UHGV virus genome: UHGV-1507218
Strand: one strand, 5' to 3'
Length of the DNA: 35,190 nucleotides
DNA from: a virus
Shown: piece after piece, positions 1-35,190 of the stretch
Layout of the letters: the number at the start of each line of letters is the position of its first letter
Numbering within the stretch: position 1 is the first letter of the stretch
Translations under genes and position numbers: made by a program
The notes under the pieces: generated by a model
The model's database searches: none
What the model saw: only the letters and a program-made list of their open reading frames with translations
Told to the model about the DNA's origin: nothing

Positions 1-22
1 AAAAACCACCCGGAGGTGGTTT
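1..22 (-). terminator. Rho-independent terminator downstream of the tRNA fragment (host side)
   Basis: Minus-strand hairpin AAACCACCTCCGGGTGGTTT followed by TTTTT. Confidence 0.6.
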
Positions 23-64
23 CACGACACTGCTTATTGCTTTGATTATTCTACTTTATCCCAA

Positions 65-119
65 TGGTACCCGGAGTGGGACTTGAACCCACACAGCGCG
101 AACGCCGAGGGATTTTAAA
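65..119 (-). tRNA. leuZ: Partial tRNA: 3' 55 nt of tRNA-Leu(UAA) (leuZ-like); core of attR
   Basis: Reverse complement reads TTTAAAATCCCTCGGCGTTCGCGCTGTGTGGGTTCAAGTCCCACTCCGGGTACCA. This is the anticodon loop (UAA), long variable arm, T-arm and acceptor 3' strand with CCA. No matching 5' acceptor strand or D-arm lies upstream, so it is a fragment and not a gene. Confidence 0.6.
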
Positions 120-259
120 TTGGTTGTGAAATATATGAGTATCAATCAAATACAATTTTATTCCGAACATAGAATACTATTTGTAGCATTTAACAATCAG
201 ATAGTTACGCCATTCACAGCTACCATCTTCTGACAGAAAAACAGCCACATAAGCAAAAA

Positions 260-499
260 TTATTCAGTCGCGCGGTACCAGGACTGCCAGCGGTAAATGT
301 TGGTGCGCAGCTCCTGCCCGCACTCCGCCGTCTGGGTATCCGCCTGCAAATCCGCATCGCTATCAGAACCTGCATTACTCAGTTTGCATGGCGGGTTCAT
401 CAAATCCGGGGATATTGTTGGCCGCGTCGATAGCTCGCTGGCGCAGCTGCACAGCAGCAGGATCAAACTGGCACTTAGTATGATTCGGGTCGTTGACAT
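260..499 (-). CDS. Rz1-like o-spanin (outer-membrane lipoprotein) overlapping Rz in another frame
   Basis: Signal peptide with LLLCSC lipobox, proline-rich mature part, ORF largely embedded in the Rz frame. Confidence 0.6.
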   Translation of the reverse strand: MSTTRIILSASLILLLCSCASELSTRPTISPDLMNPPCKLSNAGSDSDADLQADTQTAECGQELRTNIYRWQSWYRATE

Positions 500-752
500 A
501 TTTCACCACATCACGATAAACGGTACGGTAGATCACTTTGGCTTCAGCACTCGCTGTCGCCGCCTTATGCTCTCCAGCTACTACAGCCTTTTCCTGCCTC
601 TTTTCCCGCGTCTTCGCCAGGCTATTAACGTGCTCTGAATGCGCGTACCAGCCTTTCAAATATCCCGCCCAGAAAATACCAGCGACCAGCGCCAGCGATA
701 TCCCCGCAATAAGTAATTTCGCGTTGCCATTCATTCGTAAAGCCCCCAGCAC
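375..752 (-). CDS. Rz-like i-spanin (N-terminal TM, periplasmic coiled coil); start may be the internal Met at 734
   Basis: N-terminal TM LLIAGISLALVAGIFWAGYL, charged helical remainder, position directly after the endolysin, Rz1 embedded. Confidence 0.6.
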   Translation of the reverse strand: MLGALRMNGNAKLLIAGISLALVAGIFWAGYLKGWYAHSEHVNSLAKTREKRQEKAVVAGEHKAATASAEAKVIYRTVYRDVVKYVNDPNHTKCQFDPAAVQLRQRAIDAANNIPGFDEPAMQTE

Positions 753-1267
753 GTCAGCGCACTTTCCTGATCGCGGCGGTCAACCTGCCCGTAACAGCCG
801 TTGGCCTGCCCTTTCGTTAACCGGCAATCTCGGCCCCCGTCGAATATCCAGCGCCGGATCTCCGCGCATGCCCCTTTGCGGTCGCCGGCATTCAGCTTGC
901 GATAAAACGTTGAAGGGAAACACTTACCCGGCCCAATGTTGTACGGGCAAAAGCTGGCAATGCCGACTTTCTGCGGCTCAGTTAGCGGAACGTGAACATT
1001 CTTTTGTACCCATGCCAGCGCCTTATCGCGTTCGATCGCGTTGTAATGGTCACACTGGTGTTGCGTTAACTTCATTCCTTTCACTACCGGGCGGCCATCG
1101 ATGCGTGTTACCCCCCGGCATATTGACCAAACCCCACCGGGATCGATAACCGCCGTTAGCGTGTTACCCTCGCGTTCACCAATAAACTGATCGAACAGTA
1201 CCGGCGCTGACGCACCGGCGGCCAGGAGTGCCAGCATGGCGGCGCTGAACTTAGCTTTGTTGCTCAT
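731..1267 (-). CDS. SAR endolysin (phage lysozyme, P21 R-like)
   Basis: N-terminal Gly/Ala-rich weakly hydrophobic SAR helix [19 protein letters not shown]; [22 protein letters not shown] matches the E-D/C-T catalytic signature of P21-type lysozymes. Start placed at MSNKAKF. Confidence 0.75.
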
Positions 1268-1481
1268 ATTCTCGCGCCTTCCGCCGGTCGTCTTTGATTT
1301 TGAAATACAGATTGGTGAGGTAGGTAAGCAATCCAAATACAATACTGGCCAGAACGCCGATTGCGGCCCATTGGCTGGGACTTACCTTATCGAGAAGTTG
1401 CAGCAGCCAGTAGCTGCCGCTTAGTGTGGATGTGATATACGACGTTCCCGCCGCTACATCCGGCAAATTCTTCATTCGCAT
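1251..1481 (-). CDS. Class II holin / pinholin (S21-like) with a dual-start motif M-R-M-K
   Basis: [52 protein letters not shown] is close to the P21 S21 pinholin. Two TMs and a charged C-terminus. Confidence 0.75.
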
Positions 1482-1537
1482 GCCTTACCCCCACGGGGAT
1501 CACTGTGTGTAGTGGTGTGAGGGTAAGGTGTTAAACA

Positions 1538-1552
1538 GGTCGGAATCCCGAC
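1538..1552 (-). repeat. Late-operon hairpin motif copy 1 (GTCGGGATTCCGACC), 57 nt upstream of the holin
   Basis: Exact 15-mer shared with copies 2 and 4. Confidence 0.7.
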
Positions 1553-1564
1553 TATCTAATTCAA

Positions 1565-1789
1565 TTACTGCTGCATGGTGCTGATATAACTTTCATAATC
1601 AGCCATCGTTATGGCTTTTCTGTTATCCATAAGAACAAGCATCCAAAGCTGGGATAGATCCATGTCGGATAAATTTGTTACCGCTAATTCTGCTACCTCT
1701 TCAGTTTCGTAACACCCCTCCTTCCACTGACCGTTTTCACGTACAACGTAACCATTCTCAGATTTTACAATTTCCATAACTATCCTCAT
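1565..1789 (-). CDS. Hypothetical small acidic protein downstream of the tailspike (ATGA overlap with the tailspike stop)
   Basis: ORF with start/stop overlap coupling; no recognisable family. Confidence 0.4.
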   Translation of the reverse strand: MRIVMEIVKSENGYVVRENGQWKEGCYETEEVAELAVTNLSDMDLSQLWMLVLMDNRKAITMADYESYISTMQQ

Positions 1790-4161
1790 GCAGACACTAC
1801 AGGTGCCCAGTTGATTGTTGCGCTATCTTTACTCAGATATACAACACCATCTCCGGAATTAATTTTCCCAATTCGTTCTGATATCGCGCCGGCAGGCCAT
1901 TGATAATGCGCCGGATAATTCCAGCTATTCACTACATCGGCTTTTACACCACGGGTTATAAATGCTCTGTTTTCAGAAAAGCCAAAGACACCGATATTAA
2001 TATCGTAAAATTCGAAAGCAGCTTGCGAACTCAGCGCGACCGTGCCAATCCTCCCGCCTTTAAATACCGCCCTCGACCCAAAAGCACCGTTCACTGTTGA
2101 TAAGGTGCATTCGTTAAAAGTCACAGGGGCATATAAAGCCCCAATGGATGTTGCTGAACCTGAACCCGCCGGAGCGCGTAAATCCCCTACCGGATTAGTT
2201 ACCGTGACGTTATTAAAAGTAATATTTCCACGATAGTTATTATTAAACAGCAATGTGCCTATTACGCCACCATTGACCTGAACGCCAAGAGCATTTGCGC
2301 GCGGTCTGAACGTCGCCACATCCGGGTTATTAACGATAATTCCAGATCCTACCTGCAACGTGCCTGTTGCCCTCGGGGATTCCAGCGTAATTTTAGACGC
2401 AGGTTCTGCGATAATGATATCCCCGGCAACCAGGCCGCCGTATGTAGTCGAACGCCCAAAGTCACAGGAGACCACCGCACCCGGCGCAGCAATTGTTTTG
2501 ACGTCGGAAAAATCCATCGTCATCACTACTGAGGGTACTGTCGAAACCGTCGGTGTTCCGTCTGGTGCAGTTGCTTTCGGTGATGCATCAATGACAGCTT
2601 GACCAATAACAGTGTTGCCAAGGTTAAAACGACAAGTAATATAATTTAAACCGGCGATCGTAGTGTCACCCGCCTCTGTAGTAGTGATATAAGTTCTTTC
2701 ACAGTGAATGTTATGAATAACATCCCTGATACCAGATGCATAAATCGCTTTGTCGTATGACTGTTCTACCTGCATAGACACAACATGGTTTGTATTATCG
2801 GTGTCACCGCCTCCCGTAGAATAATAGGCATAGTCAGATGCATTACCGCAAAGTTCAGTCTGCAAGCGCAGGAAGGTAGAATCCCATATTGCTTCCCTGT
2901 GAATACCTATTCCATTAAAACCACTGGCACGAATATGACCAATATTAAGCCACTGCCCTTTTAAATAAACACCGTGCAGCGCTGCATCACGGTTGAGCGC
3001 ATCAACATAAAGACTGCCGATAACTACGACGCGATTAGCTCTGCCCTCTCTATAAGGTAAATCTGGATTACCTATAGTGATTGCGTAATCGCCATTAAAG
3101 CCAACCGGGTTTACTTTAAAAATCCCTGATGTATCGCTGATAATTCTGGAAACCTTCGTTAAATCGAGGGTTGAGGAAATTGTCCAGTAGCTGCCCCGGA
3201 AATCTACGGTCTTACCTTCCGAAGCTGCAGCGTAACGCAGTATGGCGTCTGTAGAGTCATCTGTGTTTCCTGGCTTAGCACCAAAATGAACCGGCAGTAA
3301 CTGATCTGTTACTCGTTTCCATCGGGCACCGCCGCCGGTGACAATAACACTTCCGCCATCGTCGATACTTTCCTCGTCCAGATGGTCATACTCAAAATAT
3401 CCACCGCCACAACCGAAGCCGGGTGAGTATTCAATTACATCAATTTTCTGCTGTATCTTCGTCGGTTCAATACTGCGAAGAGCCTCAACAGATGGACAGC
3501 GACCGATATATTTTAAACCGTCGGCGCTTTGCAAATTAAGCGCCGTTTGCCAGTCAATGCTACCCGGGAACACAGGCAAGCTATCACCTGTTGCCGCATC
3601 ATACGCCTGCACTTTACCTTTACGCAGATGTGCCGGCGGAAGCTGGGTTAGCTCCTCATTTTTTGGTACCCGAAGCGTCCTTGTGAGACTTAAAGAATTT
3701 TGCTCCTGATACCATTTTTTTGTAACTGCATCCTGCGGGTCTACCGGGTCGCCAAGATTAGCAATACGGTAACCTTTTGCATTGAACGGCCCGCCAAAAA
3801 TCGGGCGGGTCAGTGCGAAACTAAGATCGATAAAAGCTCTCTGGATAGCCATCCAGATACGGTCAAAATCCTTGTTAACGGTATCCGCCAGCAGATCGCC
3901 GTTGTCCTGGTAATCAGTGAGTCGGTACGTTGGCACTACACGTTCAAGCATGACGACGGCACCGTTTGCCGGTGGCGTCAGAAAGGTAATATCGCCGCCG
4001 TCCTTATTGCCTACACCTGCAACGGTGTACCCACTGGTAACAACGTCTCCGTTTATGCTCACCTGCAGGTCGCTGGCGCTGATGATATAAAACTCATACG
4101 TGAAAACAGTCGTAAGACCATTCGCAGTATAAATGTTATAGGGGGTCTGGTTAGGTACCGA
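1786..4161 (-). CDS. Tailspike / tail fibre: T7 gp17-like N-terminal adaptor fused to a beta-helix polysaccharide-depolymerase-like body
   Basis: N-terminus (GYRIANLGDPVDPQDAVTKKW) resembles the T7 gp17 N-terminal tail-attachment domain. The rest is Gly/Asn/Thr-rich repeats typical of a right-handed beta-helix. Start placed at MSVPNQ (GGAG 9 nt upstream). Confidence 0.65.
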   Translation of the reverse strand, partial: SVPNQTPYNIYTANGLTTVFTYEFYIISASDLQVSINGDVVTSGYTVAGVGNKDGGDITFLTPPANGAVVMLERVVPTYRLTDYQDNGDLLADTVNKDFDRIWMAIQRAFIDLSFALTRPIFGGPFNAKGYRIANLGDPVDPQDAVTKKWYQEQNSLSLTRTLRVPKNEELTQLPPAHLRKGKVQAYDAATGDSLPVFPGSIDWQTALNLQSADGLKYIGRCPSVEALRSIEPTKIQQKIDVIEYSPGFGCGGGYFEYDHLDEESIDDGGSVIVTGGGARWKRVTDQLLPVHFGAKPGNTDDSTDAILRYAAASEGKTVDFRGSYWTISSTLDLTKVSRIISDTSGIFKVNPVGFNGDYAITIGNPDLPYREGRANRVVVIGSLYVDALNRDAALHGVYLKGQWLNIGHIRASGFNGIGIHREAIWDSTFLRLQTELCGNASDYAYYSTGGGDTDNTNHVVSMQVEQSYDKAIYASGIRDVIHNIHCERTYITTTEAGDTTIAGLNYITCRFNLGNTVIGQAVIDASPKATAPDGTPTVSTVPSVVMTMDFSDVKTIAAPGAVVSCDFGRSTTYGGLVAGDIIIAEPASKITLESPRATGTLQVGSGIIVNNPDVATFRPRANALGVQVNGGVIGTLLFNNNYRGNITFNNVTVTNPVGDLRAPAGSGSATSIGALYAPVTFNECTLSTVNGAFGSRAVFKGGRIGTVALSSQAAFEFYDINIGVFGFSENRAFITRGVKADVVNSWNYPAHYQWPAGAISERIGKINSGDGVVYLSKDSATINWAPVVSA

Positions 4162-4181
4162 CATAAGGGAAGCTCCGGCGG

Positions 4182-5792
4182 CTAGTAATCTACAGCGACC
4201 GAAATGTCGCCATCGTATGGCTGCCAATGCTCCCTCGCCTGCGCGGTCGGAATCCCGACTAATTTCCCAATACGCACAGGCGTAGCGCTGATCGCGCCGG
4301 ATCCCGAATCGATAAAGTCGTCTGGTTGGTTAGTTAACGCCGGGTTAAAGTCGCGCATCTGGTCATACATCGGGCCATCGAGCACGTCGGTATGTGCCCA
4401 CAGGAACCGGGACGACAGCGGCGCTTCGAATGCATCGAGGATGCGTTTTTGTTTGTTGGTGACGCTGAATTCTTCCCGTACGCCGCAGCCGGTACCCTTC
4501 AGTGCCTGAATAAGCAACTTCCCGGCAAAACTACCGGGGCCGTTTACTTCTACGCAGACCAACGGGATCTGATACTTCAGCACCAGCTCTTTAATCTGCA
4601 TCACCTGACCGCCGGTGATTTTGTCGTTGTCGCCAAATTCTGCCAGCTCGCCAGTTAATCCCTGGCAAACATGCCAGTAAAGATGCCCGCGGGCGTCGGT
4701 GAAAATAAGGGAAAATGCCGAAGCATCAGCCTTAACTTTGCCGGTGGCCACATCCCACCAGGCGACAGCACCGACGATTTGCGTCTGGCCAAGCCACATC
4801 GAGCAGGAACGGTTCGCATAGCGAATTTCAGGCTGGACGTTGTACTCGCGGATACGGTCGGGATCGAGACGAACCTCGCCAACCGGTTTACTATGCAGCT
4901 GATACTGGCTATCCCATTCGTTGATTGTACGGGTCTCACGACGGCGCTTTGTCATTTCCTCCGGGGTGAACCTTTCCGGCCATTCACAATCGGCGTAACA
5001 GTCAACGGTAGTACCCGGAGCTTCGGCAAACTCGATACCATCATCAGTGAGTCGATAATCAACATCTTCAACGAGCAGACGCGCACCAATATGAATACCC
5101 ACGAAAACATATTCCGGCCTGAACGGTAACGAATAACGGCTCGCAGTAGCCTGTTTTTCCTCGATACGAAATTCTTTACCGAATAGTTTAATGGTCAGAC
5201 AATCAGCGCCCATAGATTCAACCTCATCGTAAAGGCTATCGTGGGTATGCGGTGTACCGATAAAGAGCTTTCGCCCACCGGGTACAAGAATGTGTGTCTG
5301 CTCACCTAGCCGATAACGCAGTTTTTCCCGCGCCTCCGGCGTCTGGATATTGCGGGGCACTTCTACGTCATCGTTCTGACATTCATCAGCGCGGGCCGAT
5401 GTAACGTTAGAGAGGATCCCCTTTGCGTACATGCTGCCGTTACGCATATCCAGAGAGCCGTTAACCCACCACTGCTCAACGGTGCCCTGTCCATCCGGCA
5501 GCATGCCTTTGGTCAGTGGGTGGTTGCGTAATACGTTCTGCGTATCACGGCTAGTTTTGTACGCTGTGCCATCGGCCTCAGACTGGTGAAGGATGCGATA
5601 CTGGCGGTTCTGGTAATATCGCCATGCGTTATATACCGCCAGAATGGTGGATTTACCGAAGCCACGGAAACAGCGAAGCACCGCGAGATCTCCGCGATGC
5701 TCCAGCCAGTGGCAGGCTCGGTAATGGCAGTCGGGAACCTCCCACCCCATCCTCTCCGCCCATATTATGAAAAAGGCGACGAATGAAATCAT
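4182..5792 (-). CDS. Terminase large subunit (T7 gp19-like)
   Basis: Walker A LRCFRGFGKST and FIGTPHTHDSLYDEVE parallel T7 gp19 LQAFRGIGKS and YLGTPQTEMTLYKELE. ATGA overlap with the upstream small gene. Confidence 0.8.
   Translation of the reverse strand: MISFVAFFIIWAERMGWEVPDCHYRACHWLEHRGDLAVLRCFRGFGKSTILAVYNAWRYYQNRQYRILHQSEADGTAYKTSRDTQNVLRNHPLTKGMLPDGQGTVEQWWVNGSLDMRNGSMYAKGILSNVTSARADECQNDDVEVPRNIQTPEAREKLRYRLGEQTHILVPGGRKLFIGTPHTHDSLYDEVESMGADCLTIKLFGKEFRIEEKQATASRYSLPFRPEYVFVGIHIGARLLVEDVDYRLTDDGIEFAEAPGTTVDCYADCEWPERFTPEEMTKRRRETRTINEWDSQYQLHSKPVGEVRLDPDRIREYNVQPEIRYANRSCSMWLGQTQIVGAVAWWDVATGKVKADASAFSLIFTDARGHLYWHVCQGLTGELAEFGDNDKITGGQVMQIKELVLKYQIPLVCVEVNGPGSFAGKLLIQALKGTGCGVREEFSVTNKQKRILDAFEAPLSSRFLWAHTDVLDGPMYDQMRDFNPALTNQPDDFIDSGSGAISATPVRIGKLVGIPTAQAREHWQPYDGDISVAVDY
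4245..4259 (-). repeat. Late-operon hairpin motif copy 2, inside the TerL 3' end, 85 nt upstream of the tailspike start
   Basis: 20-nt identity with copy 4 (GTCGGGATTCCGACCGCGCA). Confidence 0.7.
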
Positions 5793-6133
5793 TTTTTCCG
5801 CTGTTGTATGCGTTCGATAACCTCTTGTGCTGCACGTTCAGCCGCAGAGACCTGTTGCCCCAGTCGGAACGCTTCATCGTCCGGATCTTCTCCTCCGGTT
5901 TTCGGCGTACCGCCGCGAGTATGCATGCCAATAAGTGAATGGACTTTTACCAGCAGGGTTAGCGAGGCGGCTGCATTCTTCTTATGCCAGTACCGATCGC
6001 CGCGTTCCTGTTTGGTGTGCTTTGTGATTTCCTTCCCTGCCCCCGGCCAGTTGTCCGGATCGGCTTCTTCCAGAACTACATCTGTGAGCTTATCGCTAAG
6101 AGCAGTAAGGCGAGTTTTGTAATCTGAATGCAT
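5789..6133 (-). CDS. Putative terminase small subunit (translationally coupled to TerL)
   Basis: Position immediately upstream of TerL with ATGA overlap; small charged protein. No direct motif. Confidence 0.4.
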   Translation of the reverse strand: MHSDYKTRLTALSDKLTDVVLEEADPDNWPGAGKEITKHTKQERGDRYWHKKNAAASLTLLVKVHSLIGMHTRGGTPKTGGEDPDDEAFRLGQQVSAAERAAQEVIERIQQRKK

Positions 6134-6180
6134 AAAAAAGCCCCGTGGTTATCCATAGGGCTATGATGTGCTGGGCTAGA

Positions 6181-6195
6181 GGTCGGAATCCTGAC
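6181..6195 (-). repeat. Late-operon hairpin motif copy 3 (variant GTCAGGATTCCGACC), upstream of TerS
   Basis: One mismatch; followed by a hairpin plus T-run immediately before the ATG. Confidence 0.6.
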
Positions 6196-6205
6196 TATTG
6201 TTGAG

Positions 6206-6418
6206 CTACATTTCACTCAGCATTTCAATTTCTTCAGCCGTAGGCTCAACAAACTTAACTTGCTCAATAGGCACTAACATTGGATGTCCATCTTTAAGAA
6301 CAATGATATGCCTGTTCCACCAGTCGATCCCAAAAACAAAGTGCCGTTGTTTAGAGCCTCTCAACATGGCAACAAGTTTTGGGAACTCGGGCATAATGCC
6401 GTATTCTTTCTTCGCCAT
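6206..6418 (-). CDS. Hypothetical protein in an AT-rich moron
   Basis: ORF in a low-GC island (about 6198-6740) contrasting with the GC-rich flanks. Confidence 0.4.
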   Translation of the reverse strand: MAKKEYGIMPEFPKLVAMLRGSKQRHFVFGIDWWNRHIIVLKDGHPMLVPIEQVKFVEPTAEEIEMLSEM

Positions 6419-6421
6419 AGT

Positions 6422-6736
6422 TTAAGTTCTTGGGTGCTTAATATCGAAAATATCTCGATAGGATTGTGCATAGGATTTTTTAAATTTCGAATAGCATTCC
6501 AAATCTAATGCGCGAATAGTTTTAGTTACTTTATCATGACACATCAAGCAGAAGACTAACCCTCCACCAAACACTATTCCCATAATAACAGGGTTTGCTA
6601 CTCCCCATATTAAACTAGCTAGCAATCCTAAAAATCCAAAACCACCAATACACGCGCCTAAACCACGATTAGTTTTAGCGTTTTGATAACTACGCTCCAA
6701 TGCCTCAAGCGCTCTAATATCCATATGTTCACCCAT
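6422..6736 (-). CDS. Small inner-membrane protein (2 predicted TMs) in an AT-rich moron
   Basis: Two hydrophobic helices (GLGACIGGFGFLGLLASLIWGV; PVIMGIVFGGGLVFCLMC), charged termini, low GC. Confidence 0.45.
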   Translation of the reverse strand: MGEHMDIRALEALERSYQNAKTNRGLGACIGGFGFLGLLASLIWGVANPVIMGIVFGGGLVFCLMCHDKVTKTIRALDLECYSKFKKSYAQSYRDIFDIKHPRT

Positions 6737-6737
6737 T

Positions 6738-9632
6738 TTATTTCATCCCCGGATCAACTTGGTTAATCAACGGTGCAATCCAGAACAGGTTATTACCTGG
6801 CAATAACGTACGCACACTATGCAATACACGATCGCCGGCGTCGCCATTCAGTACACCAGCGGTCACATCGGTAACGGTATCCAGCAGGCCGAAAGTCGGC
6901 CCCAGTGCAGAGCCGATAAAGCCACGGCTAGCGTATCGTGATTGCGTCCCTGTTCCAAGCAACGGCCCAAGCCCAAGCATACCACCGGATGCTTTTTCTG
7001 CCATGTTGTTATATTCCATCAGCGGGCCAAGGATACCAGAACGGTCTATGCCCTCGAGCACCATCTTCTGCGGCGTCAAATCCACCTCCCGGCCATTAGC
7101 CGCCTGCTTAAGCGCATAGGTCAATGAGCCAAGACCAATCTGGAAGGCGGTACCGTAATAAAATTGCGCGGTACCTTCCTGCAGGCCGCCGAGCGTCGCA
7201 CGGTTATAGGATGCCGTTGCAAAAGACTTAAACTGGAATACGGTTTTCCCTAGCGGGGTACTGGCCCACAGCGGCGTATCACCGATCCCCGGCGTGATAA
7301 CGGTATTGTTTACATCCTTCAGCACAGCAGATTGCAGCAGGCCAGCGGCGTACTGGTCATCCCATTTTTCGAAATTGCCGATATGCCAGCCCTGAATAAC
7401 TTCGCCGTGCTTCTGAAATTCTCGCTGTATGCGTTCGGCCATCTTCTCATTGATACCGAGTTTTGCCAGGCGCTTCGCAGGGAACGCGCCGGACAGAATA
7501 CCGTCGGACGTGATCATGCCATTCACCGATTTGTTCATATCGTCAAAGTGGCCCATCATGGTCAGCTTGCCGAACACATCGGTAATACGTTCCATGCCAG
7601 CTTCTGCAGCTGTCGTACGCGAAGAGCTATCGACCAGATCCCCCATCGTACGCGCGCGGGTATGCAGTATGGTTTCAAGCCCCACGGCCATTTTCTTCTG
7701 CTCCGCCCGGCTGGCGAGGTAAGCCGGCGAGCGGGTGATCAGCGCGCCATATCCACGCATGGTATTGCTGAAGCCGTTAACCATCATGCCGCGCGCCAGA
7801 TCCGGGATAGCGGATACCGTCATGCCGCCGAGTTTCGTTACAAAGTTGGCGCTACGCAGGAAAGCACCGGCGCGAACGAAAAATGATGATGGGTCATCTG
7901 GCATACCGTAGGTACCGACGAGGCGATCGCGAAGCGCCAGAATATCGCGCAGGTCGGCTTCACGTGCTTTCGCCAGTTTTTCCTGTTCCGCCGGGCGTAA
8001 ACGCATTAGCGCGTCGTACTCGTCCTGGATGGCGGCGAGCTGCGAATCCAGCGACTTGTTGCCAAAGGTGCGGGTTAATTCGATTTCTGCCGAGGCTTCG
8101 CGGATATGACGCTGCAGGACGTAGTTAGCGTCGCTCTCCAGATAATCTTTCATCAGGCGATCGGGAACGCTCAACGTACGCGATTTAGTGCTGCCCGGCG
8201 CTTTCACCATAAAGACGTTGGCGAACTCCTGTGGAATTTTGGCCCCGACAATACGGTTAATCGTGGTATCGGCAGCGATTTCTGCATCTTCGCGAGACAT
8301 GGTTTTCTCACCGCGTGACCACCAGTCAACCAGCATATTGCGGAATTTATCGCGCTCGCTAACGATTTTCCCTACCTTGTACACGCGAGGGAAATAGCTG
8401 GTCTGTCCCATCGCTTTCAGTTCGGCATCCGGCGGAAGTAAGCCCAGTTCCTGCTGTGCCGTCTTCACACGATTGATGACCGTACGCATTGCCTGTGCCG
8501 CTTCCTGCACTTTCGCATTAACGTGCACGTCGCCGTTGCGCAGTGCCTCGCCAACCTGTTCACGGAAGGCCGTATAACCCATATCGCCGCCTTCAGCTTT
8601 GTACTGGGTGTATGCCTGCTTATTCGCAGTAACGACGGCCGCCTCTTCGCGGCGCCAGCCACGTACGCGCGTCTCAGCCGCAACCGGTGTTTCAATACCG
8701 CGCAGGTTGCCTTCCAGCGTGAAGTTATTCTCTGCCAGTTCCAGAGCTGTCCGGCGCGCTTCTTTTGATGGGGATTCCATCAGGCGGGTGATCGGCGTCA
8801 GATAGCTACCGGCTTTTTTAGCCAGCTTGCCGAGTGGGCCGCCAGACACTGGCGTGAGATCTTCCAGTGTAGCTTCGCGAATACGCATAGCACCGACGCT
8901 GCCACCGTTTGGTAAAGTATCCGCCAGGGCATCGGCAGCGTTGTTAATCGTTGGCGAGGCGTTCATATTATCGAGCGCCTCCGCCACTTCACGGGTGGCC
9001 GCATTTCTTACCGATGGGGTGATCATCGCACCAGCGGTAGCAAATACACCGCTGAGAAGAGCGCCGGCGGTAATGTGTGCGGCGCTCTCCCTTGCTGTTC
9101 TGGTGTACTGCTCATTATTGAGCGCTACCTCACTGAGCGCGGTACCGGCGGCACCAATAGCAACCTGAGAACCAATACGCGCAGCCAGGCTTCCCTGCGC
9201 ACCGGGGATAAACATCGATGCGACTGTGACGGGGTCGATAACCCCGGCGGCTATACTGGCTAAAGTTCCTTCAGCACCTGCTTCAGACAGCACCCGGCGG
9301 TCTTCGTTTTCATCGTCTATCTGGTTTTTAATCCAGGCGGTTTCCTCTGGGGATTTTGAATCCGCAAAGGCGGATCCCCATTGTTCGTAACCCTTTATTT
9401 CGTTTTTATCAGAATAAGGGTTATACCCCTCCGCTGGCTCGAATTGTTTAGCCGGGCGGAACATCCCGGCGAGCAGGTTATTCTGACGAAAAGCGGCATC
9501 CCATACAGACGGTTGTTGCTGCTGTGGCTCCGGGTTAGTTCCTTCAGGCAGAGATACATCAAAACCAGTTGGTGCCTGAAGAGCATTATCCATTACGCTC
9601 GGCGGAACATCAGATTGCGGATAGATAGGCAT
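6738..9632 (-). CDS. Internal virion (core/ejection) protein, large (T7 gp15/gp16-like)
   Basis: 964-aa Ala/Gly-rich protein sitting in the T7 order between the tail tube and terminase genes; start/stop overlap with the upstream core gene. Confidence 0.5.
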   Translation of the reverse strand: MPIYPQSDVPPSVMDNALQAPTGFDVSLPEGTNPEPQQQQPSVWDAAFRQNNLLAGMFRPAKQFEPAEGYNPYSDKNEIKGYEQWGSAFADSKSPEETAWIKNQIDDENEDRRVLSEAGAEGTLASIAAGVIDPVTVASMFIPGAQGSLAARIGSQVAIGAAGTALSEVALNNEQYTRTARESAAHITAGALLSGVFATAGAMITPSVRNAATREVAEALDNMNASPTINNAADALADTLPNGGSVGAMRIREATLEDLTPVSGGPLGKLAKKAGSYLTPITRLMESPSKEARRTALELAENNFTLEGNLRGIETPVAAETRVRGWRREEAAVVTANKQAYTQYKAEGGDMGYTAFREQVGEALRNGDVHVNAKVQEAAQAMRTVINRVKTAQQELGLLPPDAELKAMGQTSYFPRVYKVGKIVSERDKFRNMLVDWWSRGEKTMSREDAEIAADTTINRIVGAKIPQEFANVFMVKAPGSTKSRTLSVPDRLMKDYLESDANYVLQRHIREASAEIELTRTFGNKSLDSQLAAIQDEYDALMRLRPAEQEKLAKAREADLRDILALRDRLVGTYGMPDDPSSFFVRAGAFLRSANFVTKLGGMTVSAIPDLARGMMVNGFSNTMRGYGALITRSPAYLASRAEQKKMAVGLETILHTRARTMGDLVDSSSRTTAAEAGMERITDVFGKLTMMGHFDDMNKSVNGMITSDGILSGAFPAKRLAKLGINEKMAERIQREFQKHGEVIQGWHIGNFEKWDDQYAAGLLQSAVLKDVNNTVITPGIGDTPLWASTPLGKTVFQFKSFATASYNRATLGGLQEGTAQFYYGTAFQIGLGSLTYALKQAANGREVDLTPQKMVLEGIDRSGILGPLMEYNNMAEKASGGMLGLGPLLGTGTQSRYASRGFIGSALGPTFGLLDTVTDVTAGVLNGDAGDRVLHSVRTLLPGNNLFWIAPLINQVDPGMK

Positions 9633-12346
9633 TATTCATTGCTCCATGAGAAGTAGTTTTTAACCCGGTTCATACGCTCATCATGCAAGCGCTGATACTG
9701 TTCATCGAGCGCACGATGTTTTTCCTTAAAGCCCCGAATATCTTTTCCGCGTGATATTTCCTCTTCGCCTTGCTGTTCCCTTTCCTGCTGCATTTTTTGA
9801 TATGGTCCCCATTTTTCAATGTCAGGTTTCCAGCGCATGGGACGACCAAATTTATCGTAATAAGGCTGCGCCCTGGAAATACCATTTTTGTCTTTTGTGC
9901 GAACCATGATCGCGTAATCACGATCATGCGGAGTAAAAATATCAGGGGTTATTTCCAATTCGCCACCAATCCTCGATTCGGGGGTATTTGATGTAATAAC
10001 GGGGGCTGAACCTGATGTAATTCCCAGTTGGGTCGGGCTGGTTTCAATTTTTTCTCCACGTTCCCCATAGGTCAGGCGCTCTTTTTCTTCCTTCCACTGC
10101 GCAGCCTGCCAACCAGACGGCCCGTAGTTATAGAGCGCTTCAGGCGCATATTTCATAAGCTGGGCGCTGCCATTTACATCGCTAAGGCTCCAGGTACGGG
10201 TGATCTGGGCATTAGTCATCTTTTTAGCGATATCAGCATTACCACCCGAGTTGCGATAATTGATGTCATAAAGTGACTGGTAGTCATTACGGAATTTTAC
10301 TGAATTAGGATTCTGGTCATCCGCGGCGGGGCCACCAAAGCTGTACCACGGTTTCATGCTGCTGACTGCGGAATCCATCGCGCTGGCACGCTCTTTTTTG
10401 TATTCCTTCGTGCTCTGCGTAGAAGACAATTGCGATTTCAGGGCGTCAGTCTGGTTATAGGTCACGTTCTGCGCCTGTTTCACTGCTTCGTCTGAAGCCA
10501 TGCCGGAATCGGTAAGCTGTTTAACGGTCAGGTAAAAGCTTTGCATATCCTTTGGCATATCGCCCACTGAGGCAGGATCTGTTTCGTACAGAGCGTTAAA
10601 TAAGGTCGAGCCCTGCTTAACCACGTCGGGGCTACTGGAGCGGGCGATCGCATTCAGTTGGGATGTAACTTGCGATGGGATAATTCCCGTCTGGTTTACC
10701 TGCTGCACTATGGCGTCGTGAGTGGTGGCGTCGTTAATGCGGAAGTTAAGCGCCGATGGCGTATTGTCCGCCGCCTTCTGCATGGATTTGTTGCTCGGGT
10801 CGAGTTTCTCGCCAGAGATCAGCGCATCATTAAAGCGGGTAGCATCACGCTGCGCCTGAATATTGGCGTTGCTCTTCTGCACCAGCGCACTAAGTTTGCC
10901 ATACGCATCGAGTTTCAACGCGTAATCCGGGTCGTTTGCCTGCGGCTTCACTTTCGCCAGTTCGGCCTGCTGTTCTGCCGGGGTGACGTACTGGATAGCC
11001 TGGAAGGTTCTGGCGGTATCGATCGCGATATCCAGTTGCTTGACCGCTGTCTGCCCCTGCTCACCGTACGCAAACAAAATGGTGGAGGCGTTAGGCATAG
11101 CATCCGGCACCTCTCCGTTATACAGCTGCGCCATCGTATTATTGAGAATTGGGTCTATCTGCTGGCGCAGTGCCGTACGTTGCTGGCGGATCTGCGATTC
11201 GGCGATATTGTCTATTTTATTTACCGCTACCGGGTCGAGACCGGTTTTGTTTTTGTTGTAGCGGGACAACCAACCACGCGTTTCGGCTGGCAGCTGCTTA
11301 ACGAAATCCGCCATTGAGATTTCGCCTTTGCGCGGGTCGCCGACTTTAGCGATCAGCTTATCAACGTTACCCATACCCCAGTTATATGCAGCGCCGGCCA
11401 ACGTTTCAGACTGATATTTTTTACTGAGCTGCCCGGCATAATCGCGCGCCAGCTGCGCATGCTGCACAGGATCGTCCGGGTTGTACTCTTCGCCACGTTT
11501 AGCCGCCAGCTCTTTCCCTGTGTCCGGCATCAACTGATATTCACCCTGCGCGCCCGCGGGTGATGTAACAAGGCTACCGTCTGCATTGCGGTGCTTACCG
11601 CCAGATTCCACCAGGCCGACGGCGCGCATATCAAGTTCGCCGGTGCTACTATTGACCAGCGTAAAATCGCCATTAAGCCAGCCGGTGGGATTGGTTACCG
11701 CGTAGTTCTGCGCGCGCTGCTCCAGCGCTTTTTGATTCGCTTCGGAGACCGCACCGTCGATGCGTTCTTGCGACCAGCCGCGAGCCTGTCCATACATCTC
11801 GATCGAGTGTTTACGGGCGCTGCGTATTAGCCCCGCCTGCATCGGGTTATCGTAGGCGCTGGCCTCCTGTTCAACTGAAGAGGTCACCGTCGCGTTAAGC
11901 TGCTGGCGCTGGGCTTCCTCAGTCTGTGCTCGTTCGAAACCACTATAGGTGCTTGTCCGGCGTACCTGCCCCGCTTTCCACTGAGCATCAAAATAGTTTA
12001 ACTGGCTGGGCGGCACGCGCTTGCGAGCTTCCTCGTAATCGCCAGCGTCGGCCTTATCCATATCGGCGACCACACCGGACGATTTAAAGCCCTGACGCGT
12101 GACCGTTGCGCCCGTCTCCGGGTTTTCCCAGCGGTCATTAGATTTAGCTTCCAGATCGGTCAGAATAGCCTGCGTGGCCGCTACGTCGGCTTTATCCTGA
12201 TCACGCTGCACCTGCTCTGCTACCTGCCCCGCAGCAGCGCCAAAACCGGATACTGCATTACCCACAGCGCCCACATTGCTGACCGCGACGCGCGTAGGTT
12301 GTACCTGCGGCGTTACATTGCCAAAATTACCCGTTGGAATTCTCAC
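9632..12346 (-). CDS. Internal virion protein with a lytic transglycosylase (SLT) domain
   Basis: VESGGKHRNADGSLVTSPAGAQGEYQLMPDTG fits the family-1 lytic transglycosylase ES...GA.G..QLM motif. 904 aa. Confidence 0.6.
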   Translation of the reverse strand: MRIPTGNFGNVTPQVQPTRVAVSNVGAVGNAVSGFGAAAGQVAEQVQRDQDKADVAATQAILTDLEAKSNDRWENPETGATVTRQGFKSSGVVADMDKADAGDYEEARKRVPPSQLNYFDAQWKAGQVRRTSTYSGFERAQTEEAQRQQLNATVTSSVEQEASAYDNPMQAGLIRSARKHSIEMYGQARGWSQERIDGAVSEANQKALEQRAQNYAVTNPTGWLNGDFTLVNSSTGELDMRAVGLVESGGKHRNADGSLVTSPAGAQGEYQLMPDTGKELAAKRGEEYNPDDPVQHAQLARDYAGQLSKKYQSETLAGAAYNWGMGNVDKLIAKVGDPRKGEISMADFVKQLPAETRGWLSRYNKNKTGLDPVAVNKIDNIAESQIRQQRTALRQQIDPILNNTMAQLYNGEVPDAMPNASTILFAYGEQGQTAVKQLDIAIDTARTFQAIQYVTPAEQQAELAKVKPQANDPDYALKLDAYGKLSALVQKSNANIQAQRDATRFNDALISGEKLDPSNKSMQKAADNTPSALNFRINDATTHDAIVQQVNQTGIIPSQVTSQLNAIARSSSPDVVKQGSTLFNALYETDPASVGDMPKDMQSFYLTVKQLTDSGMASDEAVKQAQNVTYNQTDALKSQLSSTQSTKEYKKERASAMDSAVSSMKPWYSFGGPAADDQNPNSVKFRNDYQSLYDINYRNSGGNADIAKKMTNAQITRTWSLSDVNGSAQLMKYAPEALYNYGPSGWQAAQWKEEKERLTYGERGEKIETSPTQLGITSGSAPVITSNTPESRIGGELEITPDIFTPHDRDYAIMVRTKDKNGISRAQPYYDKFGRPMRWKPDIEKWGPYQKMQQEREQQGEEEISRGKDIRGFKEKHRALDEQYQRLHDERMNRVKNYFSWSNE

Positions 12347-12351
12347 GTTTA

Positions 12352-12840
12352 TTACTCCGCATATAATCCGTATTTGCCAGTTTTAGCCTTTTGCCAGCCG
12401 CTATACGCCGTTCCGCCGGCGCTTAAAAGCGAACTGCCGGCGCTGATGTTTCCCGCCGTCGCCGCATTTCTTCCACTGATGCGGTCGGCCTGTGCCTGCG
12501 CCTGCAGACGGTTAGAGGAATTCACGCCATTAAGGATCGTCTGGTAAGCGTCCTGCTCTGCGTCTTCGGTAATGCCCGAAGTAATGCGCAGCGCGGTACC
12601 TTCGCCAGTTTCAACGCCCGACGCCGCCAGCGAAGCGTTGGCCGCTGCGGCCTGTTCACGTCCGGCTTTACGGATACGATCAGCTTCCACCCTTGCGGCT
12701 TTCTGACTCGCCTCTGCATCAGCTTCCGCCTGTGCTGCCTGATAGTTCGCCATTTTTTTCTGCTGCTGGCCGCTATACGCTGCGCCGCCAGCGGCTAACA
12801 CCGTGGACGCCACCAGGGCAATTTCTACGCCAGTGCACAT
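12352..12840 (-). CDS. Small internal virion protein (gp13/gp14-like): N-terminal TM plus Ala/Gln-rich coiled coil
   Basis: Hydrophobic N-terminus VEIALVASTVLAAGGAAY, low-complexity A/Q-rich body, position. Confidence 0.4.
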   Translation of the reverse strand: MCTGVEIALVASTVLAAGGAAYSGQQQKKMANYQAAQAEADAEASQKAARVEADRIRKAGREQAAAANASLAASGVETGEGTALRITSGITEDAEQDAYQTILNGVNSSNRLQAQAQADRISGRNAATAGNISAGSSLLSAGGTAYSGWQKAKTGKYGLYAE

Positions 12841-12842
12841 TG

Positions 12843-13295
12843 TTAAACCTCCATCGAATAAAGCAGGCCTGTTTGCTGCAGGCCGAGACGCGAATACAAC
12901 TGGCCGGTGCGTTCAGCGTGCACGCCAGTGGTGATCCCCATGTTGATAACGGCGGCGCCGTGCTCTTTTGACCAGTCAATAAACGCGCGTGCCAGTCGCG
13001 GCCCGGCGCTGCCACCCCGATGTTCTGGCGCGACAAATAAGCCGTATTCGAAGGCCATCAACTGGCGGGAAAAAAACTGCTCGGCAATACCGCCGCCAAG
13101 CCAGCCGATAACCTGCCCGTCTTTTTCGGCGACCAGTACGCAACCAGACGGCGAATAAATCAGGCTTTGTGCCAGTTCTGCGCATTTATCCGCATCAAAC
13201 GGCGAGTTTTGCGAGTAACGGGACTCGAGATACATCCGGGTTCCCAGCTCGATAAGCGCCGGAATATCCCCGGCAGTGGCGTTACGAATCATCAT
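12843..13295 (-). CDS. GNAT family N-acetyltransferase embedded in the virion operon
   Basis: Acetyl-CoA binding motif region VIGWLGGGIAEQ ... HRGGSAGPRLARAFIDW. TAATG overlap with the upstream tail-tube gene. Confidence 0.7.
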   Translation of the reverse strand: MMIRNATAGDIPALIELGTRMYLESRYSQNSPFDADKCAELAQSLIYSPSGCVLVAEKDGQVIGWLGGGIAEQFFSRQLMAFEYGLFVAPEHRGGSAGPRLARAFIDWSKEHGAAVINMGITTGVHAERTGQLYSRLGLQQTGLLYSMEV

Positions 13296-15289
13296 TAGCC
13301 CCCGTTACTGGTAAAGACGATGACAATGGCGAGAAGATGGAACGGCAGCGGCTGGCGCTGCTGAATAGTCAGCGAGTCTTCTCCGCGCTCCCAGCCTAAT
13401 TTTCCCCAGTAGTGATCGCCGGTGAATAAAGGCGCCGGCTGGTTGAGGATTTTTGGCCCGAACGTGCGGAACGGGATCACCTGGCCGTTGCACTCGGCGC
13501 CAGTGGTTTCGAGGAAACGCATAGTGACTTCACTTGTGCGCTTGCGGGTGTTCTGCGTGGTGCCTTCAGACGTAGCGACTTCAGGCGTAAGCGTGGTAAT
13601 AGTCGTTTCAAAATGCAGGCCGATTTCGACTTTGTAGGCTTTGCGCGAAAGCGTGATTTGGCCGGATGATACGACCGCCTGCGGCATGACAGAGCCGTCT
13701 GCAACGATATCGACGGTCTCGCCTTCGAGGTGCGACAGGCCGCTCCATGTCGTTGCGCCAGCATCGCTGGAGCCCGTCACGGCTGCATCGGTGTACAGGG
13801 CGTTGCTGAACATTTCTACATAGCGAACGGTCTGGCCATCGACAGTACGGCGCACAATGGCGTACACCACATCGTCAGTCGCTGAGGGAATAGTCGCTAC
13901 GGACTCAAACGCACCATTGGTGATCTGCCGTGACCACGCGACAACGTTCTGCGCCCGGTCTATAGCCATCGTCACCATTACACCATCATTGCGAACCAGC
14001 CAGGTAAACGCATCAGGTTGCTGCTGATACGCCATATCGATCACGCCGCCTTCTGTGATGTGTTCCGCCAGTACGGTCATATCGTTGGCCGAGTAGGCTA
14101 CATAGCTGTCGGGGTCATAGGCGACAGCGTAGAGCTTACGGCCAGAACGCTGGACGAACATAATTTCGGTACCGACACGCACCGGGCGGATCCCATTGCA
14201 TCCGTACGGACTGGGATTTTTTACCGAAATATTGGTAGGCGTAATCGCCGCATCGTTGCCGGCGGTAATGGTAAACTCGCCGCCGTACGTCAGCGCAATT
14301 AGCGTATTCATCTGCGCGAGGTGCACAATCGGGTTGAGCTGGTCAGAAGACAGCGTAAAGCTGATCGCGTCGTCGTCGTCGGTTCCCAGCTCGAAAGAGA
14401 GGTATACGCCCGACTCACTCCACCAGATAGTTTGCGGATACTGCGGCGAACCGGCCAGAACCAGCCGTTGCTGGTAAAGCGTTACCGCGCCCGGGTATCC
14501 AAATTCATCCGTCCAGACGGAATCCTCGCGAGTCCAGGCGCCCGGCGATGCCGCCTGCGTTGCGCTTAAATCGGTGCGAATGGTACCGACGGCAACCTGC
14601 GCACTGGTCACGCTCTTAATCAGCACCAGACCGCTGTTAATCCTGACGTACGAGCCCACATCTTCAGGCACCCAACCATCACCAGTAAACGGCGGCAGGT
14701 CTTCGCTACCTTCTGGCGGTTCTTCATCGCTCAGGGTCAACGTGATTTCCGAGCCGACGAATTCTTTCACCGATGGCTTGCACCATTTCTGCGGCGTGTC
14801 GCGCACTTCGTCGAAGGGTTCAACGATAAACGGCGTCGGTTCCAGTACCCAATCGGTTTGACCGCGTCGCTGCAGGCGATACGGTTTAACGGCCTGATGC
14901 ACCAGAAACATGGTATCAGCGCCCTGAACGTAATTTACCGATGGCAACATGTCAGAGGTGTACGGGCTGGCGATTTCGTACGGCGTGTTGTCGTCGTTCA
15001 CCAGCTGCTTACCATCCTGGTAAATTCGCAGATAGCCGTCGCCAAACTCCAGAATGTACGCCTGCGTGCGGTTGAAGACGTACGGAATGAGGCGGGATTT
15101 TTTATCACCGTACTTTGTGGCCGCTACGAACTGCGAGCCGGGGCGGCGCATTACCCCGCCCTGCACCACGACCACGCTATTTTCCAGCGTCTTCGCGCCG
15201 TTCGCATAGCGATCGATATCCACGCGCCCCATAAGACGCGGGGAGATTTCACCGGCGGTGAAGTTGGTTTTAATCAGATTGGCGCGCAT
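13295..15289 (-). CDS. Tail tubular protein B (T7 gp12-like nozzle)
   Basis: Large protein directly after the gp11-like gene in the T7 order. Start placed at MRANLIK, 1 nt after the upstream stop. Confidence 0.5.
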   Translation of the reverse strand: MRANLIKTNFTAGEISPRLMGRVDIDRYANGAKTLENSVVVVQGGVMRRPGSQFVAATKYGDKKSRLIPYVFNRTQAYILEFGDGYLRIYQDGKQLVNDDNTPYEIASPYTSDMLPSVNYVQGADTMFLVHQAVKPYRLQRRGQTDWVLEPTPFIVEPFDEVRDTPQKWCKPSVKEFVGSEITLTLSDEEPPEGSEDLPPFTGDGWVPEDVGSYVRINSGLVLIKSVTSAQVAVGTIRTDLSATQAASPGAWTREDSVWTDEFGYPGAVTLYQQRLVLAGSPQYPQTIWWSESGVYLSFELGTDDDDAISFTLSSDQLNPIVHLAQMNTLIALTYGGEFTITAGNDAAITPTNISVKNPSPYGCNGIRPVRVGTEIMFVQRSGRKLYAVAYDPDSYVAYSANDMTVLAEHITEGGVIDMAYQQQPDAFTWLVRNDGVMVTMAIDRAQNVVAWSRQITNGAFESVATIPSATDDVVYAIVRRTVDGQTVRYVEMFSNALYTDAAVTGSSDAGATTWSGLSHLEGETVDIVADGSVMPQAVVSSGQITLSRKAYKVEIGLHFETTITTLTPEVATSEGTTQNTRKRTSEVTMRFLETTGAECNGQVIPFRTFGPKILNQPAPLFTGDHYWGKLGWERGEDSLTIQQRQPLPFHLLAIVIVFTSNGG

Positions 15290-15290
15290 G

Positions 15291-15854
15291 TCAGAACCTC
15301 GATTCGTACGTTGGATAGCCGCCAAGCTCTTCCGGCGGGTCTTCCTGACCATCCACCGCCTTCGCCTGCTTCAGCAGTACCAGCGATTCCTGGGCGAGAC
15401 TGTCGCGCAAACTGGTAGAGCCGGTGACAGCATAGGCCAGCTTTGCCTGCATCATCATTTCTGCCACATCAACAAGCGCGGCATCCCAGGTGGATTCGTC
15501 TTCGTTGCGGAACACATAACGCAGCTTCAGTACCTGCACGTTCGCCAGCAGCCTGTTTCCTTCAACGCGGTACGGAATATCGTCCCAAACTTCACCAACG
15601 GACAGGACGCGAAGAAGATCACCGGGTAGTGCGAACTGAAAGCGGAAACCGAATACCGGCGCTGTACTAACAGGAGAGAGAACCACACGTTTTACAACGC
15701 AGTTCCACGGATGCGCGCGCAGCAGCTTATTGCGTACGGTGGGATAAAGGTTTGAGCACAGACGGGCGTGATCGGTGTTTTCGTCGAAACTGTTAATCGG
15801 GTGAGCACCGAGCGCCAGCAGTGCGTTAGAGCAGATAGAAATACTGTCAGCCAT
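15291..15854 (-). CDS. Tail tubular protein A (T7 gp11-like)
   Basis: 187 aa, follows the capsid gene and its terminator as in T7; GAGGTAAGG RBS. Confidence 0.45.
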   Translation of the reverse strand: MADSISICSNALLALGAHPINSFDENTDHARLCSNLYPTVRNKLLRAHPWNCVVKRVVLSPVSTAPVFGFRFQFALPGDLLRVLSVGEVWDDIPYRVEGNRLLANVQVLKLRYVFRNEDESTWDAALVDVAEMMMQAKLAYAVTGSTSLRDSLAQESLVLLKQAKAVDGQEDPPEELGGYPTYESRF

Positions 15855-15870
15855 AGCCTTACCTCAGATG

Positions 15871-15897
15871 AAAAAAGGCCGGGAGATATCCCCCGGC
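15871..15897 (-). terminator. Rho-independent terminator just downstream of the major capsid gene (T-phi-like position)
   Basis: Minus strand GCCGGGGGATATCTCCCGGCC followed by TTTTTT. Confidence 0.65.
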
Positions 15898-15913
15898 AAA
15901 GGCACCAGCGGCT

Positions 15914-16825
15914 TTATGCTACGAAATCGATGGCGACTACTTTGTTTTCCGCTGCGCGGCCTGCGCCATAGGACGCATCGACGGAAATCTGAATGGTGTT
16001 GTTTTTATCGCGGCGCGGGCCGATATCGACGTTGTACTCTTCGCCGGTACCGAAATGCACAGCAGATTTACACCAGGCTGCGGCGGTTTTGGTGGTGACA
16101 GCGGGATCACCTGCTGAAGCAGAATCCAGTTTTTCATACGCCAGCCACTTAAAGCCCAGCCAGTTACCAGACACTGCGCCTTCCTGCAGCATTTTCACTG
16201 CCATAAAGTCGGCGCTGGTCAGCGTGGTATCGCTGAGGATTTGGGTCAGCATGTCGGCGTTGTAGGTGATGTACAGCTCTTCACCATTCTGCTCGTCACA
16301 CTCGTTACGGCGGAACATCGCTTTTGCAGCGATCAGCTTCGCTTTGGTCATCCCGGTACCGCCAGCAACGATTTTCTGCGATGCGGGGAGAGCAACCGGA
16401 GCGTACGCGCCAGTGTTGGAGGTTTTGCGCAGAACGGTATCGAGCAGTGCACGATAGATAACGTCGTCTTTTTTGCGGTTGGATGCGGCCAGTGTGAGCT
16501 GCAAATATGGCCCCTGCGGGTCAGCCAGCAGTTTGCGCAGGTCGCGCTTTTCCACCGGCACGAATACGCCATAGTCAGCCATCAGCGCATTACGGGTGCC
16601 AGCATCAGGCAGATCCCAGACGGTATCACCGAAACGCGTGGTGATCTGCTGCATCTCGATAGTGCCCATATCGTTGATGGTGAACGACGCACCGGTAATG
16701 TTGCCACGGTCGAAAACAGCAGCTTGCAGGCGGGAATCCTTCTGCTGCGCGGCAATTTCGAAAGAATCATGGAACTGCTGAACATACGCAGCGGTGATCA
16801 TGTTCTTAGCGGTATCAAATGACAT
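15914..16825 (-). CDS. Major capsid protein (T7 gp10-like)
   Basis: About 300 aa, position after scaffold and before the terminator. Start placed at MSFDTAK with GGAG 8 nt upstream. Confidence 0.6.
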   Translation of the reverse strand: MSFDTAKNMITAAYVQQFHDSFEIAAQQKDSRLQAAVFDRGNITGASFTINDMGTIEMQQITTRFGDTVWDLPDAGTRNALMADYGVFVPVEKRDLRKLLADPQGPYLQLTLAASNRKKDDVIYRALLDTVLRKTSNTGAYAPVALPASQKIVAGGTGMTKAKLIAAKAMFRRNECDEQNGEELYITYNADMLTQILSDTTLTSADFMAVKMLQEGAVSGNWLGFKWLAYEKLDSASAGDPAVTTKTAAAWCKSAVHFGTGEEYNVDIGPRRDKNNTIQISVDASYGAGRAAENKVVAIDFVA

Positions 16826-16975
16826 AACAATCACTCCAGAAAGTATCGCCTGCGGGTTGTCGGTATTTCCGGCCCAAATCAGCACAATGCGGTTGGCGCT
16901 GGCGCATTGCGGGAAAATTCAGTTATCCGGCGTCCCCGCCGGGCTGGTTGTGGAGTGATTGTTAGCGAGGTGCGC

Positions 16976-16990
16976 GGTCGGAATCCCGAC
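16976..16990 (-). repeat. Late-operon hairpin motif copy 4, between a terminator and the major capsid gene
   Basis: Exact copy, 3 nt from the terminator T-run. Confidence 0.7.
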
Positions 16991-16992
16991 CA

Positions 16993-17021
16993 AATAAAAA
17001 AGCCAGCGGGTCAGGCTGGCT
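16993..17021 (-). terminator. Rho-independent terminator after the 148-aa gene
   Basis: Minus strand AGCCAGCCTGACCCGCTGGCT followed by TTTTTTATTT. Confidence 0.6.
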
Positions 17022-17050
17022 TAGTGCAGGGAGGAATTTGGGGTGCGGCG

Positions 17051-17497
17051 TTATTCAGATTTCCATTGAAGCGCGTAGCCGCCATCGCAATATGCTTTTC
17101 GCAACTTCTCGATCACTTCAGCGCTTTCCTTGTGGAAACCAGAATAAGCAAGGAAATGTTCAAAGTTTTCCTCTTCGGTATGACCGCCTGAATCATGCAG
17201 ACGCTGTTTCAGGGCATAGCCCATAAGCGGCCACAATTCATTTTCTGCGTTTTCGATAGCGATCTGTTCACCAATTACAGCATTATCGTTTTCTGAAGAA
17301 GCTGAACATGATGGCCTGCCAGTAACAGCAAAACCGTTTTTCGTGGTCAGAACGGCCCAACGGAGTACCTGACCTGTAACAGAAACGTGTTTAACGATCT
17401 CTGTGTTGACGATATTTTCTTTAAAATCGCTCAGCGTAACGCGCGGTGCGGTTAAGCCTTTGGACTGAATTTGTTGCTCGATATCTTTGTCGCTCAC
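17051..17497 (-). CDS. Hypothetical protein between scaffold and capsid genes (GTG start, early-type RBS)
   Basis: ORF preceded by CCGAGGAAAGACCA then GTG; followed by its own terminator; no T7 counterpart. Confidence 0.45.
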   Translation of the reverse strand: MSDKDIEQQIQSKGLTAPRVTLSDFKENIVNTEIVKHVSVTGQVLRWAVLTTKNGFAVTGRPSCSASSENDNAVIGEQIAIENAENELWPLMGYALKQRLHDSGGHTEEENFEHFLAYSGFHKESAEVIEKLRKAYCDGGYALQWKSE

Positions 17498-17530
17498 TGG
17501 TCTTTCCTCGGGTTATGTTGTCGTGACATG

Positions 17531-18379
17531 TCACGCTACGGTTTGATCGCCGTAACGCTTCTGGTAGTACGCTTTCACCTGTGCAGATACGCGTTCATGG
17601 TCGGCATGCTTCGGATTCATGTACGCTTCGGACTTCATCAGGTCGCGGATGGTCTGCTGCTCTGCCGGGTTGCTGTCTGCGCCCGCTGGCGCGTCTTCCT
17701 GCATTTCCGCACCAATTTTCGCCAGCATGCGGATCACCATCGGGTTATTGCCGATTTCATCGATGCGGCCGCGATCGCCTTCATCGGTCAGAGAATTGAA
17801 CGCGCGGAATGCCAGGCCGATATTCTTGTTAAATTCGGCGTCAGTCTTCCAGACTTCGCGCAGCTGCGTGGTAGCGGATTCAGCATCCAGTTCCGCCGCA
17901 CCGTTAACCAGCGATGGGGCGATTTGCGCATACTCGCTGATGATGAAACTCATCTGGTCGTTGGTGATCCCCTTGCCGTGCGCCGATTTCATAAACGACT
18001 GCATGCGCGGGTCTGCTTTGAATTCTTCCCAGTTGAAGCCTTCGGCCTTTACCTCTGGGGCGTAGTCATCAGCAGTTTTTGGCGGCGCGTCGCCGCTGCC
18101 CATGCGTTTTTCAAGTAGAGAGTAATTTTCCGCCAGTTTGCGGGCTGAGCTTTCAATACTGAGTTTTCCGTCCTCGCCCACAACGCGGAATTTTTCAGGT
18201 ATCCAGTCATTCGTGCCCTGTTCGCCCGCGCCGGTGCTGAGTAGTGAATTACCAGCAGGATTACCAGCGCCCTGACTTTCAGCACCACCGCCATTGCCAC
18301 CATCATTGCCCCCTGTGCTGCCTGCTGGCGCTTCGGCGCCCTGCTCGGCGTTCATGAATAAGTGTTTAATCTTCCACAT
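17531..18379 (-). CDS. Scaffolding protein (T7 gp9-like)
   Basis: Acidic, Gly/Ala-rich N-terminus, helical body, between portal and capsid. Confidence 0.55.
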   Translation of the reverse strand: MWKIKHLFMNAEQGAEAPAGSTGGNDGGNGGGAESQGAGNPAGNSLLSTGAGEQGTNDWIPEKFRVVGEDGKLSIESSARKLAENYSLLEKRMGSGDAPPKTADDYAPEVKAEGFNWEEFKADPRMQSFMKSAHGKGITNDQMSFIISEYAQIAPSLVNGAAELDAESATTQLREVWKTDAEFNKNIGLAFRAFNSLTDEGDRGRIDEIGNNPMVIRMLAKIGAEMQEDAPAGADSNPAEQQTIRDLMKSEAYMNPKHADHERVSAQVKAYYQKRYGDQTVA

Positions 18380-18599
18380 CGTCGTTTACTCCATCTGCAC
18401 GGTTGATTTGCATCAGAATGAAATCGAGCACGGCACGTTGTCCGGCCCGGTAACAGGTTTCGCGGTCACCCTCGGTGCCGCCGGGGACGTATGCCGCACG
18501 CCCAAAGCGGCTCGTTAATTCATCCAGCACCTGCGGCCCGCCTGGCATTTCCTCGAAAATGCGTTTGTAATCCGCCGGTGATACTTGTTTTGTAATCAT
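18366..18599 (-). CDS. Hypothetical small protein between portal and scaffold
   Basis: ORF with overlapping start and stop to its neighbours. Confidence 0.35.
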   Translation of the reverse strand: MITKQVSPADYKRIFEEMPGGPQVLDELTSRFGRAAYVPGGTEGDRETCYRAGQRAVLDFILMQINRADGVNDDVED

Positions 18600-20221
18600 T
18601 AGCCCCCCGCTACTCGTTGCCCCAGCGCTGCGCCCACCTGCTGCCCTGCTGTGGTTGCCGCTTCGCTACCCGCCTGCATCATCAGCGCCTGCCCGGCCTG
18701 TTGCTGCTGCGCCTGCTGGCGCTGCTGGCGAAGTTGCTCGACCGCATCAGATGTACGGATAATCTTCGCCGGCACGCCCAGCGCATCCGCTATCACACGG
18801 GTCGCTTCGTCGGTGTCGATGAGGTCGGTCACATCGGGTGATCCCTGCGCCAGATTCGCCACGTTAGCGCCAAGACGTTCAATGGCGGTGACGTTCTCCA
18901 GCTGCTGCGCGCGGGCAAGCGGCGAGATATAACGCACGTTGAAATTAGCGTTTTGCAGGCTTTCCGGCGCTGGCGGAAATACCCCGGCACGGAATGCCAG
19001 ACCGAAACAGCGCTCTACCAGCGGTTGCAGGTATTCAGCCTGGAATCGGCCATAAACCGGGCCAAGCAACTGGCGGATCAGCGCCACACGCACATGTACT
19101 TCGGTTGCAGTCATTGCCGGGCCGTCCTGCGGTTGCAGCTGATCGGCCATCATGATTTTGCGGATAGACGCCTGCAGGCGTTCTTCTGCGGTGAAGGCCA
19201 CATTGAAATCGGCGCCAGTGAGCAACTGTTTCATGCTGTTCACGCTGTTCGCCACGAGGATACGGCGCGGGCCAACTTTGACCGTGCGCGGGTTAAGCAC
19301 GCCGTCGTCTTCCGCAATCCACATCCCGGCGATTGCCAGATCCTGCGCGGCCTTCTCCATGCGCTTTGTTTCGTTCAGCTCTTTGCAGTCCGGCAGCGCG
19401 TCGTATACCGGGCCGATGCCGTACGGCGTGCCTGGTATTTTCATCCAGCGCGGTACGCAGCAGGGGAATTCGTGATAACCAGATTCGCGCACAATGAGCT
19501 TGCCGCTCACTTCCACGTTGTACGATGCAAAGCGCAGGTTTTTAGCCAGGCGCGCATTCACCACGTAGTTTTCACGCGGGAAAATGCAATGCAGGAAGTC
19601 GAATTTGTCATCCGGCTTTTTGGCGGCCGCATCGCGAATTTTTTTGCTGACCTTATCCGCGCCAAATTCTTTAATCGCCTGCTCTGCGGTGAGCTGGTAG
19701 CGGCGATAAATCGTGTCCACGATGCCGTCGCGGCGGGTGGATGTGACGTAGCACTGCGCCAGCGGCCACTGCTGGAACGAGAATCCGCCCTCTTCGCGGT
19801 CTTCGTCGATGTACAACGCGAACCAGCCGGCGCATACCACATCGAGATTAGCCTCGTAGCCTTCAGCGTCGAAGTTAGCGGCGTGGATGTTCTCCCATAC
19901 CAGCGTTGCGCAGGTGGACAACCACGCGGCGGCATCATCCGGCAGTGATTCGCTGTCGAGATTCAGCCACTGCGCGTTTGCCGGGGTCATGCCGGACATG
20001 AGAGCCGACGCCAGCATGCGGGCGCTGTCGGTGGCCGTGCCGTCAAGCAGCCGTGCCACCTTCGATTTTGCGCTCTGTGCGTCCAGCACCTCATCGGATA
20101 ACCCCGCGCCGCGCAGCGGATAGGTGTAGTCGTAGCATTCCCGCCAGACGCTTTCGTGCACCTGTCGGTTGGCTTTCAGCGTATCAGCACGCTTAACCAG
20201 CTTTACGGCGAGTTCATCCAT
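18599..20221 (-). CDS. Portal (head-tail connector) protein, T7 gp8-like
   Basis: 540 aa with a Gln-rich C-terminus like T7 gp8; position upstream of the scaffold. Confidence 0.65.
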   Translation of the reverse strand: MDELAVKLVKRADTLKANRQVHESVWRECYDYTYPLRGAGLSDEVLDAQSAKSKVARLLDGTATDSARMLASALMSGMTPANAQWLNLDSESLPDDAAAWLSTCATLVWENIHAANFDAEGYEANLDVVCAGWFALYIDEDREEGGFSFQQWPLAQCYVTSTRRDGIVDTIYRRYQLTAEQAIKEFGADKVSKKIRDAAAKKPDDKFDFLHCIFPRENYVVNARLAKNLRFASYNVEVSGKLIVRESGYHEFPCCVPRWMKIPGTPYGIGPVYDALPDCKELNETKRMEKAAQDLAIAGMWIAEDDGVLNPRTVKVGPRRILVANSVNSMKQLLTGADFNVAFTAEERLQASIRKIMMADQLQPQDGPAMTATEVHVRVALIRQLLGPVYGRFQAEYLQPLVERCFGLAFRAGVFPPAPESLQNANFNVRYISPLARAQQLENVTAIERLGANVANLAQGSPDVTDLIDTDEATRVIADALGVPAKIIRTSDAVEQLRQQRQQAQQQQAGQALMMQAGSEAATTAGQQVGAALGQRVAGG

Positions 20222-20224
20222 CGA

Positions 20225-20449
20225 TTATGCCCCTAAGGTGTTTTTTGCTGCCTGAGCGCCAGAGGAAAGCAGGGATGAACCTGTATCCGTTGCGCCTTCG
20301 GCACCGCTTGCCAGCAACGAGGAACCTTTCTTGCGCTTCTTGCGCGCTGCGGCGTCGGCGTTCGCGGCCTTCGCTGCTGCATCGGCTGCTGCATCTGCCT
20401 CAGCCTGCGGATCCTGCTGTACGACTTTTGGTCCACCGCCCCCACACAT
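20225..20449 (-). CDS. Small low-complexity virion-associated protein (gp6.7-like?)
   Basis: Starts MC..., Ala/Ser-rich with a KKRKK patch, immediately upstream of the portal. Confidence 0.3.
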   Translation of the reverse strand: MCGGGGPKVVQQDPQAEADAAADAAAKAANADAAARKKRKKGSSLLASGAEGATDTGSSLLSSGAQAAKNTLGA

Positions 20450-20460
20450 AACAAGTCTCC

Positions 20461-20904
20461 TTAGCCCGGCACATGCCAGCCGTGTTCGGTTAATACAGGT
20501 GCGCCACGTACCGGCTGTGGCTTGCCCTCTTCGTTCGTCACCATTGCGCCCGCGCCGCCGGTGCTTACATCAGTGGCTTTGCGTACGAGGGTAAGAAATT
20601 CGAGGTTGTCGGTAAGGCGCTGGCCATTGATGGAAATAAAATCCAGTTCATCAAAACGAGCGATGATTGTTGCACCCTGAGAATTGAGAGCGGCAAGGAT
20701 CACGTTACGTTCTGCAAGAGCGGTACCATCAAGCAGCTGCGCTACACGCTGTTGAATTTCTGGCGCTGAGGCTTTTCCCTCCACGGCAACCGGAACCGGC
20801 GCGGTTTCGGAATTCAGCAACTGCAATTCCTCCACTAGCGTATTTTCATCCGTCACGGTTTTTTCCTGTCCCGGCGTCTCGATGTTTTTTTTCGGTCGAG
20901 CCAT
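20461..20904 (-). CDS. Hypothetical protein, first part of the late operon
   Basis: ORF with an RBS; no family recognised. Confidence 0.35.
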   Translation of the reverse strand: MARPKKNIETPGQEKTVTDENTLVEELQLLNSETAPVPVAVEGKASAPEIQQRVAQLLDGTALAERNVILAALNSQGATIIARFDELDFISINGQRLTDNLEFLTLVRKATDVSTGGAGAMVTNEEGKPQPVRGAPVLTEHGWHVPG

Positions 20905-20932
20905 ATTTTTTCACTCCTGAATTAGTGAGCCG

Positions 20933-21229
20933 TCATTGTGTGTTGCCCTTCTGGTCAGTTTCCCGACCAAAAACAGGGCGGCGGAACGTCCACCACTGCC
21001 GATAAAGCACAGTGGGGAGTTTTTTACGGTCTGAGCTGGTAGCCAGACACCAGAGAGCGATCAGCGCCTCACCGTGACCGTGGCGAGGTTCTGAACCGGA
21101 TTTCCAACCGAGAACGGCAGATTTCGAAACGCCAAGTTCATCGGCGATTTGCTGAGTGGTGAGGTTTTTTCTGGTCAGGTCGGTAATGACGCGGAACCAG
21201 TCTGTTCGGAAGGTGGCAACCAGCGGCAT
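20933..21229 (-). CDS. HTH DNA-binding protein at the head of the late region (candidate late regulator or Nu1-like DNA-recognition subunit)
   Basis: LTTQQIADELGVSKSAVLGWKSG helix-turn-helix. It is preceded by a 155-nt intergenic gap holding a candidate promoter, TTGGCC-17-TGAAAT. Confidence 0.4.
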   Translation of the reverse strand: MPLVATFRTDWFRVITDLTRKNLTTQQIADELGVSKSAVLGWKSGSEPRHGHGEALIALWCLATSSDRKKLPTVLYRQWWTFRRPVFGRETDQKGNTQ

Positions 21230-21384
21230 AAATCAGCCCCCTAAACGCGCGCGTGCGCGAGCATAGAGAGGGGCAAAATCGCCACCCGCCAGAATGGAAA
21301 AAGGAGCTAGACAGAATTTCATGCTTTCCCGTCGTGTTGGCCAACCACACTTTCTAGATTTATCTGCTGCTCTTAGAGACGGAA

Positions 21385-21702
21385 TTAAATTCTGCATAAG
21401 CGTAATTCCTTTACCTCGTTAGTGACCTGTTCGAGTAATTCAGTCTCCGTTCCGTAGTTTTCTTCCCATGATTTTTGACCTGCATGGATAGCTACGCCGT
21501 GTCCGCCGGTTCTATGGTGTGGCGGGCAAAGCGGGAGTGTTTTTTTATGGTCGGCGCGCTGGGCTATGCCCTGCCCTTTGCGGATATGGTGAACTTCTGC
21601 AGGTGTAGCGCCGTAGCCAATATTTCTGCATACGACGCAACCCAGTGATGCAACGTCTTCCAGCCAGCGTTTATCGTCTTTGGTCATGGCAATGTTTCTC
21701 AC
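21385..21702 (-). CDS. YbcO-like nin-region Zn-binding protein (DUF1364)
   Basis: CVVCRNIGYG...EVHHIRKG...CPPHH resembles E. coli DLP12 YbcO. Confidence 0.45.
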   Translation of the reverse strand: MRNIAMTKDDKRWLEDVASLGCVVCRNIGYGATPAEVHHIRKGQGIAQRADHKKTLPLCPPHHRTGGHGVAIHAGQKSWEENYGTETELLEQVTNEVKELRLCRI

Positions 21703-22295
21703 GCGGCATAGCTGAATAATTGCGAAGCTGCGTTTTCTGCTGCCTGCTGTGTTGGGAAAGTGCGGAATAAAATAAAATTCCAGAGGACGTCTAATACGGA
21801 TTTATACAGCTGGGAAAATTCTACATCGTCCATTTTTGCGAACGATATGGACTTGGGTTCTTTGCGGGTAGTGCCATCAGGCATCTGGTATTCGGTATAA
21901 AAACCGGCTTCGATAGTTACCCAGGAACGGAACGCTTCAAACGATTTTACCGCGCTGATATTCCCGGCGCGTTTTTCTGCTTCATCGCGGAGATACTGAT
22001 CCGCTAGTTCCTGCAAAGTATCGGCATGCCCGGCATAGTGGGCCACCAGCTGCACATAGCCGTGTACCAATTTTTTATCGGCTGGCGATATTGCACCGCC
22101 GGACGGTTGCCAGTAATCAAAGCCCAGATTCAGTAGGGCAAAAAATTTACGGTGGAATGCCGGGTTTCTTGCCTGCTTAAAATCCGCATACAAAATACCG
22201 CCCATACGGACTTTTTTTTCTAAAAATTCGCGGGCGTCAGGCGTCGCCGGAATTAATACATTGCCTGGTGCTTTTACAAAAGAATACTGCGCCAT
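21699..22295 (-). CDS. NinB/Orf-like recombination mediator family protein (extended)
   Basis: KQARNPAFHRKFFALLNLGFDYW resembles lambda Orf RNRSLDQNRKLWACLGDV. Confidence 0.35.
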   Translation of the reverse strand: MAQYSFVKAPGNVLIPATPDAREFLEKKVRMGGILYADFKQARNPAFHRKFFALLNLGFDYWQPSGGAISPADKKLVHGYVQLVAHYAGHADTLQELADQYLRDEAEKRAGNISAVKSFEAFRSWVTIEAGFYTEYQMPDGTTRKEPKSISFAKMDDVEFSQLYKSVLDVLWNFILFRTFPTQQAAENAASQLFSYAA

Positions 22296-22363
22296 TGGGT
22301 TCCCCTTTAGCGCAGCAATTGCTCAGAAATACAGTGTGTTGGGTGTTCAAGCCAACGTGATAA

Positions 22364-22555
22364 TTATAGCACAGTCCCGTCTGGTTTTATAATGGTGTAA
22401 CCAGACAATTTAGCTAATTCAAACAACGCATTAAGTGTTGCGACATGTTCGTCGGGCTTTACGTCGCGGAGCTTTCTTGCCTTACCACTTTTGCACCTTA
22501 TCAGGACGTCGCCATCATCGGGGAGAAGGACTCCTGCATCGTTCTTATCAACCAC
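22364..22555 (-). CDS. Small SOS-controlled protein, candidate antirepressor (non-ATG start, GTG at 22555 or TTG at 22573)
   Basis: Only ORF downstream of the LexA-box promoter; it has no in-frame ATG and no family assignment. Confidence 0.4.
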   Translation of the reverse strand: MVDKNDAGVLLPDDGDVLIRCKSGKARKLRDVKPDEHVATLNALFELAKLSGYTIIKPDGTVL

Positions 22556-22579
22556 AACTCCTAAACCCCCCAATAACTA

Positions 22580-22599
22580 TACTGTATAAATTCACAGTA
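22580..22599. promoter_or_regulatory. LexA (SOS) box TACTGTATAAATTCACAGTA
   Basis: CTGT-N8-ACAG with 17/20 matches to TACTGTATATATATACAGTA. Confidence 0.75.
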
Positions 22600-22628
22600 T
22601 ATATACTCCCATCCGTTACTAATCGCAA
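22600..22628 (-). promoter_or_regulatory. Sigma70 promoter TTGCGA-17-TATATA with the LexA box over the start site
   Basis: Minus strand reads TTGCGA ttagtaacggatgggag TATATA then the SOS box. Confidence 0.65.
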
Positions 22629-22689
22629 ACTTTTAAAGGCACAAAACGTTAAATTTTCAAGTTAACTGATTGTTTATCTATCTGTATTA

Positions 22690-22714
22690 AAAAGAAAACC
22701 GCCATTTCTGGCGG
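22690..22714 (-). terminator. Rho-independent terminator after the 112-aa gene
   Basis: Minus strand CCGCCAGAAATGGCGG followed by TTTTCTTTT. Confidence 0.6.
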
Positions 22715-22741
22715 CCTCCACGGTTCTGGTATGGTTGAACG

Positions 22742-23080
22742 TCACACAGTAAGTTTCGTCTCATGCCACCCATAAGTAACCCAGCACTGCGAATCACCGG
22801 CGCAGGGGCAACTGGTGATCGGTAACGGATCGCCGCACTTTCCACATAACCGTTTACTGATGGATTTAATACGGCTGCTCACTCGCGCGTCATCCTGGCG
22901 GATCAGCAACGCAATATACTCAGCTGCATCGTAGGGATCTCGACCGGGACGACGTGCGGCACAGTTGCGCGCCAGCATTTCCCGTTCCTGAGCATCGAGA
23001 ACCAGCTCAATTTTGCGGTTGCCGGCGGCAGACTGCCGCGCGCGCTGCGCGGCTTTACGTTCTGCGGATGATTTAGCCAT
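22742..23080 (-). CDS. Hypothetical protein with a C-terminal Cys-rich zinc ribbon
   Basis: CGKCGDPLPITSCPCAGDSQC; basic N-terminus. Confidence 0.4.
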   Translation of the reverse strand: MAKSSAERKAAQRARQSAAGNRKIELVLDAQEREMLARNCAARRPGRDPYDAAEYIALLIRQDDARVSSRIKSISKRLCGKCGDPLPITSCPCAGDSQCWVTYGWHETKLTV

Positions 23081-23092
23081 TGAATCCCCCGT

Positions 23093-23710
23093 TTAGCTGG
23101 ACAGGCGTTTGATTGCATGACGGAGCATTACTTGAGCGTACAACGCTGGAGCAAGCACTTGCGGCATTTGCGCATAGCCAGACATAGAAAATGCATGTCG
23201 TATTCCCTGAGGTGCTGCCCGTAAATTATCAATACTGTTATTGCTGTAATCATTATCAAGATGAATAATGGTGTACCCTGTAGGAAGTCTGCCATGTACG
23301 CATTCATAAACGTAAACATCTAGTCGAATATCCCTTTTGTTAACCCGGATCCGCTGCGCCTGATTTGGCCTACGATTTTTAGGCTCTCGAGACCAACCTC
23401 TCTTTTTTTTCAGATCCTTCAGGTTCTGTGGTGTTTTTTGAGTACCGAATCGTTTATTAAATTTTTCAGCCAGTTCTGAAATAAGTAGATTTTTATTGGC
23501 ATACACAAAAGTCAATTGTTCATCGGTATAGCGCGGTATTTTTTCCAGGTATTTACTTAACCCAGTAGCCCTGAGGTACTGCCGGATCGCATCAATGCTT
23601 TTGTTAGTTCCAAAACAAGCGTTGAACATCTCCGTTAATTCGCGGGCGGTTACCCCCTTAACATTCTGCTCAAAGAATAGAATCTGAGTTGGAGTATATT
23701 TTTCTATCAT
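23093..23710 (-). CDS. HNH endonuclease (HNH_3 family, homing-endonuclease-like)
   Basis: HGRLPTGYTIIHLDNDYSNNSIDNL motif. Confidence 0.7.
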   Translation of the reverse strand: MIEKYTPTQILFFEQNVKGVTARELTEMFNACFGTNKSIDAIRQYLRATGLSKYLEKIPRYTDEQLTFVYANKNLLISELAEKFNKRFGTQKTPQNLKDLKKKRGWSREPKNRRPNQAQRIRVNKRDIRLDVYVYECVHGRLPTGYTIIHLDNDYSNNSIDNLRAAPQGIRHAFSMSGYAQMPQVLAPALYAQVMLRHAIKRLSS

Positions 23711-23937
23711 TTTTCAATCCCCATAATCTTAGGCACACTGCCTGCGGTACCGTCATAAATAGCCTTTTGAGCATCGAGCGCAACGCGATAGGTTCCTACC
23801 ATCACACCAACGATTTCCACCACCGCTTTTGCCCTGGATAACTCTTCCTGAAGCAAATCGCCTTTGATATTTGGATCGGTGACGGTTTCCAGCATGGCGA
23901 ACTGGTGATTCATTAAATCCTGAATTGTGTTTTTCAT
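23707..23937 (-). CDS. Hypothetical small protein
   Basis: ORF with ATGA coupling to the HNH gene. Confidence 0.35.
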   Translation of the reverse strand: MKNTIQDLMNHQFAMLETVTDPNIKGDLLQEELSRAKAVVEIVGVMVGTYRVALDAQKAIYDGTAGSVPKIMGIEK

Positions 23938-23939
23938 GA

Positions 23940-24530
23940 CTAAGCTACCTCTCCGATAAATTCTGCAATGCCCGGTAACAGCGCCACCGCAGGCGATTCA
24001 CACTGATTACCCCAAACATCAAAACCGTGTGACGACTGCCGCGCGAATAACTCAATGCGGGGAACATCGCCCAGCAGCTGCACCAGCATTTCGCGCACGC
24101 AGTCGGGTTTTCTGGAATGTTCGAGCCGCGGCGCAGTGAAAGACTGGATGATCCCGGCATCCAGCCGGGCAGGAAGATTCCCCTTCACAGCAAACAAGCA
24201 ATCTTCGCTGTTTGCGCGCGTCATATGCCCCATTCCCATAACTAGCTTATCGGTCTGCCGGCTCCCGCACTTATTCCAGGTGAATCCCTTCATCGTCATG
24301 AGACGGAAGCCCCACGCCTCGACCACCTTCAGCGCCTCGAGCGGCATCGTCGGTACCCACCACATAGCCAGCAGGCAGTTTTCGGCGGCCAGTTCCCACA
24401 CTGGCAAACGGCAGATATCCAGCAGCGTCATGGTCTGGTATTTATGCCCGGCGCCGCGTTTCCCATCATTGGCTTTATCGCGGTATGTCCACGGCGGATC
24501 CGCATAAATCAGGGTATATTTTCCGTTCAT
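23940..24530 (-). CDS. MT-A70 family DNA N6-adenine methyltransferase
   Basis: LIYADPPW motif. Start at MNGKYT, in ATGA overlap with the upstream small ORF. Confidence 0.75.
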   Translation of the reverse strand: MNGKYTLIYADPPWTYRDKANDGKRGAGHKYQTMTLLDICRLPVWELAAENCLLAMWWVPTMPLEALKVVEAWGFRLMTMKGFTWNKCGSRQTDKLVMGMGHMTRANSEDCLFAVKGNLPARLDAGIIQSFTAPRLEHSRKPDCVREMLVQLLGDVPRIELFARQSSHGFDVWGNQCESPAVALLPGIAEFIGEVA

Positions 24531-24676
24531 GCACCCATCCACTGGTTGATCAGGTAGATACCTAAAACGGCCACCCCGATTGCGACTGCAAGCGCTACAA
24601 AATTCCACGCCAGCGCGAAAAGCAGCAGTGTGCGACGGCTTGAATGTTCCAGGTCTGGTTTAAAAAATCGCTTCAT
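24527..24676 (-). CDS. Small membrane protein not in the ORF track (49 aa, MKRFFKPDLEHSSRRTLLLFALAWNFVALAVAIGVAVLGIYLINQWMGA)
   Basis: ATGA overlaps at both ends (upstream 77-aa gene stop, methylase start); one clear TM helix. Confidence 0.5.
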   Translation of the reverse strand: MKRFFKPDLEHSSRRTLLLFALAWNFVALAVAIGVAVLGIYLINQWMGA

Positions 24677-24906
24677 GTTCGTTTCTCCCGCCAAAAATTT
24701 AATCGTTCTTTGAAAAACTCCCGGTAGCTTTCCGGCGTCGCTGCAATCTGCTCTACGATGGCCTGTCGAGTGACTTTCTTCTCAAACAGCTGTCGTATGA
24801 GTGCCGAGGCGCGCATGTCGTAGTGCTCTTTGAGCTGGTACTCCTGCGGCCATTTGGCGCGATTGAGCGGTAGGCCGGGCGGCAGGTAATTTGATTGCCC
24901 GGCCAT
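24673..24906 (-). CDS. Hypothetical protein
   Basis: ORF inside a translationally coupled chain. Confidence 0.35.
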   Translation of the reverse strand: MAGQSNYLPPGLPLNRAKWPQEYQLKEHYDMRASALIRQLFEKKVTRQAIVEQIAATPESYREFFKERLNFWREKRT

Positions 24907-24909
24907 GCC

Positions 24910-25578
24910 TTACACCCTCTTGTTTTTCGCTGACTCGACGTAATAACGGGGATCCACGCTGTTAAGCGTGAAATGAACCACTGGCGTATCGTCATGGCGA
25001 GTGATGCCGACATAGTTCGAATTGAACATGCTGAATACACGATCCTGAATTTCTTTAATCGTTACCTGGCATTCTGGATAGTGTTTCTGTAGCTGGGCGA
25101 GAATGGTCTGATAAGAAAGAGTTTTACCTTTCATCACGGCAACCAGCTGCTGCGCGGTAACTTTCCCGGCGCCAGGTTGATCGTCGCTGGCAAGCAGTGG
25201 ACGAACGCTGTCGAGTACCAGGCGATGACGGCCAGCACCGCCGACACGCTGACCGGTCTTTTTGTCGAAATGCTCATTAGCGCCGGCAGACCAGACGGTG
25301 ACACCTTCGCTCAGGCGCACAGTTTTTTCGCCTTTGGAATAAATCACGGTACCGAGATGGGTTTTACGGCGACGGCCTGAAACTGCTGGCAGCGGCGCTT
25401 CGCGTTTGATTGGCTTTTGCGGAGTAATCCCCGGCACTGGTTCTGGTCGCGGTGCGGCAATAAATACAGAACGACTACGCGCACGGGCGCCGGCGTTCAT
25501 GCGCCATAAAATAACGGGAAGCCAGTTGCAGCCATCATCCGGATTAACTGGTTTTGGGTAATTTAAATTTGTGGTCAT
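24910..25578 (-). CDS. Hypothetical protein (222 aa) after the helicase gene, with early-type RBS ACCGAGGAAAGACCAATG
   Basis: ORF with the conserved RBS; no family assignment. Confidence 0.45.
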   Translation of the reverse strand: MTTNLNYPKPVNPDDGCNWLPVILWRMNAGARARSRSVFIAAPRPEPVPGITPQKPIKREAPLPAVSGRRRKTHLGTVIYSKGEKTVRLSEGVTVWSAGANEHFDKKTGQRVGGAGRHRLVLDSVRPLLASDDQPGAGKVTAQQLVAVMKGKTLSYQTILAQLQKHYPECQVTIKEIQDRVFSMFNSNYVGITRHDDTPVVHFTLNSVDPRYYVESAKNKRV

Positions 25579-25616
25579 TGGTCTTTCCTCGGTTATATCG
25601 CGCTGGTCAGGCGCGG

Positions 25617-27005
25617 TTAAAATGCATCAGTGTTGTATTTCTCTGAGTATTTACGCGGTTGTTTTCGTGGTTTTGCTGCCTCCAGTTGAATACGGGTTTT
25701 CTCTTTGCCGACATGCTGATCGACGTGAAGGAAATGGCCGTTTTTAAACTCCTGGTAGATAACCGCGCCGGCGGCACTGAATCGGCTTTTCCCCAGGATA
25801 ATTTCGGCGATGCCTGCTGCCGGGCTTTCCGGGTTGTAGACTTCATCGCGGTACAGAAACATGATGCTGTCGGCATCCTGCTCAATAGAACCTGAGTCAC
25901 GAAGGTCTGACATAACCGGGCGGCGCTGGCCTGCCTGGCGGGAGTCCACCGCGCGCGAAAGCTGACTGAGTGCAAACGTCGGCGTATGCAGGCGCATTGC
26001 CATAGTTTTAAGGTTTCGGGAAATGTGGGCGATCGCCAGGTCGTTACGCTCTGCCTTCGGCTTTTTAATCAGGCCGAGGTAATCAACAACGATCATCGCC
26101 AGATGCGGATAACGGCGCTTATGTGTCTCGGCAACGGCGCGGATTTGCTCAATCGTGAGATCGGTAGCGTCAACGATCCAGATATCGCGTCCGTTCATGG
26201 TCTCCATAGCCGCTGTAAAGCGCGCCCAGTCCTCGTCCTGCATATCGAGGGGATTACGCAGGCGTGACACCGACATGTTGCCAGAGCCCGCCAAAGAGCG
26301 TTCTACGATTTGCGCAGCGGCCATTTCCATACTGAATATCAGCGCCCCACCGCCGGCAGCGGTAACACCATCAACAATCTTCAGCGCAAACTCTGTTTTA
26401 CCCATGCCCGGGCGGCCAGCGACAACAATCAAATCCTGCAGGTTAATTCCGCCAGTGGCATCATCCAGTTCGTCAATGCCAGTCTTCAGGTTTCGGGTAC
26501 CGGCTTCGCCGTCCATGCGTTTCTGTACCGTCTCCATGTAGGTTGGCAGCAAATCGCTGATGTGAACCGGCTGCACGTCGCCAGTATCGCCGGTCATGTC
26601 CAGCAGCTGCGCCACTGCACTTTCGACAACCTGATCGCGTTGCTCCTGATTATTGGCCTGGCGGATACCGTCAGCGCCCTGCTGCAGTAATTCAGCCATA
26701 CGGCGACTGCGCCACGCCTTAACCATTTTCCCGGCGTAACCCTTCAGGTTCGGTACCGTAGCAGGCATGCGCGTAATTTCTGATAAATCAGCCAGGCTGC
26801 TACCGCCCAGCGCTTCACTGACAAACAACATGTCAATCAGGCCGTTCGCCAGCGCCTGTTTTTTAATTTCGGAGAACGCGCGACGGTGAAACCCGATGCT
26901 GAAAGACTCTTCAGGCGTTGAGGCGATCACGTCGAATGCGTCCGGGCTTGCGCCGCCGTTCAGCAGTCCGGCCAGCACACAAGCTTCCAGTTCCTGCGGA
27001 GTCAT
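25617..27005 (-). CDS. dnaB: Replicative DNA helicase, DnaB family
   Basis: Walker A GRPGMGKTEFAL, DnaB C-terminal domain motifs, N-terminal domain. Confidence 0.85.
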   Translation of the reverse strand: MTPQELEACVLAGLLNGGASPDAFDVIASTPEESFSIGFHRRAFSEIKKQALANGLIDMLFVSEALGGSSLADLSEITRMPATVPNLKGYAGKMVKAWRSRRMAELLQQGADGIRQANNQEQRDQVVESAVAQLLDMTGDTGDVQPVHISDLLPTYMETVQKRMDGEAGTRNLKTGIDELDDATGGINLQDLIVVAGRPGMGKTEFALKIVDGVTAAGGGALIFSMEMAAAQIVERSLAGSGNMSVSRLRNPLDMQDEDWARFTAAMETMNGRDIWIVDATDLTIEQIRAVAETHKRRYPHLAMIVVDYLGLIKKPKAERNDLAIAHISRNLKTMAMRLHTPTFALSQLSRAVDSRQAGQRRPVMSDLRDSGSIEQDADSIMFLYRDEVYNPESPAAGIAEIILGKSRFSAAGAVIYQEFKNGHFLHVDQHVGKEKTRIQLEAAKPRKQPRKYSEKYNTDAF

Positions 27006-27994
27006 AGCGAACCTTCCCGGGTTTTACGTAACGTTTCAGGTTTCATCAGGTAGTCAAAGCTGGCGCGCCATCCTCCGCTGAGGCCGAAATAAAAATCTGA
27101 CGCATCAGCACGGAATTTTTCGAAGTAGCCCAGGAATGCGCCCGTAGTTTTGTTTTTCATGTGGGCGGCCAGTCTGGTAATCATCCGGCGGCGATCATCA
27201 TCCAGCTCTGCCGCCGGCAACGTATCAGCAAAAATTTCGTTGTAGCCGCTCATGACGGCTTCCGGGTCGATCTCAGCTTCCAACACGGCCCAAGCCTCGG
27301 CGTCAGCGAGATAGCCATCGAACCGTTTAACTCGGCAGATGTTCGCCGGCTTTGGTAACCCATCGCCACGGCGGCGCCATGTGGCTAATACCCAGCGAAT
27401 CACCAATTGGATTTCTGCCAGGGTGTACCCGTCTCGGGTAGTGGTGGGCGTCAGCATCATCACAAACGGATTAAGGTCACGGCAACGGGTACCGGTTTTC
27501 TCGTTGTAAAACTCAAGCGCTTTTTGAGCATCAGAAAAAATACGCTCGCCGTTTTCCCCCGTTTGGGGGTTAGGGGGATCTATATTCTCTGTAGTATTCT
27601 CTGTAAGAAAGTTTGCTGGTTTTCCACTTACTTGCTTGCTGGTTTTCCGCATTCCAGTATGTGGTTTTTCCGCATCCTTGTTTGCGGCTACAAGCGCTTG
27701 AAATAAAACATCATTATCAATCTTGTAGAAAAGACGAGCAGGTACACCTTTCTTTTTTTCCAGCAGTACACCAATTGAGCGAAGTTTCTTACGCGCCCCC
27801 TCCTGCTCGTAACGGGAAAGCCCTGTTTCTTCCTCCCATTCTTCCTGGGTTTTATATACCCATCCGTCATCGTCGGATCGGTTAGTCCAGTAAGTCATTT
27901 GAGACAGGAACAGTGCAGCCGTCACACCAATATTCAGACGAATGAAACTACGCTGGAAGGCGATCGGTCTGTCGAGTAATGGCAAAATATTCAT
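27002..27994 (-). CDS. Replication initiator / replisome organiser (lambda O-like) with internal origin iterons
   Basis: Position upstream of the helicase with overlap, a low-complexity linker, and iterons inside the gene as in lambda O. Confidence 0.6.
   Translation of the reverse strand: MNILPLLDRPIAFQRSFIRLNIGVTAALFLSQMTYWTNRSDDDGWVYKTQEEWEEETGLSRYEQEGARKKLRSIGVLLEKKKGVPARLFYKIDNDVLFQALVAANKDAEKPHTGMRKTSKQVSGKPANFLTENTTENIDPPNPQTGENGERIFSDAQKALEFYNEKTGTRCRDLNPFVMMLTPTTTRDGYTLAEIQLVIRWVLATWRRRGDGLPKPANICRVKRFDGYLADAEAWAVLEAEIDPEAVMSGYNEIFADTLPAAELDDDRRRMITRLAAHMKNKTTGAFLGYFEKFRADASDFYFGLSGGWRASFDYLMKPETLRKTREGSL
27583..27675. repeat. Putative origin of replication iterons: TATTCTCTGTA x2 and CTGGTTTTCC(G/A)CAT x3
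   Basis: Direct repeats at 27583-27593 and 27595-27605, then 27616-27625, 27639-27652 and 27662-27675, flanked by a CCCCC-GTTT-GGGGG palindrome. Confidence 0.55.
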
Positions 27995-27996
27995 CG

Positions 27997-28218
27997 TCAG
28001 ATCCCCAGCGAGTCAGCCAACTGACGGCAGGCGATTTCGTATTCTTTCTGAGTGAGCCCCGCTTCCTGCAAATCTGCCTTGCGTAGTTCGTAGCGTTCCC
28101 AGATGGTCAGCGCAGCTGTGCGACGTTCTTCGAAAATCGATTCGATATCTTCCATCGGGACTTGTACCCCGTTCCGGCGAAACCCGTTCCGCCAGGTGAT
28201 GCGGTCTTGTGTTCTCAT
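27997..28218 (-). CDS. Hypothetical small protein (early-type RBS ACCGAGGAAAGACCAATG)
   Basis: ORF with the conserved RBS between ydaT-like and the O-like gene. Confidence 0.4.
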   Translation of the reverse strand: MRTQDRITWRNGFRRNGVQVPMEDIESIFEERRTAALTIWERYELRKADLQEAGLTQKEYEIACRQLADSLGI

Positions 28219-28238
28219 TGGTCTTTCCTCGGTACAGG

Positions 28239-28685
28239 TTAAACGCTGGTCAGGCGCTGTGTTTCTCGCATCGCTTGCAATGCCTTCGCTACTTGCTGCG
28301 GGCCGTCTCTGGCCTCGAGCAATAACGCGATAATGGCCGCCGCAAATTCGCGTATGGCCACGCAGATCAAATACTGGGTGGACATGTCCAGGCGCGCGTA
28401 GCGTTCTGCCGGCAGTGCCGCTTCCATCGCTTTAGCCAGCGTCTGGGTTTTAGTTCTGGCCGCTTTCGTCTCACCACGCAGCCAGCGAAAAATCTGTTGG
28501 CGGTTGTTGTTGATGGCCCGCCAGTCTGCATTTCCGTCTGCATCTTCAATCTGGTGCAGCTTCAGCACGCCAGTGTTACCACAGAGACGAAACCACATAC
28601 GGCTTATCTCGATAGCAACCAGCTCCTGCCCGCTTTCAGCTGCCCAGCTAAATATCTCTCGTTTCAGTTCCTCGAGGTTCTCCAC
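28239..28685 (-). CDS. ydaT: YdaT-like protein (Rac prophage toxin-like / CII-like regulator family)
   Basis: QQIFRWLRGETK matches the YdaT signature RWLKGET; position after the cro-like gene as in Rac. Confidence 0.55.
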   Translation of the reverse strand: MENLEELKREIFSWAAESGQELVAIEISRMWFRLCGNTGVLKLHQIEDADGNADWRAINNNRQQIFRWLRGETKAARTKTQTLAKAMEAALPAERYARLDMSTQYLICVAIREFAAAIIALLLEARDGPQQVAKALQAMRETQRLTSV

Positions 28686-28745
28686 TTCGCGTCTCCTGTC
28701 GCTGAAAATTGATTAAGCGTAATCAGATTTAGATCACGCGGATTG

Positions 28746-28979
28746 TTAAGCTGCATCCTGTTCTGGTAACCCATCAGTGGGTTTCCGGTAAATGTTTGGG
28801 AGCAAATCGTGCGGGGTGACTTGGTATCCAGTTGCTGCAGCCCACTTCAACGCAGTTGCAGCACCGAGCAAACATTTACCAGTCGAGACGCGGCTTACAT
28901 AACCCTGAGACTCGCCGACAAGTTGAGCAAAGTCCTGTTGCCGTACGCCCGAGGTTTTTAGATAGGTTTTGAGATCCAT
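28746..28979 (-). CDS. Cro/YdaS-like XRE-family HTH regulator
   Basis: QQDFAQLVGESQGYVSRV HTH, divergent from the repressor, AGGAGG RBS. Confidence 0.7.
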   Translation of the reverse strand: MDLKTYLKTSGVRQQDFAQLVGESQGYVSRVSTGKCLLGAATALKWAAATGYQVTPHDLLPNIYRKPTDGLPEQDAA

Positions 28980-29079
28980 TTAGCCTCCTGAATGTTTATG
29001 TGACACATGAATATTAGTATTGCGAATACAAAAGTGTCAATAGTTACACGATTGGGAGGAAATTAATTTTACGAATATT
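28980..29079. promoter_or_regulatory. Divergent repressor/cro control region with three palindromic operator candidates
   Basis: ATGTGACACAT (28997-29007), GTATTGCGAATAC (29017-29029), GTGTCAATAGTTACAC (29033-29048). Confidence 0.5.
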
Positions 29080-29544
29080 ATGTGCGCCATGAGAAAGAAA
29101 ACGCTTGATGCAGCTGAGGCTGACGCAGCACAAAGGCTGCGAGAAATATGGAACGAGAAAAAAGTAACTTTACGTCTTACTCAAGAAAAGGCGGCGGATG
29201 CTCTCGGCTTTAGTACACAAGCGACAATAAGCCAGTACCTAAACGGCAGCATCCCACTAAATACGGATGCAACACTTAAATTTTCAGCCCTTCTTGGTGT
29301 TAAGCCAGAAGATATACGGCCGGATCTTGCCGAACTGATGAACTTCATTCGTAAAACCGACAGCCACGTTCAAGATTATTCCGCTGCTGGTTGGCGTTTA
29401 CTAAAACCAGAAGAGTCGGAGCTAATAGAACTTTATGAAAGATTACCGCAAAGTGAAAAAGAAAGGCATCTATCTGAATTAAAAGAGAAAGTAAGTGGAT
29501 TTGATCGCCTTTTTGAAGAACTTTTAGCGACCCGTAAGCAGTAA
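29080..29544 (+). CDS. racR: Prophage repressor, RacR-like (HTH only, no S24 peptidase domain)
   Basis: N-terminal XRE HTH LTQEKAADALGFSTQATISQYLNG similar to lambda cI / P22 C2 DNA-binding domains; only 154 aa, with no Ala-Gly cleavage site and no Ser/Lys peptidase domain. Confidence 0.65.
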   Translation: MCAMRKKTLDAAEADAAQRLREIWNEKKVTLRLTQEKAADALGFSTQATISQYLNGSIPLNTDATLKFSALLGVKPEDIRPDLAELMNFIRKTDSHVQDYSAAGWRLLKPEESELIELYERLPQSEKERHLSELKEKVSGFDRLFEELLATRKQ

Positions 29545-29560
29545 ACCCTACCTCCCAACT

Positions 29561-29586
29561 AATCCCGCATAGCCGGGATTTTTTTA
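29561..29586 (+). terminator. Rho-independent terminator after the repressor gene
   Basis: ATCCCG catagc CGGGAT followed by TTTTTTT. Confidence 0.6.
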
Positions 29587-29639
29587 TCCTTTTTAATCAA
29601 CACCATACAAAAAATATTCGCAATACGATTATTTTTGGC

Positions 29640-29668
29640 TTGACCTTAAATATACGCATAACTAATAT
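29640..29668 (+). promoter_or_regulatory. Early-left sigma70 promoter TTGACC-17-TAATAT
   Basis: Near-consensus hexamers with a 17-nt spacer. Confidence 0.6.
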
Positions 29669-29818
29669 CACCAACATCAACGACGCACTAACCACGCGGC
29701 AGTTGTTCAGAAACAGTTCTGACAGTCCGGAAAGACGGGCAAGAATTCTTCGGGTCGCCGACAGTACGATGACATGCGGGAAAGACCGCAACGAATGCGA
29801 ATTGCTGTGTGTAGTCTT

Positions 29819-29846
29819 GGCCCCGGCGCCCGGGGCATTTTTTTCA
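29819..29846 (+). terminator. Rho-independent terminator / attenuator inside the early-left leader
   Basis: GCCCCGG cgc CCGGGGC followed by ATTTTTTT. Confidence 0.6.
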
Positions 29847-29885
29847 CATAGTAGCGATTTATGCGACCCTTCAGTGAAAACTGAA

Positions 29886-29903
29886 GCCCTCGAAAAGAGG
29901 GGC
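29886..29903 (+). promoter_or_regulatory. boxB-like RNA hairpin (5-bp stem, GAAAA pentaloop)
   Basis: CCCTC GAAAA GAGGG compared with lambda boxB GCCCU GAAAA AGGGC. Confidence 0.35.
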
Positions 29904-30109
29904 CCCGTGAGGAAAGACCGTAGAGCCTGACCAGCTCTGACACCGGGAAAGACCGGGAGGAAAGACCAACGGGATTGACCACCCTGACAGCCGGGAAAGA
30001 CCGGCAACCTTTAGATAGCAAAAGGCCCGCACAAGGCGGGCCAGTTACCCCGAACGGTGACCAAACCATTCGGATTTTTGCCGGGAACCACCCCGGCTAG
30101 GAAAGACCA

Positions 30110-30133
30110 ATGCAGGCCAGAGCCACACACTGA
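30110..30133 (+). CDS. 7-codon upstream ORF (MQARATH) on the conserved RBS motif
   Basis: TAGGAAAGACCAATG then six codons and TGA, 34 nt upstream of the first early-left gene. Confidence 0.3.
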   Translation: MQARATH

Positions 30134-30166
30134 TCGGCTCTGAGTATACAACACTAAGGAGCCGCT

Positions 30167-30490
30167 ATGGAAGCGCTTACCATCCCCGTAACTATCTACG
30201 TTATGGCAACAACCAATCCATATCTACCAACGTCTTATCACTCATTCACCTGTGACATGTCACAGAAATATCCTGATTCGTACGTGCTTGTTACTACCAA
30301 AACGGTAGAGATTGCCATTCCTGCTTTAGAGCCTATCGATATTATCGGGATGCAGGTTAATGCCCTTCGCGCGAAGAAAGAGCAAATATCTGCTGATGCC
30401 AACAAACAGTTAAGCGTTATTGAAGACCAGATCCAGCAGCTGCTGTGCATCGACCACTCTCCGATTGAAGAAAGCGACGTCCCTTTTTGA
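30167..30490 (+). CDS. Hypothetical protein, first gene of the early-left operon
   Basis: AAGGAG RBS, 107 aa, no family assignment. Confidence 0.45.
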   Translation: MEALTIPVTIYVMATTNPYLPTSYHSFTCDMSQKYPDSYVLVTTKTVEIAIPALEPIDIIGMQVNALRAKKEQISADANKQLSVIEDQIQQLLCIDHSPIEESDVPF

Positions 30491-30497
30491 GGTTCCT

Positions 30498-30743
30498 ATG
30501 ACAAATAACTCATTCATCGAAAAAATAATCGATGCTGGCTTATCAGTAATTGAGCACGAAAATAATAGCGACTTTGGTTCAGGGACTATGCATATCACCA
30601 TCATCGGCGGTGTTCGTCGTGTCGAGTTCTACCCTACTACTGGCACCGTTTACGCCAATGCTGAAAAGGGAAAATTTCCGGCGTTCAAGCAGAAAAAAGC
30701 CGGGATTAAAGTTGCTATCCGTTTAGCCAAATCCGGCGCGTGA
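30498..30743 (+). CDS. Hypothetical protein (81 aa)
   Basis: GAGG RBS before ATG at 30498; the longer frame in the ORF track overlaps the previous gene. Confidence 0.4.
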   Translation: MTNNSFIEKIIDAGLSVIEHENNSDFGSGTMHITIIGGVRRVEFYPTTGTVYANAEKGKFPAFKQKKAGIKVAIRLAKSGA

Positions 30744-30773
30744 CCTGCGCCTGCAACCAAGAGGAAAGACCAA

Positions 30774-32917
30774 TGACCATCTACAACGGCTTATTCGAGC
30801 CAAAAAAATCGGCTATCAAAGACTGCGGCGCCGTGCAGCTGGCGATCGCCGTCGAAGCACCAAACAAGAAAATCGCCGAAAGCATTATCACCGGCAAACT
30901 CTGGGAATCTTACCCGGCGAACGGTGACAACTATTTTAAACCGAAGCTATGGGAACACGAAGAAGGCCAGCCGCTGCCGACCGTTGGCCAGTTCGACGAG
31001 CTATTCGCCCAGCAACATACTTTCGACGGTGAAAAATGGGTTTCCATTGCCGCGAACGGCACCGCCGGTGAGGAATCAAATTTACCCGCTGACGATGATG
31101 TTATCGATCTGATGACTGTTTCCCCAGGCGAACGCTTTGCAGCCGTTCTGCTGTTTAGCACCGCTCAGATTGATGGCCATATCTATTCTCAGGTTGTGGA
31201 TTATCTGGATAACCTGAATAACCGTGATACCGAACTGGAAGAAGAAGATCGTTTTAACCTTAACGTTCTGTGTGCTCTGCACAATAACGAACCAGTCAAG
31301 CACATGCATGTTGAAGGTCTGAATAATCTTATTCAGGGGATTTTCTACCATTTTGAAAACCAGACTCCGGGCAAAGCGGCTATTTCTCAATTTGTAAAAC
31401 GCTGGCTTGAGAATCCCGGTAAACGTGAAGAAATGGTACCAGGCCAAAATTCCTCACTCGGCGCCGCCAGCACTGATACCAACGTAAAAATCGCGCCAAA
31501 ACGTGGTTATAAACATACCTATGCAACACTGGATCAGGAGATCGCTGTCGCCCTACTCCCTATTTCTCCCGACGCGCCAGTATTATCAGGCAACCTTCGC
31601 GATGCTGAGAAAATCATTGCAGACGAGCGCGAAGATTTTAAACGTTGGTCAATGGCGCTTCGCACCACGGAGCACATTCTCAAATATGACCGAGACAGTA
31701 TTTTTGGCGTAGTGCAGAACGTACCGGCAAAAGATACCTACCATTTCCCTGACAGCCTACGCCGCCACATTGATTCATGGCTCGAAGCAAATGGCCGCTT
31801 TGAAGAAACAGAGACAGGATCCGTTAAACAACCAGAGGCAACGCAAAATACCGCCTCAAACGTGGTCGAAAAAGCGGAAGTACCACAGCCGGTGGTAACC
31901 GATACCCAGGCCAAACAGGCGCGTGAGACGCTCAACGATATGGGCTATGGCGTATATGCCTCTGGTGATGCAGAACAGCCAGTAGAGAAGTTAAGCACTA
32001 AAGCGGAAACAATAGCTGATAACGCCGAGGTGCTGGCAAAGCAAATTATTCATGCTGAAAGACTGCCTGACGCTGAAGAAGTAATGAAGTCTGCCGGCGC
32101 GCAGAGTATCGGACAGGATAATTTAGAACTGTGGAAACGTGTATTCAAAACTGATGAACGGTTTACTAAAGCCTTTACGCAGAACGGCGGCGGTACCTCG
32201 ATCAACGGTACCTATTTAACCATGCTTGCCACTCGCGAGTTTGGGCCAAAGGGAATCGGCTGGGGTGTGGACATCCTCGAGGAACGTTTCGATATCGGCG
32301 CCCCCATTACACGCCAGGTGAAAGGGAAAGATAACAATGCGTCATGGGAGTTAGTGCTCGACGGGAATGGAAATACCGTCAACGAGCAGCATCACGTCGT
32401 TACCGTGCGACTCTGGTACATCCTGAATGGTGTGCGCGGCGAGGAAACGGCCTACGGTTGCACGCCATACATTTACGGCAGTAAGTACGGTATTACCTGC
32501 GATGGTGAGGCAACAAAAAAATCGCTGACTGATGCAACCAAAAAGGCTTTATCTGGCCTCGGCTTCAGTGGCGATATCTTCATGGGCCTTTACGACAATC
32601 TGGAATACCGCCAGAAAAACAAGGCAGAGTTTGATCTGAAGAATGCCAGCGAAACCGCAGAGGACGCTGCACGTCTTCGCCAGGAGTTTGACGACAAACT
32701 TAGCCGTGTTGCTAACACCCTGGCACATGGCGTGACAGTGAACGAAATAAACGGCGTGTTCTCCCCTATCGCACGTGAAATCGATGTTCACATTAAGGCC
32801 GCACAGGCCAACGGTGACGCACAACATGAACGCTATCTGTCTGGCCGCTTGCGCCGACTCATAACGATTAAAGACGGACGCATCAAAGAACTGAATAAAG
32901 CCGAGGAGAAAGCATAA
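30774..32917 (+). CDS. Large fusion protein with a C-terminal Rad52/Sak-family single-strand annealing domain
   Basis: The C-terminal region (YLTMLATREFGPKGIGWGVDI; VTVRLWYILNGVRGEETAYGCT; ATKKALSGLGFSGDIFMG) matches the Rad52 N-terminal-domain motifs ([56 protein letters not shown]). Start at MTIYNG on the GAGGAAAGACCAATG RBS. Confidence 0.6.
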
Positions 32918-33483
32918 TGACTTCCACAACTGCAATTGCTATCGCTGCTGATATGTCTAAACTCCAGGCGCTTCTGGAAAACGAAGACGGTTCTGGTCTG
33001 TCAGCTGAAATGATCGCCGATACAATGGAGGGGCTCGAGCTGCAGCTCGGCGACAAACTGGACGCGGTATTCGTCCACGTTCGCAACCTTGAAGGCCTAG
33101 CGAAAACCTGCGACGAAGAAGCCAAACGCCTGGCCGCCCGTAAAAAGTCTTTCGAAGGTAAGATCACCAACCTGAAGAAATATGTTCTCCAGTGCCTTCT
33201 GGCCGCCGGACAGGATACCGTAAAAACGGCAAAAAACACCTTCACCGCCCGTAAAGGTGCAATCAACGTGGTGATCGATAACGTTGATTTACTCCCGGAT
33301 GAATTGGTGACCGTTCAGACAGTAGTTGCGCCTGACAAAAAGGCAATCAAAGAGGCTATCGAGTCAGCAGAAGCGGCCGCAGCTCAGATTACCGCAGATG
33401 GTGGGGAAGTCCCGGAAGAACTCTTAAACCCGGTTCCGGGCGCCCATATTGAAATCGGCGAACGTTCACTGCAGGTACGCTGA
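32917..33483 (+). CDS. Mu Gam-like host-nuclease inhibitor family protein
   Basis: KKYVLQCLLAAGQDTVKTAKNTFTARKGAINVVIDNVDLLPDE parallels the Mu Gam core (VQGWCEANRDELTNGGKVKTANLVTGDVSWRVRPPSVSI). Confidence 0.55.
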   Translation: MTSTTAIAIAADMSKLQALLENEDGSGLSAEMIADTMEGLELQLGDKLDAVFVHVRNLEGLAKTCDEEAKRLAARKKSFEGKITNLKKYVLQCLLAAGQDTVKTAKNTFTARKGAINVVIDNVDLLPDELVTVQTVVAPDKKAIKEAIESAEAAAAQITADGGEVPEELLNPVPGAHIEIGERSLQVR

Positions 33484-33484
33484 T

Positions 33485-33670
33485 ATGCTGAGACTATCCC
33501 TGAAGAAAGGTGATGCGGTTCATGTCGTTTTACCAGATGGAACCAACGCAATTATCGAAGCGCGGGCCCGTTGCGAACTCGGCATGCACTTCCCCCGCAA
33601 TATCAAGATAACGCGTGAAGATGGTGCATTCCGACCAAAACAAAACCTGATTAAGCGTAATCAGAAATAA
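33485..33670 (+). CDS. 61-aa protein with CsrA-like sequence pattern (candidate RNA-binding translational regulator)
   Basis: Ungapped alignment to E. coli CsrA (also 61 aa) conserves M1 L2 L4 G9, I/L32 G33, P37 K/R38, V/I40, V/I42 and the R44-E45-E/D46 RNA-binding motif. Confidence 0.45.
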   Translation: MLRLSLKKGDAVHVVLPDGTNAIIEARARCELGMHFPRNIKITREDGAFRPKQNLIKRNQK

Positions 33671-33719
33671 CCCATCACTACCGATAGCATTGTGGTCTAC
33701 CAATAAACCGGAGATCACA

Positions 33720-33944
33720 ATGCTACGTTGGCAACCAGGTGTAGTTTTACTTTCAGAATTCGATATCAAAATTGGCAGGCTATCAGCCAGCGTTAGAAAG
33801 AGGACTCTGACCCAGTCCGATATTCAGCGCGCTTGCGATGCAGCAGACAACGCTATAGCCGGCATGCTGAGGAAAGACCATGAAACACGATCACGACATC
33901 ATCACCAGAGAGGAAATGATCGAACTGACGGGGACGCCGCTTAA
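33720..33944 (+). CDS. Hypothetical small basic protein
   Basis: GGAG RBS before ATG at 33720 (MLRWQPG). Confidence 0.35.
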   Translation: MLRWQPGVVLLSEFDIKIGRLSASVRKRTLTQSDIQRACDAADNAIAGMLRKDHETRSRHHHQRGNDRTDGDAA

Positions 33945-34125
33945 AACTAGGCAGTGCGAAGCGCTACGCCGGGCCGGTGTATTTTTCATTGAAAGGGCAG
34001 ACGGCCATCCTAAAACGACGTGGGGCCATTTCCTGAATCCGATTAAATACCGCAACCAACCAGAAGAGATGGTGCGGGAGGAAGAACCAGACTTCGGAGC
34101 TATATTTAATGGCCGGAAAGCGTAA
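33880..34125 (+). CDS. xis: Excisionase-like small protein (DUF4224-like) overlapping the integrase start
   Basis: IITREEMIELTG... pattern of integrase-adjacent DUF4224 proteins; GAGGAAAGACCATG RBS. Confidence 0.45.
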   Translation: MKHDHDIITREEMIELTGTPLKTRQCEALRRAGVFFIERADGHPKTTWGHFLNPIKYRNQPEEMVREEEPDFGAIFNGRKA

Positions 34126-35125
34126 GAACCCCGCCGATAACTGGATGCCGCCACGCGTATATCGCGGTAAGGCGGCGTATGAATTCCGTACGAAAGACAA
34201 CAAAGGGATCCGCCTGTGTGGGTTAAATGAACCACAATCCGCTGTATGGTTGGCATATGAAAAAGCCATGGGCGAAGAAGTTGAGCGCAAAACGTTTCAG
34301 TCTCTGGCCGAACAATTCATGTCTTCCCCTGACTGGCAGGATTTAGCAGCAGAAACCAGAAAAGACTATACGAAATACGCAGGAAAAGTATTGCCAGTAT
34401 TCGGAAAAGTTAACCCTGATAAAATTAAACCTGAACACATCCGGCGCTATATGGATCAGCGTGGAATTGCCAGTAAAACGCAGGCCAACCGGGAAAAGAG
34501 TTTTCTGTCGCGGGTATTCCGCTGGGGTTACGAGCGGGGTTACGTCCAGCACAATCCCTGCCAGGGCGTTAAGAAGTTCAAAGAGACAGCCCGAGAGCGT
34601 TACATCACCGACGAAGAATACAAAGCGGTTTACGATGTTGCTCCGGACGTAGTGCGCGCCACCATGGAAATAGCTTATTTGTGTCTGGCCAGACAAAGCG
34701 ATGTGCTGGCTTTAACTGAAGACCAGATACGGGAAACCGGGATATTTATCCGCCAGGGGAAAACAGGCGTTAAGCAAATCAAGGCATGGTCGCCACGCCT
34801 CCGCGCTGCCGTCGCCCTCGCCCGTTCCCTGCCGTTAAAGCCGGGTATCCGTAGCCTGTTCGTCATTCACCAGACCAGCGGAAGTAAATACACTCGCGAC
34901 GGTTTTAATTCACGCTGGCGCGAAGCCAAAATTGCAGCACAGGAGAAGTATCCACACCTGCAAATAGATTTCACATTTCACGATCTGAAGGCTAAAGGTG
35001 TCTCTGATCTGGAAGGAAGCCTGGAAGAGAAGCAGGCAATTTCGGGTCATAAGAATTCGAGACAAACGGCGATTTATGACAGGAAAACTAAAATTGTGCC
35101 GGTTGTTGGTGGTCAGAAGAAATGA
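34109..35125 (+). CDS. int: Tyrosine-type phage integrase
   Basis: C-terminal catalytic region FTFHDLKAKG ... SGHKNSRQTAIYDRK (H-x-x-R ... Y); N-terminal arm-binding-like domain; location at the prophage end. Confidence 0.85.
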   Translation: MAGKRKNPADNWMPPRVYRGKAAYEFRTKDNKGIRLCGLNEPQSAVWLAYEKAMGEEVERKTFQSLAEQFMSSPDWQDLAAETRKDYTKYAGKVLPVFGKVNPDKIKPEHIRRYMDQRGIASKTQANREKSFLSRVFRWGYERGYVQHNPCQGVKKFKETARERYITDEEYKAVYDVAPDVVRATMEIAYLCLARQSDVLALTEDQIRETGIFIRQGKTGVKQIKAWSPRLRAAVALARSLPLKPGIRSLFVIHQTSGSKYTRDGFNSRWREAKIAAQEKYPHLQIDFTFHDLKAKGVSDLEGSLEEKQAISGHKNSRQTAIYDRKTKIVPVVGGQKK

Positions 35126-35190
35126 ATCAGTATGCGTTCGTAGAAAAATCATCTTCGGACGCATCTTCGGAAATGACGCTTCAGAAATGG

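Follow-up and report, generated by a model that had tools for sequence, protein, structure and literature searches.

The 35,190-nt stretch of DNA analyzed here (the window) is a single integrated temperate podophage of about 35 kb, complete in appearance and made of two exchangeable modules, a lambdoid early module and a virion module. Its late gene blocks are preceded by a conserved element, and the whole is probably best explained as a two-module phage whose late promoters would be driven by HTH98, a small DNA-binding protein, through the host RNA polymerase. The gene content, the mosaic junctions and the absence of a T7-type RNA polymerase (RNAP) were established directly, as was the element itself, with its strand bias, position and conservation. 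The host is probably an enterobacterium of the Klebsiella/Raoultella group.

The prophage nature of this DNA, stated in a preliminary description, was confirmed by the 3′ part of a tRNA-Leu gene (attL copy) and by a matching prophage in E. coli 23GD11002, which shows an identical architecture, lies between yecA and tRNA-Leu-Cys-Gly, and has an intact tRNA-Leu past the integrase. The tRNA-Leu site at 62-121 matches nearly all E. coli chromosomes as well as annotated attP sites of other phages. The window ends 65 nt past the integrase gene, with attL inside it and attR presumably beyond its end.
1-121 (−), host flank and attL: 62-121, tRNA-Leu 3′ part (duplicated att core); 1-61, host terminator region.

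The early half had been described as lambdoid, and its genes agree with this view: repressor, Cro and YdaT, an O-like initiator, DnaB, DUF1367/NinB, a RecE-like exonuclease, Gp157 and Xis/Int are all present. Rad52 was not found, the 725 aa protein being an exonuclease family member, and the one sign of the proposed Gam was the PHROG label 'Mu Gam-like' on the Sipho_Gp157 protein.
28980-29668 (both strands), immunity region, with a PR-like promoter at 29040-29011 (−) and a PL-like promoter at 29640-29668 (+).
29080-29544 (+), repressor gene, HTH_3, with YdaT adjacent; an S24 peptidase domain was looked for in it and not found.
28746-28979 (−), Cro-like HTH, divergent from the repressor.
21385-28979 (−), early operon, termed rightward: Cro-like, YdaT, 73 aa, O-like initiator, DnaB, 222 aa; then theta-like 77 aa, MT-A70 methylase, 76 aa, HNH, 112 aa regulator; last, terminator 22719-22694, SOS-box ORF, NinB/DUF1367 and Ref nuclease.
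22599-22580 (−), LexA box TACTGTGAATTTATACAGTA, the single match in the search (0.01 expected); it overlaps promoter-like TTGCGA-17-TATATA, followed by an ORF of 63-69 aa (feature 22364-22599, −).
29779-35125 (+), operon termed leftward, from repeat cluster to integrase.
29779-30108 (+), GGAAAGACC repeat cluster at its start, followed by ORFs of 107 aa and about 94 aa.
30740-32917 (+), RecE-like exonuclease, 725 aa; the RecE-like match is weak, and a YdfE_N domain is present.
32917-33483 (+), Sipho_Gp157 protein, with a 61 aa ORF next.
33880-34125 (+), Xis, DUF4224.
34109-35125 (+), tyrosine integrase, last gene of this operon.
The SOS-box ORF belongs to phrog_340 and gave a weak anti-repressor match (E=0.003), making it a candidate SOS-controlled antirepressor.

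The remaining genes form the virion, packaging and lysis blocks, all encoded on the minus strand.
17051-20904 (−), head-assembly block: 147 aa (20461-20904), 74 aa (20225-20449), and the next four proteins; further Pfam matches of the block are PF25181 and PF13876.
18599-20221 (−), portal: PF12236 E=5e-119, PDB 8CK0 E=2e-55, T7 gp8 E=2e-10.
18366-18599 (−), Bbp19-like protein, 77 aa.
17531-18379 (−), scaffold-position protein, 282 aa, named by position; family and structure searches gave no match.
17051-17497 (−), variable 148 aa protein of the N4-gp49/Sf6-gp66 family.
15914-16885 (−), major capsid protein, PF19821 E=5e-68, likely ATG at 16804 (MSFDT...), 83% identical to that of YeP4-6.
15878-15897 (−), intrinsic-terminator-like hairpin and T-run.
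15291-15854 (−), gp11-type adaptor, 'Connector Protein' (PDB 8CK1) E=1.5e-11.
13295-15352 (−), gp12-type tail nozzle, PDB 8CK1 'Tail Nozzle' E=9e-100; the nozzle/adaptor region (13295-15854) matches LME-1 orf18 (E=2.5e-11), phrog_376 and phrog_394.
12843-13295 (−), GNAT acetyltransferase, PF00583.
6422-12840 (−), internal virion (ejectosome-type) proteins, phrog_418, phrog_1044 and phrog_342.
12352-12840 (−), gp14-like protein, 162 aa; the PF24072 T7_gp14 match is below threshold.
9632-12346 (−), 904 aa internal protein with SLT domain PF01464, in gp15 position.
6738-9632 (−), 964 aa gp16-class internal protein.
6422-6736 (−), 104 aa ORF of the internal virion block.
5789-6133 (−), 114 aa protein overlapping the TerL start, phrog_9277 (unknown function).
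4182-5792 (−), large terminase TerL of T7 gp19 type, PF22530.
1786-4227 (−), tailspike with T7 gp17-type N-terminal adaptor domain, phrog_1640; translation probably begins near 4165, on the downstream side of P4.
1565-1789 (−), 74 aa ORF downstream of the tailspike, in a variable cassette; PHROG and Pfam searches gave no match.
375-1481 (−), lysis cassette, from PHROG matches: holin (1251-1481), endolysin (731-1342 as longest ORF, true start probably nearer 1267; PF00959 Phage_lysozyme) and Rz-like spanin (375-752).
The 114 aa protein is 63% identical to its YeP4 homolog; in Piluca, the gene in the same place carries a small-terminase annotation. From its position alone, the protein is a probable small terminase.

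Comparison of this module with T7 upheld several of the likenesses originally proposed. The gp8-like portal was borne out by the PF12236 and T7 gp8 matches, and the gp19-like TerL by its T7 RNaseH-like domain, by BLASTP to T7 gp19 (32% over 196 aa, E=1e-18) and by T7 gp19 (4BIJ, E=8e-16) being its best solved relative. The gp17-like adaptor on the tailspike was likewise recovered (PF03906 E=1.9e-11; BLASTP to T7 gp17, 34% over 85 aa, E=7e-4), and the terminator downstream of the capsid gene was found as a hairpin at 15897-15878, 17 nt past the stop codon. On the other hand, the scaffold, capsid, adaptor, nozzle and gp13-16 equivalents showed nothing significant in pairwise comparison with T7 proteins. 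The gp9-like scaffold and gp10-like capsid were thus not upheld, the capsid profile reaching capsid 9EG4 (E=8e-12) and not T7 gp10; the adaptor and nozzle of the proposed gp11/12-like tail are present, as are the internal core proteins and their SLT domain, but they lack this pairwise similarity. The T7 gene order holds for genes 8-16, with which the module is collinear, but not beyond: after the gene 16 equivalent, the TerS-like gene and TerL precede the tailspike, and the lysis genes come last.

Both modules were found with other partners, in support of the proposed mosaic, in which a lambdoid early module is combined with a virion module of the T7-supergroup podovirus type. The virion module occurs elsewhere, with 94% nucleotide and 97-99% protein identity, joined to a DNA polymerase A/primase early module, and nucleotide homology to one such related locus (L033) begins at 20745. 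The early module, with 86% nucleotide identity over 21396-33884, is joined to a different virion module in 'Stenotrophomonas' phages BUCT708/709, whose portal is only 27% identical and whose homology stops at 21396. Variable cassettes terminate exactly at P5, P3 and P2 (elements listed below), with homology resuming at 1553, near P5, in the E. coli prophage and at 6198, near P3, in a related locus (L003); against the latter locus, the 74 aa ORF falls in a variable block (1554-3713). The C-terminal part of the tailspike is also exchanged among relatives. The rarity suggested for enterobacteria holds in E. coli, where about 4 of 5,426 genomes carry the virion module. Elsewhere it is widespread: at least 235 contigs of IMG/VR contain it, as do 29 loci among representative bacterial genomes.

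As previously stated, the window contains no single-subunit RNAP gene: every ORF of at least 300 aa was assigned elsewhere, no Pfam RNAP match was seen, and tblastn with T7 gp1 returned only noise in the window and 112 related loci. The best reading remains that host RNAP, aided by a phage factor, expresses the late genes, now with candidate promoters and a candidate factor. Analysis of the late strand revealed a conserved element, aaaTaG-TCGGGAwwCCGA-cc, followed 14 nt on by nAnn[A/C]T. The late strand has 151 occurrences of its 12-nt core and the opposite strand none (1.98 Mb). In all 61 copies with divergent flanks, +27 is invariably A and +31 invariably T, exactly 15 and 19 nt beyond the core, and +30 is A or C, a pattern matching that of the sigma70 −10 element (A-11, T-7). 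Three exact copies of the 15-mer and one with a single mismatch were found in the window, with less than one expected even at three mismatches; P1 is a degenerate copy with three mismatches. One copy precedes each of the portal, capsid, TerS/TerL, tailspike and lysis genes; in YeP4, five copies occupy equivalent places.
20935-20966 (−), P1: core TCGGGAAACTGA 20966-20955, hexamer CACAAT 20940-20935, overlapping the HTH98 stop codon.
16958-16989 (−), P2 (capsid): core TCGGGATTCCGA 16989-16978, hexamer AACAAT 16963-16958.
6163-6194 (−), P3 (p114/TerL): core TCAGGATTCCGA 6194-6183, hexamer CATCAT 6168-6163.
4227-4258 (−), P4 (tailspike): core 4258-4247, hexamer GAGCAT 4232-4227, inside the TerL gene 3′ end; equivalent in YeP4 at 34940.
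1520-1551 (−), P5 (lysis): core TCGGGATTCCGA 1551-1540, −10-like hexamer TACCCT 1525-1520; equivalent upstream of the YeP4 holin.
16804-16951 (−), predicted structured 5′ leader of the capsid mRNA, with covariation and a module A hairpin at 16947-16919.
P2 lies directly after a terminator hairpin (17022-17000), a layout found in many lineages, and loci of Enterobacterales, Pseudomonas and Burkholderiales keep it ahead of their capsid genes; relatives from the latter two groups, with a portal identity of 49-60%, still carry the element. In T7, used as control, only scattered matches with 1-2 mismatches appeared, on both strands. From the predicted starts, the 5′ UTRs would measure about 23-150 nt and include ribosome-binding sites. 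For the capsid leader, the covariance model matched the window at E=2e-9, tandem copies in relatives lay solely upstream of capsid genes, and an Rfam search gave no match. From these sequence patterns, we infer that the conserved elements are promoters used by the host polymerase, in what appears to be an undescribed late promoter type and late regulon.

The candidate factor is encoded at the early/late joint.
20933-21229 (−), HTH98, a conserved 98 aa XRE-fold DNA-binding protein.
HTH98 is kept beside the virion module in 99 loci, and no other predicted DNA-binding protein was found among those conserved in this module. The promoter array always opens right behind HTH98: 79 of the 99 loci have a promoter between −80 and +1000 nt relative to the HTH98 stop codon, and 139 cores lie at or after HTH98 vs one before it, an artefact of the start of a circular record. 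Its AF2 model (pLDDT 75.6) resembles P22 c2, the restriction-modification controller C-proteins and SinR, and the predicted fold is nearest to dimeric operator-binding proteins, with weak Foldseek E-values (0.03-0.1) and Pfam HTH matches below threshold. All its database homologs are without names, and 1,288 clusters match it at E<=1e-3. In lineages with symmetric half-site changes, recognition-helix residues are altered, although such lineages are few and the helix anchor is misplaced for many rows. A strict core match is missing in 24 of 95 loci with an HTH98 homolog, and Piluca has the homolog with this core absent. Altogether, the data suggest HTH98 as a putative late activator for the host RNA polymerase.

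According to the proposed mechanism, the rightward early operon would be transcribed by host RNA polymerase after induction, probably through a LexA-controlled small antirepressor, a route proposed because the repressor has no recognizable self-cleavage domain. HTH98, as last gene of this operon at the module joint, would then be made, and its dimer would bind the dyad GGTCGG-N4-CCGACC, centered about 32 bp upstream of the start site, at five predicted late promoters that lack a −35 hexamer and carry only a minimal −10 (nAnn[A/C]T). There it would bring host sigma70 polymerase to five blocks (portal-scaffold, capsid-tail-core, terminase, tailspike, lysis). The terminator 3′ of the capsid gene would reduce transcription into the tail and core genes that follow. 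Since regulator and promoters travel with the virion module, this module could be attached to any early module reading rightward into HTH98.

An unlikely alternative is that the element is a promoter recognized by something besides HTH98-assisted sigma70 (a sigma-like factor or unrecognized polymerase encoded by one of the uncharacterized module proteins, be it the 147 aa, the 74 aa or a large internal virion protein, or else an alternative sigma of the host), with HTH98 acting as a repressor or an unrelated regulator. PHROGs indeed labels the HTH98 family 'transcriptional repressor', several conserved late proteins are without assigned function, and the element has no sigma70 −35 hexamer. However, the invariant A and T at −10 hexamer spacing fit recognition by sigma70-family region 2, and a repressor role needs a promoter active by itself, hardly to be expected of such weak −10-only sites. 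Against a phage sigma, no conserved module protein of sigma size (about 170 aa or more) lacks assignment across all lineages, and the 147 aa protein is detectable in enterobacterial members only; RNAP homology is absent, contrary to an unrecognized polymerase. Judged by their consensus sequences, the element is unlike sigma54, sigma28, sigma32 and sigmaE promoters, which counts against an alternative sigma.

We regard as improbable that the element functions as RNA, folding at the 5′ start of every late block into a hairpin of 6 bp and a GAUU/GAAA loop, either as a processing or stabilizing site or for nut/boxB-like antitermination on one long PR transcript. Its dyad symmetry, the compensatory changes in some lineages and the strict strand specificity (151 vs 0) are compatible with this role, and a single long transcript is possible given that the cro-to-Rz genes are all on one strand. 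Nevertheless, the role gives no reason for the invariant A and T downstream (61 of 61), single-sided changes such as TCAGGATTCCGA disrupt the pairing yet are common (11 of 61 copies), and the position of P2 directly behind a terminator-like hairpin in many lineages is the layout expected for termination followed by re-initiation. A still more improbable reading, which we would place last, makes HTH98 a small terminase or packaging-site recognition protein and the element a packaging or recombination site, for example a cassette-exchange linker. HTH98 has a weak small terminase HTH match (PF10668, E=0.003, below threshold), and the variable cassettes terminate at elements; but the 114 aa gene takes the small-terminase position, as its Piluca equivalent is annotated, packaging sites occur once per genome and not five times before gene blocks, and the −10-like signature is left without explanation.

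Among known systems, the closest structural homologs were found in Yersinia phages YeP4-6, Acinetobacter and Alcaligenes phages, HTVC010P-type pelagiphages, LME-1 and the 8CK0/8CK1 phage. The nearest relatives are RNAP-less temperate podoviruses: YeP4-6, shown by imaging to be podoviruses after mitomycin C induction (PMC6548840), and, more distantly, Piluca, vB_EcoM_APEC and Legionella LME-1. No annotated RNAP was present in the structural relatives inspected. Because the closest structural homologs are podoviruses outside the Autographiviridae, the idea of a T7-like phage minus its RNAP was not supported; the virion module belongs to a widespread polymerase-less YeP4-like podovirus clade distantly related to T7. 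The joining of lambda-style control genes with a polymerase-less T7-style head and tail is already known from a few phages, the isolated phages Piluca and vB_EcoM_APEC pairing lambdoid-type early genes with this virion type. Detectable likeness to T7 is confined to the portal, TerL and the tail-fibre N-terminus, and the gp13 position is occupied here by the GNAT acetyltransferase, which is kept clade-wide, in nearly all related loci, Piluca and vB_EcoM_APEC. The YeP4-like clade and T7 have in common the design of portal, adaptor, nozzle, internal core and terminase.

ORF listing and family scans of the window revealed one coherent prophage, whose gene content had been largely rightly given in the preliminary description. 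The late genes lie on the minus strand, starting from a 98 aa XRE-fold protein (HTH98, 20933-21229) at the joint with the early genes, in the following order:

Places 1-6, minus strand: HTH98; 147 aa and 74 aa proteins; portal (PF12236); Bbp19-like 77 aa protein; 282 aa protein in scaffold position; accessory 148 aa protein (p148)
Places 7-12, minus strand: capsid (PF19821); adaptor and nozzle; GNAT acetyltransferase; gp14-like protein; 904 aa protein with SLT domain; 964 aa gp16-class protein
Places 13-17, minus strand: 104 aa protein (p104) and 114 aa protein in TerS position (p114); TerL; tailspike; 74 aa ORF; holin, endolysin and spanin

The tailspike bears the T7 tail-fibre N-terminal domain, and the terminator proposed after the capsid gene was seen in the window as a terminator-like hairpin directly following it. 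The 282 aa protein is designated as scaffold by position only; its assignment as a protease, from the annotation of Yersinia phage YeP4 and from phrog_458 (E=3e-10), was rejected, having no support from Pfam, NCBIfam or PDB. The GNAT acetyltransferase (12843-13295, minus strand) occupies the position of T7 gene 13 among the virion genes, and it is kept in nearly every relative, including phages Piluca and vB_EcoM_APEC.

Analysis of the late intergenic regions revealed the existence of a shared element, GTCGGGATTCCGACC, first seen before the capsid, p114/TerL and lysis genes. A search with this element yielded three exact copies and one with a single mismatch, with less than one copy expected even at three mismatches. 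Its 12-nt core, TC[AG]GGA[AT][AT]C[CT]GA, has 151 matches in the 1.98 Mb formed by the window and its related loci, all on the strand of the late genes and none on the other, against a chance expectation of about two matches per strand; a degenerate pattern one position too long gave 14 matches per strand and no downstream signal, which is the chance level. Flanking sequences were analyzed in a divergent set of 61 copies, with differences at more than 20 of 85 flank positions. In this set the upstream flank reads a-a-a-T-a/g-G, and the downstream flank has A at +27 and T at +31 in 61/61 copies, with either A or C at +30 in all 61, resulting in a hexamer nAnn[A/C]T at a fixed spacing from the core. 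Judged by its bases, this hexamer is the signature of the two most conserved positions of a sigma70-type -10 element. A fitting -35 hexamer is missing, and a dyad, GGTCGG-N4-CCGACC, is centered near -32.5. The five promoter-like elements of the window, numbered from HTH98 toward the lysis genes, are as follows:

P1, core 20966-20955, minus strand: overlaps the HTH98 stop codon, before the block of the 147 aa protein, portal and scaffold
P2, core 16989-16978, minus strand: directly after a terminator, before the capsid gene
P3, core 6194-6183, minus strand: before p114/TerL
P4, core 4258-4247, minus strand: inside the 3' end of TerL, before the tailspike
P5, core 1551-1540, minus strand: before the holin gene

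Promoter elements were present at equivalent places in YeP4 (five, despite its unrelated early module) and in the related E. coli prophage (at least four). T7, included as a control, gave scattered matches only, with one or two mismatches and on both strands. In other lineages, the two half-sites are often altered jointly (GGGCAG-GAAT-CTGCCC, ATCGG-GAAA-CCGAT, GACGG-GATT-CCGTC); the table of covariation between helix and half-site is restricted to clean rows, the helix anchor being off for many Pseudomonas rows. A literature search for both motif strings returned unrelated primer sequences only. These sequence comparisons give good statistical support to a late promoter class which, together with its candidate regulator, is borne by the virion module and apparently undescribed. 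A hairpin with U-run, AGCCCTATGGATAACCACGGGGCTTTTTT (6134-6162, minus strand), was also observed between the predicted P3 start site and the ATG of p114, and is kept in the E. coli prophage and in YeP4; speculatively, it could terminate upstream transcripts, with P3 transcripts starting inside it.

HTH98 adjoins the virion module in 99 loci, down to ca. 35% identity. Its database homologues are all unnamed and devoid of Pfam domains, and a profile search resulted in 1,288 clusters at E<=1e-3, mostly corresponding to proteins of 75-130 aa. The AF2 model of HTH98 (pLDDT 75.6 overall, 86-91 over residues 11-70) contains helices at residues 11-20, 25-32, 36-43, and 50-64. The top Foldseek matches of this model were CapH, operator-bound P22 c2, the restriction-modification controller C-protein C.BclI, and SinR, with TM (target) values of 0.55-0.7 and weak E-values, and a Pfam HTH_3 match fell below threshold. 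The modeled structure is a lambda-repressor-like helix-turn-helix fold of the XRE/Cro-C1 type. Regarding gene position, 139 of the 140 promoter cores from loci with an HTH98 homologue are located at or after the HTH98 gene; the sole exception, the YeP4 lysis promoter, appears upstream as an artefact of the start of the circular record. In 79/99 loci, the position of a promoter relative to the HTH98 stop codon falls between -80 and +1000 nt. Of 67 loci, 27 have a promoter that abuts or overlaps this stop codon, and 27 more have it 211-971 nt downstream, a count that rules out a first promoter abutting the stop codon in all loci. The promoter array begins after HTH98 in all counted loci. Its place ahead of the promoter array and the dyad symmetry of the element suggest, indirectly, that HTH98 would close the early gene set and activate transcription from the late promoters. 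If this activator model is right, the specificity of HTH98 would have diverged, because the Piluca homologue occurs in a phage without the promoter core.

Other ways of controlling late expression were considered. Family scans of the window revealed no match to the Q family of antiterminators, and the arrangement is not that of a lambdoid phage with a single late promoter, since the lysis genes are located at the far end and five late promoter-like sites are present instead. The 112 aa "transcriptional regulator" (22742-23080) was rejected as a Q-like late factor because a terminator lies immediately 3' of its gene and its presence is patchy: it is missing from the related E. coli prophage and occurs only in some lambdoid-type loci. 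Regarding a phage polymerase, tblastn searches with T7 RNAP (gp1) of the window and the 112 related loci gave only noise (E>=3.8), and a Pfam RNAP match was absent from every large ORF of the window. The 725 aa protein was discarded as an RNAP, being a member of an exonuclease family. A 76 aa protein (23707-23937, minus strand), labeled as RNA polymerase beta subunit through phrog_2044, is too small for such a function; the label on this gene of the variable nin region is probably a propagated mislabel, and constitutes a pitfall in annotation-based screens for RNAP genes. Within the clade of the virion module, no examined locus contained a T7-type polymerase.

The T7 genome was fetched and compared directly with the window proteins by BLASTP and tblastn. 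BLASTP matches were obtained for the portal with gp8 (25% identity, E=9e-12), for TerL with gp19 (32%, E=1e-18), and for the tailspike N-terminus with gp17 (34%, E=7e-4), and the portal, TerL, and tail-fibre adaptor matched PF12236, PF22530, and PF03906, respectively. Pairwise comparison of T7 gp9-gp16 with the window proteins gave no significant matches, the gp14 Pfam match reaching 19.6 bits vs a cutoff of 27, and T7 gene order and PHROG classes agree for the capsid, scaffold, tail-tube, and core proteins. In a PDB search, the portal matched 8CK0/8CK1 with E=2e-55 and T7 with E=2e-10, and the nozzle matched 8CK0/8CK1 with E=9e-100. We take the source of these entries to be possibly the marine phage Carin-1; a literature search for the two PDB codes matched no paper. 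Portal and nozzle also match the entry 9EFK of Legionella phage LME-1, and the adaptor matches the connector protein of 8CK1. The capsid profile reached capsid entry 9EG4 only, not T7 gp10, and a PDB sequence search with the capsid alone found no match. The proposal of a T7-type virion without RNA polymerase is sustained for the lack of RNAP in the window and the 112 loci and for the homology to gp8, gp19, and gp17. The expectation that T7 provides the closest structural homologues failed, as these are instead YeP4-6 (82-83%), 8CK0/8CK1, and LME-1, with no Autographiviridae among the matches listed. With this family the window shares a portal, terminase, and tail-fibre adaptor homologous to T7 gp8, gp19, and gp17. 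It departs from strict members in having no single-subunit RNAP and in carrying genes on both strands (repressor, recombination genes, Xis, and Int on the opposite one) rather than a strictly lytic set. Because of the T7, PDB, and phage comparisons, the virion module is placed by sequence in the wider T7 supergroup, and "T7-like" applies at that level only.

The nearest deposited portal and capsid are those of Yersinia phages YeP4-6 (82-83%). Farther relatives are found in Acinetobacter and Alcaligenes phages (46-52%) and in vB_EcoM_APEC (41-42%), as well as in HTVC010P-type pelagiphages, Vibrio podophages, Liberibacter SC1/SC2, epsilon15/phiV10, and BPP-1-type phages. The rarity attributed to such phages holds for E. 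coli, where about 4 of 5,426 genomes were positive (one with 80% of the structural half at 91% identity, two with 65% at 80%, and one partial), but the portal family is common elsewhere: it was found in at least 235 IMG/VR contigs, the longer of which mostly measure ca. 31-40 kb, and in 29 loci of representative genomes, ranging from Raoultella to Pseudomonas, Burkholderia, and Acinetobacter.

A structured RNA was predicted in the capsid mRNA leader (143-164 nt; window 16804-16951, minus strand), whose module A hairpin spans 16947-16919. The hairpin module, C(A/G)G-C-[5 bp stem]-GAyAm-C(U/C)G, occurs in one or two copies, and four of its eight pairs show fully compensatory substitutions, with almost none broken. 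A covariance model built from module A alone detected a second copy ca. 70 nt downstream in many relatives; examples are locus L013 (12768-12796) and locus L096 (13146-13174 and 13215-13238). This model found nothing elsewhere in 637 kb, nor in T7, Piluca, or the Acinetobacter loci. No Rfam family was matched, either by the whole window (gathering score) or by the capsid leader (E<=1).

The early half contains the following features:

29080-29544, plus strand: HTH repressor, 154 aa
Plus strand: RecE-like exonuclease, 725 aa (weak NF007259 match, YdfE_N domain)
Plus strand: Sipho_Gp157 protein (PHROG label "Mu Gam-like")
Plus strand: Xis (DUF4224) and tyrosine integrase
Minus strand: Cro-like HTH protein, YdaT, O-like initiator (phrog_428/9773), and DnaB (PF03796)
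Minus strand: MT-A70 methylase, HNH protein, 112 aa regulator, NinB/DUF1367, and Ref-type nuclease
22580-22599: near-consensus LexA box TACTGTGAATTTATACAGTA (one match vs 0.01 expected)

The repressor gene is flanked by PR-like and PL-like promoters, and the switch has the lambdoid arrangement, with divergent repressor/Cro genes, a leftward recombination-int operon, and a rightward replication operon. Replication genes are also lambdoid (O-type initiator with DnaB helicase, accompanied by nin-region genes). Operon layout, repressor/Cro, O-like, DnaB, and nin genes all agree with the lambdoid early half of the preliminary description; of the recombination functions listed there, no Rad52 was found in the window. 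An operator-palindrome pattern found no match in the immunity region. The LexA box overlaps a TTGCGA-17-TATATA promoter located ahead of an ORF of 63-69 aa (22364-22573, minus strand) in the nin region, which falls in phrog_340 and gave a weak anti-repressor match, and no S24 peptidase domain was found in the 154 aa prophage repressor. The LexA box combined with a repressor devoid of S24 domain suggests that SOS induction may proceed via a candidate LexA-controlled antirepressor.

A short repeat, GGAAAGACC, is present in 11 exact copies in the window vs 0.2 expected, all of them in gene orientation. Six copies are clustered in the PL leader (29779-30108), where no long ORF exists, among terminator-like hairpins and CTGAC[AC] repeats. 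The other copies (17507-17499, 25588-25580, 28228-28220, 30763-30771, and 33871-33879) form the extended ribosome-binding context gaGGAAAGACCaATG of five separate genes, one of them with a GTG start; several genes of the lambdoid module have this context in common. All loci with at least three copies carry the lambdoid early module.

At the other end of the window, an integration site was identified:

62-121, reverse strand: 3' part of a tRNA-Leu gene, preceded by the host terminator

Matches to this stretch were obtained in nearly all complete E. coli genomes, as well as in annotated attP sites of other phages. In E. coli 23GD11002, a prophage of the same architecture is inserted between yecA and the tRNA-Leu-Cys-Gly cluster, with an intact tRNA directly past the integrase; pgsA and uvrC follow in contigs encoding an identical integrase. 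The window ends 65 nt past the integrase gene, and attR would lie beyond it. The host probably belongs to the Klebsiella/Raoultella group, because HTH98 is identical or 99% identical in Klebsiella pneumoniae and Raoultella records and the best portal match among representative genomes is that of Raoultella lignicola.

The mosaic reading was confirmed by the family scans and, directly, by module exchange at the junctions of related loci. A gene-by-locus table revealed virion proteins 97-99% identical to those of the window joined to either of two early regions: lambdoid early genes, or a YeP4/BPP-1-type region with DNA polymerase A and primase. In a polA-type locus (L033), nucleotide homology to the window (94% identity) starts at 20745, inside the 147 aa gene. 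On the other side, "Stenotrophomonas" phages vB_SmeS_BUCT708/709 (OM816834/5) have the same lambdoid early module, with 86% nucleotide identity over 21396-33884; homology stops at 21396, their virion module being different, with a 27% identical portal. The early module is therefore also exchangeable, since BUCT708/709 pair it with another virion module. The 650 bp joint between 20745 and 21396 contains HTH98 and the first late promoter. The names of BUCT708/709 mark siphoviruses, yet their portal is a PF12236-type relative (27% identical) and their early region is close to that of an enterobacterial prophage, so their host or morphology assignment may deserve a check. At a smaller scale, three cassettes are variable in comparison with the related E. 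coli prophage:

1554-3713: tailspike receptor-binding C-terminus and 74 aa ORF
6199-6738: p104 region
17001-17521: p148 gene, of the N4-gp49/Sf6-gp66 family

Homology with the E. coli prophage resumes at 1553, 6198, and 17000, beside P5, P3, and P2, respectively. Since the three cassettes end at late promoters, the data suggest, and are consistent with, a role of the conserved promoters as recombination linkers or boundaries.

Altogether, we tentatively propose, as a possibility somewhat short of an even chance, that phages of the YeP4-like clade possess a late regulon that is portable and complete in itself, run by the host polymerase, with promoters doubling as recombination boundaries of cassettes and modules. 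The regulon would consist of HTH98 at the module boundary and a promoter class with a dyad at ca. -32 plus a minimal -10 element, located before the portal, capsid, terminase, tail-fibre, and lysis blocks; the terminator after the capsid gene and the structured capsid leader RNA would also form part of it. Such a layout would mirror the T7 class III arrangement (phi9/phi10, Tphi, phi17), but driven by the host polymerase. If true, the multi-promoter late architecture of T7-like phages would be older than the acquisition of a phage RNA polymerase, which would have later replaced the system of activator and host polymerase. The possible importance lies in how late genes are switched on in polymerase-less relatives of T7; the phage itself changes little. 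The evidence points to a compact regulator and promoter set travelling with the virion module, which would explain the same head-tail module behind two unrelated early regions, and provides a concrete case against which ideas on the acquisition of a polymerase by the T7 family can be tested. All three parts (promoter, HTH98, and capsid leader RNA) are small and portable; they might serve as orthogonal expression elements, and five promoter copies flagging the module could be useful in prophage annotation.

Activator-dependent phage promoters include those controlled by Mu Mor/C, P2 Ogr, T4 MotA/AsiA (middle promoters), and lambda CII at PRE, and promoters controlled by restriction-modification C-proteins form another such class. 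In the HTH98 model, as in outline in these systems, a small phage-encoded DNA-binding protein appears at the end of the early programme and would bind a conserved site standing in for, or overlapping, the -35 region of several promoters that carry a -10 element only. The HTH98 model differs from them in site sequence, in its center near -32.5, and in protein family, and HTH98 showed no sequence homology to any of Mor, C, Ogr, MotA, and CII (E about 0.5, not significant, for lambda CII).

Regarding whole phages, T7 shares with the window a homologous portal, TerL, and tail-fibre N-terminus, collinear genes 8-16, several phage-specific promoters ahead of late blocks (phi9, phi10, Tphi, phi13, phi17), and a post-capsid terminator. 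In contrast to T7, the window has no single-subunit RNAP, genes on both strands, a host-type -10 promoter signature, and capsid, scaffold, and core proteins with no detectable sequence similarity to their T7 counterparts. The temperate T7-like phages of Boeckman et al. 2022 (Virology 568:86) and LUZ100 (PMC10134795) keep the RNAP, with MarR-type control, and thus represent a different case. In the temperate Legionella phage LME-1, a T7-like virion is encoded by structural genes in T7 order, with little or no sequence similarity to T7 (PMC12407071). The window portal, nozzle, adaptor, and capsid match LME-1 (9EFK, 9EG4) and the 8CK0/8CK1 phage far better than T7, although LME-1 is distant (portal E=1e-17, nozzle E=2.5e-11) and has other hosts and early genes.

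Among isolated phages, Piluca (Alcaligenes, MZ326864) and vB_EcoM_APEC (Escherichia, MT664721) combine lambdoid-type early genes (repressor/Cro, Bet/Exo, DnaB-like, RusA, and integrase in Piluca; replication protein O and DnaB helicase in vB_EcoM_APEC) with this virion type and no annotated RNAP. Their portal and capsid are 42-46% and 41-47% identical to those of the window. Neither the TCGGGAwwCCGA promoter core nor the capsid-leader RNA of the window occurs in these two phages, and the HTH98 homologue is 40% identical in Piluca and not detectable in vB_EcoM_APEC. The closest precedents are YeP4/5/6 of Yersinia enterocolitica (MK733262-4), with 82% (portal), 83% (capsid), and 79% (TerL) amino acid identity, the same gene order from HTH98 to lysis, a genome of ca. 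35 kb, an integrase, and no annotated RNAP. Traits of this group, which is assigned to unclassified Caudoviricetes, were found in order in the window (PF12236, PF19821, 8CK1-type adaptor/nozzle, GNAT, and T7-type TerL), along with the integrase, a genome of ca. 35 kb, and no RNAP. On the contrary, their early module is of the BPP-1/BcepC6B/APSE type, not lambdoid (DNA polymerase A, primase, helicase, and an S24-size repressor), their HTH98 homologue is 51% identical, and the promoter center in YeP4 is GAAA, not GATT, at four of its five promoters. YeP4-6 were induced with mitomycin C and imaged as podoviruses, with 35 kb genomes and an integrase (PMC6548840); podovirus morphology and inducibility refer to these phages. 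Because of the precedents of YeP4-6, LME-1, Piluca, and vB_EcoM_APEC, this mosaic phage type is already known, and the window is a further member of a poorly studied group.

Follow-up and report, generated by a model that had tools for sequence, protein, structure and literature searches.

The window, that is, the whole stretch of DNA that was analyzed (35,190 nucleotides), is a complete temperate prophage of ~35 kb with lambdoid regulation and a T7/BPP-1-like virion module. According to PHROG and Pfam scans, which were used to assign gene functions, the plus strand carries the integrase gene (34109-35125) together with genes for an excisionase, a 725-aa exonuclease, Gam, and a cI-like repressor. 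The minus strand encodes, in order, cro-like, cII-like, O-like, and DnaB-like proteins, a methylase, and an HNH protein, followed by a 112-aa regulator-like protein, NinB, a Ref nuclease, a 98-aa helix-turn-helix (HTH) protein (hereafter HTH98), and a 147-aa protein. A strong terminator-like hairpin (22694-22719) lies upstream of the segment that runs from NinB to HTH98. The virion module follows the 147-aa gene, also on the minus strand, and contains the genes for the portal (18599-20221), a scaffold/protease-like protein (17531-18379), and the capsid (15914-16825), then those for tail tubular proteins A and B and the internal virion proteins, which the gene list places between the capsid and TerS-like genes. 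The genes for a TerS-like protein of 114 aa (5789-6133), TerL (4182-5792), and the tailspike (1786-4164) come next, and the holin, endolysin, and spanin genes are the last in the minus-strand list.

In agreement with the preliminary description of this DNA, the prophage encodes no single-subunit RNA polymerase, as every open reading frame of >300 aa in the window is assigned another function by the PHROG and Pfam scans. Family scans found no sigma factor in the window, and no N-like protein, Q homolog, or N4 vRNAP was detected in it. Among sequenced phages, the inducible Yersinia podophages YeP4-6 are the closest, and close prophage relatives are present in E. coli, where one virion gene is annotated as a member of the Bbp19 family (BPP-1). 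The APSE paper grouped YeP4 with BPP-1/BcepC6B/Xfas53-like phages. The replication and immunity modules of YeP4 are unrelated to those of the window (tblastn, all window proteins). IMG/VR holds >300 relatives of the capsid, and the lineage is represented in Klebsiella, Raoultella, Citrobacter, Serratia, Yersinia, and E. coli.

A pattern search of the window places exact copies of the 15-mer GTCGGGATTCCGACC on the minus strand at 1538-1552, 4245-4259, and 16976-16990, and a copy with one mismatch, GTCAGGATTCCGACC, on the same strand at 6181-6195, as had been described. The expected number of copies is 0.06 per window, and a count of four was reached in none of 100 dinucleotide shuffles. Copies 2 (4245-4259) and 4 have 20 nt in common (GTCGGGATTCCGACCGCGCA) and copy 2 sits within the last 26 codons of TerL, two points of the preliminary description that the flanking sequences confirm. 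When three mismatches are allowed, a fifth, diverged copy (GTCGGGAAACTGACC) appears at 20953-20967 on the minus strand, inside the 3′ end of the HTH98 gene and 49 nt upstream of the 147-aa gene, which opens the portal operon, the first late operon. The other four copies were said to precede the holin, tailspike, TerS, and capsid genes, and this agrees with the distances to the respective start codons, counted from the 3′ end of the 15-mer: 57 nt to the holin ATG (1481), 81 nt to that of the tailspike (4164), 48 nt to that of the TerS-like gene (6133), and 151 nt to that of the capsid gene (16825). A position-weight scan of the window returned exactly five sites, all on the minus strand, with scores of 33-67 bits; the maximum in 20 shuffles was 2.6 bits. 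All five are thus on the strand of the late genes and 48-151 nt upstream of the first gene in a functional block. The list of four sites given earlier was correct as far as it went, but it overlooked the fifth (20953-20967), as well as the −10 element described below.

The 15-mer is very likely the core of five late promoters in which the site of a factor replaces the −35 element. A sigma-70-type −10-like hexamer stands exactly 12 nt downstream of the 15-mer at all five sites in the window, and the same spacing is found at 5/5 sites in YeP4 and at 5/5 sites in the E. coli prophage. The hexamer consensus is nAnnAT (nAnnnT fits every copy), the hexamers of the window being CACAAT, AACAAT, CATCAT, GAGCAT, and TACCCT, and by our own estimate the chance that the key A and T would occur in five non-homologous flanks is ~1e-6. 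A pattern scan of IMG/VR yielded >120 stretches, mostly from contigs of ~35 kb, from which 133 unique instances were aligned on the 15-mer, its first base being numbered 0. Across these (n = 133), the hexamer has A at +28 (position 2) in 92%, A at +31 (position 5) in 72%, and T at +32 (the final position) in 91%. The upstream edge of the element is marked by A at −5 (86%), T at −2 (78%), and G at −1 (70%), and the downstream edge by G at +15 (76%); the remaining flanking positions are near random, and the stretch between the 15-mer and the hexamer is variable. Since the A (92%) and the T (91%) of the hexamer match −11A and −7T of sigma-70 promoters, the 15-mer is placed at about −39 to −25. 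When the G before the 15-mer is included, the element becomes a 16-bp palindrome, GGTCGG-N4(A/T)-CCGACC, which spans about −40 to −25. Its center, at about −32.5, falls where a −35 hexamer normally stands, and the centers of its half-sites are 10 bp apart. A short A/T-rich edge with the consensus ATTTG (about −44 to −40) borders the palindrome upstream.

No −35 hexamer is recognizable at the sites, where the position at 17-bp spacing reads GGATTC or GGAAAC, and an extended −10 TG is absent as well. Given this lack, and given that TACCCT, GAGCAT, and CATCAT are weak −10 hexamers, the intrinsic activity of these promoters should be low. Potential competitors are scarce: on the late strand between 1 and 20000, there are only two weak matches to the sigma-70 consensus, neither at an operon boundary, and the total of such matches is below the shuffle expectation. 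Two other types of promoter were considered and rejected. The sequence does not match the sigma-54 (−24/−12) consensus, and an ECF sigma-E-like reading (GGAAC...TCAAA) is at odds with most of the sites, which have GGATTC, and with the −10 hexamers, which do not fit it.

Transcription from the five sites, together with the start positions given here, is predicted from this geometry. P1 (20935..20972, minus strand; 38.6 bits) precedes the genes for the 147-aa protein, a 74-aa protein, the portal, and the scaffold. It consists of TTTTG, the palindrome GGTCGG-GAAA-CTGACC (15-mer at 20953-20967), the 12-nt spacer, and the −10 hexamer CACAAT (20940-20935), with a predicted start at ~20928. Pcapsid (16958..16995, minus strand), which precedes the genes for the capsid, tail, and internal virion proteins, is the best site (66.7 bits): ATTTG is followed by the perfect palindrome GGTCGG-GATT-CCGACC (15-mer at 16976-16990) and, 12 nt further on, by AACAAT (16963-16958). 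Its predicted start at ~16951 would give a leader of ~126 nt to the capsid ATG at 16825. Pter (6163..6200, minus strand; 33.1 bits), upstream of the TerS-like 114-aa gene and TerL, has AGTCAG-GATT-CCGACC, with one mismatch in an arm (15-mer at 6181-6195), and CATCAT (6168-6163), and is predicted to start at ~6156. The remaining two share the sequence AGTCGG-GATT-CCGACC. Ptsp (4227..4264, minus strand; 45.7 bits), with its 15-mer at 4245-4259, the hexamer GAGCAT (4232-4227), and a predicted start at ~4220, lies before the tailspike gene (ATG 4164) and a 74-aa gene. Plys (1520..1557, minus strand; 36.3 bits), with its 15-mer at 1538-1552, the hexamer TACCCT (1525-1520), and a predicted start at ~1513, lies before the holin (ATG 1481), endolysin, and spanin genes.

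Hairpins that resemble intrinsic terminators accompany several of these promoters, all on the minus strand. One, with a T run (20978..20996), abuts P1 and lies inside the poorly conserved 3′ tail of the HTH98 gene. Another (17000..17022) closes the operon of the portal and scaffold genes, with a T run that passes into the ATTTG edge of Pcapsid. A third (15878..15897) begins 17 nt after the capsid stop codon, so that the capsid gene is bracketed by Pcapsid and this hairpin. The capsid leader also contains a degenerate copy of the site (16858..16874, minus strand), which reads GGCCGG-AAATA-CCGACA followed, after 12 nt, by TACTTT; it may act as a second, weak promoter or as an additional binding site.

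The arrangement of the sites is conserved in relatives of the prophage. YeP4 has five sites at the same gene boundaries, i.e., before a 137-aa gene, the capsid gene, and TerS, in the 3′ end of TerL, and before the holin gene, with a core that has diverged (GTCRGGAAACCGAAY). The same five syntenic sites are present in the E. coli prophage. P1 has its counterparts at 17060 in YeP4 and at 23929 in the E. coli prophage sequence, Pter at 2017 and 9454, and Plys at 33100 and 5230, respectively. The counterpart of Ptsp (YeP4 76) is likewise within TerL and carries the GAAAC variant of YeP4, and the Pcapsid site is kept in all capsid-anchored loci of IMG/VR. These syntenic sites, together with the fixed 12-nt spacing, the single orientation, and the location at operon starts, strongly support the suggestion of the preliminary description that the repeated motif is a promoter or an activator site. 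Literature searches found nothing for the motif string and nothing relevant on late promoters of BPP-1, and the paper on YeP4-6 contains no promoter analysis; in the literature searched, the motif and the HTH98 protein family are both absent.

HTH98 (98 aa; 20933..21229, minus strand) is encoded by the last gene before P1, and its C-terminal tail (FGRETDQ...) is the translated P1 site. This tail is missing in shorter homologs and has low confidence in the structure model. The protein has an XRE (Cro/C1) fold, with a five-helix, lambda-repressor-like DNA-binding domain. In Pfam, it has only sub-threshold matches to generic HTH families (HTH_3 at 16.8 bits, against a cut-off of 23); NCBIfam gives no match, it was not assigned to the named activator families (Mor/C, Ogr/Delta), and a sequence search of the PDB returned nothing significant. 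PHROGs labels the family “transcriptional repressor.” Homologs are found in Klebsiella, Raoultella, Citrobacter, Serratia, and Pectobacterium, and all of them are named “hypothetical protein.”

Several observations connect HTH98 to the sites. When the window is compared with YeP4 by tblastn, the only matches other than virion, packaging, and lysis proteins are HTH98 (51% identity), the 147-aa protein, and one 74-aa protein, and HTH98 is the sole one of these three to be encoded upstream of P1. In all 71 of the HTH-anchored loci of IMG/VR, P1 is located at or just after the 3′ end of the HTH98 homolog, on the same strand. Similarly, an HTH homolog followed by the P1 site is present in 69/69 capsid-anchored loci that include ~5 kb or more of sequence upstream of the capsid gene; in the capsid-anchored loci, the HTH proteins are 50-100% identical while the capsids are at least 90% identical. 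Within the enterobacterial clade, there is almost no variation in either the half-sites or the predicted recognition helix. As all phages that carry the sites are related, the co-occurrence of HTH98 with them could also reflect shared descent. Gp01 of BcepC6B, an HTH homolog with 34% identity, is encoded at the same junction between early and late genes; no repeated element equivalent to the palindrome is recognizable in the GC-rich intergenic regions of BcepC6B, and no clear common element was found for the more distant HTH homologs (29-46% identity).

In Alcaligenes phage Piluca and Acinetobacter phage TPWB-05, the HTH homologs are only ~40% identical to HTH98, and their genes are not adjacent to the first late promoter. 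At the starts of their late operons, these two phages have another element, the 11-mer CACCCAACAAA, which is not a palindrome and is followed 18 nt downstream by a −10-like hexamer. The promoters of these phages thus keep the architecture but differ in the specificity element.

We argue that the element is a double-stranded DNA site for a dimeric protein. The preliminary description presented it as a hairpin, and the consensus does fold into a 6-bp stem with a 4-nt loop (−9.5 kcal/mol for the perfect site), which would be transcribed in read-through RNA from the upstream operons. It could on that account be a boxB-like antiterminator signal, a signal for RNase processing or RNA stability, or a hairpin promoter of the N4 type. 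The hairpin framing does not hold up, and we regard every version of it as very improbable. The arms are nearly invariant and the 4-nt center varies (GATT, GAAA, GAAT, GATC), yet the stem is broken without compensation in ~17% of the unique instances, and the TerS-type variant has a folding energy of only −2.1 kcal/mol. At the fourth stem pair, the unique IMG/VR instances comprise 37 A.C and 15 G.T combinations against a single compensated A-T, and no covariation is seen at the other pairs. That stem-breaking variants are both common and uncompensated points to recognition of the double-stranded DNA rather than of an RNA hairpin. Within TerL, the DNA motif is kept while the peptide it encodes is altered (VGIPT in the window, VGKPN in YeP4). 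Each element is upstream of its own predicted transcription start and, like the unmaintained stem, this location speaks against the antiterminator and RNA-processing functions that had been proposed as options. A hairpin would also leave the conserved −10 hexamer at a fixed 12 nt without a role. In boxB/nut systems, a compensated stem is accompanied by a boxA element and an arginine-rich, N-like protein; here, the stem is broken in 37 instances against one compensated at the same pair, no N-like protein is encoded in the window, and an Rfam search with the element gave no match. Promoters of the N4 type have a stem of 5-7 bp and a loop of 3 nt, are extruded from the DNA, and are read by a virion RNA polymerase, whereas this element has a 4-nt loop and a stem that is not maintained, and the window lacks an N4 vRNAP as well as a T7-like RNA polymerase. 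An RNase III site would have a far longer stem, and the motif is not followed by a T run, as an intrinsic terminator would be. The idea that the element is a generic host palindrome (REP/ERIC-like) or a functionless chance repeat is more improbable still, to the point of being negligible. It draws on the presence of the bare 15-mer in many unrelated genomes: among the matches listed from a search of 596 Gb of genomes, most are single occurrences in unrelated taxa. Approximately 1000 chance matches are expected in 596 Gb, and such single occurrences are what chance would produce. When a 30-nt Pcapsid query was used, only 7 of 5426 complete E. coli genomes matched, in one to three places each and always in prophage-like contexts; within prophages, the sites are confined to one strand. 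The host flanks of the E. coli prophage have no sites except for the reverse reading of the prophage's own. A motif scattered frequently over random positions of the host, a possibility raised earlier, is accordingly not borne out, and the strict orientation, spacing, and synteny of the sites, with a count that no shuffle reached, are likewise foreign to a host repeat.

As to the protein that reads the palindrome, HTH98 is probably the late activator. The preliminary description had named it as one candidate, and synteny and co-occurrence favor this choice; from its position, co-occurrence, and fold, we infer that HTH98 is the factor, that it would bind as a dimer, and that it would activate. 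In the model that we hold to be moderately probable, the five late promoters are served by the sigma-70 RNA polymerase of the host and activated by HTH98 at the palindrome. HTH98 would be the final product of the early/replication operon, and a dimer of it would bind the two 6-bp half-sites, one helical turn apart. The bound dimer would then substitute for −35 recognition and recruit the sigma-70 RNA polymerase, so that five operons would be turned on in parallel: portal/scaffold; capsid, tail, and internal virion proteins; terminase; tailspike; and lysis. The terminators before P1 and Pcapsid would insulate the late operons against early read-through, and the terminator after the capsid gene would yield a short, abundant capsid mRNA. 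The different element of Piluca and TPWB-05 counts against HTH98 as the activator, as do the hairpin at 22694-22719 upstream of the HTH98 segment, the center of the palindrome at −32.5, which is a classic position for a repressor, and the repressor label in PHROGs.

Two alternatives keep the palindrome as a protein-binding site. It is unlikely that the late promoters are as described and that their factor is another phage protein, e.g., the 147-aa protein acting in positive feedback, or an enterobacterial host regulator. The anatomy of the promoters does not tell which protein is the factor, YeP4 also has counterparts of the 147-aa protein and of the 74-aa protein, and a shared host factor is conceivable because all known hosts are Enterobacterales. 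However, the 147-aa gene is downstream of P1 and so cannot start the cascade, and its product has no DNA-binding domain detectable in Pfam, NCBIfam, or PHROG. If the activator came from the host, late genes would be expressed in the lysogen unless they were otherwise blocked, and HTH98 is the only DNA-binding protein kept across the different early modules. In the other alternative, which is quite unlikely, a repressor, either HTH98 or a different protein, would use the palindrome as its operator and would delay or shut off transcription from otherwise constitutive promoters. Overlap with the −35 region is common for repressor sites, and XRE-fold proteins are most often repressors, in keeping with the PHROGs label. 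On the other hand, promoters without a recognizable −35 or an extended −10 TG, and with weak −10 hexamers, are poor candidates for constitutive activity. If a repressor were produced from the end of the early operon, the late genes would be blocked just when they are needed, and the best palindrome is found at the gene with the highest demand for transcript, that of the capsid. Activation by HTH98 remains the reading that we prefer. A bolder form of it, which we consider unlikely, is that HTH98 founds an unrecognized family of late master activators that occupy the −35 position themselves and displace or re-use region 4 of sigma-70 without an AsiA-like co-factor. This would be akin to sigma appropriation, carried out by a single XRE-fold dimer. 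The family would belong to temperate T7/BPP-1-like podophages, a widespread lineage in Enterobacterales, and would have distant homologs where early and late genes meet in BcepC6B-type phages.

The analysis provides a testable transcription map, with five promoters, their predicted starts, insulating terminators, and a candidate activator, for a prophage lineage that is common but unstudied. It would account for how phages that have a T7-like virion module and lack a phage RNA polymerase can run a T7-like late program with multiple promoters on the host polymerase. When late operons of this lineage are annotated, the motif can serve as a precise marker, and the 38-bp promoter together with the 98-aa protein would provide synthetic biology with a compact, orthogonal on-switch.

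Among known systems, the late promoters of phage Mu offer a close parallel. Plys, PI, PP, and Pmom of Mu have a −10 without a −35 and a dyad site for C, a small, dimeric HTH activator that is made earlier in the cascade and whose operons cover lysis, head, and tail functions. The prophage similarly has dispersed late promoters with a usable −10, no −35, a dyad site, and a candidate activator that is a small phage HTH protein. Unlike the palindrome described here, the Mu C site is located further upstream (about −30 to −55) and has a different sequence. Moreover, the HTH of HTH98 is N-terminal and of the XRE type, while that of the Mor/C proteins is C-terminal, and HTH98 matches no Pfam or NCBIfam family. 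P2 Ogr/P4 Delta and P1 Lpa also resemble the present case in that at least four late promoters without a −35 carry a partly palindromic element and depend on a small phage activator (here, a candidate). Ogr and Delta, however, are zinc-finger proteins that act on TGT-N12-ACA near −55, and the element of phage P1 is near −22, with late transcription of that phage also requiring the host SspA. Pfam and NCBIfam searches revealed no homology of HTH98 to the Ogr/Delta or Lpa families.

The replacement of the −35 by a factor element at a fixed distance from the −10 is shared with the middle promoters of T4 (MotA box at −30) and with the pho box of PhoB. The MotA box is no palindrome, and MotA depends on a co-factor, AsiA, for the remodeling of sigma region 4, whereas PHROG and Pfam scans of the window found no homolog of AsiA or MotA. 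PhoB, for its part, is a host response regulator that binds direct repeats. The controller (C) proteins of restriction-modification systems and lambda cI at PRM are XRE-fold activators that touch sigma region 4. As is inferred for HTH98, they are small dimers that bind palindromic operators by or over the −35 and activate sigma-70 transcription. Their identity to HTH98 is only 10-19%, the C-box sequences differ, and C proteins autoregulate one operon, whereas five late operons are concerned here.

The T7 class III promoters are similar in layout only, with identical short elements before capsid, tail-fiber, and packaging genes, some of them within upstream genes, and with a capsid gene between promoter and terminator, as at T7 phi10/Tphi. 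The comparison with T7 made in the preliminary description thus holds for the layout, i.e., promoters inside upstream genes and a bracketed capsid gene, but does not extend to a phage RNA polymerase; in place of a block that spans −17 to +6 and is read by a single-subunit enzyme, the sites have a separate −10 with the block upstream of it. With a shared element at a fixed distance from the −10, no −35 consensus, and locations at the starts of late operons in the orientation of the late genes only, the system is probably one of activator-dependent phage late promoters, like those of Mu C, P2 Ogr, P1 Lpa, and T4 MotA, and would represent a known strategy rather than a new principle.

Two of the predicted late promoters double as coding sequence. 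P1, the predicted late promoter of the portal operon (20935-20972, minus strand), is read as the codons for FGRETDQ at the C-terminus of HTH98, the 98-aa XRE-fold helix-turn-helix (HTH) protein that is the candidate late activator; likewise, the predicted tailspike promoter (4227-4264, minus strand) is read as VGIPT at the C-terminus of TerL. TerL of the related Yersinia phage YeP4 carries VGKPN at the matching position, in step with the GAAAC motif variant of that phage. Because the TerL residues (VGIPT vs. VGKPN) track the motif variant of each phage, this comparison of sequences indicates that, at the translated promoter sites, it is the DNA sequence, not the encoded protein, that is under selection.

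Variants of the palindrome are found in relatives. In one prophage clade among the capsid-anchored IMG/VR loci (L359-L398 and others), the HTH protein is only 50-60% identical to that of the window, and the P1 site, which is perfectly symmetric (GTCGGGATCCCGAC), lies about 270 nt past the HTH match, without overlap. Citrobacter-type relatives (loci L276-L286, L362, L384, L386, L391, and L403) have one copy of a related palindrome, GTCGGTA(T/C)TCCGACA, in the early region; it precedes the HTH gene by about 3-5 kb, and AACCGT follows at the place expected for the -10. Within the window, a degenerate promoter palindrome (GGCCGG-AAATA-CCGACA; 16858-16874, minus strand) is located in the capsid 5' leader, where TACTTT follows it 12 nt on and its end falls about 30 nt before the capsid ATG (16825). 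The same leader position in relatives is occupied by GCCGGGAAACCGACA, then ATAATT or TTTTTT. This degenerate site may act as a second, weak promoter, or it may offer the same factor an additional place to bind.

The genes for NinB, Ref, and the candidate activator HTH98 lie downstream of a terminator-like hairpin that is strong (11 pairs plus a T run; 22694-22719, minus strand), and nothing resembling an N or Q antiterminator was detected; both points bear on how transcription reaches HTH98. Directly 5' of this hairpin is the gene for a 112-aa protein (22742-23080, minus strand) assigned to phrog_536, "transcriptional regulator." The N-terminus of this protein is basic, its C-terminus bears a cluster of cysteines (CGKCG...CPCAGDSQC), and neither Pfam nor NCBIfam has a family for it. 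Its absence from YeP4 makes it an unlikely late activator.

At the left end of the window, nucleotides 1-124 match, at 88-92% identity, the attP or integration-site regions of mEp390, phage 520873, and other unrelated lambdoid phages. The related E. coli prophage adjoins tRNA-Leu, between yecA and pgsA; the window itself contains no tRNA gene.

The virion module contains a GNAT-type N-acetyltransferase gene (12843-13295, minus strand), flanked by tail tubular B on one side and internal virion proteins on the other, which is also kept in YeP4, Alcaligenes phage Piluca, and Acinetobacter phage TPWB-05. The latter two phages are distant relatives whose capsid is related and whose HTH homologue is about 40% identical. 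Their repeated 11-mer, CACCCAACAAA, is non-palindromic, unlike the window element, and occurs at 7, 19459, 22691, and 24200 (plus strand) in Piluca and at 11937, 20849, and 25743 (minus strand) in TPWB-05. The copies precede late-operon start codons by about 57-63 nt and are followed, 18 nt on, by a -10-like hexamer. Judged from these arrangements, Piluca and TPWB-05 appear to share the promoter architecture of the window but to use a different specificity element.

What the first reader, a model, noticed from the sequence alone, without database searches (positions are those of the whole stretch)
22555..22640. SOS box over a near-consensus promoter driving a small gene, in a phage whose repressor lacks a cleavage domain: candidate LexA-controlled antirepressor
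TACTGTATAAATTCACAGTA (22580-22599) matches the LexA consensus at 17/20 positions with perfect CTGT/ACAG. It sits immediately downstream of the -10 of TTGCGA-17-TATATA (minus strand), the classic architecture of SOS-repressed promoters. The only downstream ORF is a roughly 63-69 aa protein with a non-ATG start. The prophage repressor (29080-29544) is 154 aa with no S24 peptidase domain, so SOS induction cannot proceed by RecA-mediated autocleavage. In Gifsy-type phages and coliphage 186, induction proceeds via LexA-repressed antirepressors (GfoA-type, Tum). The small protein has no recognisable family.
Basis: partly seen in the sequence, partly recalled or inferred. Interest (0 to 1): 0.7.

Follow-up and report, generated by a model that had tools for sequence, protein, structure and literature searches.

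The report
SOS-controlled small antirepressor of a prophage
A LexA (SOS) operator sits on the promoter of a 63-residue gene that belongs to the known GfoA/Rem family of small antirepressors, so this Klebsiella-type prophage most likely senses DNA damage as the Salmonella Gifsy phages do; it is a new member of a known kind.

Summary
TACTGTATAAATTCACAGTA lies at 22580-22599 and is the only site in the window within 3 mismatches of the LexA consensus (0 of 100 shuffles). It abuts a minus-strand promoter, TTGCGA-17-TATATA. That promoter is conserved but only moderate (8 of 12 positions), not near-consensus.

The gene behind it is a 63-aa ORF with a GTG start (22364-22555, minus strand), under purifying selection (dN/dS 0.06-0.23).

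It matches phrog_340 (E 9e-17), which also holds E. coli Qin Rem, a proven DicA antirepressor, and the SEN34 orthologue of Gifsy-1 GfoA, a proven LexA-controlled antirepressor.

The layout (terminator, promoter, LexA box, small non-ATG ORF, DUF1367/irsA) matches the Gifsy induction module, minus dinI.

64 of 65 viral contigs with a homologue keep a perfect CTGT-N8-ACAG 15-24 nt upstream of the start codon.

The 154-aa repressor has an HTH domain and no Peptidase_S24 match. It shares the conserved C-terminal module of DicA and is homologous to Gifsy-2 GtgR.

This is a new member of a known kind, and no experiment has tested it.

The parts
22684..22719 (-). Rho-independent terminator-like hairpin with a T-run. 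It closes the upstream early gene (22742-23080) and insulates the SOS promoter from read-through.
   Evidence: 11-bp stem at 22719-22694, followed by TTTTCTTTTT. In 41 of 60 distinct homologous upstream contexts a hairpin (dG <= -8 kcal/mol) with a T-run lies within 200 nt upstream of the box, in most of them about 95 nt upstream. The Gifsy LexA boxes are likewise preceded by terminator-like palindromes (PMC3121763).
22623..22628 (-). -35 hexamer TTGCGA
   Evidence: TTGCG[AC] with a 17-nt spacer occurs in most of 38 distinct homologous upstream regions. Column identity is 0.89 in alignment A3.
22600..22605 (-). -10 hexamer TATATA (4/6 to consensus; relatives have TATATA or TATAAA)
   Evidence: The consensus scanner did not call it.
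22580..22599 (.). LexA operator (SOS box) TACTGTATAAATTCACAGTA. It starts directly after the -10 hexamer and so covers the expected transcription start.
   Evidence: unique in the window, 0/100 shuffles. The CTGT/ACAG core is 100% conserved in 12 distinct Klebsiella/Raoultella upstream sequences, whose flanks are 39-70% identical. It is present in 64 of 65 IMG/VR homologue loci at 15-24 nt from the start codon, against a background of 9 sites per 255,822 nt. It is also present upstream of homologues only 36-40% identical, in an E. coli phage and in E. whittamii.
22556..22579 (-). 5' leader with purine-rich ribosome-binding stretch (GGGGGG...AGGAG)
   Evidence: A purine-rich stretch is conserved ahead of the GTG.
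22364..22555 (-). Rem/GfoA-family small antirepressor candidate, 63 aa, GTG start
   Evidence: phrog_340 at E 9.2e-17. Rem hits the same family at 4.4e-21 and the SEN34 GfoA orthologue at 6.2e-21. hhalign of the family profile against the GfoA orthologue gives probability 96%, E 4.9e-9. dN/dS is 0.06-0.23. The GTG start is conserved. The AlphaFold2 model has pLDDT 86, with a beta-hairpin and a helix.
22338..22371 (-). Conserved spacer element ahead of the DUF1367 gene. It comprises an extended -10-like TGCTATAAT (22371-22363, overlapping the stop codon) and a 5-bp stem with a 9-nt loop, GTTGG-CTTGAACAC-CCAAC (22356-22338).
   Evidence: All cells are paired, 3 of 5 pairs show compensatory changes, and 0 of 500 shuffles reach the observed score. 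The motif is found once in each of 23 of the first 27 loci, including Gifsy-2, SEN34 and ZF40. Its function is unknown.
21699..22295 (-). DUF1367 / irsA-like (NinB/Orf-like) gene, the next gene of the same transcription unit
   Evidence: PF07105 at E 3.3e-84 and phrog_319. It is 55.8% identical to Gifsy-2 STM1020, the gene that follows gftA. No terminator was found between it and the small ORF.
21385..21702 (-). DUF968 / RecA-dependent-nuclease (Ref-like) gene, next downstream
   Evidence: PF16786 at E 9.9e-15.
29080..29544 (+). Prophage repressor of the DicA/GtgR type: N-terminal HTH, conserved C-terminal module, no Peptidase_S24. It is the predicted target of the antirepressor.
   Evidence: only HTH_3/HTH_31; the DicA subfamily model matches residues 108-154; 47% identity to the DicA C-terminus, E 5e-13; the C-terminal module is shared by heteroimmune repressors; hhalign against Gifsy-2 GtgR gives probability 98%, E 1.3e-13.
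28746..28979 (-). Cro-like gene, divergent from the repressor. It marks the immunity region about 6.5 kb from the antirepressor module.
   Evidence: HTH_3, phrog_35. A YdaT/CII-like gene at 28239-28685 follows.

Best explanation
The 22555-22640 region is the control region of an SOS-inducible induction module of the Gifsy type.

In the lysogen, host LexA binds the operator at 22580-22599. The operator begins directly after the -10 hexamer and covers the transcription start of a moderate sigma-70 promoter (TTGCGA-17-TATATA, minus strand). An upstream terminator (22719-22684) shields the unit from read-through.

After DNA damage, RecA* triggers LexA autocleavage. The promoter then fires and a 63-aa protein is made from a weak GTG start (22555-22364). 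This protein is a member of the GfoA/Rem family of small antirepressors. It binds the prophage's DicA/GtgR-type repressor (29080-29544), which has no autocleavage domain, and takes it off its operators, so the early operons switch on.

Transcription probably continues into the DUF1367/irsA-like and Ref-like genes.

Shown here:
- the sequence elements themselves;
- their conservation;
- purifying selection on the ORF;
- family membership of the small protein and of the repressor;
- synteny with the Gifsy module.

Inferred from homology and published work on relatives:
- LexA binding;
- SOS induction;
- the protein-protein interaction;
- derepression.

My further inference is that the antirepressor targets the conserved C-terminal module of the repressor.
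For: (1) The box is unique in the window and beyond chance.

(2) It is retained in 64 of 65 IMG/VR homologue loci (41 distinct upstream sequences) at 15-24 nt from the start codon. The background is 9 sites per 255,822 nt. The core is invariant while flanks and synonymous sites are near saturation. It is also present upstream of homologues only 36-40% identical in Escherichia.

(3) The small ORF is phrog_340 at E 9e-17. Rem is phrog_340 at 4e-21. Rem derepresses DicA-controlled dicBp 165-fold (PMC10448788).

(4) SEN34_55 matches the published gfoA forward primer 17/17 and the reverse primer at 20 of 22 positions (mismatches at the last two), and it lies between dinI and irsA behind a LexA box. 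It is phrog_340 at 6e-21. It aligns to the window family profile with probability 96%, E 4.9e-9. GfoA and GftA are LexA-controlled antirepressors that bind their repressors (PMC3121763).

(5) The layout is the same as in Gifsy-2: terminator, LexA box, (dinI), GUG-start small ORF, STM1020/DUF1367.

(6) The repressor has an HTH and no S24, a DicA C-terminal module, and homology to GtgR. All 11 related loci whose flank reaches the immunity region carry this repressor type.

(7) dN/dS is 0.06-0.23 and the GTG start is conserved.

(8) No other antirepressor-like gene turned up among the early-region ORFs scanned.

(9) The Rem-like domain also occurs at the C-terminus of proteins with P22 antirepressor N-terminal, KilA-N or Rha domains.
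Against: - No experimental datum exists for this phage or for any Klebsiella homologue.
- The promoter is only 8/12 to consensus and the scanner did not call it.
- Direct similarity to K-12 Rem is weak: hhalign probability 61%, E 8e-5. Membership rests on a shared profile family and on the GfoA orthologue.
- GftA itself falls in another PHROG (phrog_4847), with only a marginal cross-hit.
- Qin and Rac-SA53 rem have no LexA box, so LexA control is not universal in the family.
- One identical antirepressor allele occurs next to three different repressor types. This could mean broad specificity, or it could mean the target is not the repressor.
- No terminator separates the ORF from DUF1367/Ref-like genes, so the promoter may serve them too.
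Confidence: 0.8

Rival explanations
1. The LexA-controlled promoter exists mainly to express DNA-transaction genes during SOS: the DUF1367 NinB/Orf-like protein and the Ref-like RecA-dependent nuclease. On this reading the small protein is an accessory factor, for example a RecA/SOS modulator in the position that DinI holds in Gifsy phages, and not the inducer.
For: No terminator was found between the small ORF and the DUF1367 and DUF968/RecA_dep_nuc genes. In Gifsy phages the LexA operon also carries dinI and irsA. A RecA-dependent nuclease under SOS control would make biological sense.
Against: The small ORF is homologous to proven antirepressors. It has no match to DinI or to any other Pfam family. 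Non-polar deletions of dinI or irsA had no effect on Gifsy induction, whereas the small ORF alone was sufficient (PMC3121763). The DUF1367 gene has its own conserved extended -10-like element. The LexA box tracks the small ORF even where upstream context is replaced.
Confidence: 0.08
2. The small protein is an antirepressor, but it acts mainly in trans on other DicA-type prophages in the same cell, as Fels-1 FsoA acts on Gifsy-2. This prophage's own induction would then go by another route.
For: An identical allele (P0027) sits in prophages with 128-, 133- and 151-aa repressors. Cross-talk is documented for GfoA/GfhA and FsoA.
Against: The repressor here has no cleavage domain. No ImmA-like protease or second antirepressor was found among the early ORFs scanned. 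All co-resident repressors share the conserved C-terminal module that is the likely target, so the cognate repressor should be hit as well.
Confidence: 0.08
3. The SOS-box-like palindrome is a chance or decayed sequence without LexA function, and the promoter is constitutive or silent.
For: The promoter is weak by consensus. Some family members (Qin and Rac-SA53 rem) lack a box, and one relative (L020) has a degenerate box.
Against: 0 of 100 shuffles produced a match. The box is retained in 64 of 65 homologue loci at a fixed distance. The core is invariant against diverged flanks. The position is the same as in the experimentally validated Gifsy module.
Confidence: 0.02

Closest known systems
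GfoA / GfhA of Salmonella Gifsy-1 / Gifsy-3 (Lemire et al. 2011, PMC3121763)
   Same: It is a small protein with a non-ATG start, encoded outside the immunity region directly upstream of the irsA/DUF1367 gene. It lies behind a terminator and a LexA box. The partner repressor is a short HTH protein without a cleavage site. The profile family is the same: the SEN34 GfoA orthologue is phrog_340, and hhalign to the window family gives probability 96%.
   Different: There is no dinI gene between the LexA box and the antirepressor here; the box is 24 nt from the start codon. About 25% identity to the GfoA orthologue over 55 aligned columns. The host is of Klebsiella/Raoultella type, and the virion module has a T7-like portal (PF12236 Head-tail_con) and BPP-1-type genes (Bbp19, Bbp16 in relatives), unlike the Gifsy genome. 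There is no experimental test.
Rem of E. coli K-12 cryptic prophage Qin (Ragunathan et al. 2023, PMC10448788)
   Same: The PHROG is the same (phrog_340), as is Pfam's newer PF27490 'Rem' for close relatives. The partner repressor shares DicA's C-terminal module at 47% identity. In Rac-SA53 the annotated rem sits next to irsA, as here.
   Different: [quoted passage not shown] Rem is 83 aa with an insertion. The window gene keeps the SOS operator and sits in a prophage that keeps integrase, replication and virion genes.
GftA of Gifsy-2 (and FsoA of Fels-1)
   Same: It has the same genomic slot (dinI-gftA-STM1020), a GUG start and LexA control, and the function of the module is the same.
   Different: The profile family is different (phrog_4847), with only marginal cross-hits to phrog_340 (E 0.23). 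FsoA is controlled by the Fels-1 repressor, not by LexA.
Tum of coliphage 186 and AntC of N15 (LexA-controlled antirepressors; cited in PMC3121763)
   Same: The logic is the same: a LexA-repressed gene whose product binds a non-cleavable repressor.
   Different: Tum is 146 aa and has a DinI-like half. The window protein is 63 aa with no DinI or other Pfam match. No sequence comparison with Tum or AntC was run here.
Large Ant-type antirepressors (P22_AR_N, KilA-N, Rha N-terminal domains)
   Same: A Rem-like domain forms the C-terminus of such proteins (P0079, P0067, P0082). There are weak hits to the C-terminal parts of PHROG 'anti-repressor' families 4792 and 2379.
   Different: The window protein consists of the Rem-like domain alone.

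Membership tests
GfoA/Rem small antirepressor family (phrog_340; Pfam PF27490 'Rem') | Significant profile match to the family that contains Rem | tested here: met
   The window ORF hits phrog_340 at E 9.2e-17 and K-12 Rem hits it at E 4.4e-21. Rac-SA53 'rem' hits at 2.4e-15. hhalign of A1 against Rem gives E 8e-5, probability 61%.
GfoA/Rem small antirepressor family (phrog_340; Pfam PF27490 'Rem') | Homology to GfoA, the experimentally defined LexA-controlled member | tested here: met
   The GfoA sequence itself was not available. SEN34_55 matches the published gfoA forward primer 17/17 and the reverse primer at 20 of 22 positions, the last two mismatching. It is phrog_340 at 6.2e-21. hhalign of A6 against it gives probability 96%, E 4.9e-9 over 55 columns.
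GfoA/Rem small antirepressor family (phrog_340; Pfam PF27490 'Rem') | Pfam PF27490 at gathering threshold | tested here: inconclusive
   The local Pfam copy gave no hit for the ORF or its relatives. Precomputed PF27490 hits exist only for relatives (P0023, P0024, P0032-34) and are marked faint.
GfoA/Rem small antirepressor family (phrog_340; Pfam PF27490 'Rem') | Small size (about 55-85 aa), translated, often with a non-ATG start | tested here: met
   63 aa with a conserved GTG. dN/dS is 0.06-0.23. GftA starts with GUG and the SEN34 GfoA orthologue with TTG.
GfoA/Rem small antirepressor family (phrog_340; Pfam PF27490 'Rem') | Encoded outside the immunity region, next to irsA/DUF1367 | tested here: met
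   It lies 6.5 kb from the repressor and 68 nt upstream of the DUF1367 gene. The neighbour is the same in Gifsy-2, SEN34, Rac-SA53 and 705R4.
GfoA/Rem small antirepressor family (phrog_340; Pfam PF27490 'Rem') | Binds the cognate repressor and releases it from DNA | not testable with these tools
No solved or predicted structural relative was found.
SOS regulon (LexA-repressed promoter, Enterobacterales type) | CTGT-N8-ACAG operator with close match to TACTGTATATATATACAGTA | tested here: met
   17/20 with a perfect core. It is the only such site in the window, and no match appeared in 100 shuffles.
SOS regulon (LexA-repressed promoter, Enterobacterales type) | Operator overlaps the promoter or transcription start of the regulated gene | tested here: met
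   The box starts at the base after the -10 hexamer of TTGCGA-17-TATATA. The promoter is inferred from conservation; there is no transcription start data.
SOS regulon (LexA-repressed promoter, Enterobacterales type) | Operator conserved upstream of orthologues | tested here: met
   64 of 65 IMG/VR loci. 13 of 14 loci in A3 (12 distinct sequences after dropping L020 and one duplicate), with a 100% conserved core. Distant Escherichia homologues also have it.
SOS regulon (LexA-repressed promoter, Enterobacterales type) | LexA binding and DNA-damage inducibility | not testable with these tools
   This needs EMSA or footprinting and expression assays in lexA(Ind-).
DicA / GfoR / GtgR family of non-cleavable prophage repressors (the 154-aa protein) | Short HTH repressor lacking the Peptidase_S24 autocleavage domain | tested here: met
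   The only Pfam hits are HTH_3/HTH_31, at residues 27-79.
DicA / GfoR / GtgR family of non-cleavable prophage repressors (the 154-aa protein) | Sequence homology to DicA and to a Gifsy repressor | tested here: met
   BLASTP against DicA gives 47% identity over 47 aa, E 5e-13. NCBIfam DicA model NF007257 scores 55 bits on residues 108-154, below its 101-bit cut-off, so the protein is a relative and not a DicA equivalog. Profile A4 against Gifsy-2 GtgR gives probability 98%, E 1.3e-13.
Tum (phage 186) type antirepressor | About 146 aa with a DinI-like C-terminal half | tested here: not met
   The protein is 63 aa and has no DinI or other Pfam domain. It works like Tum but is not a member.

The most novel reading that the evidence does not exclude
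The Rem-like fold may be a portable repressor-binding module that recognises the conserved C-terminal segment (LPxSEKERHL...F(N/D)(R/K)LFxELL) shared by otherwise heteroimmune DicA-type repressors. One SOS-controlled allele would then act as a master key that fires several co-resident Klebsiella/Raoultella prophages at once. The same module would have been fused to P22-Ant, KilA-N and Rha domains to build the large antirepressors.

Observations consistent with this:
- An identical antirepressor allele sits next to 128-, 133- and 151-aa repressors.
- The C-terminal module is conserved while the HTH domains are only 32-40% identical.
- Domain fusions exist.

Not tested: which repressor domain is bound.
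Probability: 0.35. Interest if true: 0.5.

Novelty: new member of a known kind. Interest (0 to 1): 0.3.

Why it matters
It extends the Gifsy-type induction route (LexA, then a small antirepressor, then a non-cleavable repressor) to a widespread group of Klebsiella/Raoultella prophages. It also ties together two lines of published work. The GfoA-type antirepressors are LexA-controlled. Rem of Qin has no known signal. Both belong to one profile family, and almost every prophage homologue collected here keeps the SOS operator, whereas the rem copies in Qin and Rac-SA53 have none.

Practically, phrog_340 (annotated 'unknown function') and many 'hypothetical protein' calls could be annotated. SOS-inducing antibiotics would be predicted to induce these Klebsiella prophages through this 63-aa protein. 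The shared repressor C-terminal module predicts cross-induction in polylysogens.

The mechanism is not a new kind.

Tried and rejected
1. Pfam and NCBIfam on the small ORF gave no hit. The local Pfam copy appears to lack PF27490.
2. A PDB sequence search with the family profile found nothing below E 0.38.
3. Foldseek of the pLDDT-86 model found nothing significant against PDB (best E 1.3) or BFVD (best E 0.18, an uncharacterised protein).
5. A single-sequence AlphaFold model of the repressor had pLDDT 45 and was unusable.
6. PADLOC gave only a marginal hit (E 0.0067) for the small ORF. A defence-system reading was rejected.
7. Rfam found no family in the window. The two sub-threshold hits near the locus (preQ1-II, BjrC1505) were rejected as chance.
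8. The RNA fold of the spacer as a whole was not more stable than shuffles (z = 0.33). Only the short covarying hairpin stands.
9. The genome-contig scan gave only 3 loci, one of them a spurious Flavobacteriaceae hit.
10. The second CTGT-N8-ACAG in the window (30250-30265) was considered as a second LexA site and rejected. Its centre is GC-rich, it lies inside a conserved ORF, and it is part of a different palindrome, TGTGACATGTCACA.
11. An alternative -10 (TATACT) overlapping the box was rejected because the spacer would be 21 nt.
12. A literature search found no Klebsiella-specific study of this module.
Full report
**Observation.** The window carries TACTGTATAAATTCACAGTA at 22580-22599. This matches the Enterobacterales LexA consensus at 17 of 20 positions, with perfect CTGT and ACAG arms. 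It is the only site in 35,190 bases within three mismatches of the consensus, and none of 100 dinucleotide-preserving shuffles produced a match. The looser pattern CTGT-N8-ACAG has one further match, at 30250-30265. That match is not a credible LexA site.

On the minus strand, the box is preceded by TTGCGA (22628-22623), a 17-nt spacer and TATATA (22605-22600). Each hexamer matches the sigma-70 consensus at 4 of 6 positions, so 'near-consensus' overstates it, and the consensus scanner did not report a promoter. The same scan found a strong terminator-like hairpin with a T-run at 22719-22684 on the minus strand. It lies just upstream of the -35 hexamer and just downstream of the preceding gene (22742-23080).

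**The gene behind the box.** The mechanical ORF is 22364-22573 (69 aa, TTG start).
- Forty database relatives were found, mostly from Klebsiella and Raoultella. Those annotated by NCBI are 63 aa and begin MVDK/MIDK.
- In DNA alignments the GTG at 22555 is conserved and preceded by a purine-rich stretch. The product is therefore 63 aa, from 22555 to 22364.
- Pairwise dN/dS between the window gene and seven relatives is 0.06-0.23, with synonymous sites near saturation. The ORF is therefore translated and under purifying selection.
- A family alignment gives an AlphaFold2 model with mean pLDDT 86, showing a beta-hairpin (residues 17-31) followed by a helix (41-50).
- The model has no significant match in PDB or BFVD, and no family member has a solved structure.

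**Family.** Pfam and NCBIfam give nothing, but the ORF matches phrog_340 at E 9.2e-17.
- E. coli K-12 Rem, taken from the Qin prophage, matches the same family at E 4.4e-21. The gene annotated 'rem' in phage Rac-SA53 matches at 2.4e-15.
- Rem is an experimentally shown antirepressor of DicA. It gave 165-fold derepression of dicBp, and it was found by iterated searches that started from GfoA (PMC10448788).
- The public pre-computed annotation names Pfam PF27490 'Rem' for several close relatives, but only as faint hits.
I therefore used the cloning primers in Lemire et al.. The gftA primers match Gifsy-2 STM1020.1n.
- The gfoA forward primer matches Salmonella phage SEN34 exactly at L023:1213-1229, and the reverse primer matches at 20 of 22 positions, the last two mismatching. 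SEN34_55, with a TTG start 15 nt upstream of the annotated one, is therefore a GfoA orthologue.
- SEN34_55 is phrog_340 at E 6.2e-21. It aligns to a 41-sequence profile of the window's family, which contains neither Rem nor GfoA, with probability 96% and E 4.9e-9 over 55 columns.
- GftA belongs to a different PHROG (4847), with marginal cross-hits.
- A profile search of 1.84 billion representatives found only 57 clusters at E <= 0.001. These include proteins in which the Rem-like domain forms the C-terminus behind P22 antirepressor N-terminal, KilA-N or Rha domains.

**Context.** In Gifsy-2 the order is terminator, LexA box (TACTGTGTTTATATACAGTG), dinI, gftA (GUG start), STM1020. Lemire et al. 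describe this as a LexA-controlled operon of dinI, the antirepressor and irsA, and found the antirepressor alone sufficient for induction.
- STM1020 is 55.8% identical to the window's DUF1367 gene at 21699-22295. That gene starts 68 nt after the small ORF.
- The window therefore has the same cassette without dinI.
- A DUF968/RecA-dependent-nuclease gene follows. No terminator was found between the three genes.

**Conservation of the operator.**
- Thirteen of 14 Klebsiella/Raoultella loci keep the box. After dropping L020 and one duplicate row, 12 distinct sequences remain; in these the CTGT/ACAG core is 100% conserved and the whole 20-mer 89%. The leader is 64% identical, the 60 nt upstream of the -35 hexamer 63%, and the region further upstream 39%.
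- The exception, L020, has a degenerate box and an altered N-terminus.
- Homologues only 36-40% identical, in E. coli phage 705R4 and in E. whittamii, also carry a box about 20 nt from the start codon.
- In IMG/VR, 64 of 65 homologue loci (41 distinct 75-nt upstream sequences) have a perfect CTGT-N8-ACAG 15-24 nt from the start codon. Elsewhere in the same loci there are 9 such sites in 255,822 nt. Many of these phages are close relatives, so the count is not 64 independent events.
- TTGCG[AC]-17-TATA[TA]A is kept in most of 38 distinct contexts. A terminator-like hairpin precedes the box in 41 of 60 distinct contexts.
- Qin rem and Rac-SA53 rem have no box. [quoted passage not shown]

**The repressor.**
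- The protein at 29080-29544 has only an HTH_3/HTH_31 match, with no Peptidase_S24.
- Residues 108-154 match the C-terminus of the NCBIfam DicA model and of DicA itself (47% identity, E 5e-13).
- Repressors of related prophages have HTH domains only 32-40% identical to this one. All share the C-terminal segment LPxSEKERHL...F(N/D)(R/K)LFxELL, as does DicA. All 11 related loci whose flank reaches the immunity region have it.
- A profile of these repressors aligns to Gifsy-2 GtgR with probability 98%, E 1.3e-13.
- The identical antirepressor allele P0027 lies in prophages with 128-, 133- and 151-aa repressors. This is reminiscent of GfoA acting on the heteroimmune GfoR and GfhR.
- I infer, without a test, that the conserved C-terminal module is the target.
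- No other antirepressor-like gene and no ImmA-like protease was seen among the early-region ORFs scanned.

**Mechanism.** In the most likely model, LexA holds the promoter off in the lysogen. DNA damage removes LexA. The 63-aa GfoA/Rem-family protein is then made from a weak start codon, binds the DicA/GtgR-type repressor and releases it from its operators, and the lytic programme starts.

The steps shown here are the sequence elements, their conservation, the coding constraint, both family memberships and the synteny. LexA binding, inducibility, protein-protein binding and derepression are inferred from the Gifsy and Qin experiments.

The rivals are less likely:
- The promoter mainly serves the DUF1367 and Ref-like genes.
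- The protein acts only in trans on other prophages.
- The box arose by chance.

**Comparison and novelty.** This is a new member of a known kind.
- It differs from the Gifsy prototype in lacking dinI, in its host group and in its virion module. The virion module has a T7-like portal (PF12236 Head-tail_con), and relatives carry BPP-1-type genes (Bbp19, Bbp16).
- It differs from Qin Rem in keeping the SOS operator.
- It works like Tum of phage 186 but is not a member of that family.
- No paper in the searchable library describes the module in Klebsiella. Lemire et al. already noted gfoR/gtgR homologues and the dinI-irsA region in Klebsiella.

**Side observations.**
- The 68-nt spacer before the DUF1367 gene holds an extended -10-like TGCTATAAT and a short hairpin with an invariant loop and compensatory stem changes. 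It is conserved from Klebsiella phages to Gifsy-2, SEN34 and ZF40.
- A 14-bp palindrome, TGTGACATGTCACA, recurs in several phages.

Noticed in passing
window 22338-22371 (minus strand); also L004:2427-2475, L023:1433-1481, L026:1427-1475, L002:2342-2390: The spacer between the small ORF and the DUF1367/irsA gene holds an extended -10-like TGCTATAAT that overlaps the stop codon. It also holds a 5-bp stem with a 9-nt loop (GTTGG-CTTGAACAC-CCAAC). The loop core TGAACA is invariant, and the stem shows compensatory changes (GTTGG/CCAAC, ACTGG/CCAGT, AACGG/CCGTT, ATCGG/CCGAT, and GCTGG/CCGGC with a G-U pair). All cells are paired and 0 of 500 shuffles reach the observed score. The motif occurs once in each of 23 of the first 27 loci, including phages without a Rem-like ORF (ZF40). 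There is no Rfam match and its function is unknown.
   Followed up: partly
window 30250-30265 (inside ORF 30167-30490): A perfect palindrome, CTGTGACATGTCACAG, fits CTGT-N8-ACAG but has a GC-rich centre. Its 14-bp core TGTGACATGTCACA recurs in relatives with different repressor types. It is also intergenic in Pectobacterium phage ZF40, just upstream of the DUF1367 promoter region, and occurs in IMG/VR locus L085. It may be the binding site of an unidentified regulator. It is not immunity-specific.
   Followed up: partly
window 21385-21702 (minus strand): A DUF968/RecA-dependent-nuclease (Ref-like) gene lies two genes downstream of the LexA-controlled promoter with no terminator detected in between. 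A RecA-dependent nuclease may therefore be co-expressed with the SOS response.
   Followed up: no
L001 (OM816834.1, 'Stenotrophomonas phage vB_SmeS_BUCT708') and OM816835.1: Two phages deposited as Stenotrophomonas phages carry a protein 98.5% identical to the full 69-aa ORF, and identical over the 63-aa product. They also have the LexA box and the DUF1367/DUF968 genes. All other close relatives are from Klebsiella/Raoultella, so the host assignment looks odd. In these records the DNA upstream of the promoter is replaced by divergently oriented RloB-domain and ATP-binding genes.
   Followed up: no
L012, L013, L016; alignment A4: One identical antirepressor allele (P0027) is found in prophages with 133-, 128- and 151-aa repressors. 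Their HTH domains differ, but their C-terminal roughly 45 residues are conserved and shared with E. coli DicA.
   Followed up: partly
L020:8665-8684 and 8717-8920: This is a decayed copy of the module. The LexA box is degenerate (TACTGTATGCGCAGCCAGTG), the promoter is rearranged and the N-terminus of the small ORF is replaced, while the rest of the prophage is syntenic.
   Followed up: no
P0067, P0079, P0082, P0071, P0083, P0089: The Rem-like domain also occurs as the C-terminal domain of proteins with KilA-N, P22_AR_N or Rha N-terminal domains. It also occurs as two tandem copies in some 120-240-aa proteins.
   Followed up: partly
window 29545-30166: A gap of about 620 nt with no convincing ORF lies between the repressor gene and the first gene of the leftward-arm operon. 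It contains a GC-rich palindrome at 29818-29837.
   Followed up: no
window 22742-23080 (minus strand): The gene just upstream of the terminator is a 112-aa phrog_536 'transcriptional regulator' with a Cys-rich C-terminus. A homologous gene sits in the same place in several relatives, and in ZF40 (gp22) directly upstream of the DUF1367 gene.
   Followed up: no
L023:1209-1457 (Salmonella phage SEN34): The annotated start of SEN34_55 is probably 15 nt too far downstream. The published gfoA forward primer places the start at a TTG at 1209. The PLoS Genetics text says these ORFs start with 'UGG'.
   Followed up: yes

What the first reader, a model, noticed from the sequence alone, without database searches (positions are those of the whole stretch)
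29729..30112. Early-left leader packed with GGAAAGACC elements (decoy RBS-like hairpins)
Between the early-left promoter (29640-29668) and the first ORF (30167) lies a roughly 490-nt untranslated leader. It contains 7 copies of GGAAAGACC. Three are CCGG/GCGG-GAAAGA-CCGG/CCGC mini-hairpins, and one (GGAGGAAAGACCAACGG, 29956-29972) matches the phage's own RBS consensus exactly but with CGG in place of ATG. A roughly 30-nt unit is duplicated. A 9-mer occurring 7 times in 400 nt is far beyond chance and the spacing is irregular, so it is not a CRISPR array. The arrangement resembles a CsrB-like GGA-motif sponge or a multi-site translational or antitermination control leader, and lies upstream of an operon that ends with a CsrA-like ORF.
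Basis: partly seen in the sequence, partly recalled or inferred. Interest (0 to 1): 0.75.

Follow-up and report, generated by a model that had tools for sequence, protein, structure and literature searches.

The report
Phage leader hides an anti-RBS small RNA
The repeated GGAAAGACC motif is real: it is a standard ribosome-binding cassette used by several genes of this prophage, and the leader that carries extra copies also encodes, on the opposite strand, a conserved small RNA complementary to that cassette, which points to an undescribed RNA switch for phage gene translation.

Summary
The leader has 6 exact GGAAAGACC copies and one GGAAAGACG, against 0.2 expected in the whole window.

Three points change the interpretation.

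1. Outside the leader, the motif sits directly before start codons. It is the core of a shared cassette, GAGGAAAGACCA(A)TG, at five genes here and at 158 of 173 sites in relatives.

2. The right third of the "leader" (about 30018-30136) encodes a small RNA on the minus strand.
- It has a conserved -10: TATACT here, TGnTATAAT in a divergent subfamily.
- It has a canonical minus-strand terminator and three covarying helices.
- Those helices contain 165 G·U cells on the minus strand and only 9 on the plus strand.
- It has an invariant UGGUCUUUCC, with 11-14 nt of perfect complementarity to the cassette start sites.

3. The first 170 nt from PL end at a strong terminator and carry an RprA-like 3' module.

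Best model: the antisense RNA blocks translation of cassette-bearing genes, and the sense copies in the PL leader act as cis targets or decoys for it.

The CsrA-sponge reading is not supported. The 61-aa ORF is only marginally CsrA-like.

Nothing matched in Rfam or in the literature searched. All evidence is computational.

The parts
29615..29668 (+). PL-like early-left promoter (-35 TTGACC 29640-45, -10 TAATAT 29663-68) with operator-like repeats. The transcription start is inferred near 29675.
   Evidence: Promoter scan. Inverted repeats I1 and I5 match the PR/PRM operator region at 29010-29028.
29675..29846 (+). Short PL transcript (segment 1). It comprises a 5' strand, hairpin hp0 (29707-29722), H1, a small hairpin, H2, the RprA-like 3' module and terminator T1. 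A long G·U-rich helix closes the 5' strand onto the RprA-like stretch.
   Evidence: MFE fold. Family alifold on the + strand gives 183 G·U against 2 A·C cells, so the + strand is the folded one.
29725..29740 (+). H1: hairpin GUCCG-GAAAGA-CGGGC, the motif copy with one mismatch.
   Evidence: Orthologous stems vary as GUCCG/CGGGC, GCCCG/CGGGC, GUCUG/CAGGC and GUCUG/CAGAC.
29776..29789 (+). H2: hairpin GCGG-GAAAGA-CCGC. It occupies the position of the RprA seed hairpin.
   Evidence: Variants are CCGC/CUGC (G·U) and GAGG/CUUC. Rfam alignment to RprA.
29795..29846 (+). RprA-like 3' module. CGAATTGCTGTGTGTAGTCTT (29798-29818) is identical to the RprA consensus. It is followed by intrinsic terminator T1: stem 29820-29836, then a T run.
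   Evidence: Rfam RF00034 at 38.4 bits, E = 0.005, below the 70-bit gathering score. Relatives score 37-50 bits. Terminator scan.
29909..29919 (+). R1: linear cassette copy GAGGAAAGACC with no start codon.
29922..29938 (+). Hairpin with loop CUGACCA (hpY1).
   Evidence: Stems covary among relatives (GGGC/GCCC, GAGC/GCUC, ACGC/GCGU).
29943..29956 (+). H3: hairpin CCGG-GAAAGA-CCGG.
29957..29972 (+). R2: linear cassette copy GAGGAAAGACCAACGG, with ACG in place of ATG.
29971..29984 (+). Hairpin with loop AUUGACCA (hpY2).
29990..30005 (+). H4: hairpin GCCGG-GAAAGA-CCGGC.
30018..30136 (-). Predicted antisense small RNA of about 119 nt. It comprises a 5' helix P1, the seed CAUUGGUCUUUCCU (+ coordinates 30099-30112, the complement of 'R3'), SL_A (30080-30097), SL_B (30050-30073, loop UUGGUC) and the terminator hairpin 30042-30024 followed by UUUUGC.
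   Evidence: Alignment A4 and its consensus structure. 97.9% of cells are paired, 13 pairs have double changes, 0 of 500 shuffles reach this, and slid controls give 37-50%. There are 165 G·U cells on the minus strand against 9 on the plus strand. Loop-class strand signature. Terminator. CM hit at 153 bits, a single copy.
30143..30148 (-). -10 element of the small-RNA promoter: TATACT here, TATAAT in some relatives, and TGATATAAT or TGATATACT (an extended -10) in a divergent subfamily. No good -35 is present.
   Evidence: and the invariant columns of A4.
30761..30775 (+). RBS cassette GAGGAAAGACCAATG of the 714-aa exonuclease-like gene, preceded by a hairpin with loop GUGACCU.
33869..33882 (+). 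RBS cassette GAGGAAAGACCATG of the excisionase gene (DUF4224).
28216..28230 (-). RBS cassette of the phrog_2465 gene in the PR operon, preceded by a hairpin with loop CUGACCA.
   Evidence: (I3, I9).
25576..25590 (-). RBS cassette of the phrog_4183 gene, downstream of the DnaB-like helicase and preceded by a hairpin with loop CUGACCA.
17495..17509 (-). RBS cassette GAGGAAAGACCAGTG of a phrog_322 gene in the structural region.
33485..33670 (+). 61-aa all-beta protein (phrog_2482), marginally CsrA-like. It co-occurs with the small RNA and the cassettes in both subfamilies. Its role is unknown.

Best explanation
The motif cluster appears to be the visible part of an RNA-RNA control circuit in a lambdoid enterobacterial prophage.

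Shown from sequence:
- GAGGAAAGACCA(A)TG is a standard translation-start cassette used by a subset of phage genes in the PL, PR and late regions.
- A small RNA of about 119 nt is encoded on the minus strand just upstream of the first PL gene. It has its own -10 element and its own intrinsic terminator.
- This RNA carries an invariant UGGUCUUUCC seed. The seed is complementary to the cassette from the Shine-Dalgarno sequence to the start codon.
- It also carries two hairpins with UUGGUC loops.

Inferred:
- The small RNA pairs with cassette-bearing start sites and blocks ribosome binding. This would hold excisionase, exonuclease and other cassette genes off, much as the antisense RNAs of P22 (sar) and P1 (c4) do.
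- The PL leader carries further sense copies of the same motif: four in GAAAGA hairpin loops and two or three linear. It is also fully complementary to the small RNA over 119 nt.
- When PL is derepressed, these copies would bind and consume the small RNA as decoys. Alternatively they would let it act on the leader itself.
- The abundant short PL transcript ends at terminator T1. It carries two of the hairpin copies on an RprA-derived 3' module, which probably supplies Hfq binding and stability.

How terminator T1 is read through remains unexplained.
For: Motif enrichment:
- The motif is enriched and strand-specific.

The cassette marks gene starts:
- Outside leaders, 158 of 173 distinct GGAAAGACC sites in relatives are followed within 0-3 nt by a start codon and an ORF of at least 40 aa.
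- Five such genes lie in the window.

Evidence for the minus-strand RNA:
- Hairpins whose + strand loop is GACCAA or UGACCAAA have 0-1 G·U on the + strand but 38 + 20 on the minus strand.
- In the 27-sequence alignment, 97.9% of cells pair and 13 pairs show double changes. No shuffle of 500 reaches this, and slid controls give 37-50%.
- Cell counts are 535 Watson-Crick, 165 G·U on the minus strand and 9 on the plus strand.
- A canonical terminator lies on the minus strand only, with U4 here and U6-7 in relatives.
- The -10 is invariant as TATACT or TATAAT. It is a full extended -10, TGATATAAT, in a subfamily retrieved independently.
- The covariance model finds one copy in the window at 153 bits.

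Complementarity:
- The seed has 14 nt of perfect complementarity to three start sites and 11 nt to two more. All 31 other start sites reach at most 7 nt, apart from the cis overlap with ORF1's leader.
- Predicted duplexes are -22 to -25 kcal/mol with unstructured targets, against -9 to -10 for ordinary start sites.

The leader copies are not start sites:
- The copy on the sense strand opposite the seed (R3) is followed by ACG in 51 leaders, ATG in 38 and something else in 5.
- The motif core is invariant while its flanks vary.

Other support:
- The R-hairpin-H unit is kept in the divergent subfamily.
- H1 and H2 covary with G·U on the + strand.
- The RprA-like module is detected by Rfam.
- The element is widespread: 454 of 5426 complete E. 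coli genomes, more than 110 IMG/VR contigs, and Citrobacter, Enterobacter, Raoultella and Pseudescherichia genomes.
Against: - There is no expression data. The promoter has no recognisable -35 in the main family, so activity and timing are unknown.
- Because the motif is repeated in the sense orientation, any antisense copy is automatically complementary to all of them. The complementarity is therefore not independent evidence for trans action.
- The seed and cassette cores are invariant, so no co-variation test was possible.
- In the window's predicted fold, part of the seed (UUGGUC) is paired within P1.
- The middle part of the leader (29850-30010) shows no clear strand signature.
- H1 and H2 are absent from the divergent subfamily, so they are not essential to the core.
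- The aligned sequences are related, with 79% mean column identity, so the shuffle statistics overstate significance.
- A conserved small protein of unknown function co-occurs with the system and could be the real ligand.
Confidence: 0.5

Rival explanations
1. Protein-binding array. The GGAAAGACC/GACCA elements would be binding sites for an RNA-binding protein: host CsrA, the conserved 61-aa phage protein, or another factor. That protein would control translation at the cassettes, and the leader would act as a CsrB-like sponge.
For: - All copies contain GGA, and several are in or next to hairpin loops.
- The cassettes overlap Shine-Dalgarno sequences.
- A 61-aa all-beta protein aligns without gaps to CsrA at M1, L2, L4, G9, G33, P37 and R44, with Pfam E = 0.014.
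- That protein co-occurs with the system in both subfamilies.
Against: - The CsrA match is below threshold and is seen in only 3 of 10 relatives.
- In the H hairpins the GGA straddles the stem and loop rather than sitting in the centre of the loop.
- The best-conserved hairpins fold on the minus strand, and their loops (UUGGUC) lack GGA.
- No Csr/Rsm RNA family matches.
Confidence: 0.15
2. Portable RBS cassettes and recombination scars. The cassette, with its upstream hairpin, would be a module boundary shared among genes. The leader copies would be remnants of small genes gained and lost by recombination between cassettes, comparable to the promoter-stem-loop cassettes of T4-type phages. They would have no regulatory role.
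For: - The copy number varies from 4 to 9 among relatives.
- Start codons of leader copies are decayed (ACG).
- Different cargo sequences are inserted in the same leader in relatives.
- One relative has an annotated 37-aa ORF starting at a leader copy.
Against: - The motif core is invariant while its flanks and start codons drift.
- Hairpin stems covary at orthologous positions.
- The R-hairpin-H unit is conserved between divergent subfamilies.
- Scars would not explain the minus-strand promoter, the terminator or the G·U signature.
Confidence: 0.15
3. Antitermination elements. The GAAAGA hairpins would be boxB-like sites for an N-like protein, or part of a put-like RNA, that lets RNA polymerase read through terminator T1 and downstream terminators.
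For: - A strong terminator sits 150 nt into the PL transcript, so readthrough must be provided somehow.
- The hairpins have constant purine-rich loops and variable stems, like boxB.
- H1 follows another hairpin directly after the promoter.
Against: - No hairpin with a GAAAGA loop exists anywhere in the PR operon, so there is no nutR or putR counterpart.
- No copy of the 5' module lies elsewhere in the region examined (27500-30800).
- No boxA is present.
- The first PL gene has no arginine-rich motif.
- H1 and H2 are absent in a subfamily that keeps the terminator.
- Most motif copies lie downstream of T1.
Confidence: 0.07
4. Mimic of host structural RNA. GGAAAGACC equals 23S rRNA positions 2056-2064 (the A2058 region), and GAGGAAAGACC differs by one base from the conserved GAGGAAAGUCC of RNase P RNA. 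The hairpins could be decoys for a factor that recognises those RNAs.
For: - The 9-mer is identical to the 23S sequence ACGGAAAGACCCCGU quoted in papers found.
- The RNase P resemblance rests on my own recollection of the sequence.
Against: - A 9-mer match to a 4.5-kb rRNA set is expected by chance a few percent of the time.
- The flanks do not match.
- No such factor is known in this phage.
- The idea does not explain the cassette position at start codons or the antisense RNA.
Confidence: 0.02

Closest known systems
P1/P7 c4 antisense RNA with its a/b target repeats, and the P4 CI RNA with seqA/seqC (phage 'RNA immunity'; own knowledge: Citron & Schuster 1990; Sabbattini et al. 1995)
   Same: - A small phage RNA is complementary to short sequences repeated in the leader of an early operon.
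- At least one repeat overlaps a ribosome-binding site.
- Recognition loops are present.
   Different: - c4 and CI are processed from the same strand as their targets. Here the RNA is encoded antisense, with its own promoter and terminator.
- The targets here include standard RBS cassettes on several unrelated genes in different operons.
- There is no sequence or CM similarity: the Rfam C4 and c4-a1b1 models do not hit the window.
P22 sar RNA and lambda OOP RNA (cis-antisense RNAs in lambdoid immunity regions; own knowledge)
   Same: A short RNA with an intrinsic terminator is transcribed against an early operon of a lambdoid phage. sar blocks an RBS.
   Different: - sar and OOP act on the single gene they overlap.
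- This RNA does not overlap the RBS of the adjacent gene (its start lies about 30 nt upstream of the ATG).
- Its seed instead matches RBS cassettes elsewhere in the genome.
Prophage-encoded anti-sRNAs and sponges (AgvB, AsxR; Tree et al. 2014, PMC4104026, listed)
   Same: - A prophage transcript carries mimic target sites that could titrate a small RNA.
- Hfq-type 3' ends are present.
   Different: - AgvB and AsxR sponge host sRNAs, each with one mimic site.
- Here the proposed sponge is the phage's own PL leader, with 4-9 sites, and the sRNA is the phage's own.
RprA (Rfam RF00034), host Hfq-dependent sRNA
   Same: - The 21-nt stretch CGAAUUGCUGUGUGUAGUCUU and a following terminator are shared.
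- In some relatives the whole 3' 45 nt, including the terminator stem, is nearly identical.
- H2 sits where the RprA seed hairpin is (PMC5861431 places the seed in a stem-loop about 31 nt from the 5' end).
   Different: - The score is 38 bits against a gathering score of 70.
- The 5' half and the hairpin loop sequence differ.
- The transcript comes from a repressor-controlled phage promoter.
- The RprA-like stretch is predicted to be paired with the 5' end.
CsrB/RsmZ-CsrA sponge system
   Same: - One RNA carries many short GGA-containing repeats, some in hairpins.
- The same motif lies at Shine-Dalgarno sequences of regulated genes.
   Different: - The repeat is a fixed 9-13-mer, not a loose ANGGA.
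- There is no family match.
- The partner protein is not shown to be CsrA-like.
- A complementary RNA exists.
Plasmid copy-control antisense RNAs with YUNR loops (CopA/CopT, RNA I/RNA II; own knowledge: Franch et al. 1999)
   Same: - Hairpin loops reading UUGG(UC) fit the YUNR U-turn pattern.
- Complementary loops (UGACCA, GACCAA) occur on the target RNAs, suggesting kissing contacts.
   Different: - The biological context is different.
- The proposed targets are in trans as well as in cis.

Membership tests
CsrB/RsmZ-type protein sponge RNA | Match to a Csr/Rsm RNA family model | tested here: not met
   No Rfam hit at gathering threshold. The only hit is rsmX at E = 7, on the minus strand.
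CsrB/RsmZ-type protein sponge RNA | Many GGA motifs presented in the centre of hairpin loops or in single strands | tested here: inconclusive
   All 7 copies contain GGA. In the 4 hairpins the GGA straddles the last stem pair and the loop.
CsrB/RsmZ-type protein sponge RNA | Binding and sequestration of a CsrA-family protein | not testable with these tools
   Needs gel shift or CLIP.
CsrA protein family (for the 61-aa ORF 33485-33670) | Pfam PF02599 above the gathering score, or the CsrA fold | tested here: not met
Lambda N / nut antitermination site | boxB hairpin with a boxA upstream | tested here: not met
   Hairpins with purine-rich loops exist, but no boxA-like CGCTCTTTA was seen in the leader sequence I read. 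I ran no pattern search for it.
Lambda N / nut antitermination site | A second site (nutR) in the PR operon and an arginine-rich N protein encoded after nutL | tested here: not met
   No hairpin with a GAAAGA loop outside the PL leader. The first PL ORF has no arginine-rich N-terminus.
HK022 put RNA | A two-stem RNA of about 70 nt just after PL, with a related copy after PR | tested here: not met
   No repeat of the 5' leader module elsewhere in the region examined, 27500-30800. The description of put is taken from PMC9378689. No direct sequence comparison with putL was made.
Phage regulatory antisense RNAs (functional class: sar, OOP, c4, CI) | A discrete small RNA gene with promoter, terminator and conserved structure | tested here: met
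   -10 element, terminator, covariation and strand signature, covariance model hit. Computational only.
Phage regulatory antisense RNAs (functional class: sar, OOP, c4, CI) | Complementarity to the ribosome-binding site of phage genes | tested here: met
   11-14 nt of perfect complementarity at five start sites, against at most 7 nt at the others. Duplex energies.
Phage regulatory antisense RNAs (functional class: sar, OOP, c4, CI) | Expression and repression of the target in vivo | not testable with these tools
   Needs RNA-seq or Northern blots and reporter assays.
C4 antisense RNA family (Rfam RF01695, clan CL00128) | Match to the family model | tested here: not met
   No hit in the window. 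A true C4/isrK module was found elsewhere in relative L002, so the search does detect this family.
RprA (Rfam RF00034) | Score at or above the gathering threshold over the full model | tested here: not met
   38.4 bits against 70 in the window, and 37-50 bits in relatives. Only the 3' part is homologous.

The most novel reading that the evidence does not exclude
A phage-wide 'addressed translation' switch. One antisense small RNA would gate every gene that carries a standardised 13-15-nt RBS cassette, including excisionase and recombination genes. This would give a second layer of immunity that is independent of the repressor.

On induction, the PL leader and a short chimeric RNA would flip the switch by sponging the small RNA. 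That chimeric RNA consists of cassette-mimic hairpins grafted onto the 3' Hfq module of the host sRNA RprA. Because the module is RprA-derived, it may at the same time compete with or imitate RprA in the host.

This would be an uncharacterised circuit type, present in about 8% of complete E. coli genomes, including ST131 prophages.
Probability: 0.3. Interest if true: 0.85.

Novelty: new variant of a known kind. Interest (0 to 1): 0.7.

Why it matters
If the model is right, a common family of enterobacterial prophages controls a defined set of its genes by RNA pairing at a shared ribosome-binding cassette. The family is found in 454 of 5426 complete E. coli genomes, including ST131-type strains, and in Citrobacter, Enterobacter, Raoultella and other genera. 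The controlled set includes excision and recombination functions, and the leader would carry built-in decoys.

Three consequences would follow.
- It would add a post-transcriptional layer to lysogeny control in lambdoid phages that lack N/nut.
- It would be a natural example of a multi-site RNA sponge for a phage sRNA.
- It would show a phage reusing the 3' module of a host sRNA (RprA).

The circuit is easy to test, because both the seed and the targets are short and well defined. Even if trans action fails, the minus-strand small RNA and the RprA-like PL transcript are unannotated RNA genes that current pipelines miss.

Tried and rejected
**Rfam searches**
- At gathering threshold on the window there were no hits.
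- At the permissive threshold on the leader, only the sub-threshold RprA match was meaningful.

**Literature searches**
- I searched for the 9-mer, the 11-14-mers, 'RprA-like', phage CsrA homologues and put.
- Nothing describes this element. The 9-mer hits concern 23S rRNA A2058 and TLR13, which I judged coincidental.

**CsrA-like ORF**
- The exhaustive homologue search found only a small family of 19 proteins with no annotated relatives.

**N/nut and put readings**
- I looked for GAAAGA-loop hairpins and for repeats of the 5' module in the PR operon. None were found.

**Leader mini-ORFs**
- They are not conserved. The start codon is ATG in 38 leaders and ACG in 51. Indels in the alignment are not multiples of three.

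**Seed-target co-variation**
- The test was impossible because the core is invariant.

**RNAduplex on full-length RNAs**
- It gave meaningless long-loop duplexes. I replaced it with longest-complement counts and short-window duplexes.

**Strand signature of the middle leader (29850-30010)**
- Undecided.

**15-mer cassette scan of IMG/VR**
- Single hits are at chance level. Loci with several hits are this phage family.
Full report
**Context.** The window is a lambdoid-type enterobacterial temperate phage or prophage.
- A cro-like gene (28746-28979, minus strand) and a cI-like HTH repressor (29080-29544, plus strand) face each other.
- The repressor gene ends in a terminator at 29561-29580.
- Next comes a promoter-like site, TTGACC-17-TAATAT, at 29640-29668.
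- That site is flanked by repeats matching the operator region between cro and cI (inverted repeats I1 and I5). It is therefore a repressor-controlled PL.
- Downstream lie a 107-aa ORF (30167), an 81-aa ORF, a 714-aa exonuclease-like gene, a Gp157/Gam-like gene, two small ORFs, an excisionase (DUF4224) and an integrase.

**The observation.**
- GGAAAGACC occurs 6 times exactly between 29779 and 30108, and once with a mismatch at 29729. All copies are on the + strand.
- The window holds 11 exact copies against 0.2 expected.
- Four copies form hairpins with a GAAAGA loop (29725-40, 29776-89, 29943-56, 29990-30005). Three are linear (29909-19, 29957-69, 30099-112).

**What the motif is elsewhere.**
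- The five copies outside the leader all lie on the sense strand directly before start codons. They form a 13-15-nt cassette, GAGGAAAGACCA(A)TG or GTG, at 30773 (exonuclease-like), 33880 (xis), 28218, 25578 and 17497.
- Three of them are preceded by a short hairpin whose loop reads CUGACCA or GUGACCU. The same kind of hairpin sits between the leader copies.
- In about 107 related loci, 158 of 173 distinct non-leader GGAAAGACC sites are followed within 0-3 nt by a start codon and an ORF of at least 40 aa.
- A scan of IMG/VR for the 15-mer gives multi-copy loci only in this phage family.

**Relatives.**
- The leader is found in two phages deposited as Stenotrophomonas phages.
- It is in 454 of 5426 complete E. 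coli genomes, for example an ST131-type prophage next to tRNA-Leu.
- It is in more than 110 IMG/VR contigs and in Escherichia whittamii, Citrobacter, Enterobacter, Raoultella and Pseudescherichia genomes.
- The 94 distinct leaders carry 4-9 copies of GGAAAGAC.

**Segment 1 is a small plus-strand transcript with an RprA-like end.**
- A strong intrinsic terminator, with 7 G-C pairs followed by AUUUUUUU, lies at 29820-29844, about 150-170 nt after the inferred start.
- Rfam's RprA model aligns to 29745-29846 at 38 bits (E = 0.005, below the 70-bit threshold). The stretch CGAAUUGCUGUGUGUAGUCUU is identical to the consensus. Relatives score 37-50 bits.
- Some relatives carry almost the complete 3' 45 nt of RprA, including its terminator stem.
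- H2 aligns with the RprA hairpin. According to PMC5861431, that hairpin holds the RprA seed.
- The predicted fold closes the 5' end onto the RprA-like stretch in a long G·U-rich helix. Across 43 variants the plus-strand structure has 183 G·U and 2 A·C cells, so this part folds as plus-strand RNA.
- In many relatives a structured cargo of 150-500 nt is inserted between H2 and the RprA-like part.

**The right part of the leader encodes a minus-strand RNA.** Five independent observations point this way.
1. Hairpins whose plus-strand loop is GACCAA or UGACCAAA have 0-1 G·U wobbles on the plus strand. They have 38 + 20 positions that are A·C on the plus strand, which is G·U on the minus strand.
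2. I aligned 27 distinct relatives, retrieved through an 18-mer about 400 nt away so that this region was not pre-selected. The minus-strand consensus has a 5' helix, SL_A (loop UUGGUC) and SL_B (loop UUUGGUCA).
 - 97.9% of cells are paired, and 13 pairs have changes on both sides.
 - None of 500 shuffles reaches this, and slid controls give 37-50%.
 - The cells are 535 Watson-Crick, 165 G·U and 9 A·C. The same helices would be only 76% paired on the plus strand.
3. The hairpin at 30024-30042 is followed by a U run only on the minus strand: UUUUGC here, U6-7 in relatives.
4. A -10 element on the minus strand (TATACT, 30148-30143) is invariant as TATACT or TATAAT. A divergent subfamily was retrieved through the small-RNA sequence itself. 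There the element reads TGATATAAT or TGATATACT, a full extended -10, at the same distance from the first helix.
5. A covariance model built from the alignment finds a single copy in the window, 30007-30164 on the minus strand, at 153 bits.

The predicted RNA runs from about 30136 to about 30018. Alignment indels that are not multiples of three argue against a coding role.

**Link to the motif.**
- The RNA contains an invariant UGGUCUUUCC.
- In the window, CAUUGGUCUUUCCU has 14 nt of perfect complementarity to the start sites of the genes at 30773, 28218 and 25578, and 11 nt to those at 33880 and 17497. It covers the Shine-Dalgarno sequence through the start codon.
- All other start sites reach at most 7 nt.
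- Short-window duplexes are -22 to -25 kcal/mol on unstructured targets, against -9 to -10 for ordinary start sites.
- The leader copy 'R3' (30099-30112) is simply the DNA complement of this seed. That explains why its ATG is not conserved: 51 leaders have ACG and 38 have ATG.
- The loops UUGGUC and UGGUCA are complementary to the GACCAA and UGACCA loops found upstream of cassettes. They also fit the YUNR pattern of antisense recognition loops (own knowledge).

**Model and its limits.** I infer three things.
- The small RNA represses translation of cassette genes.
- The sense copies in the PL leader (H1-H4, R1, R2) and the fully complementary stretch act as decoys or cis targets when PL fires.
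- The short T1-terminated RNA serves as an Hfq-loadable carrier of two decoy hairpins.

Weak points:
- There are no expression data.
- The main family has no recognisable -35.
- Complementarity follows automatically from the repetition.
- The core is invariant, so co-variation cannot be tested.
- Part of the seed is paired in the predicted fold.
- H1 and H2 are absent from the divergent subfamily.
- How T1 is read through is not explained.

**Rivals.**
- The CsrA-sponge idea is weakened by the negative or marginal tests on the 61-aa ORF and by the GGA-free minus-strand loops. That protein does co-occur with the system in both subfamilies, so it may still take part.
- 'Recombination scars of portable RBS cassettes' explains the variation in copy number. 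It does not explain the invariant core, the covariation or the antisense gene.
- N/nut- or put-like antitermination lacks a PR counterpart, a boxA and an N-like protein.
- The identity with 23S rRNA 2056-2064 is probably chance.

**Known relatives and novelty.**
- The closest known systems are the phage antisense or 'RNA immunity' regulators (P1/P7 c4, P4 CI, P22 sar, lambda OOP) and the prophage anti-sRNAs.
- None matches by sequence or model.
- None combines an antisense-encoded RNA, a standard RBS cassette on several genes and a decoy array.
- I found no description in Rfam or in the searched literature.
- I classify it as a new variant of a known kind. It is well supported as an RNA gene, and hypothetical as a circuit.

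Noticed in passing
window 29745-29846 (+): The PL-proximal transcript ends in a copy of the 3' part of the host sRNA RprA, with 21 nt identical to the Rfam consensus followed by a terminator. Some relatives carry nearly the whole 3' 45 nt of RprA. This suggests that the phage captured a host sRNA module.
   Followed up: partly
L001 6115-6380; L002 6115-6420; L003 3120-3440 (relatives, same position as window ~29790): Relatives carry different structured inserts of 150-500 nt between hairpin H2 and the RprA-like end. The ST131-type insert ends in a tRNA-like T-arm (GGTTCGATTCCGGGCGCCCA). There is no Rfam or ARAGORN hit, and their nature is unknown.
   Followed up: partly
window 22580-22599 (-) and ORF 22364-22573 (-): A LexA-box-like palindrome, TACTGTGAATTTATACAGTA, lies upstream of a 63-69-aa ORF (phrog_340, with a weak anti-repressor match at E = 0.003). 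The cI-like repressor has only an HTH domain. Induction may therefore work through an SOS-controlled antirepressor, as in Gifsy-type phages.
   Followed up: partly
window 22694-22719 (-), after ORF 22742-23080: A strong terminator follows a 112-aa protein (phrog_536, 'transcriptional regulator'). The protein has an arginine-rich N-terminus (MAKSSAERKAAQRARQSAAGNRK) and a Cys-rich C-terminus. It could be a late or antitermination regulator. A non-coding stretch of about 450 nt follows.
   Followed up: no
L001 (OM816835.1 / OM816834.1): The two closest deposited phages are labelled Stenotrophomonas phages. Their early region is 87-89% identical to this window, which has about 50% GC, and it is shared with E. 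coli and other Enterobacteriaceae prophages. The host label looks doubtful.
   Followed up: no
L002 303-500 (relative, - strand of locus): The ST131-type relative also carries a bona fide C4 antisense RNA / isrK / c4-a1b1 module (75-80 bits) in its PR-side region. That phage therefore has two different antisense-RNA systems. The window has none of these.
   Followed up: no
window 33485-33670 (+): The 61-aa all-beta protein is conserved in every relative with enough downstream sequence except two. Its family is tiny: 19 proteins among 1.8 billion cluster representatives. It aligns without gaps to CsrA at several key positions, but without statistical support.
   Followed up: yes
window 30143-30175: The sequence around the ORF1 start (CGCT-ATGGAAG-CGCT) is almost invariant. 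It lies where the -35 of the minus-strand promoter would be. The direct tetramer repeat flanking it is reminiscent of CII-type activator sites. This is speculation.
   Followed up: no
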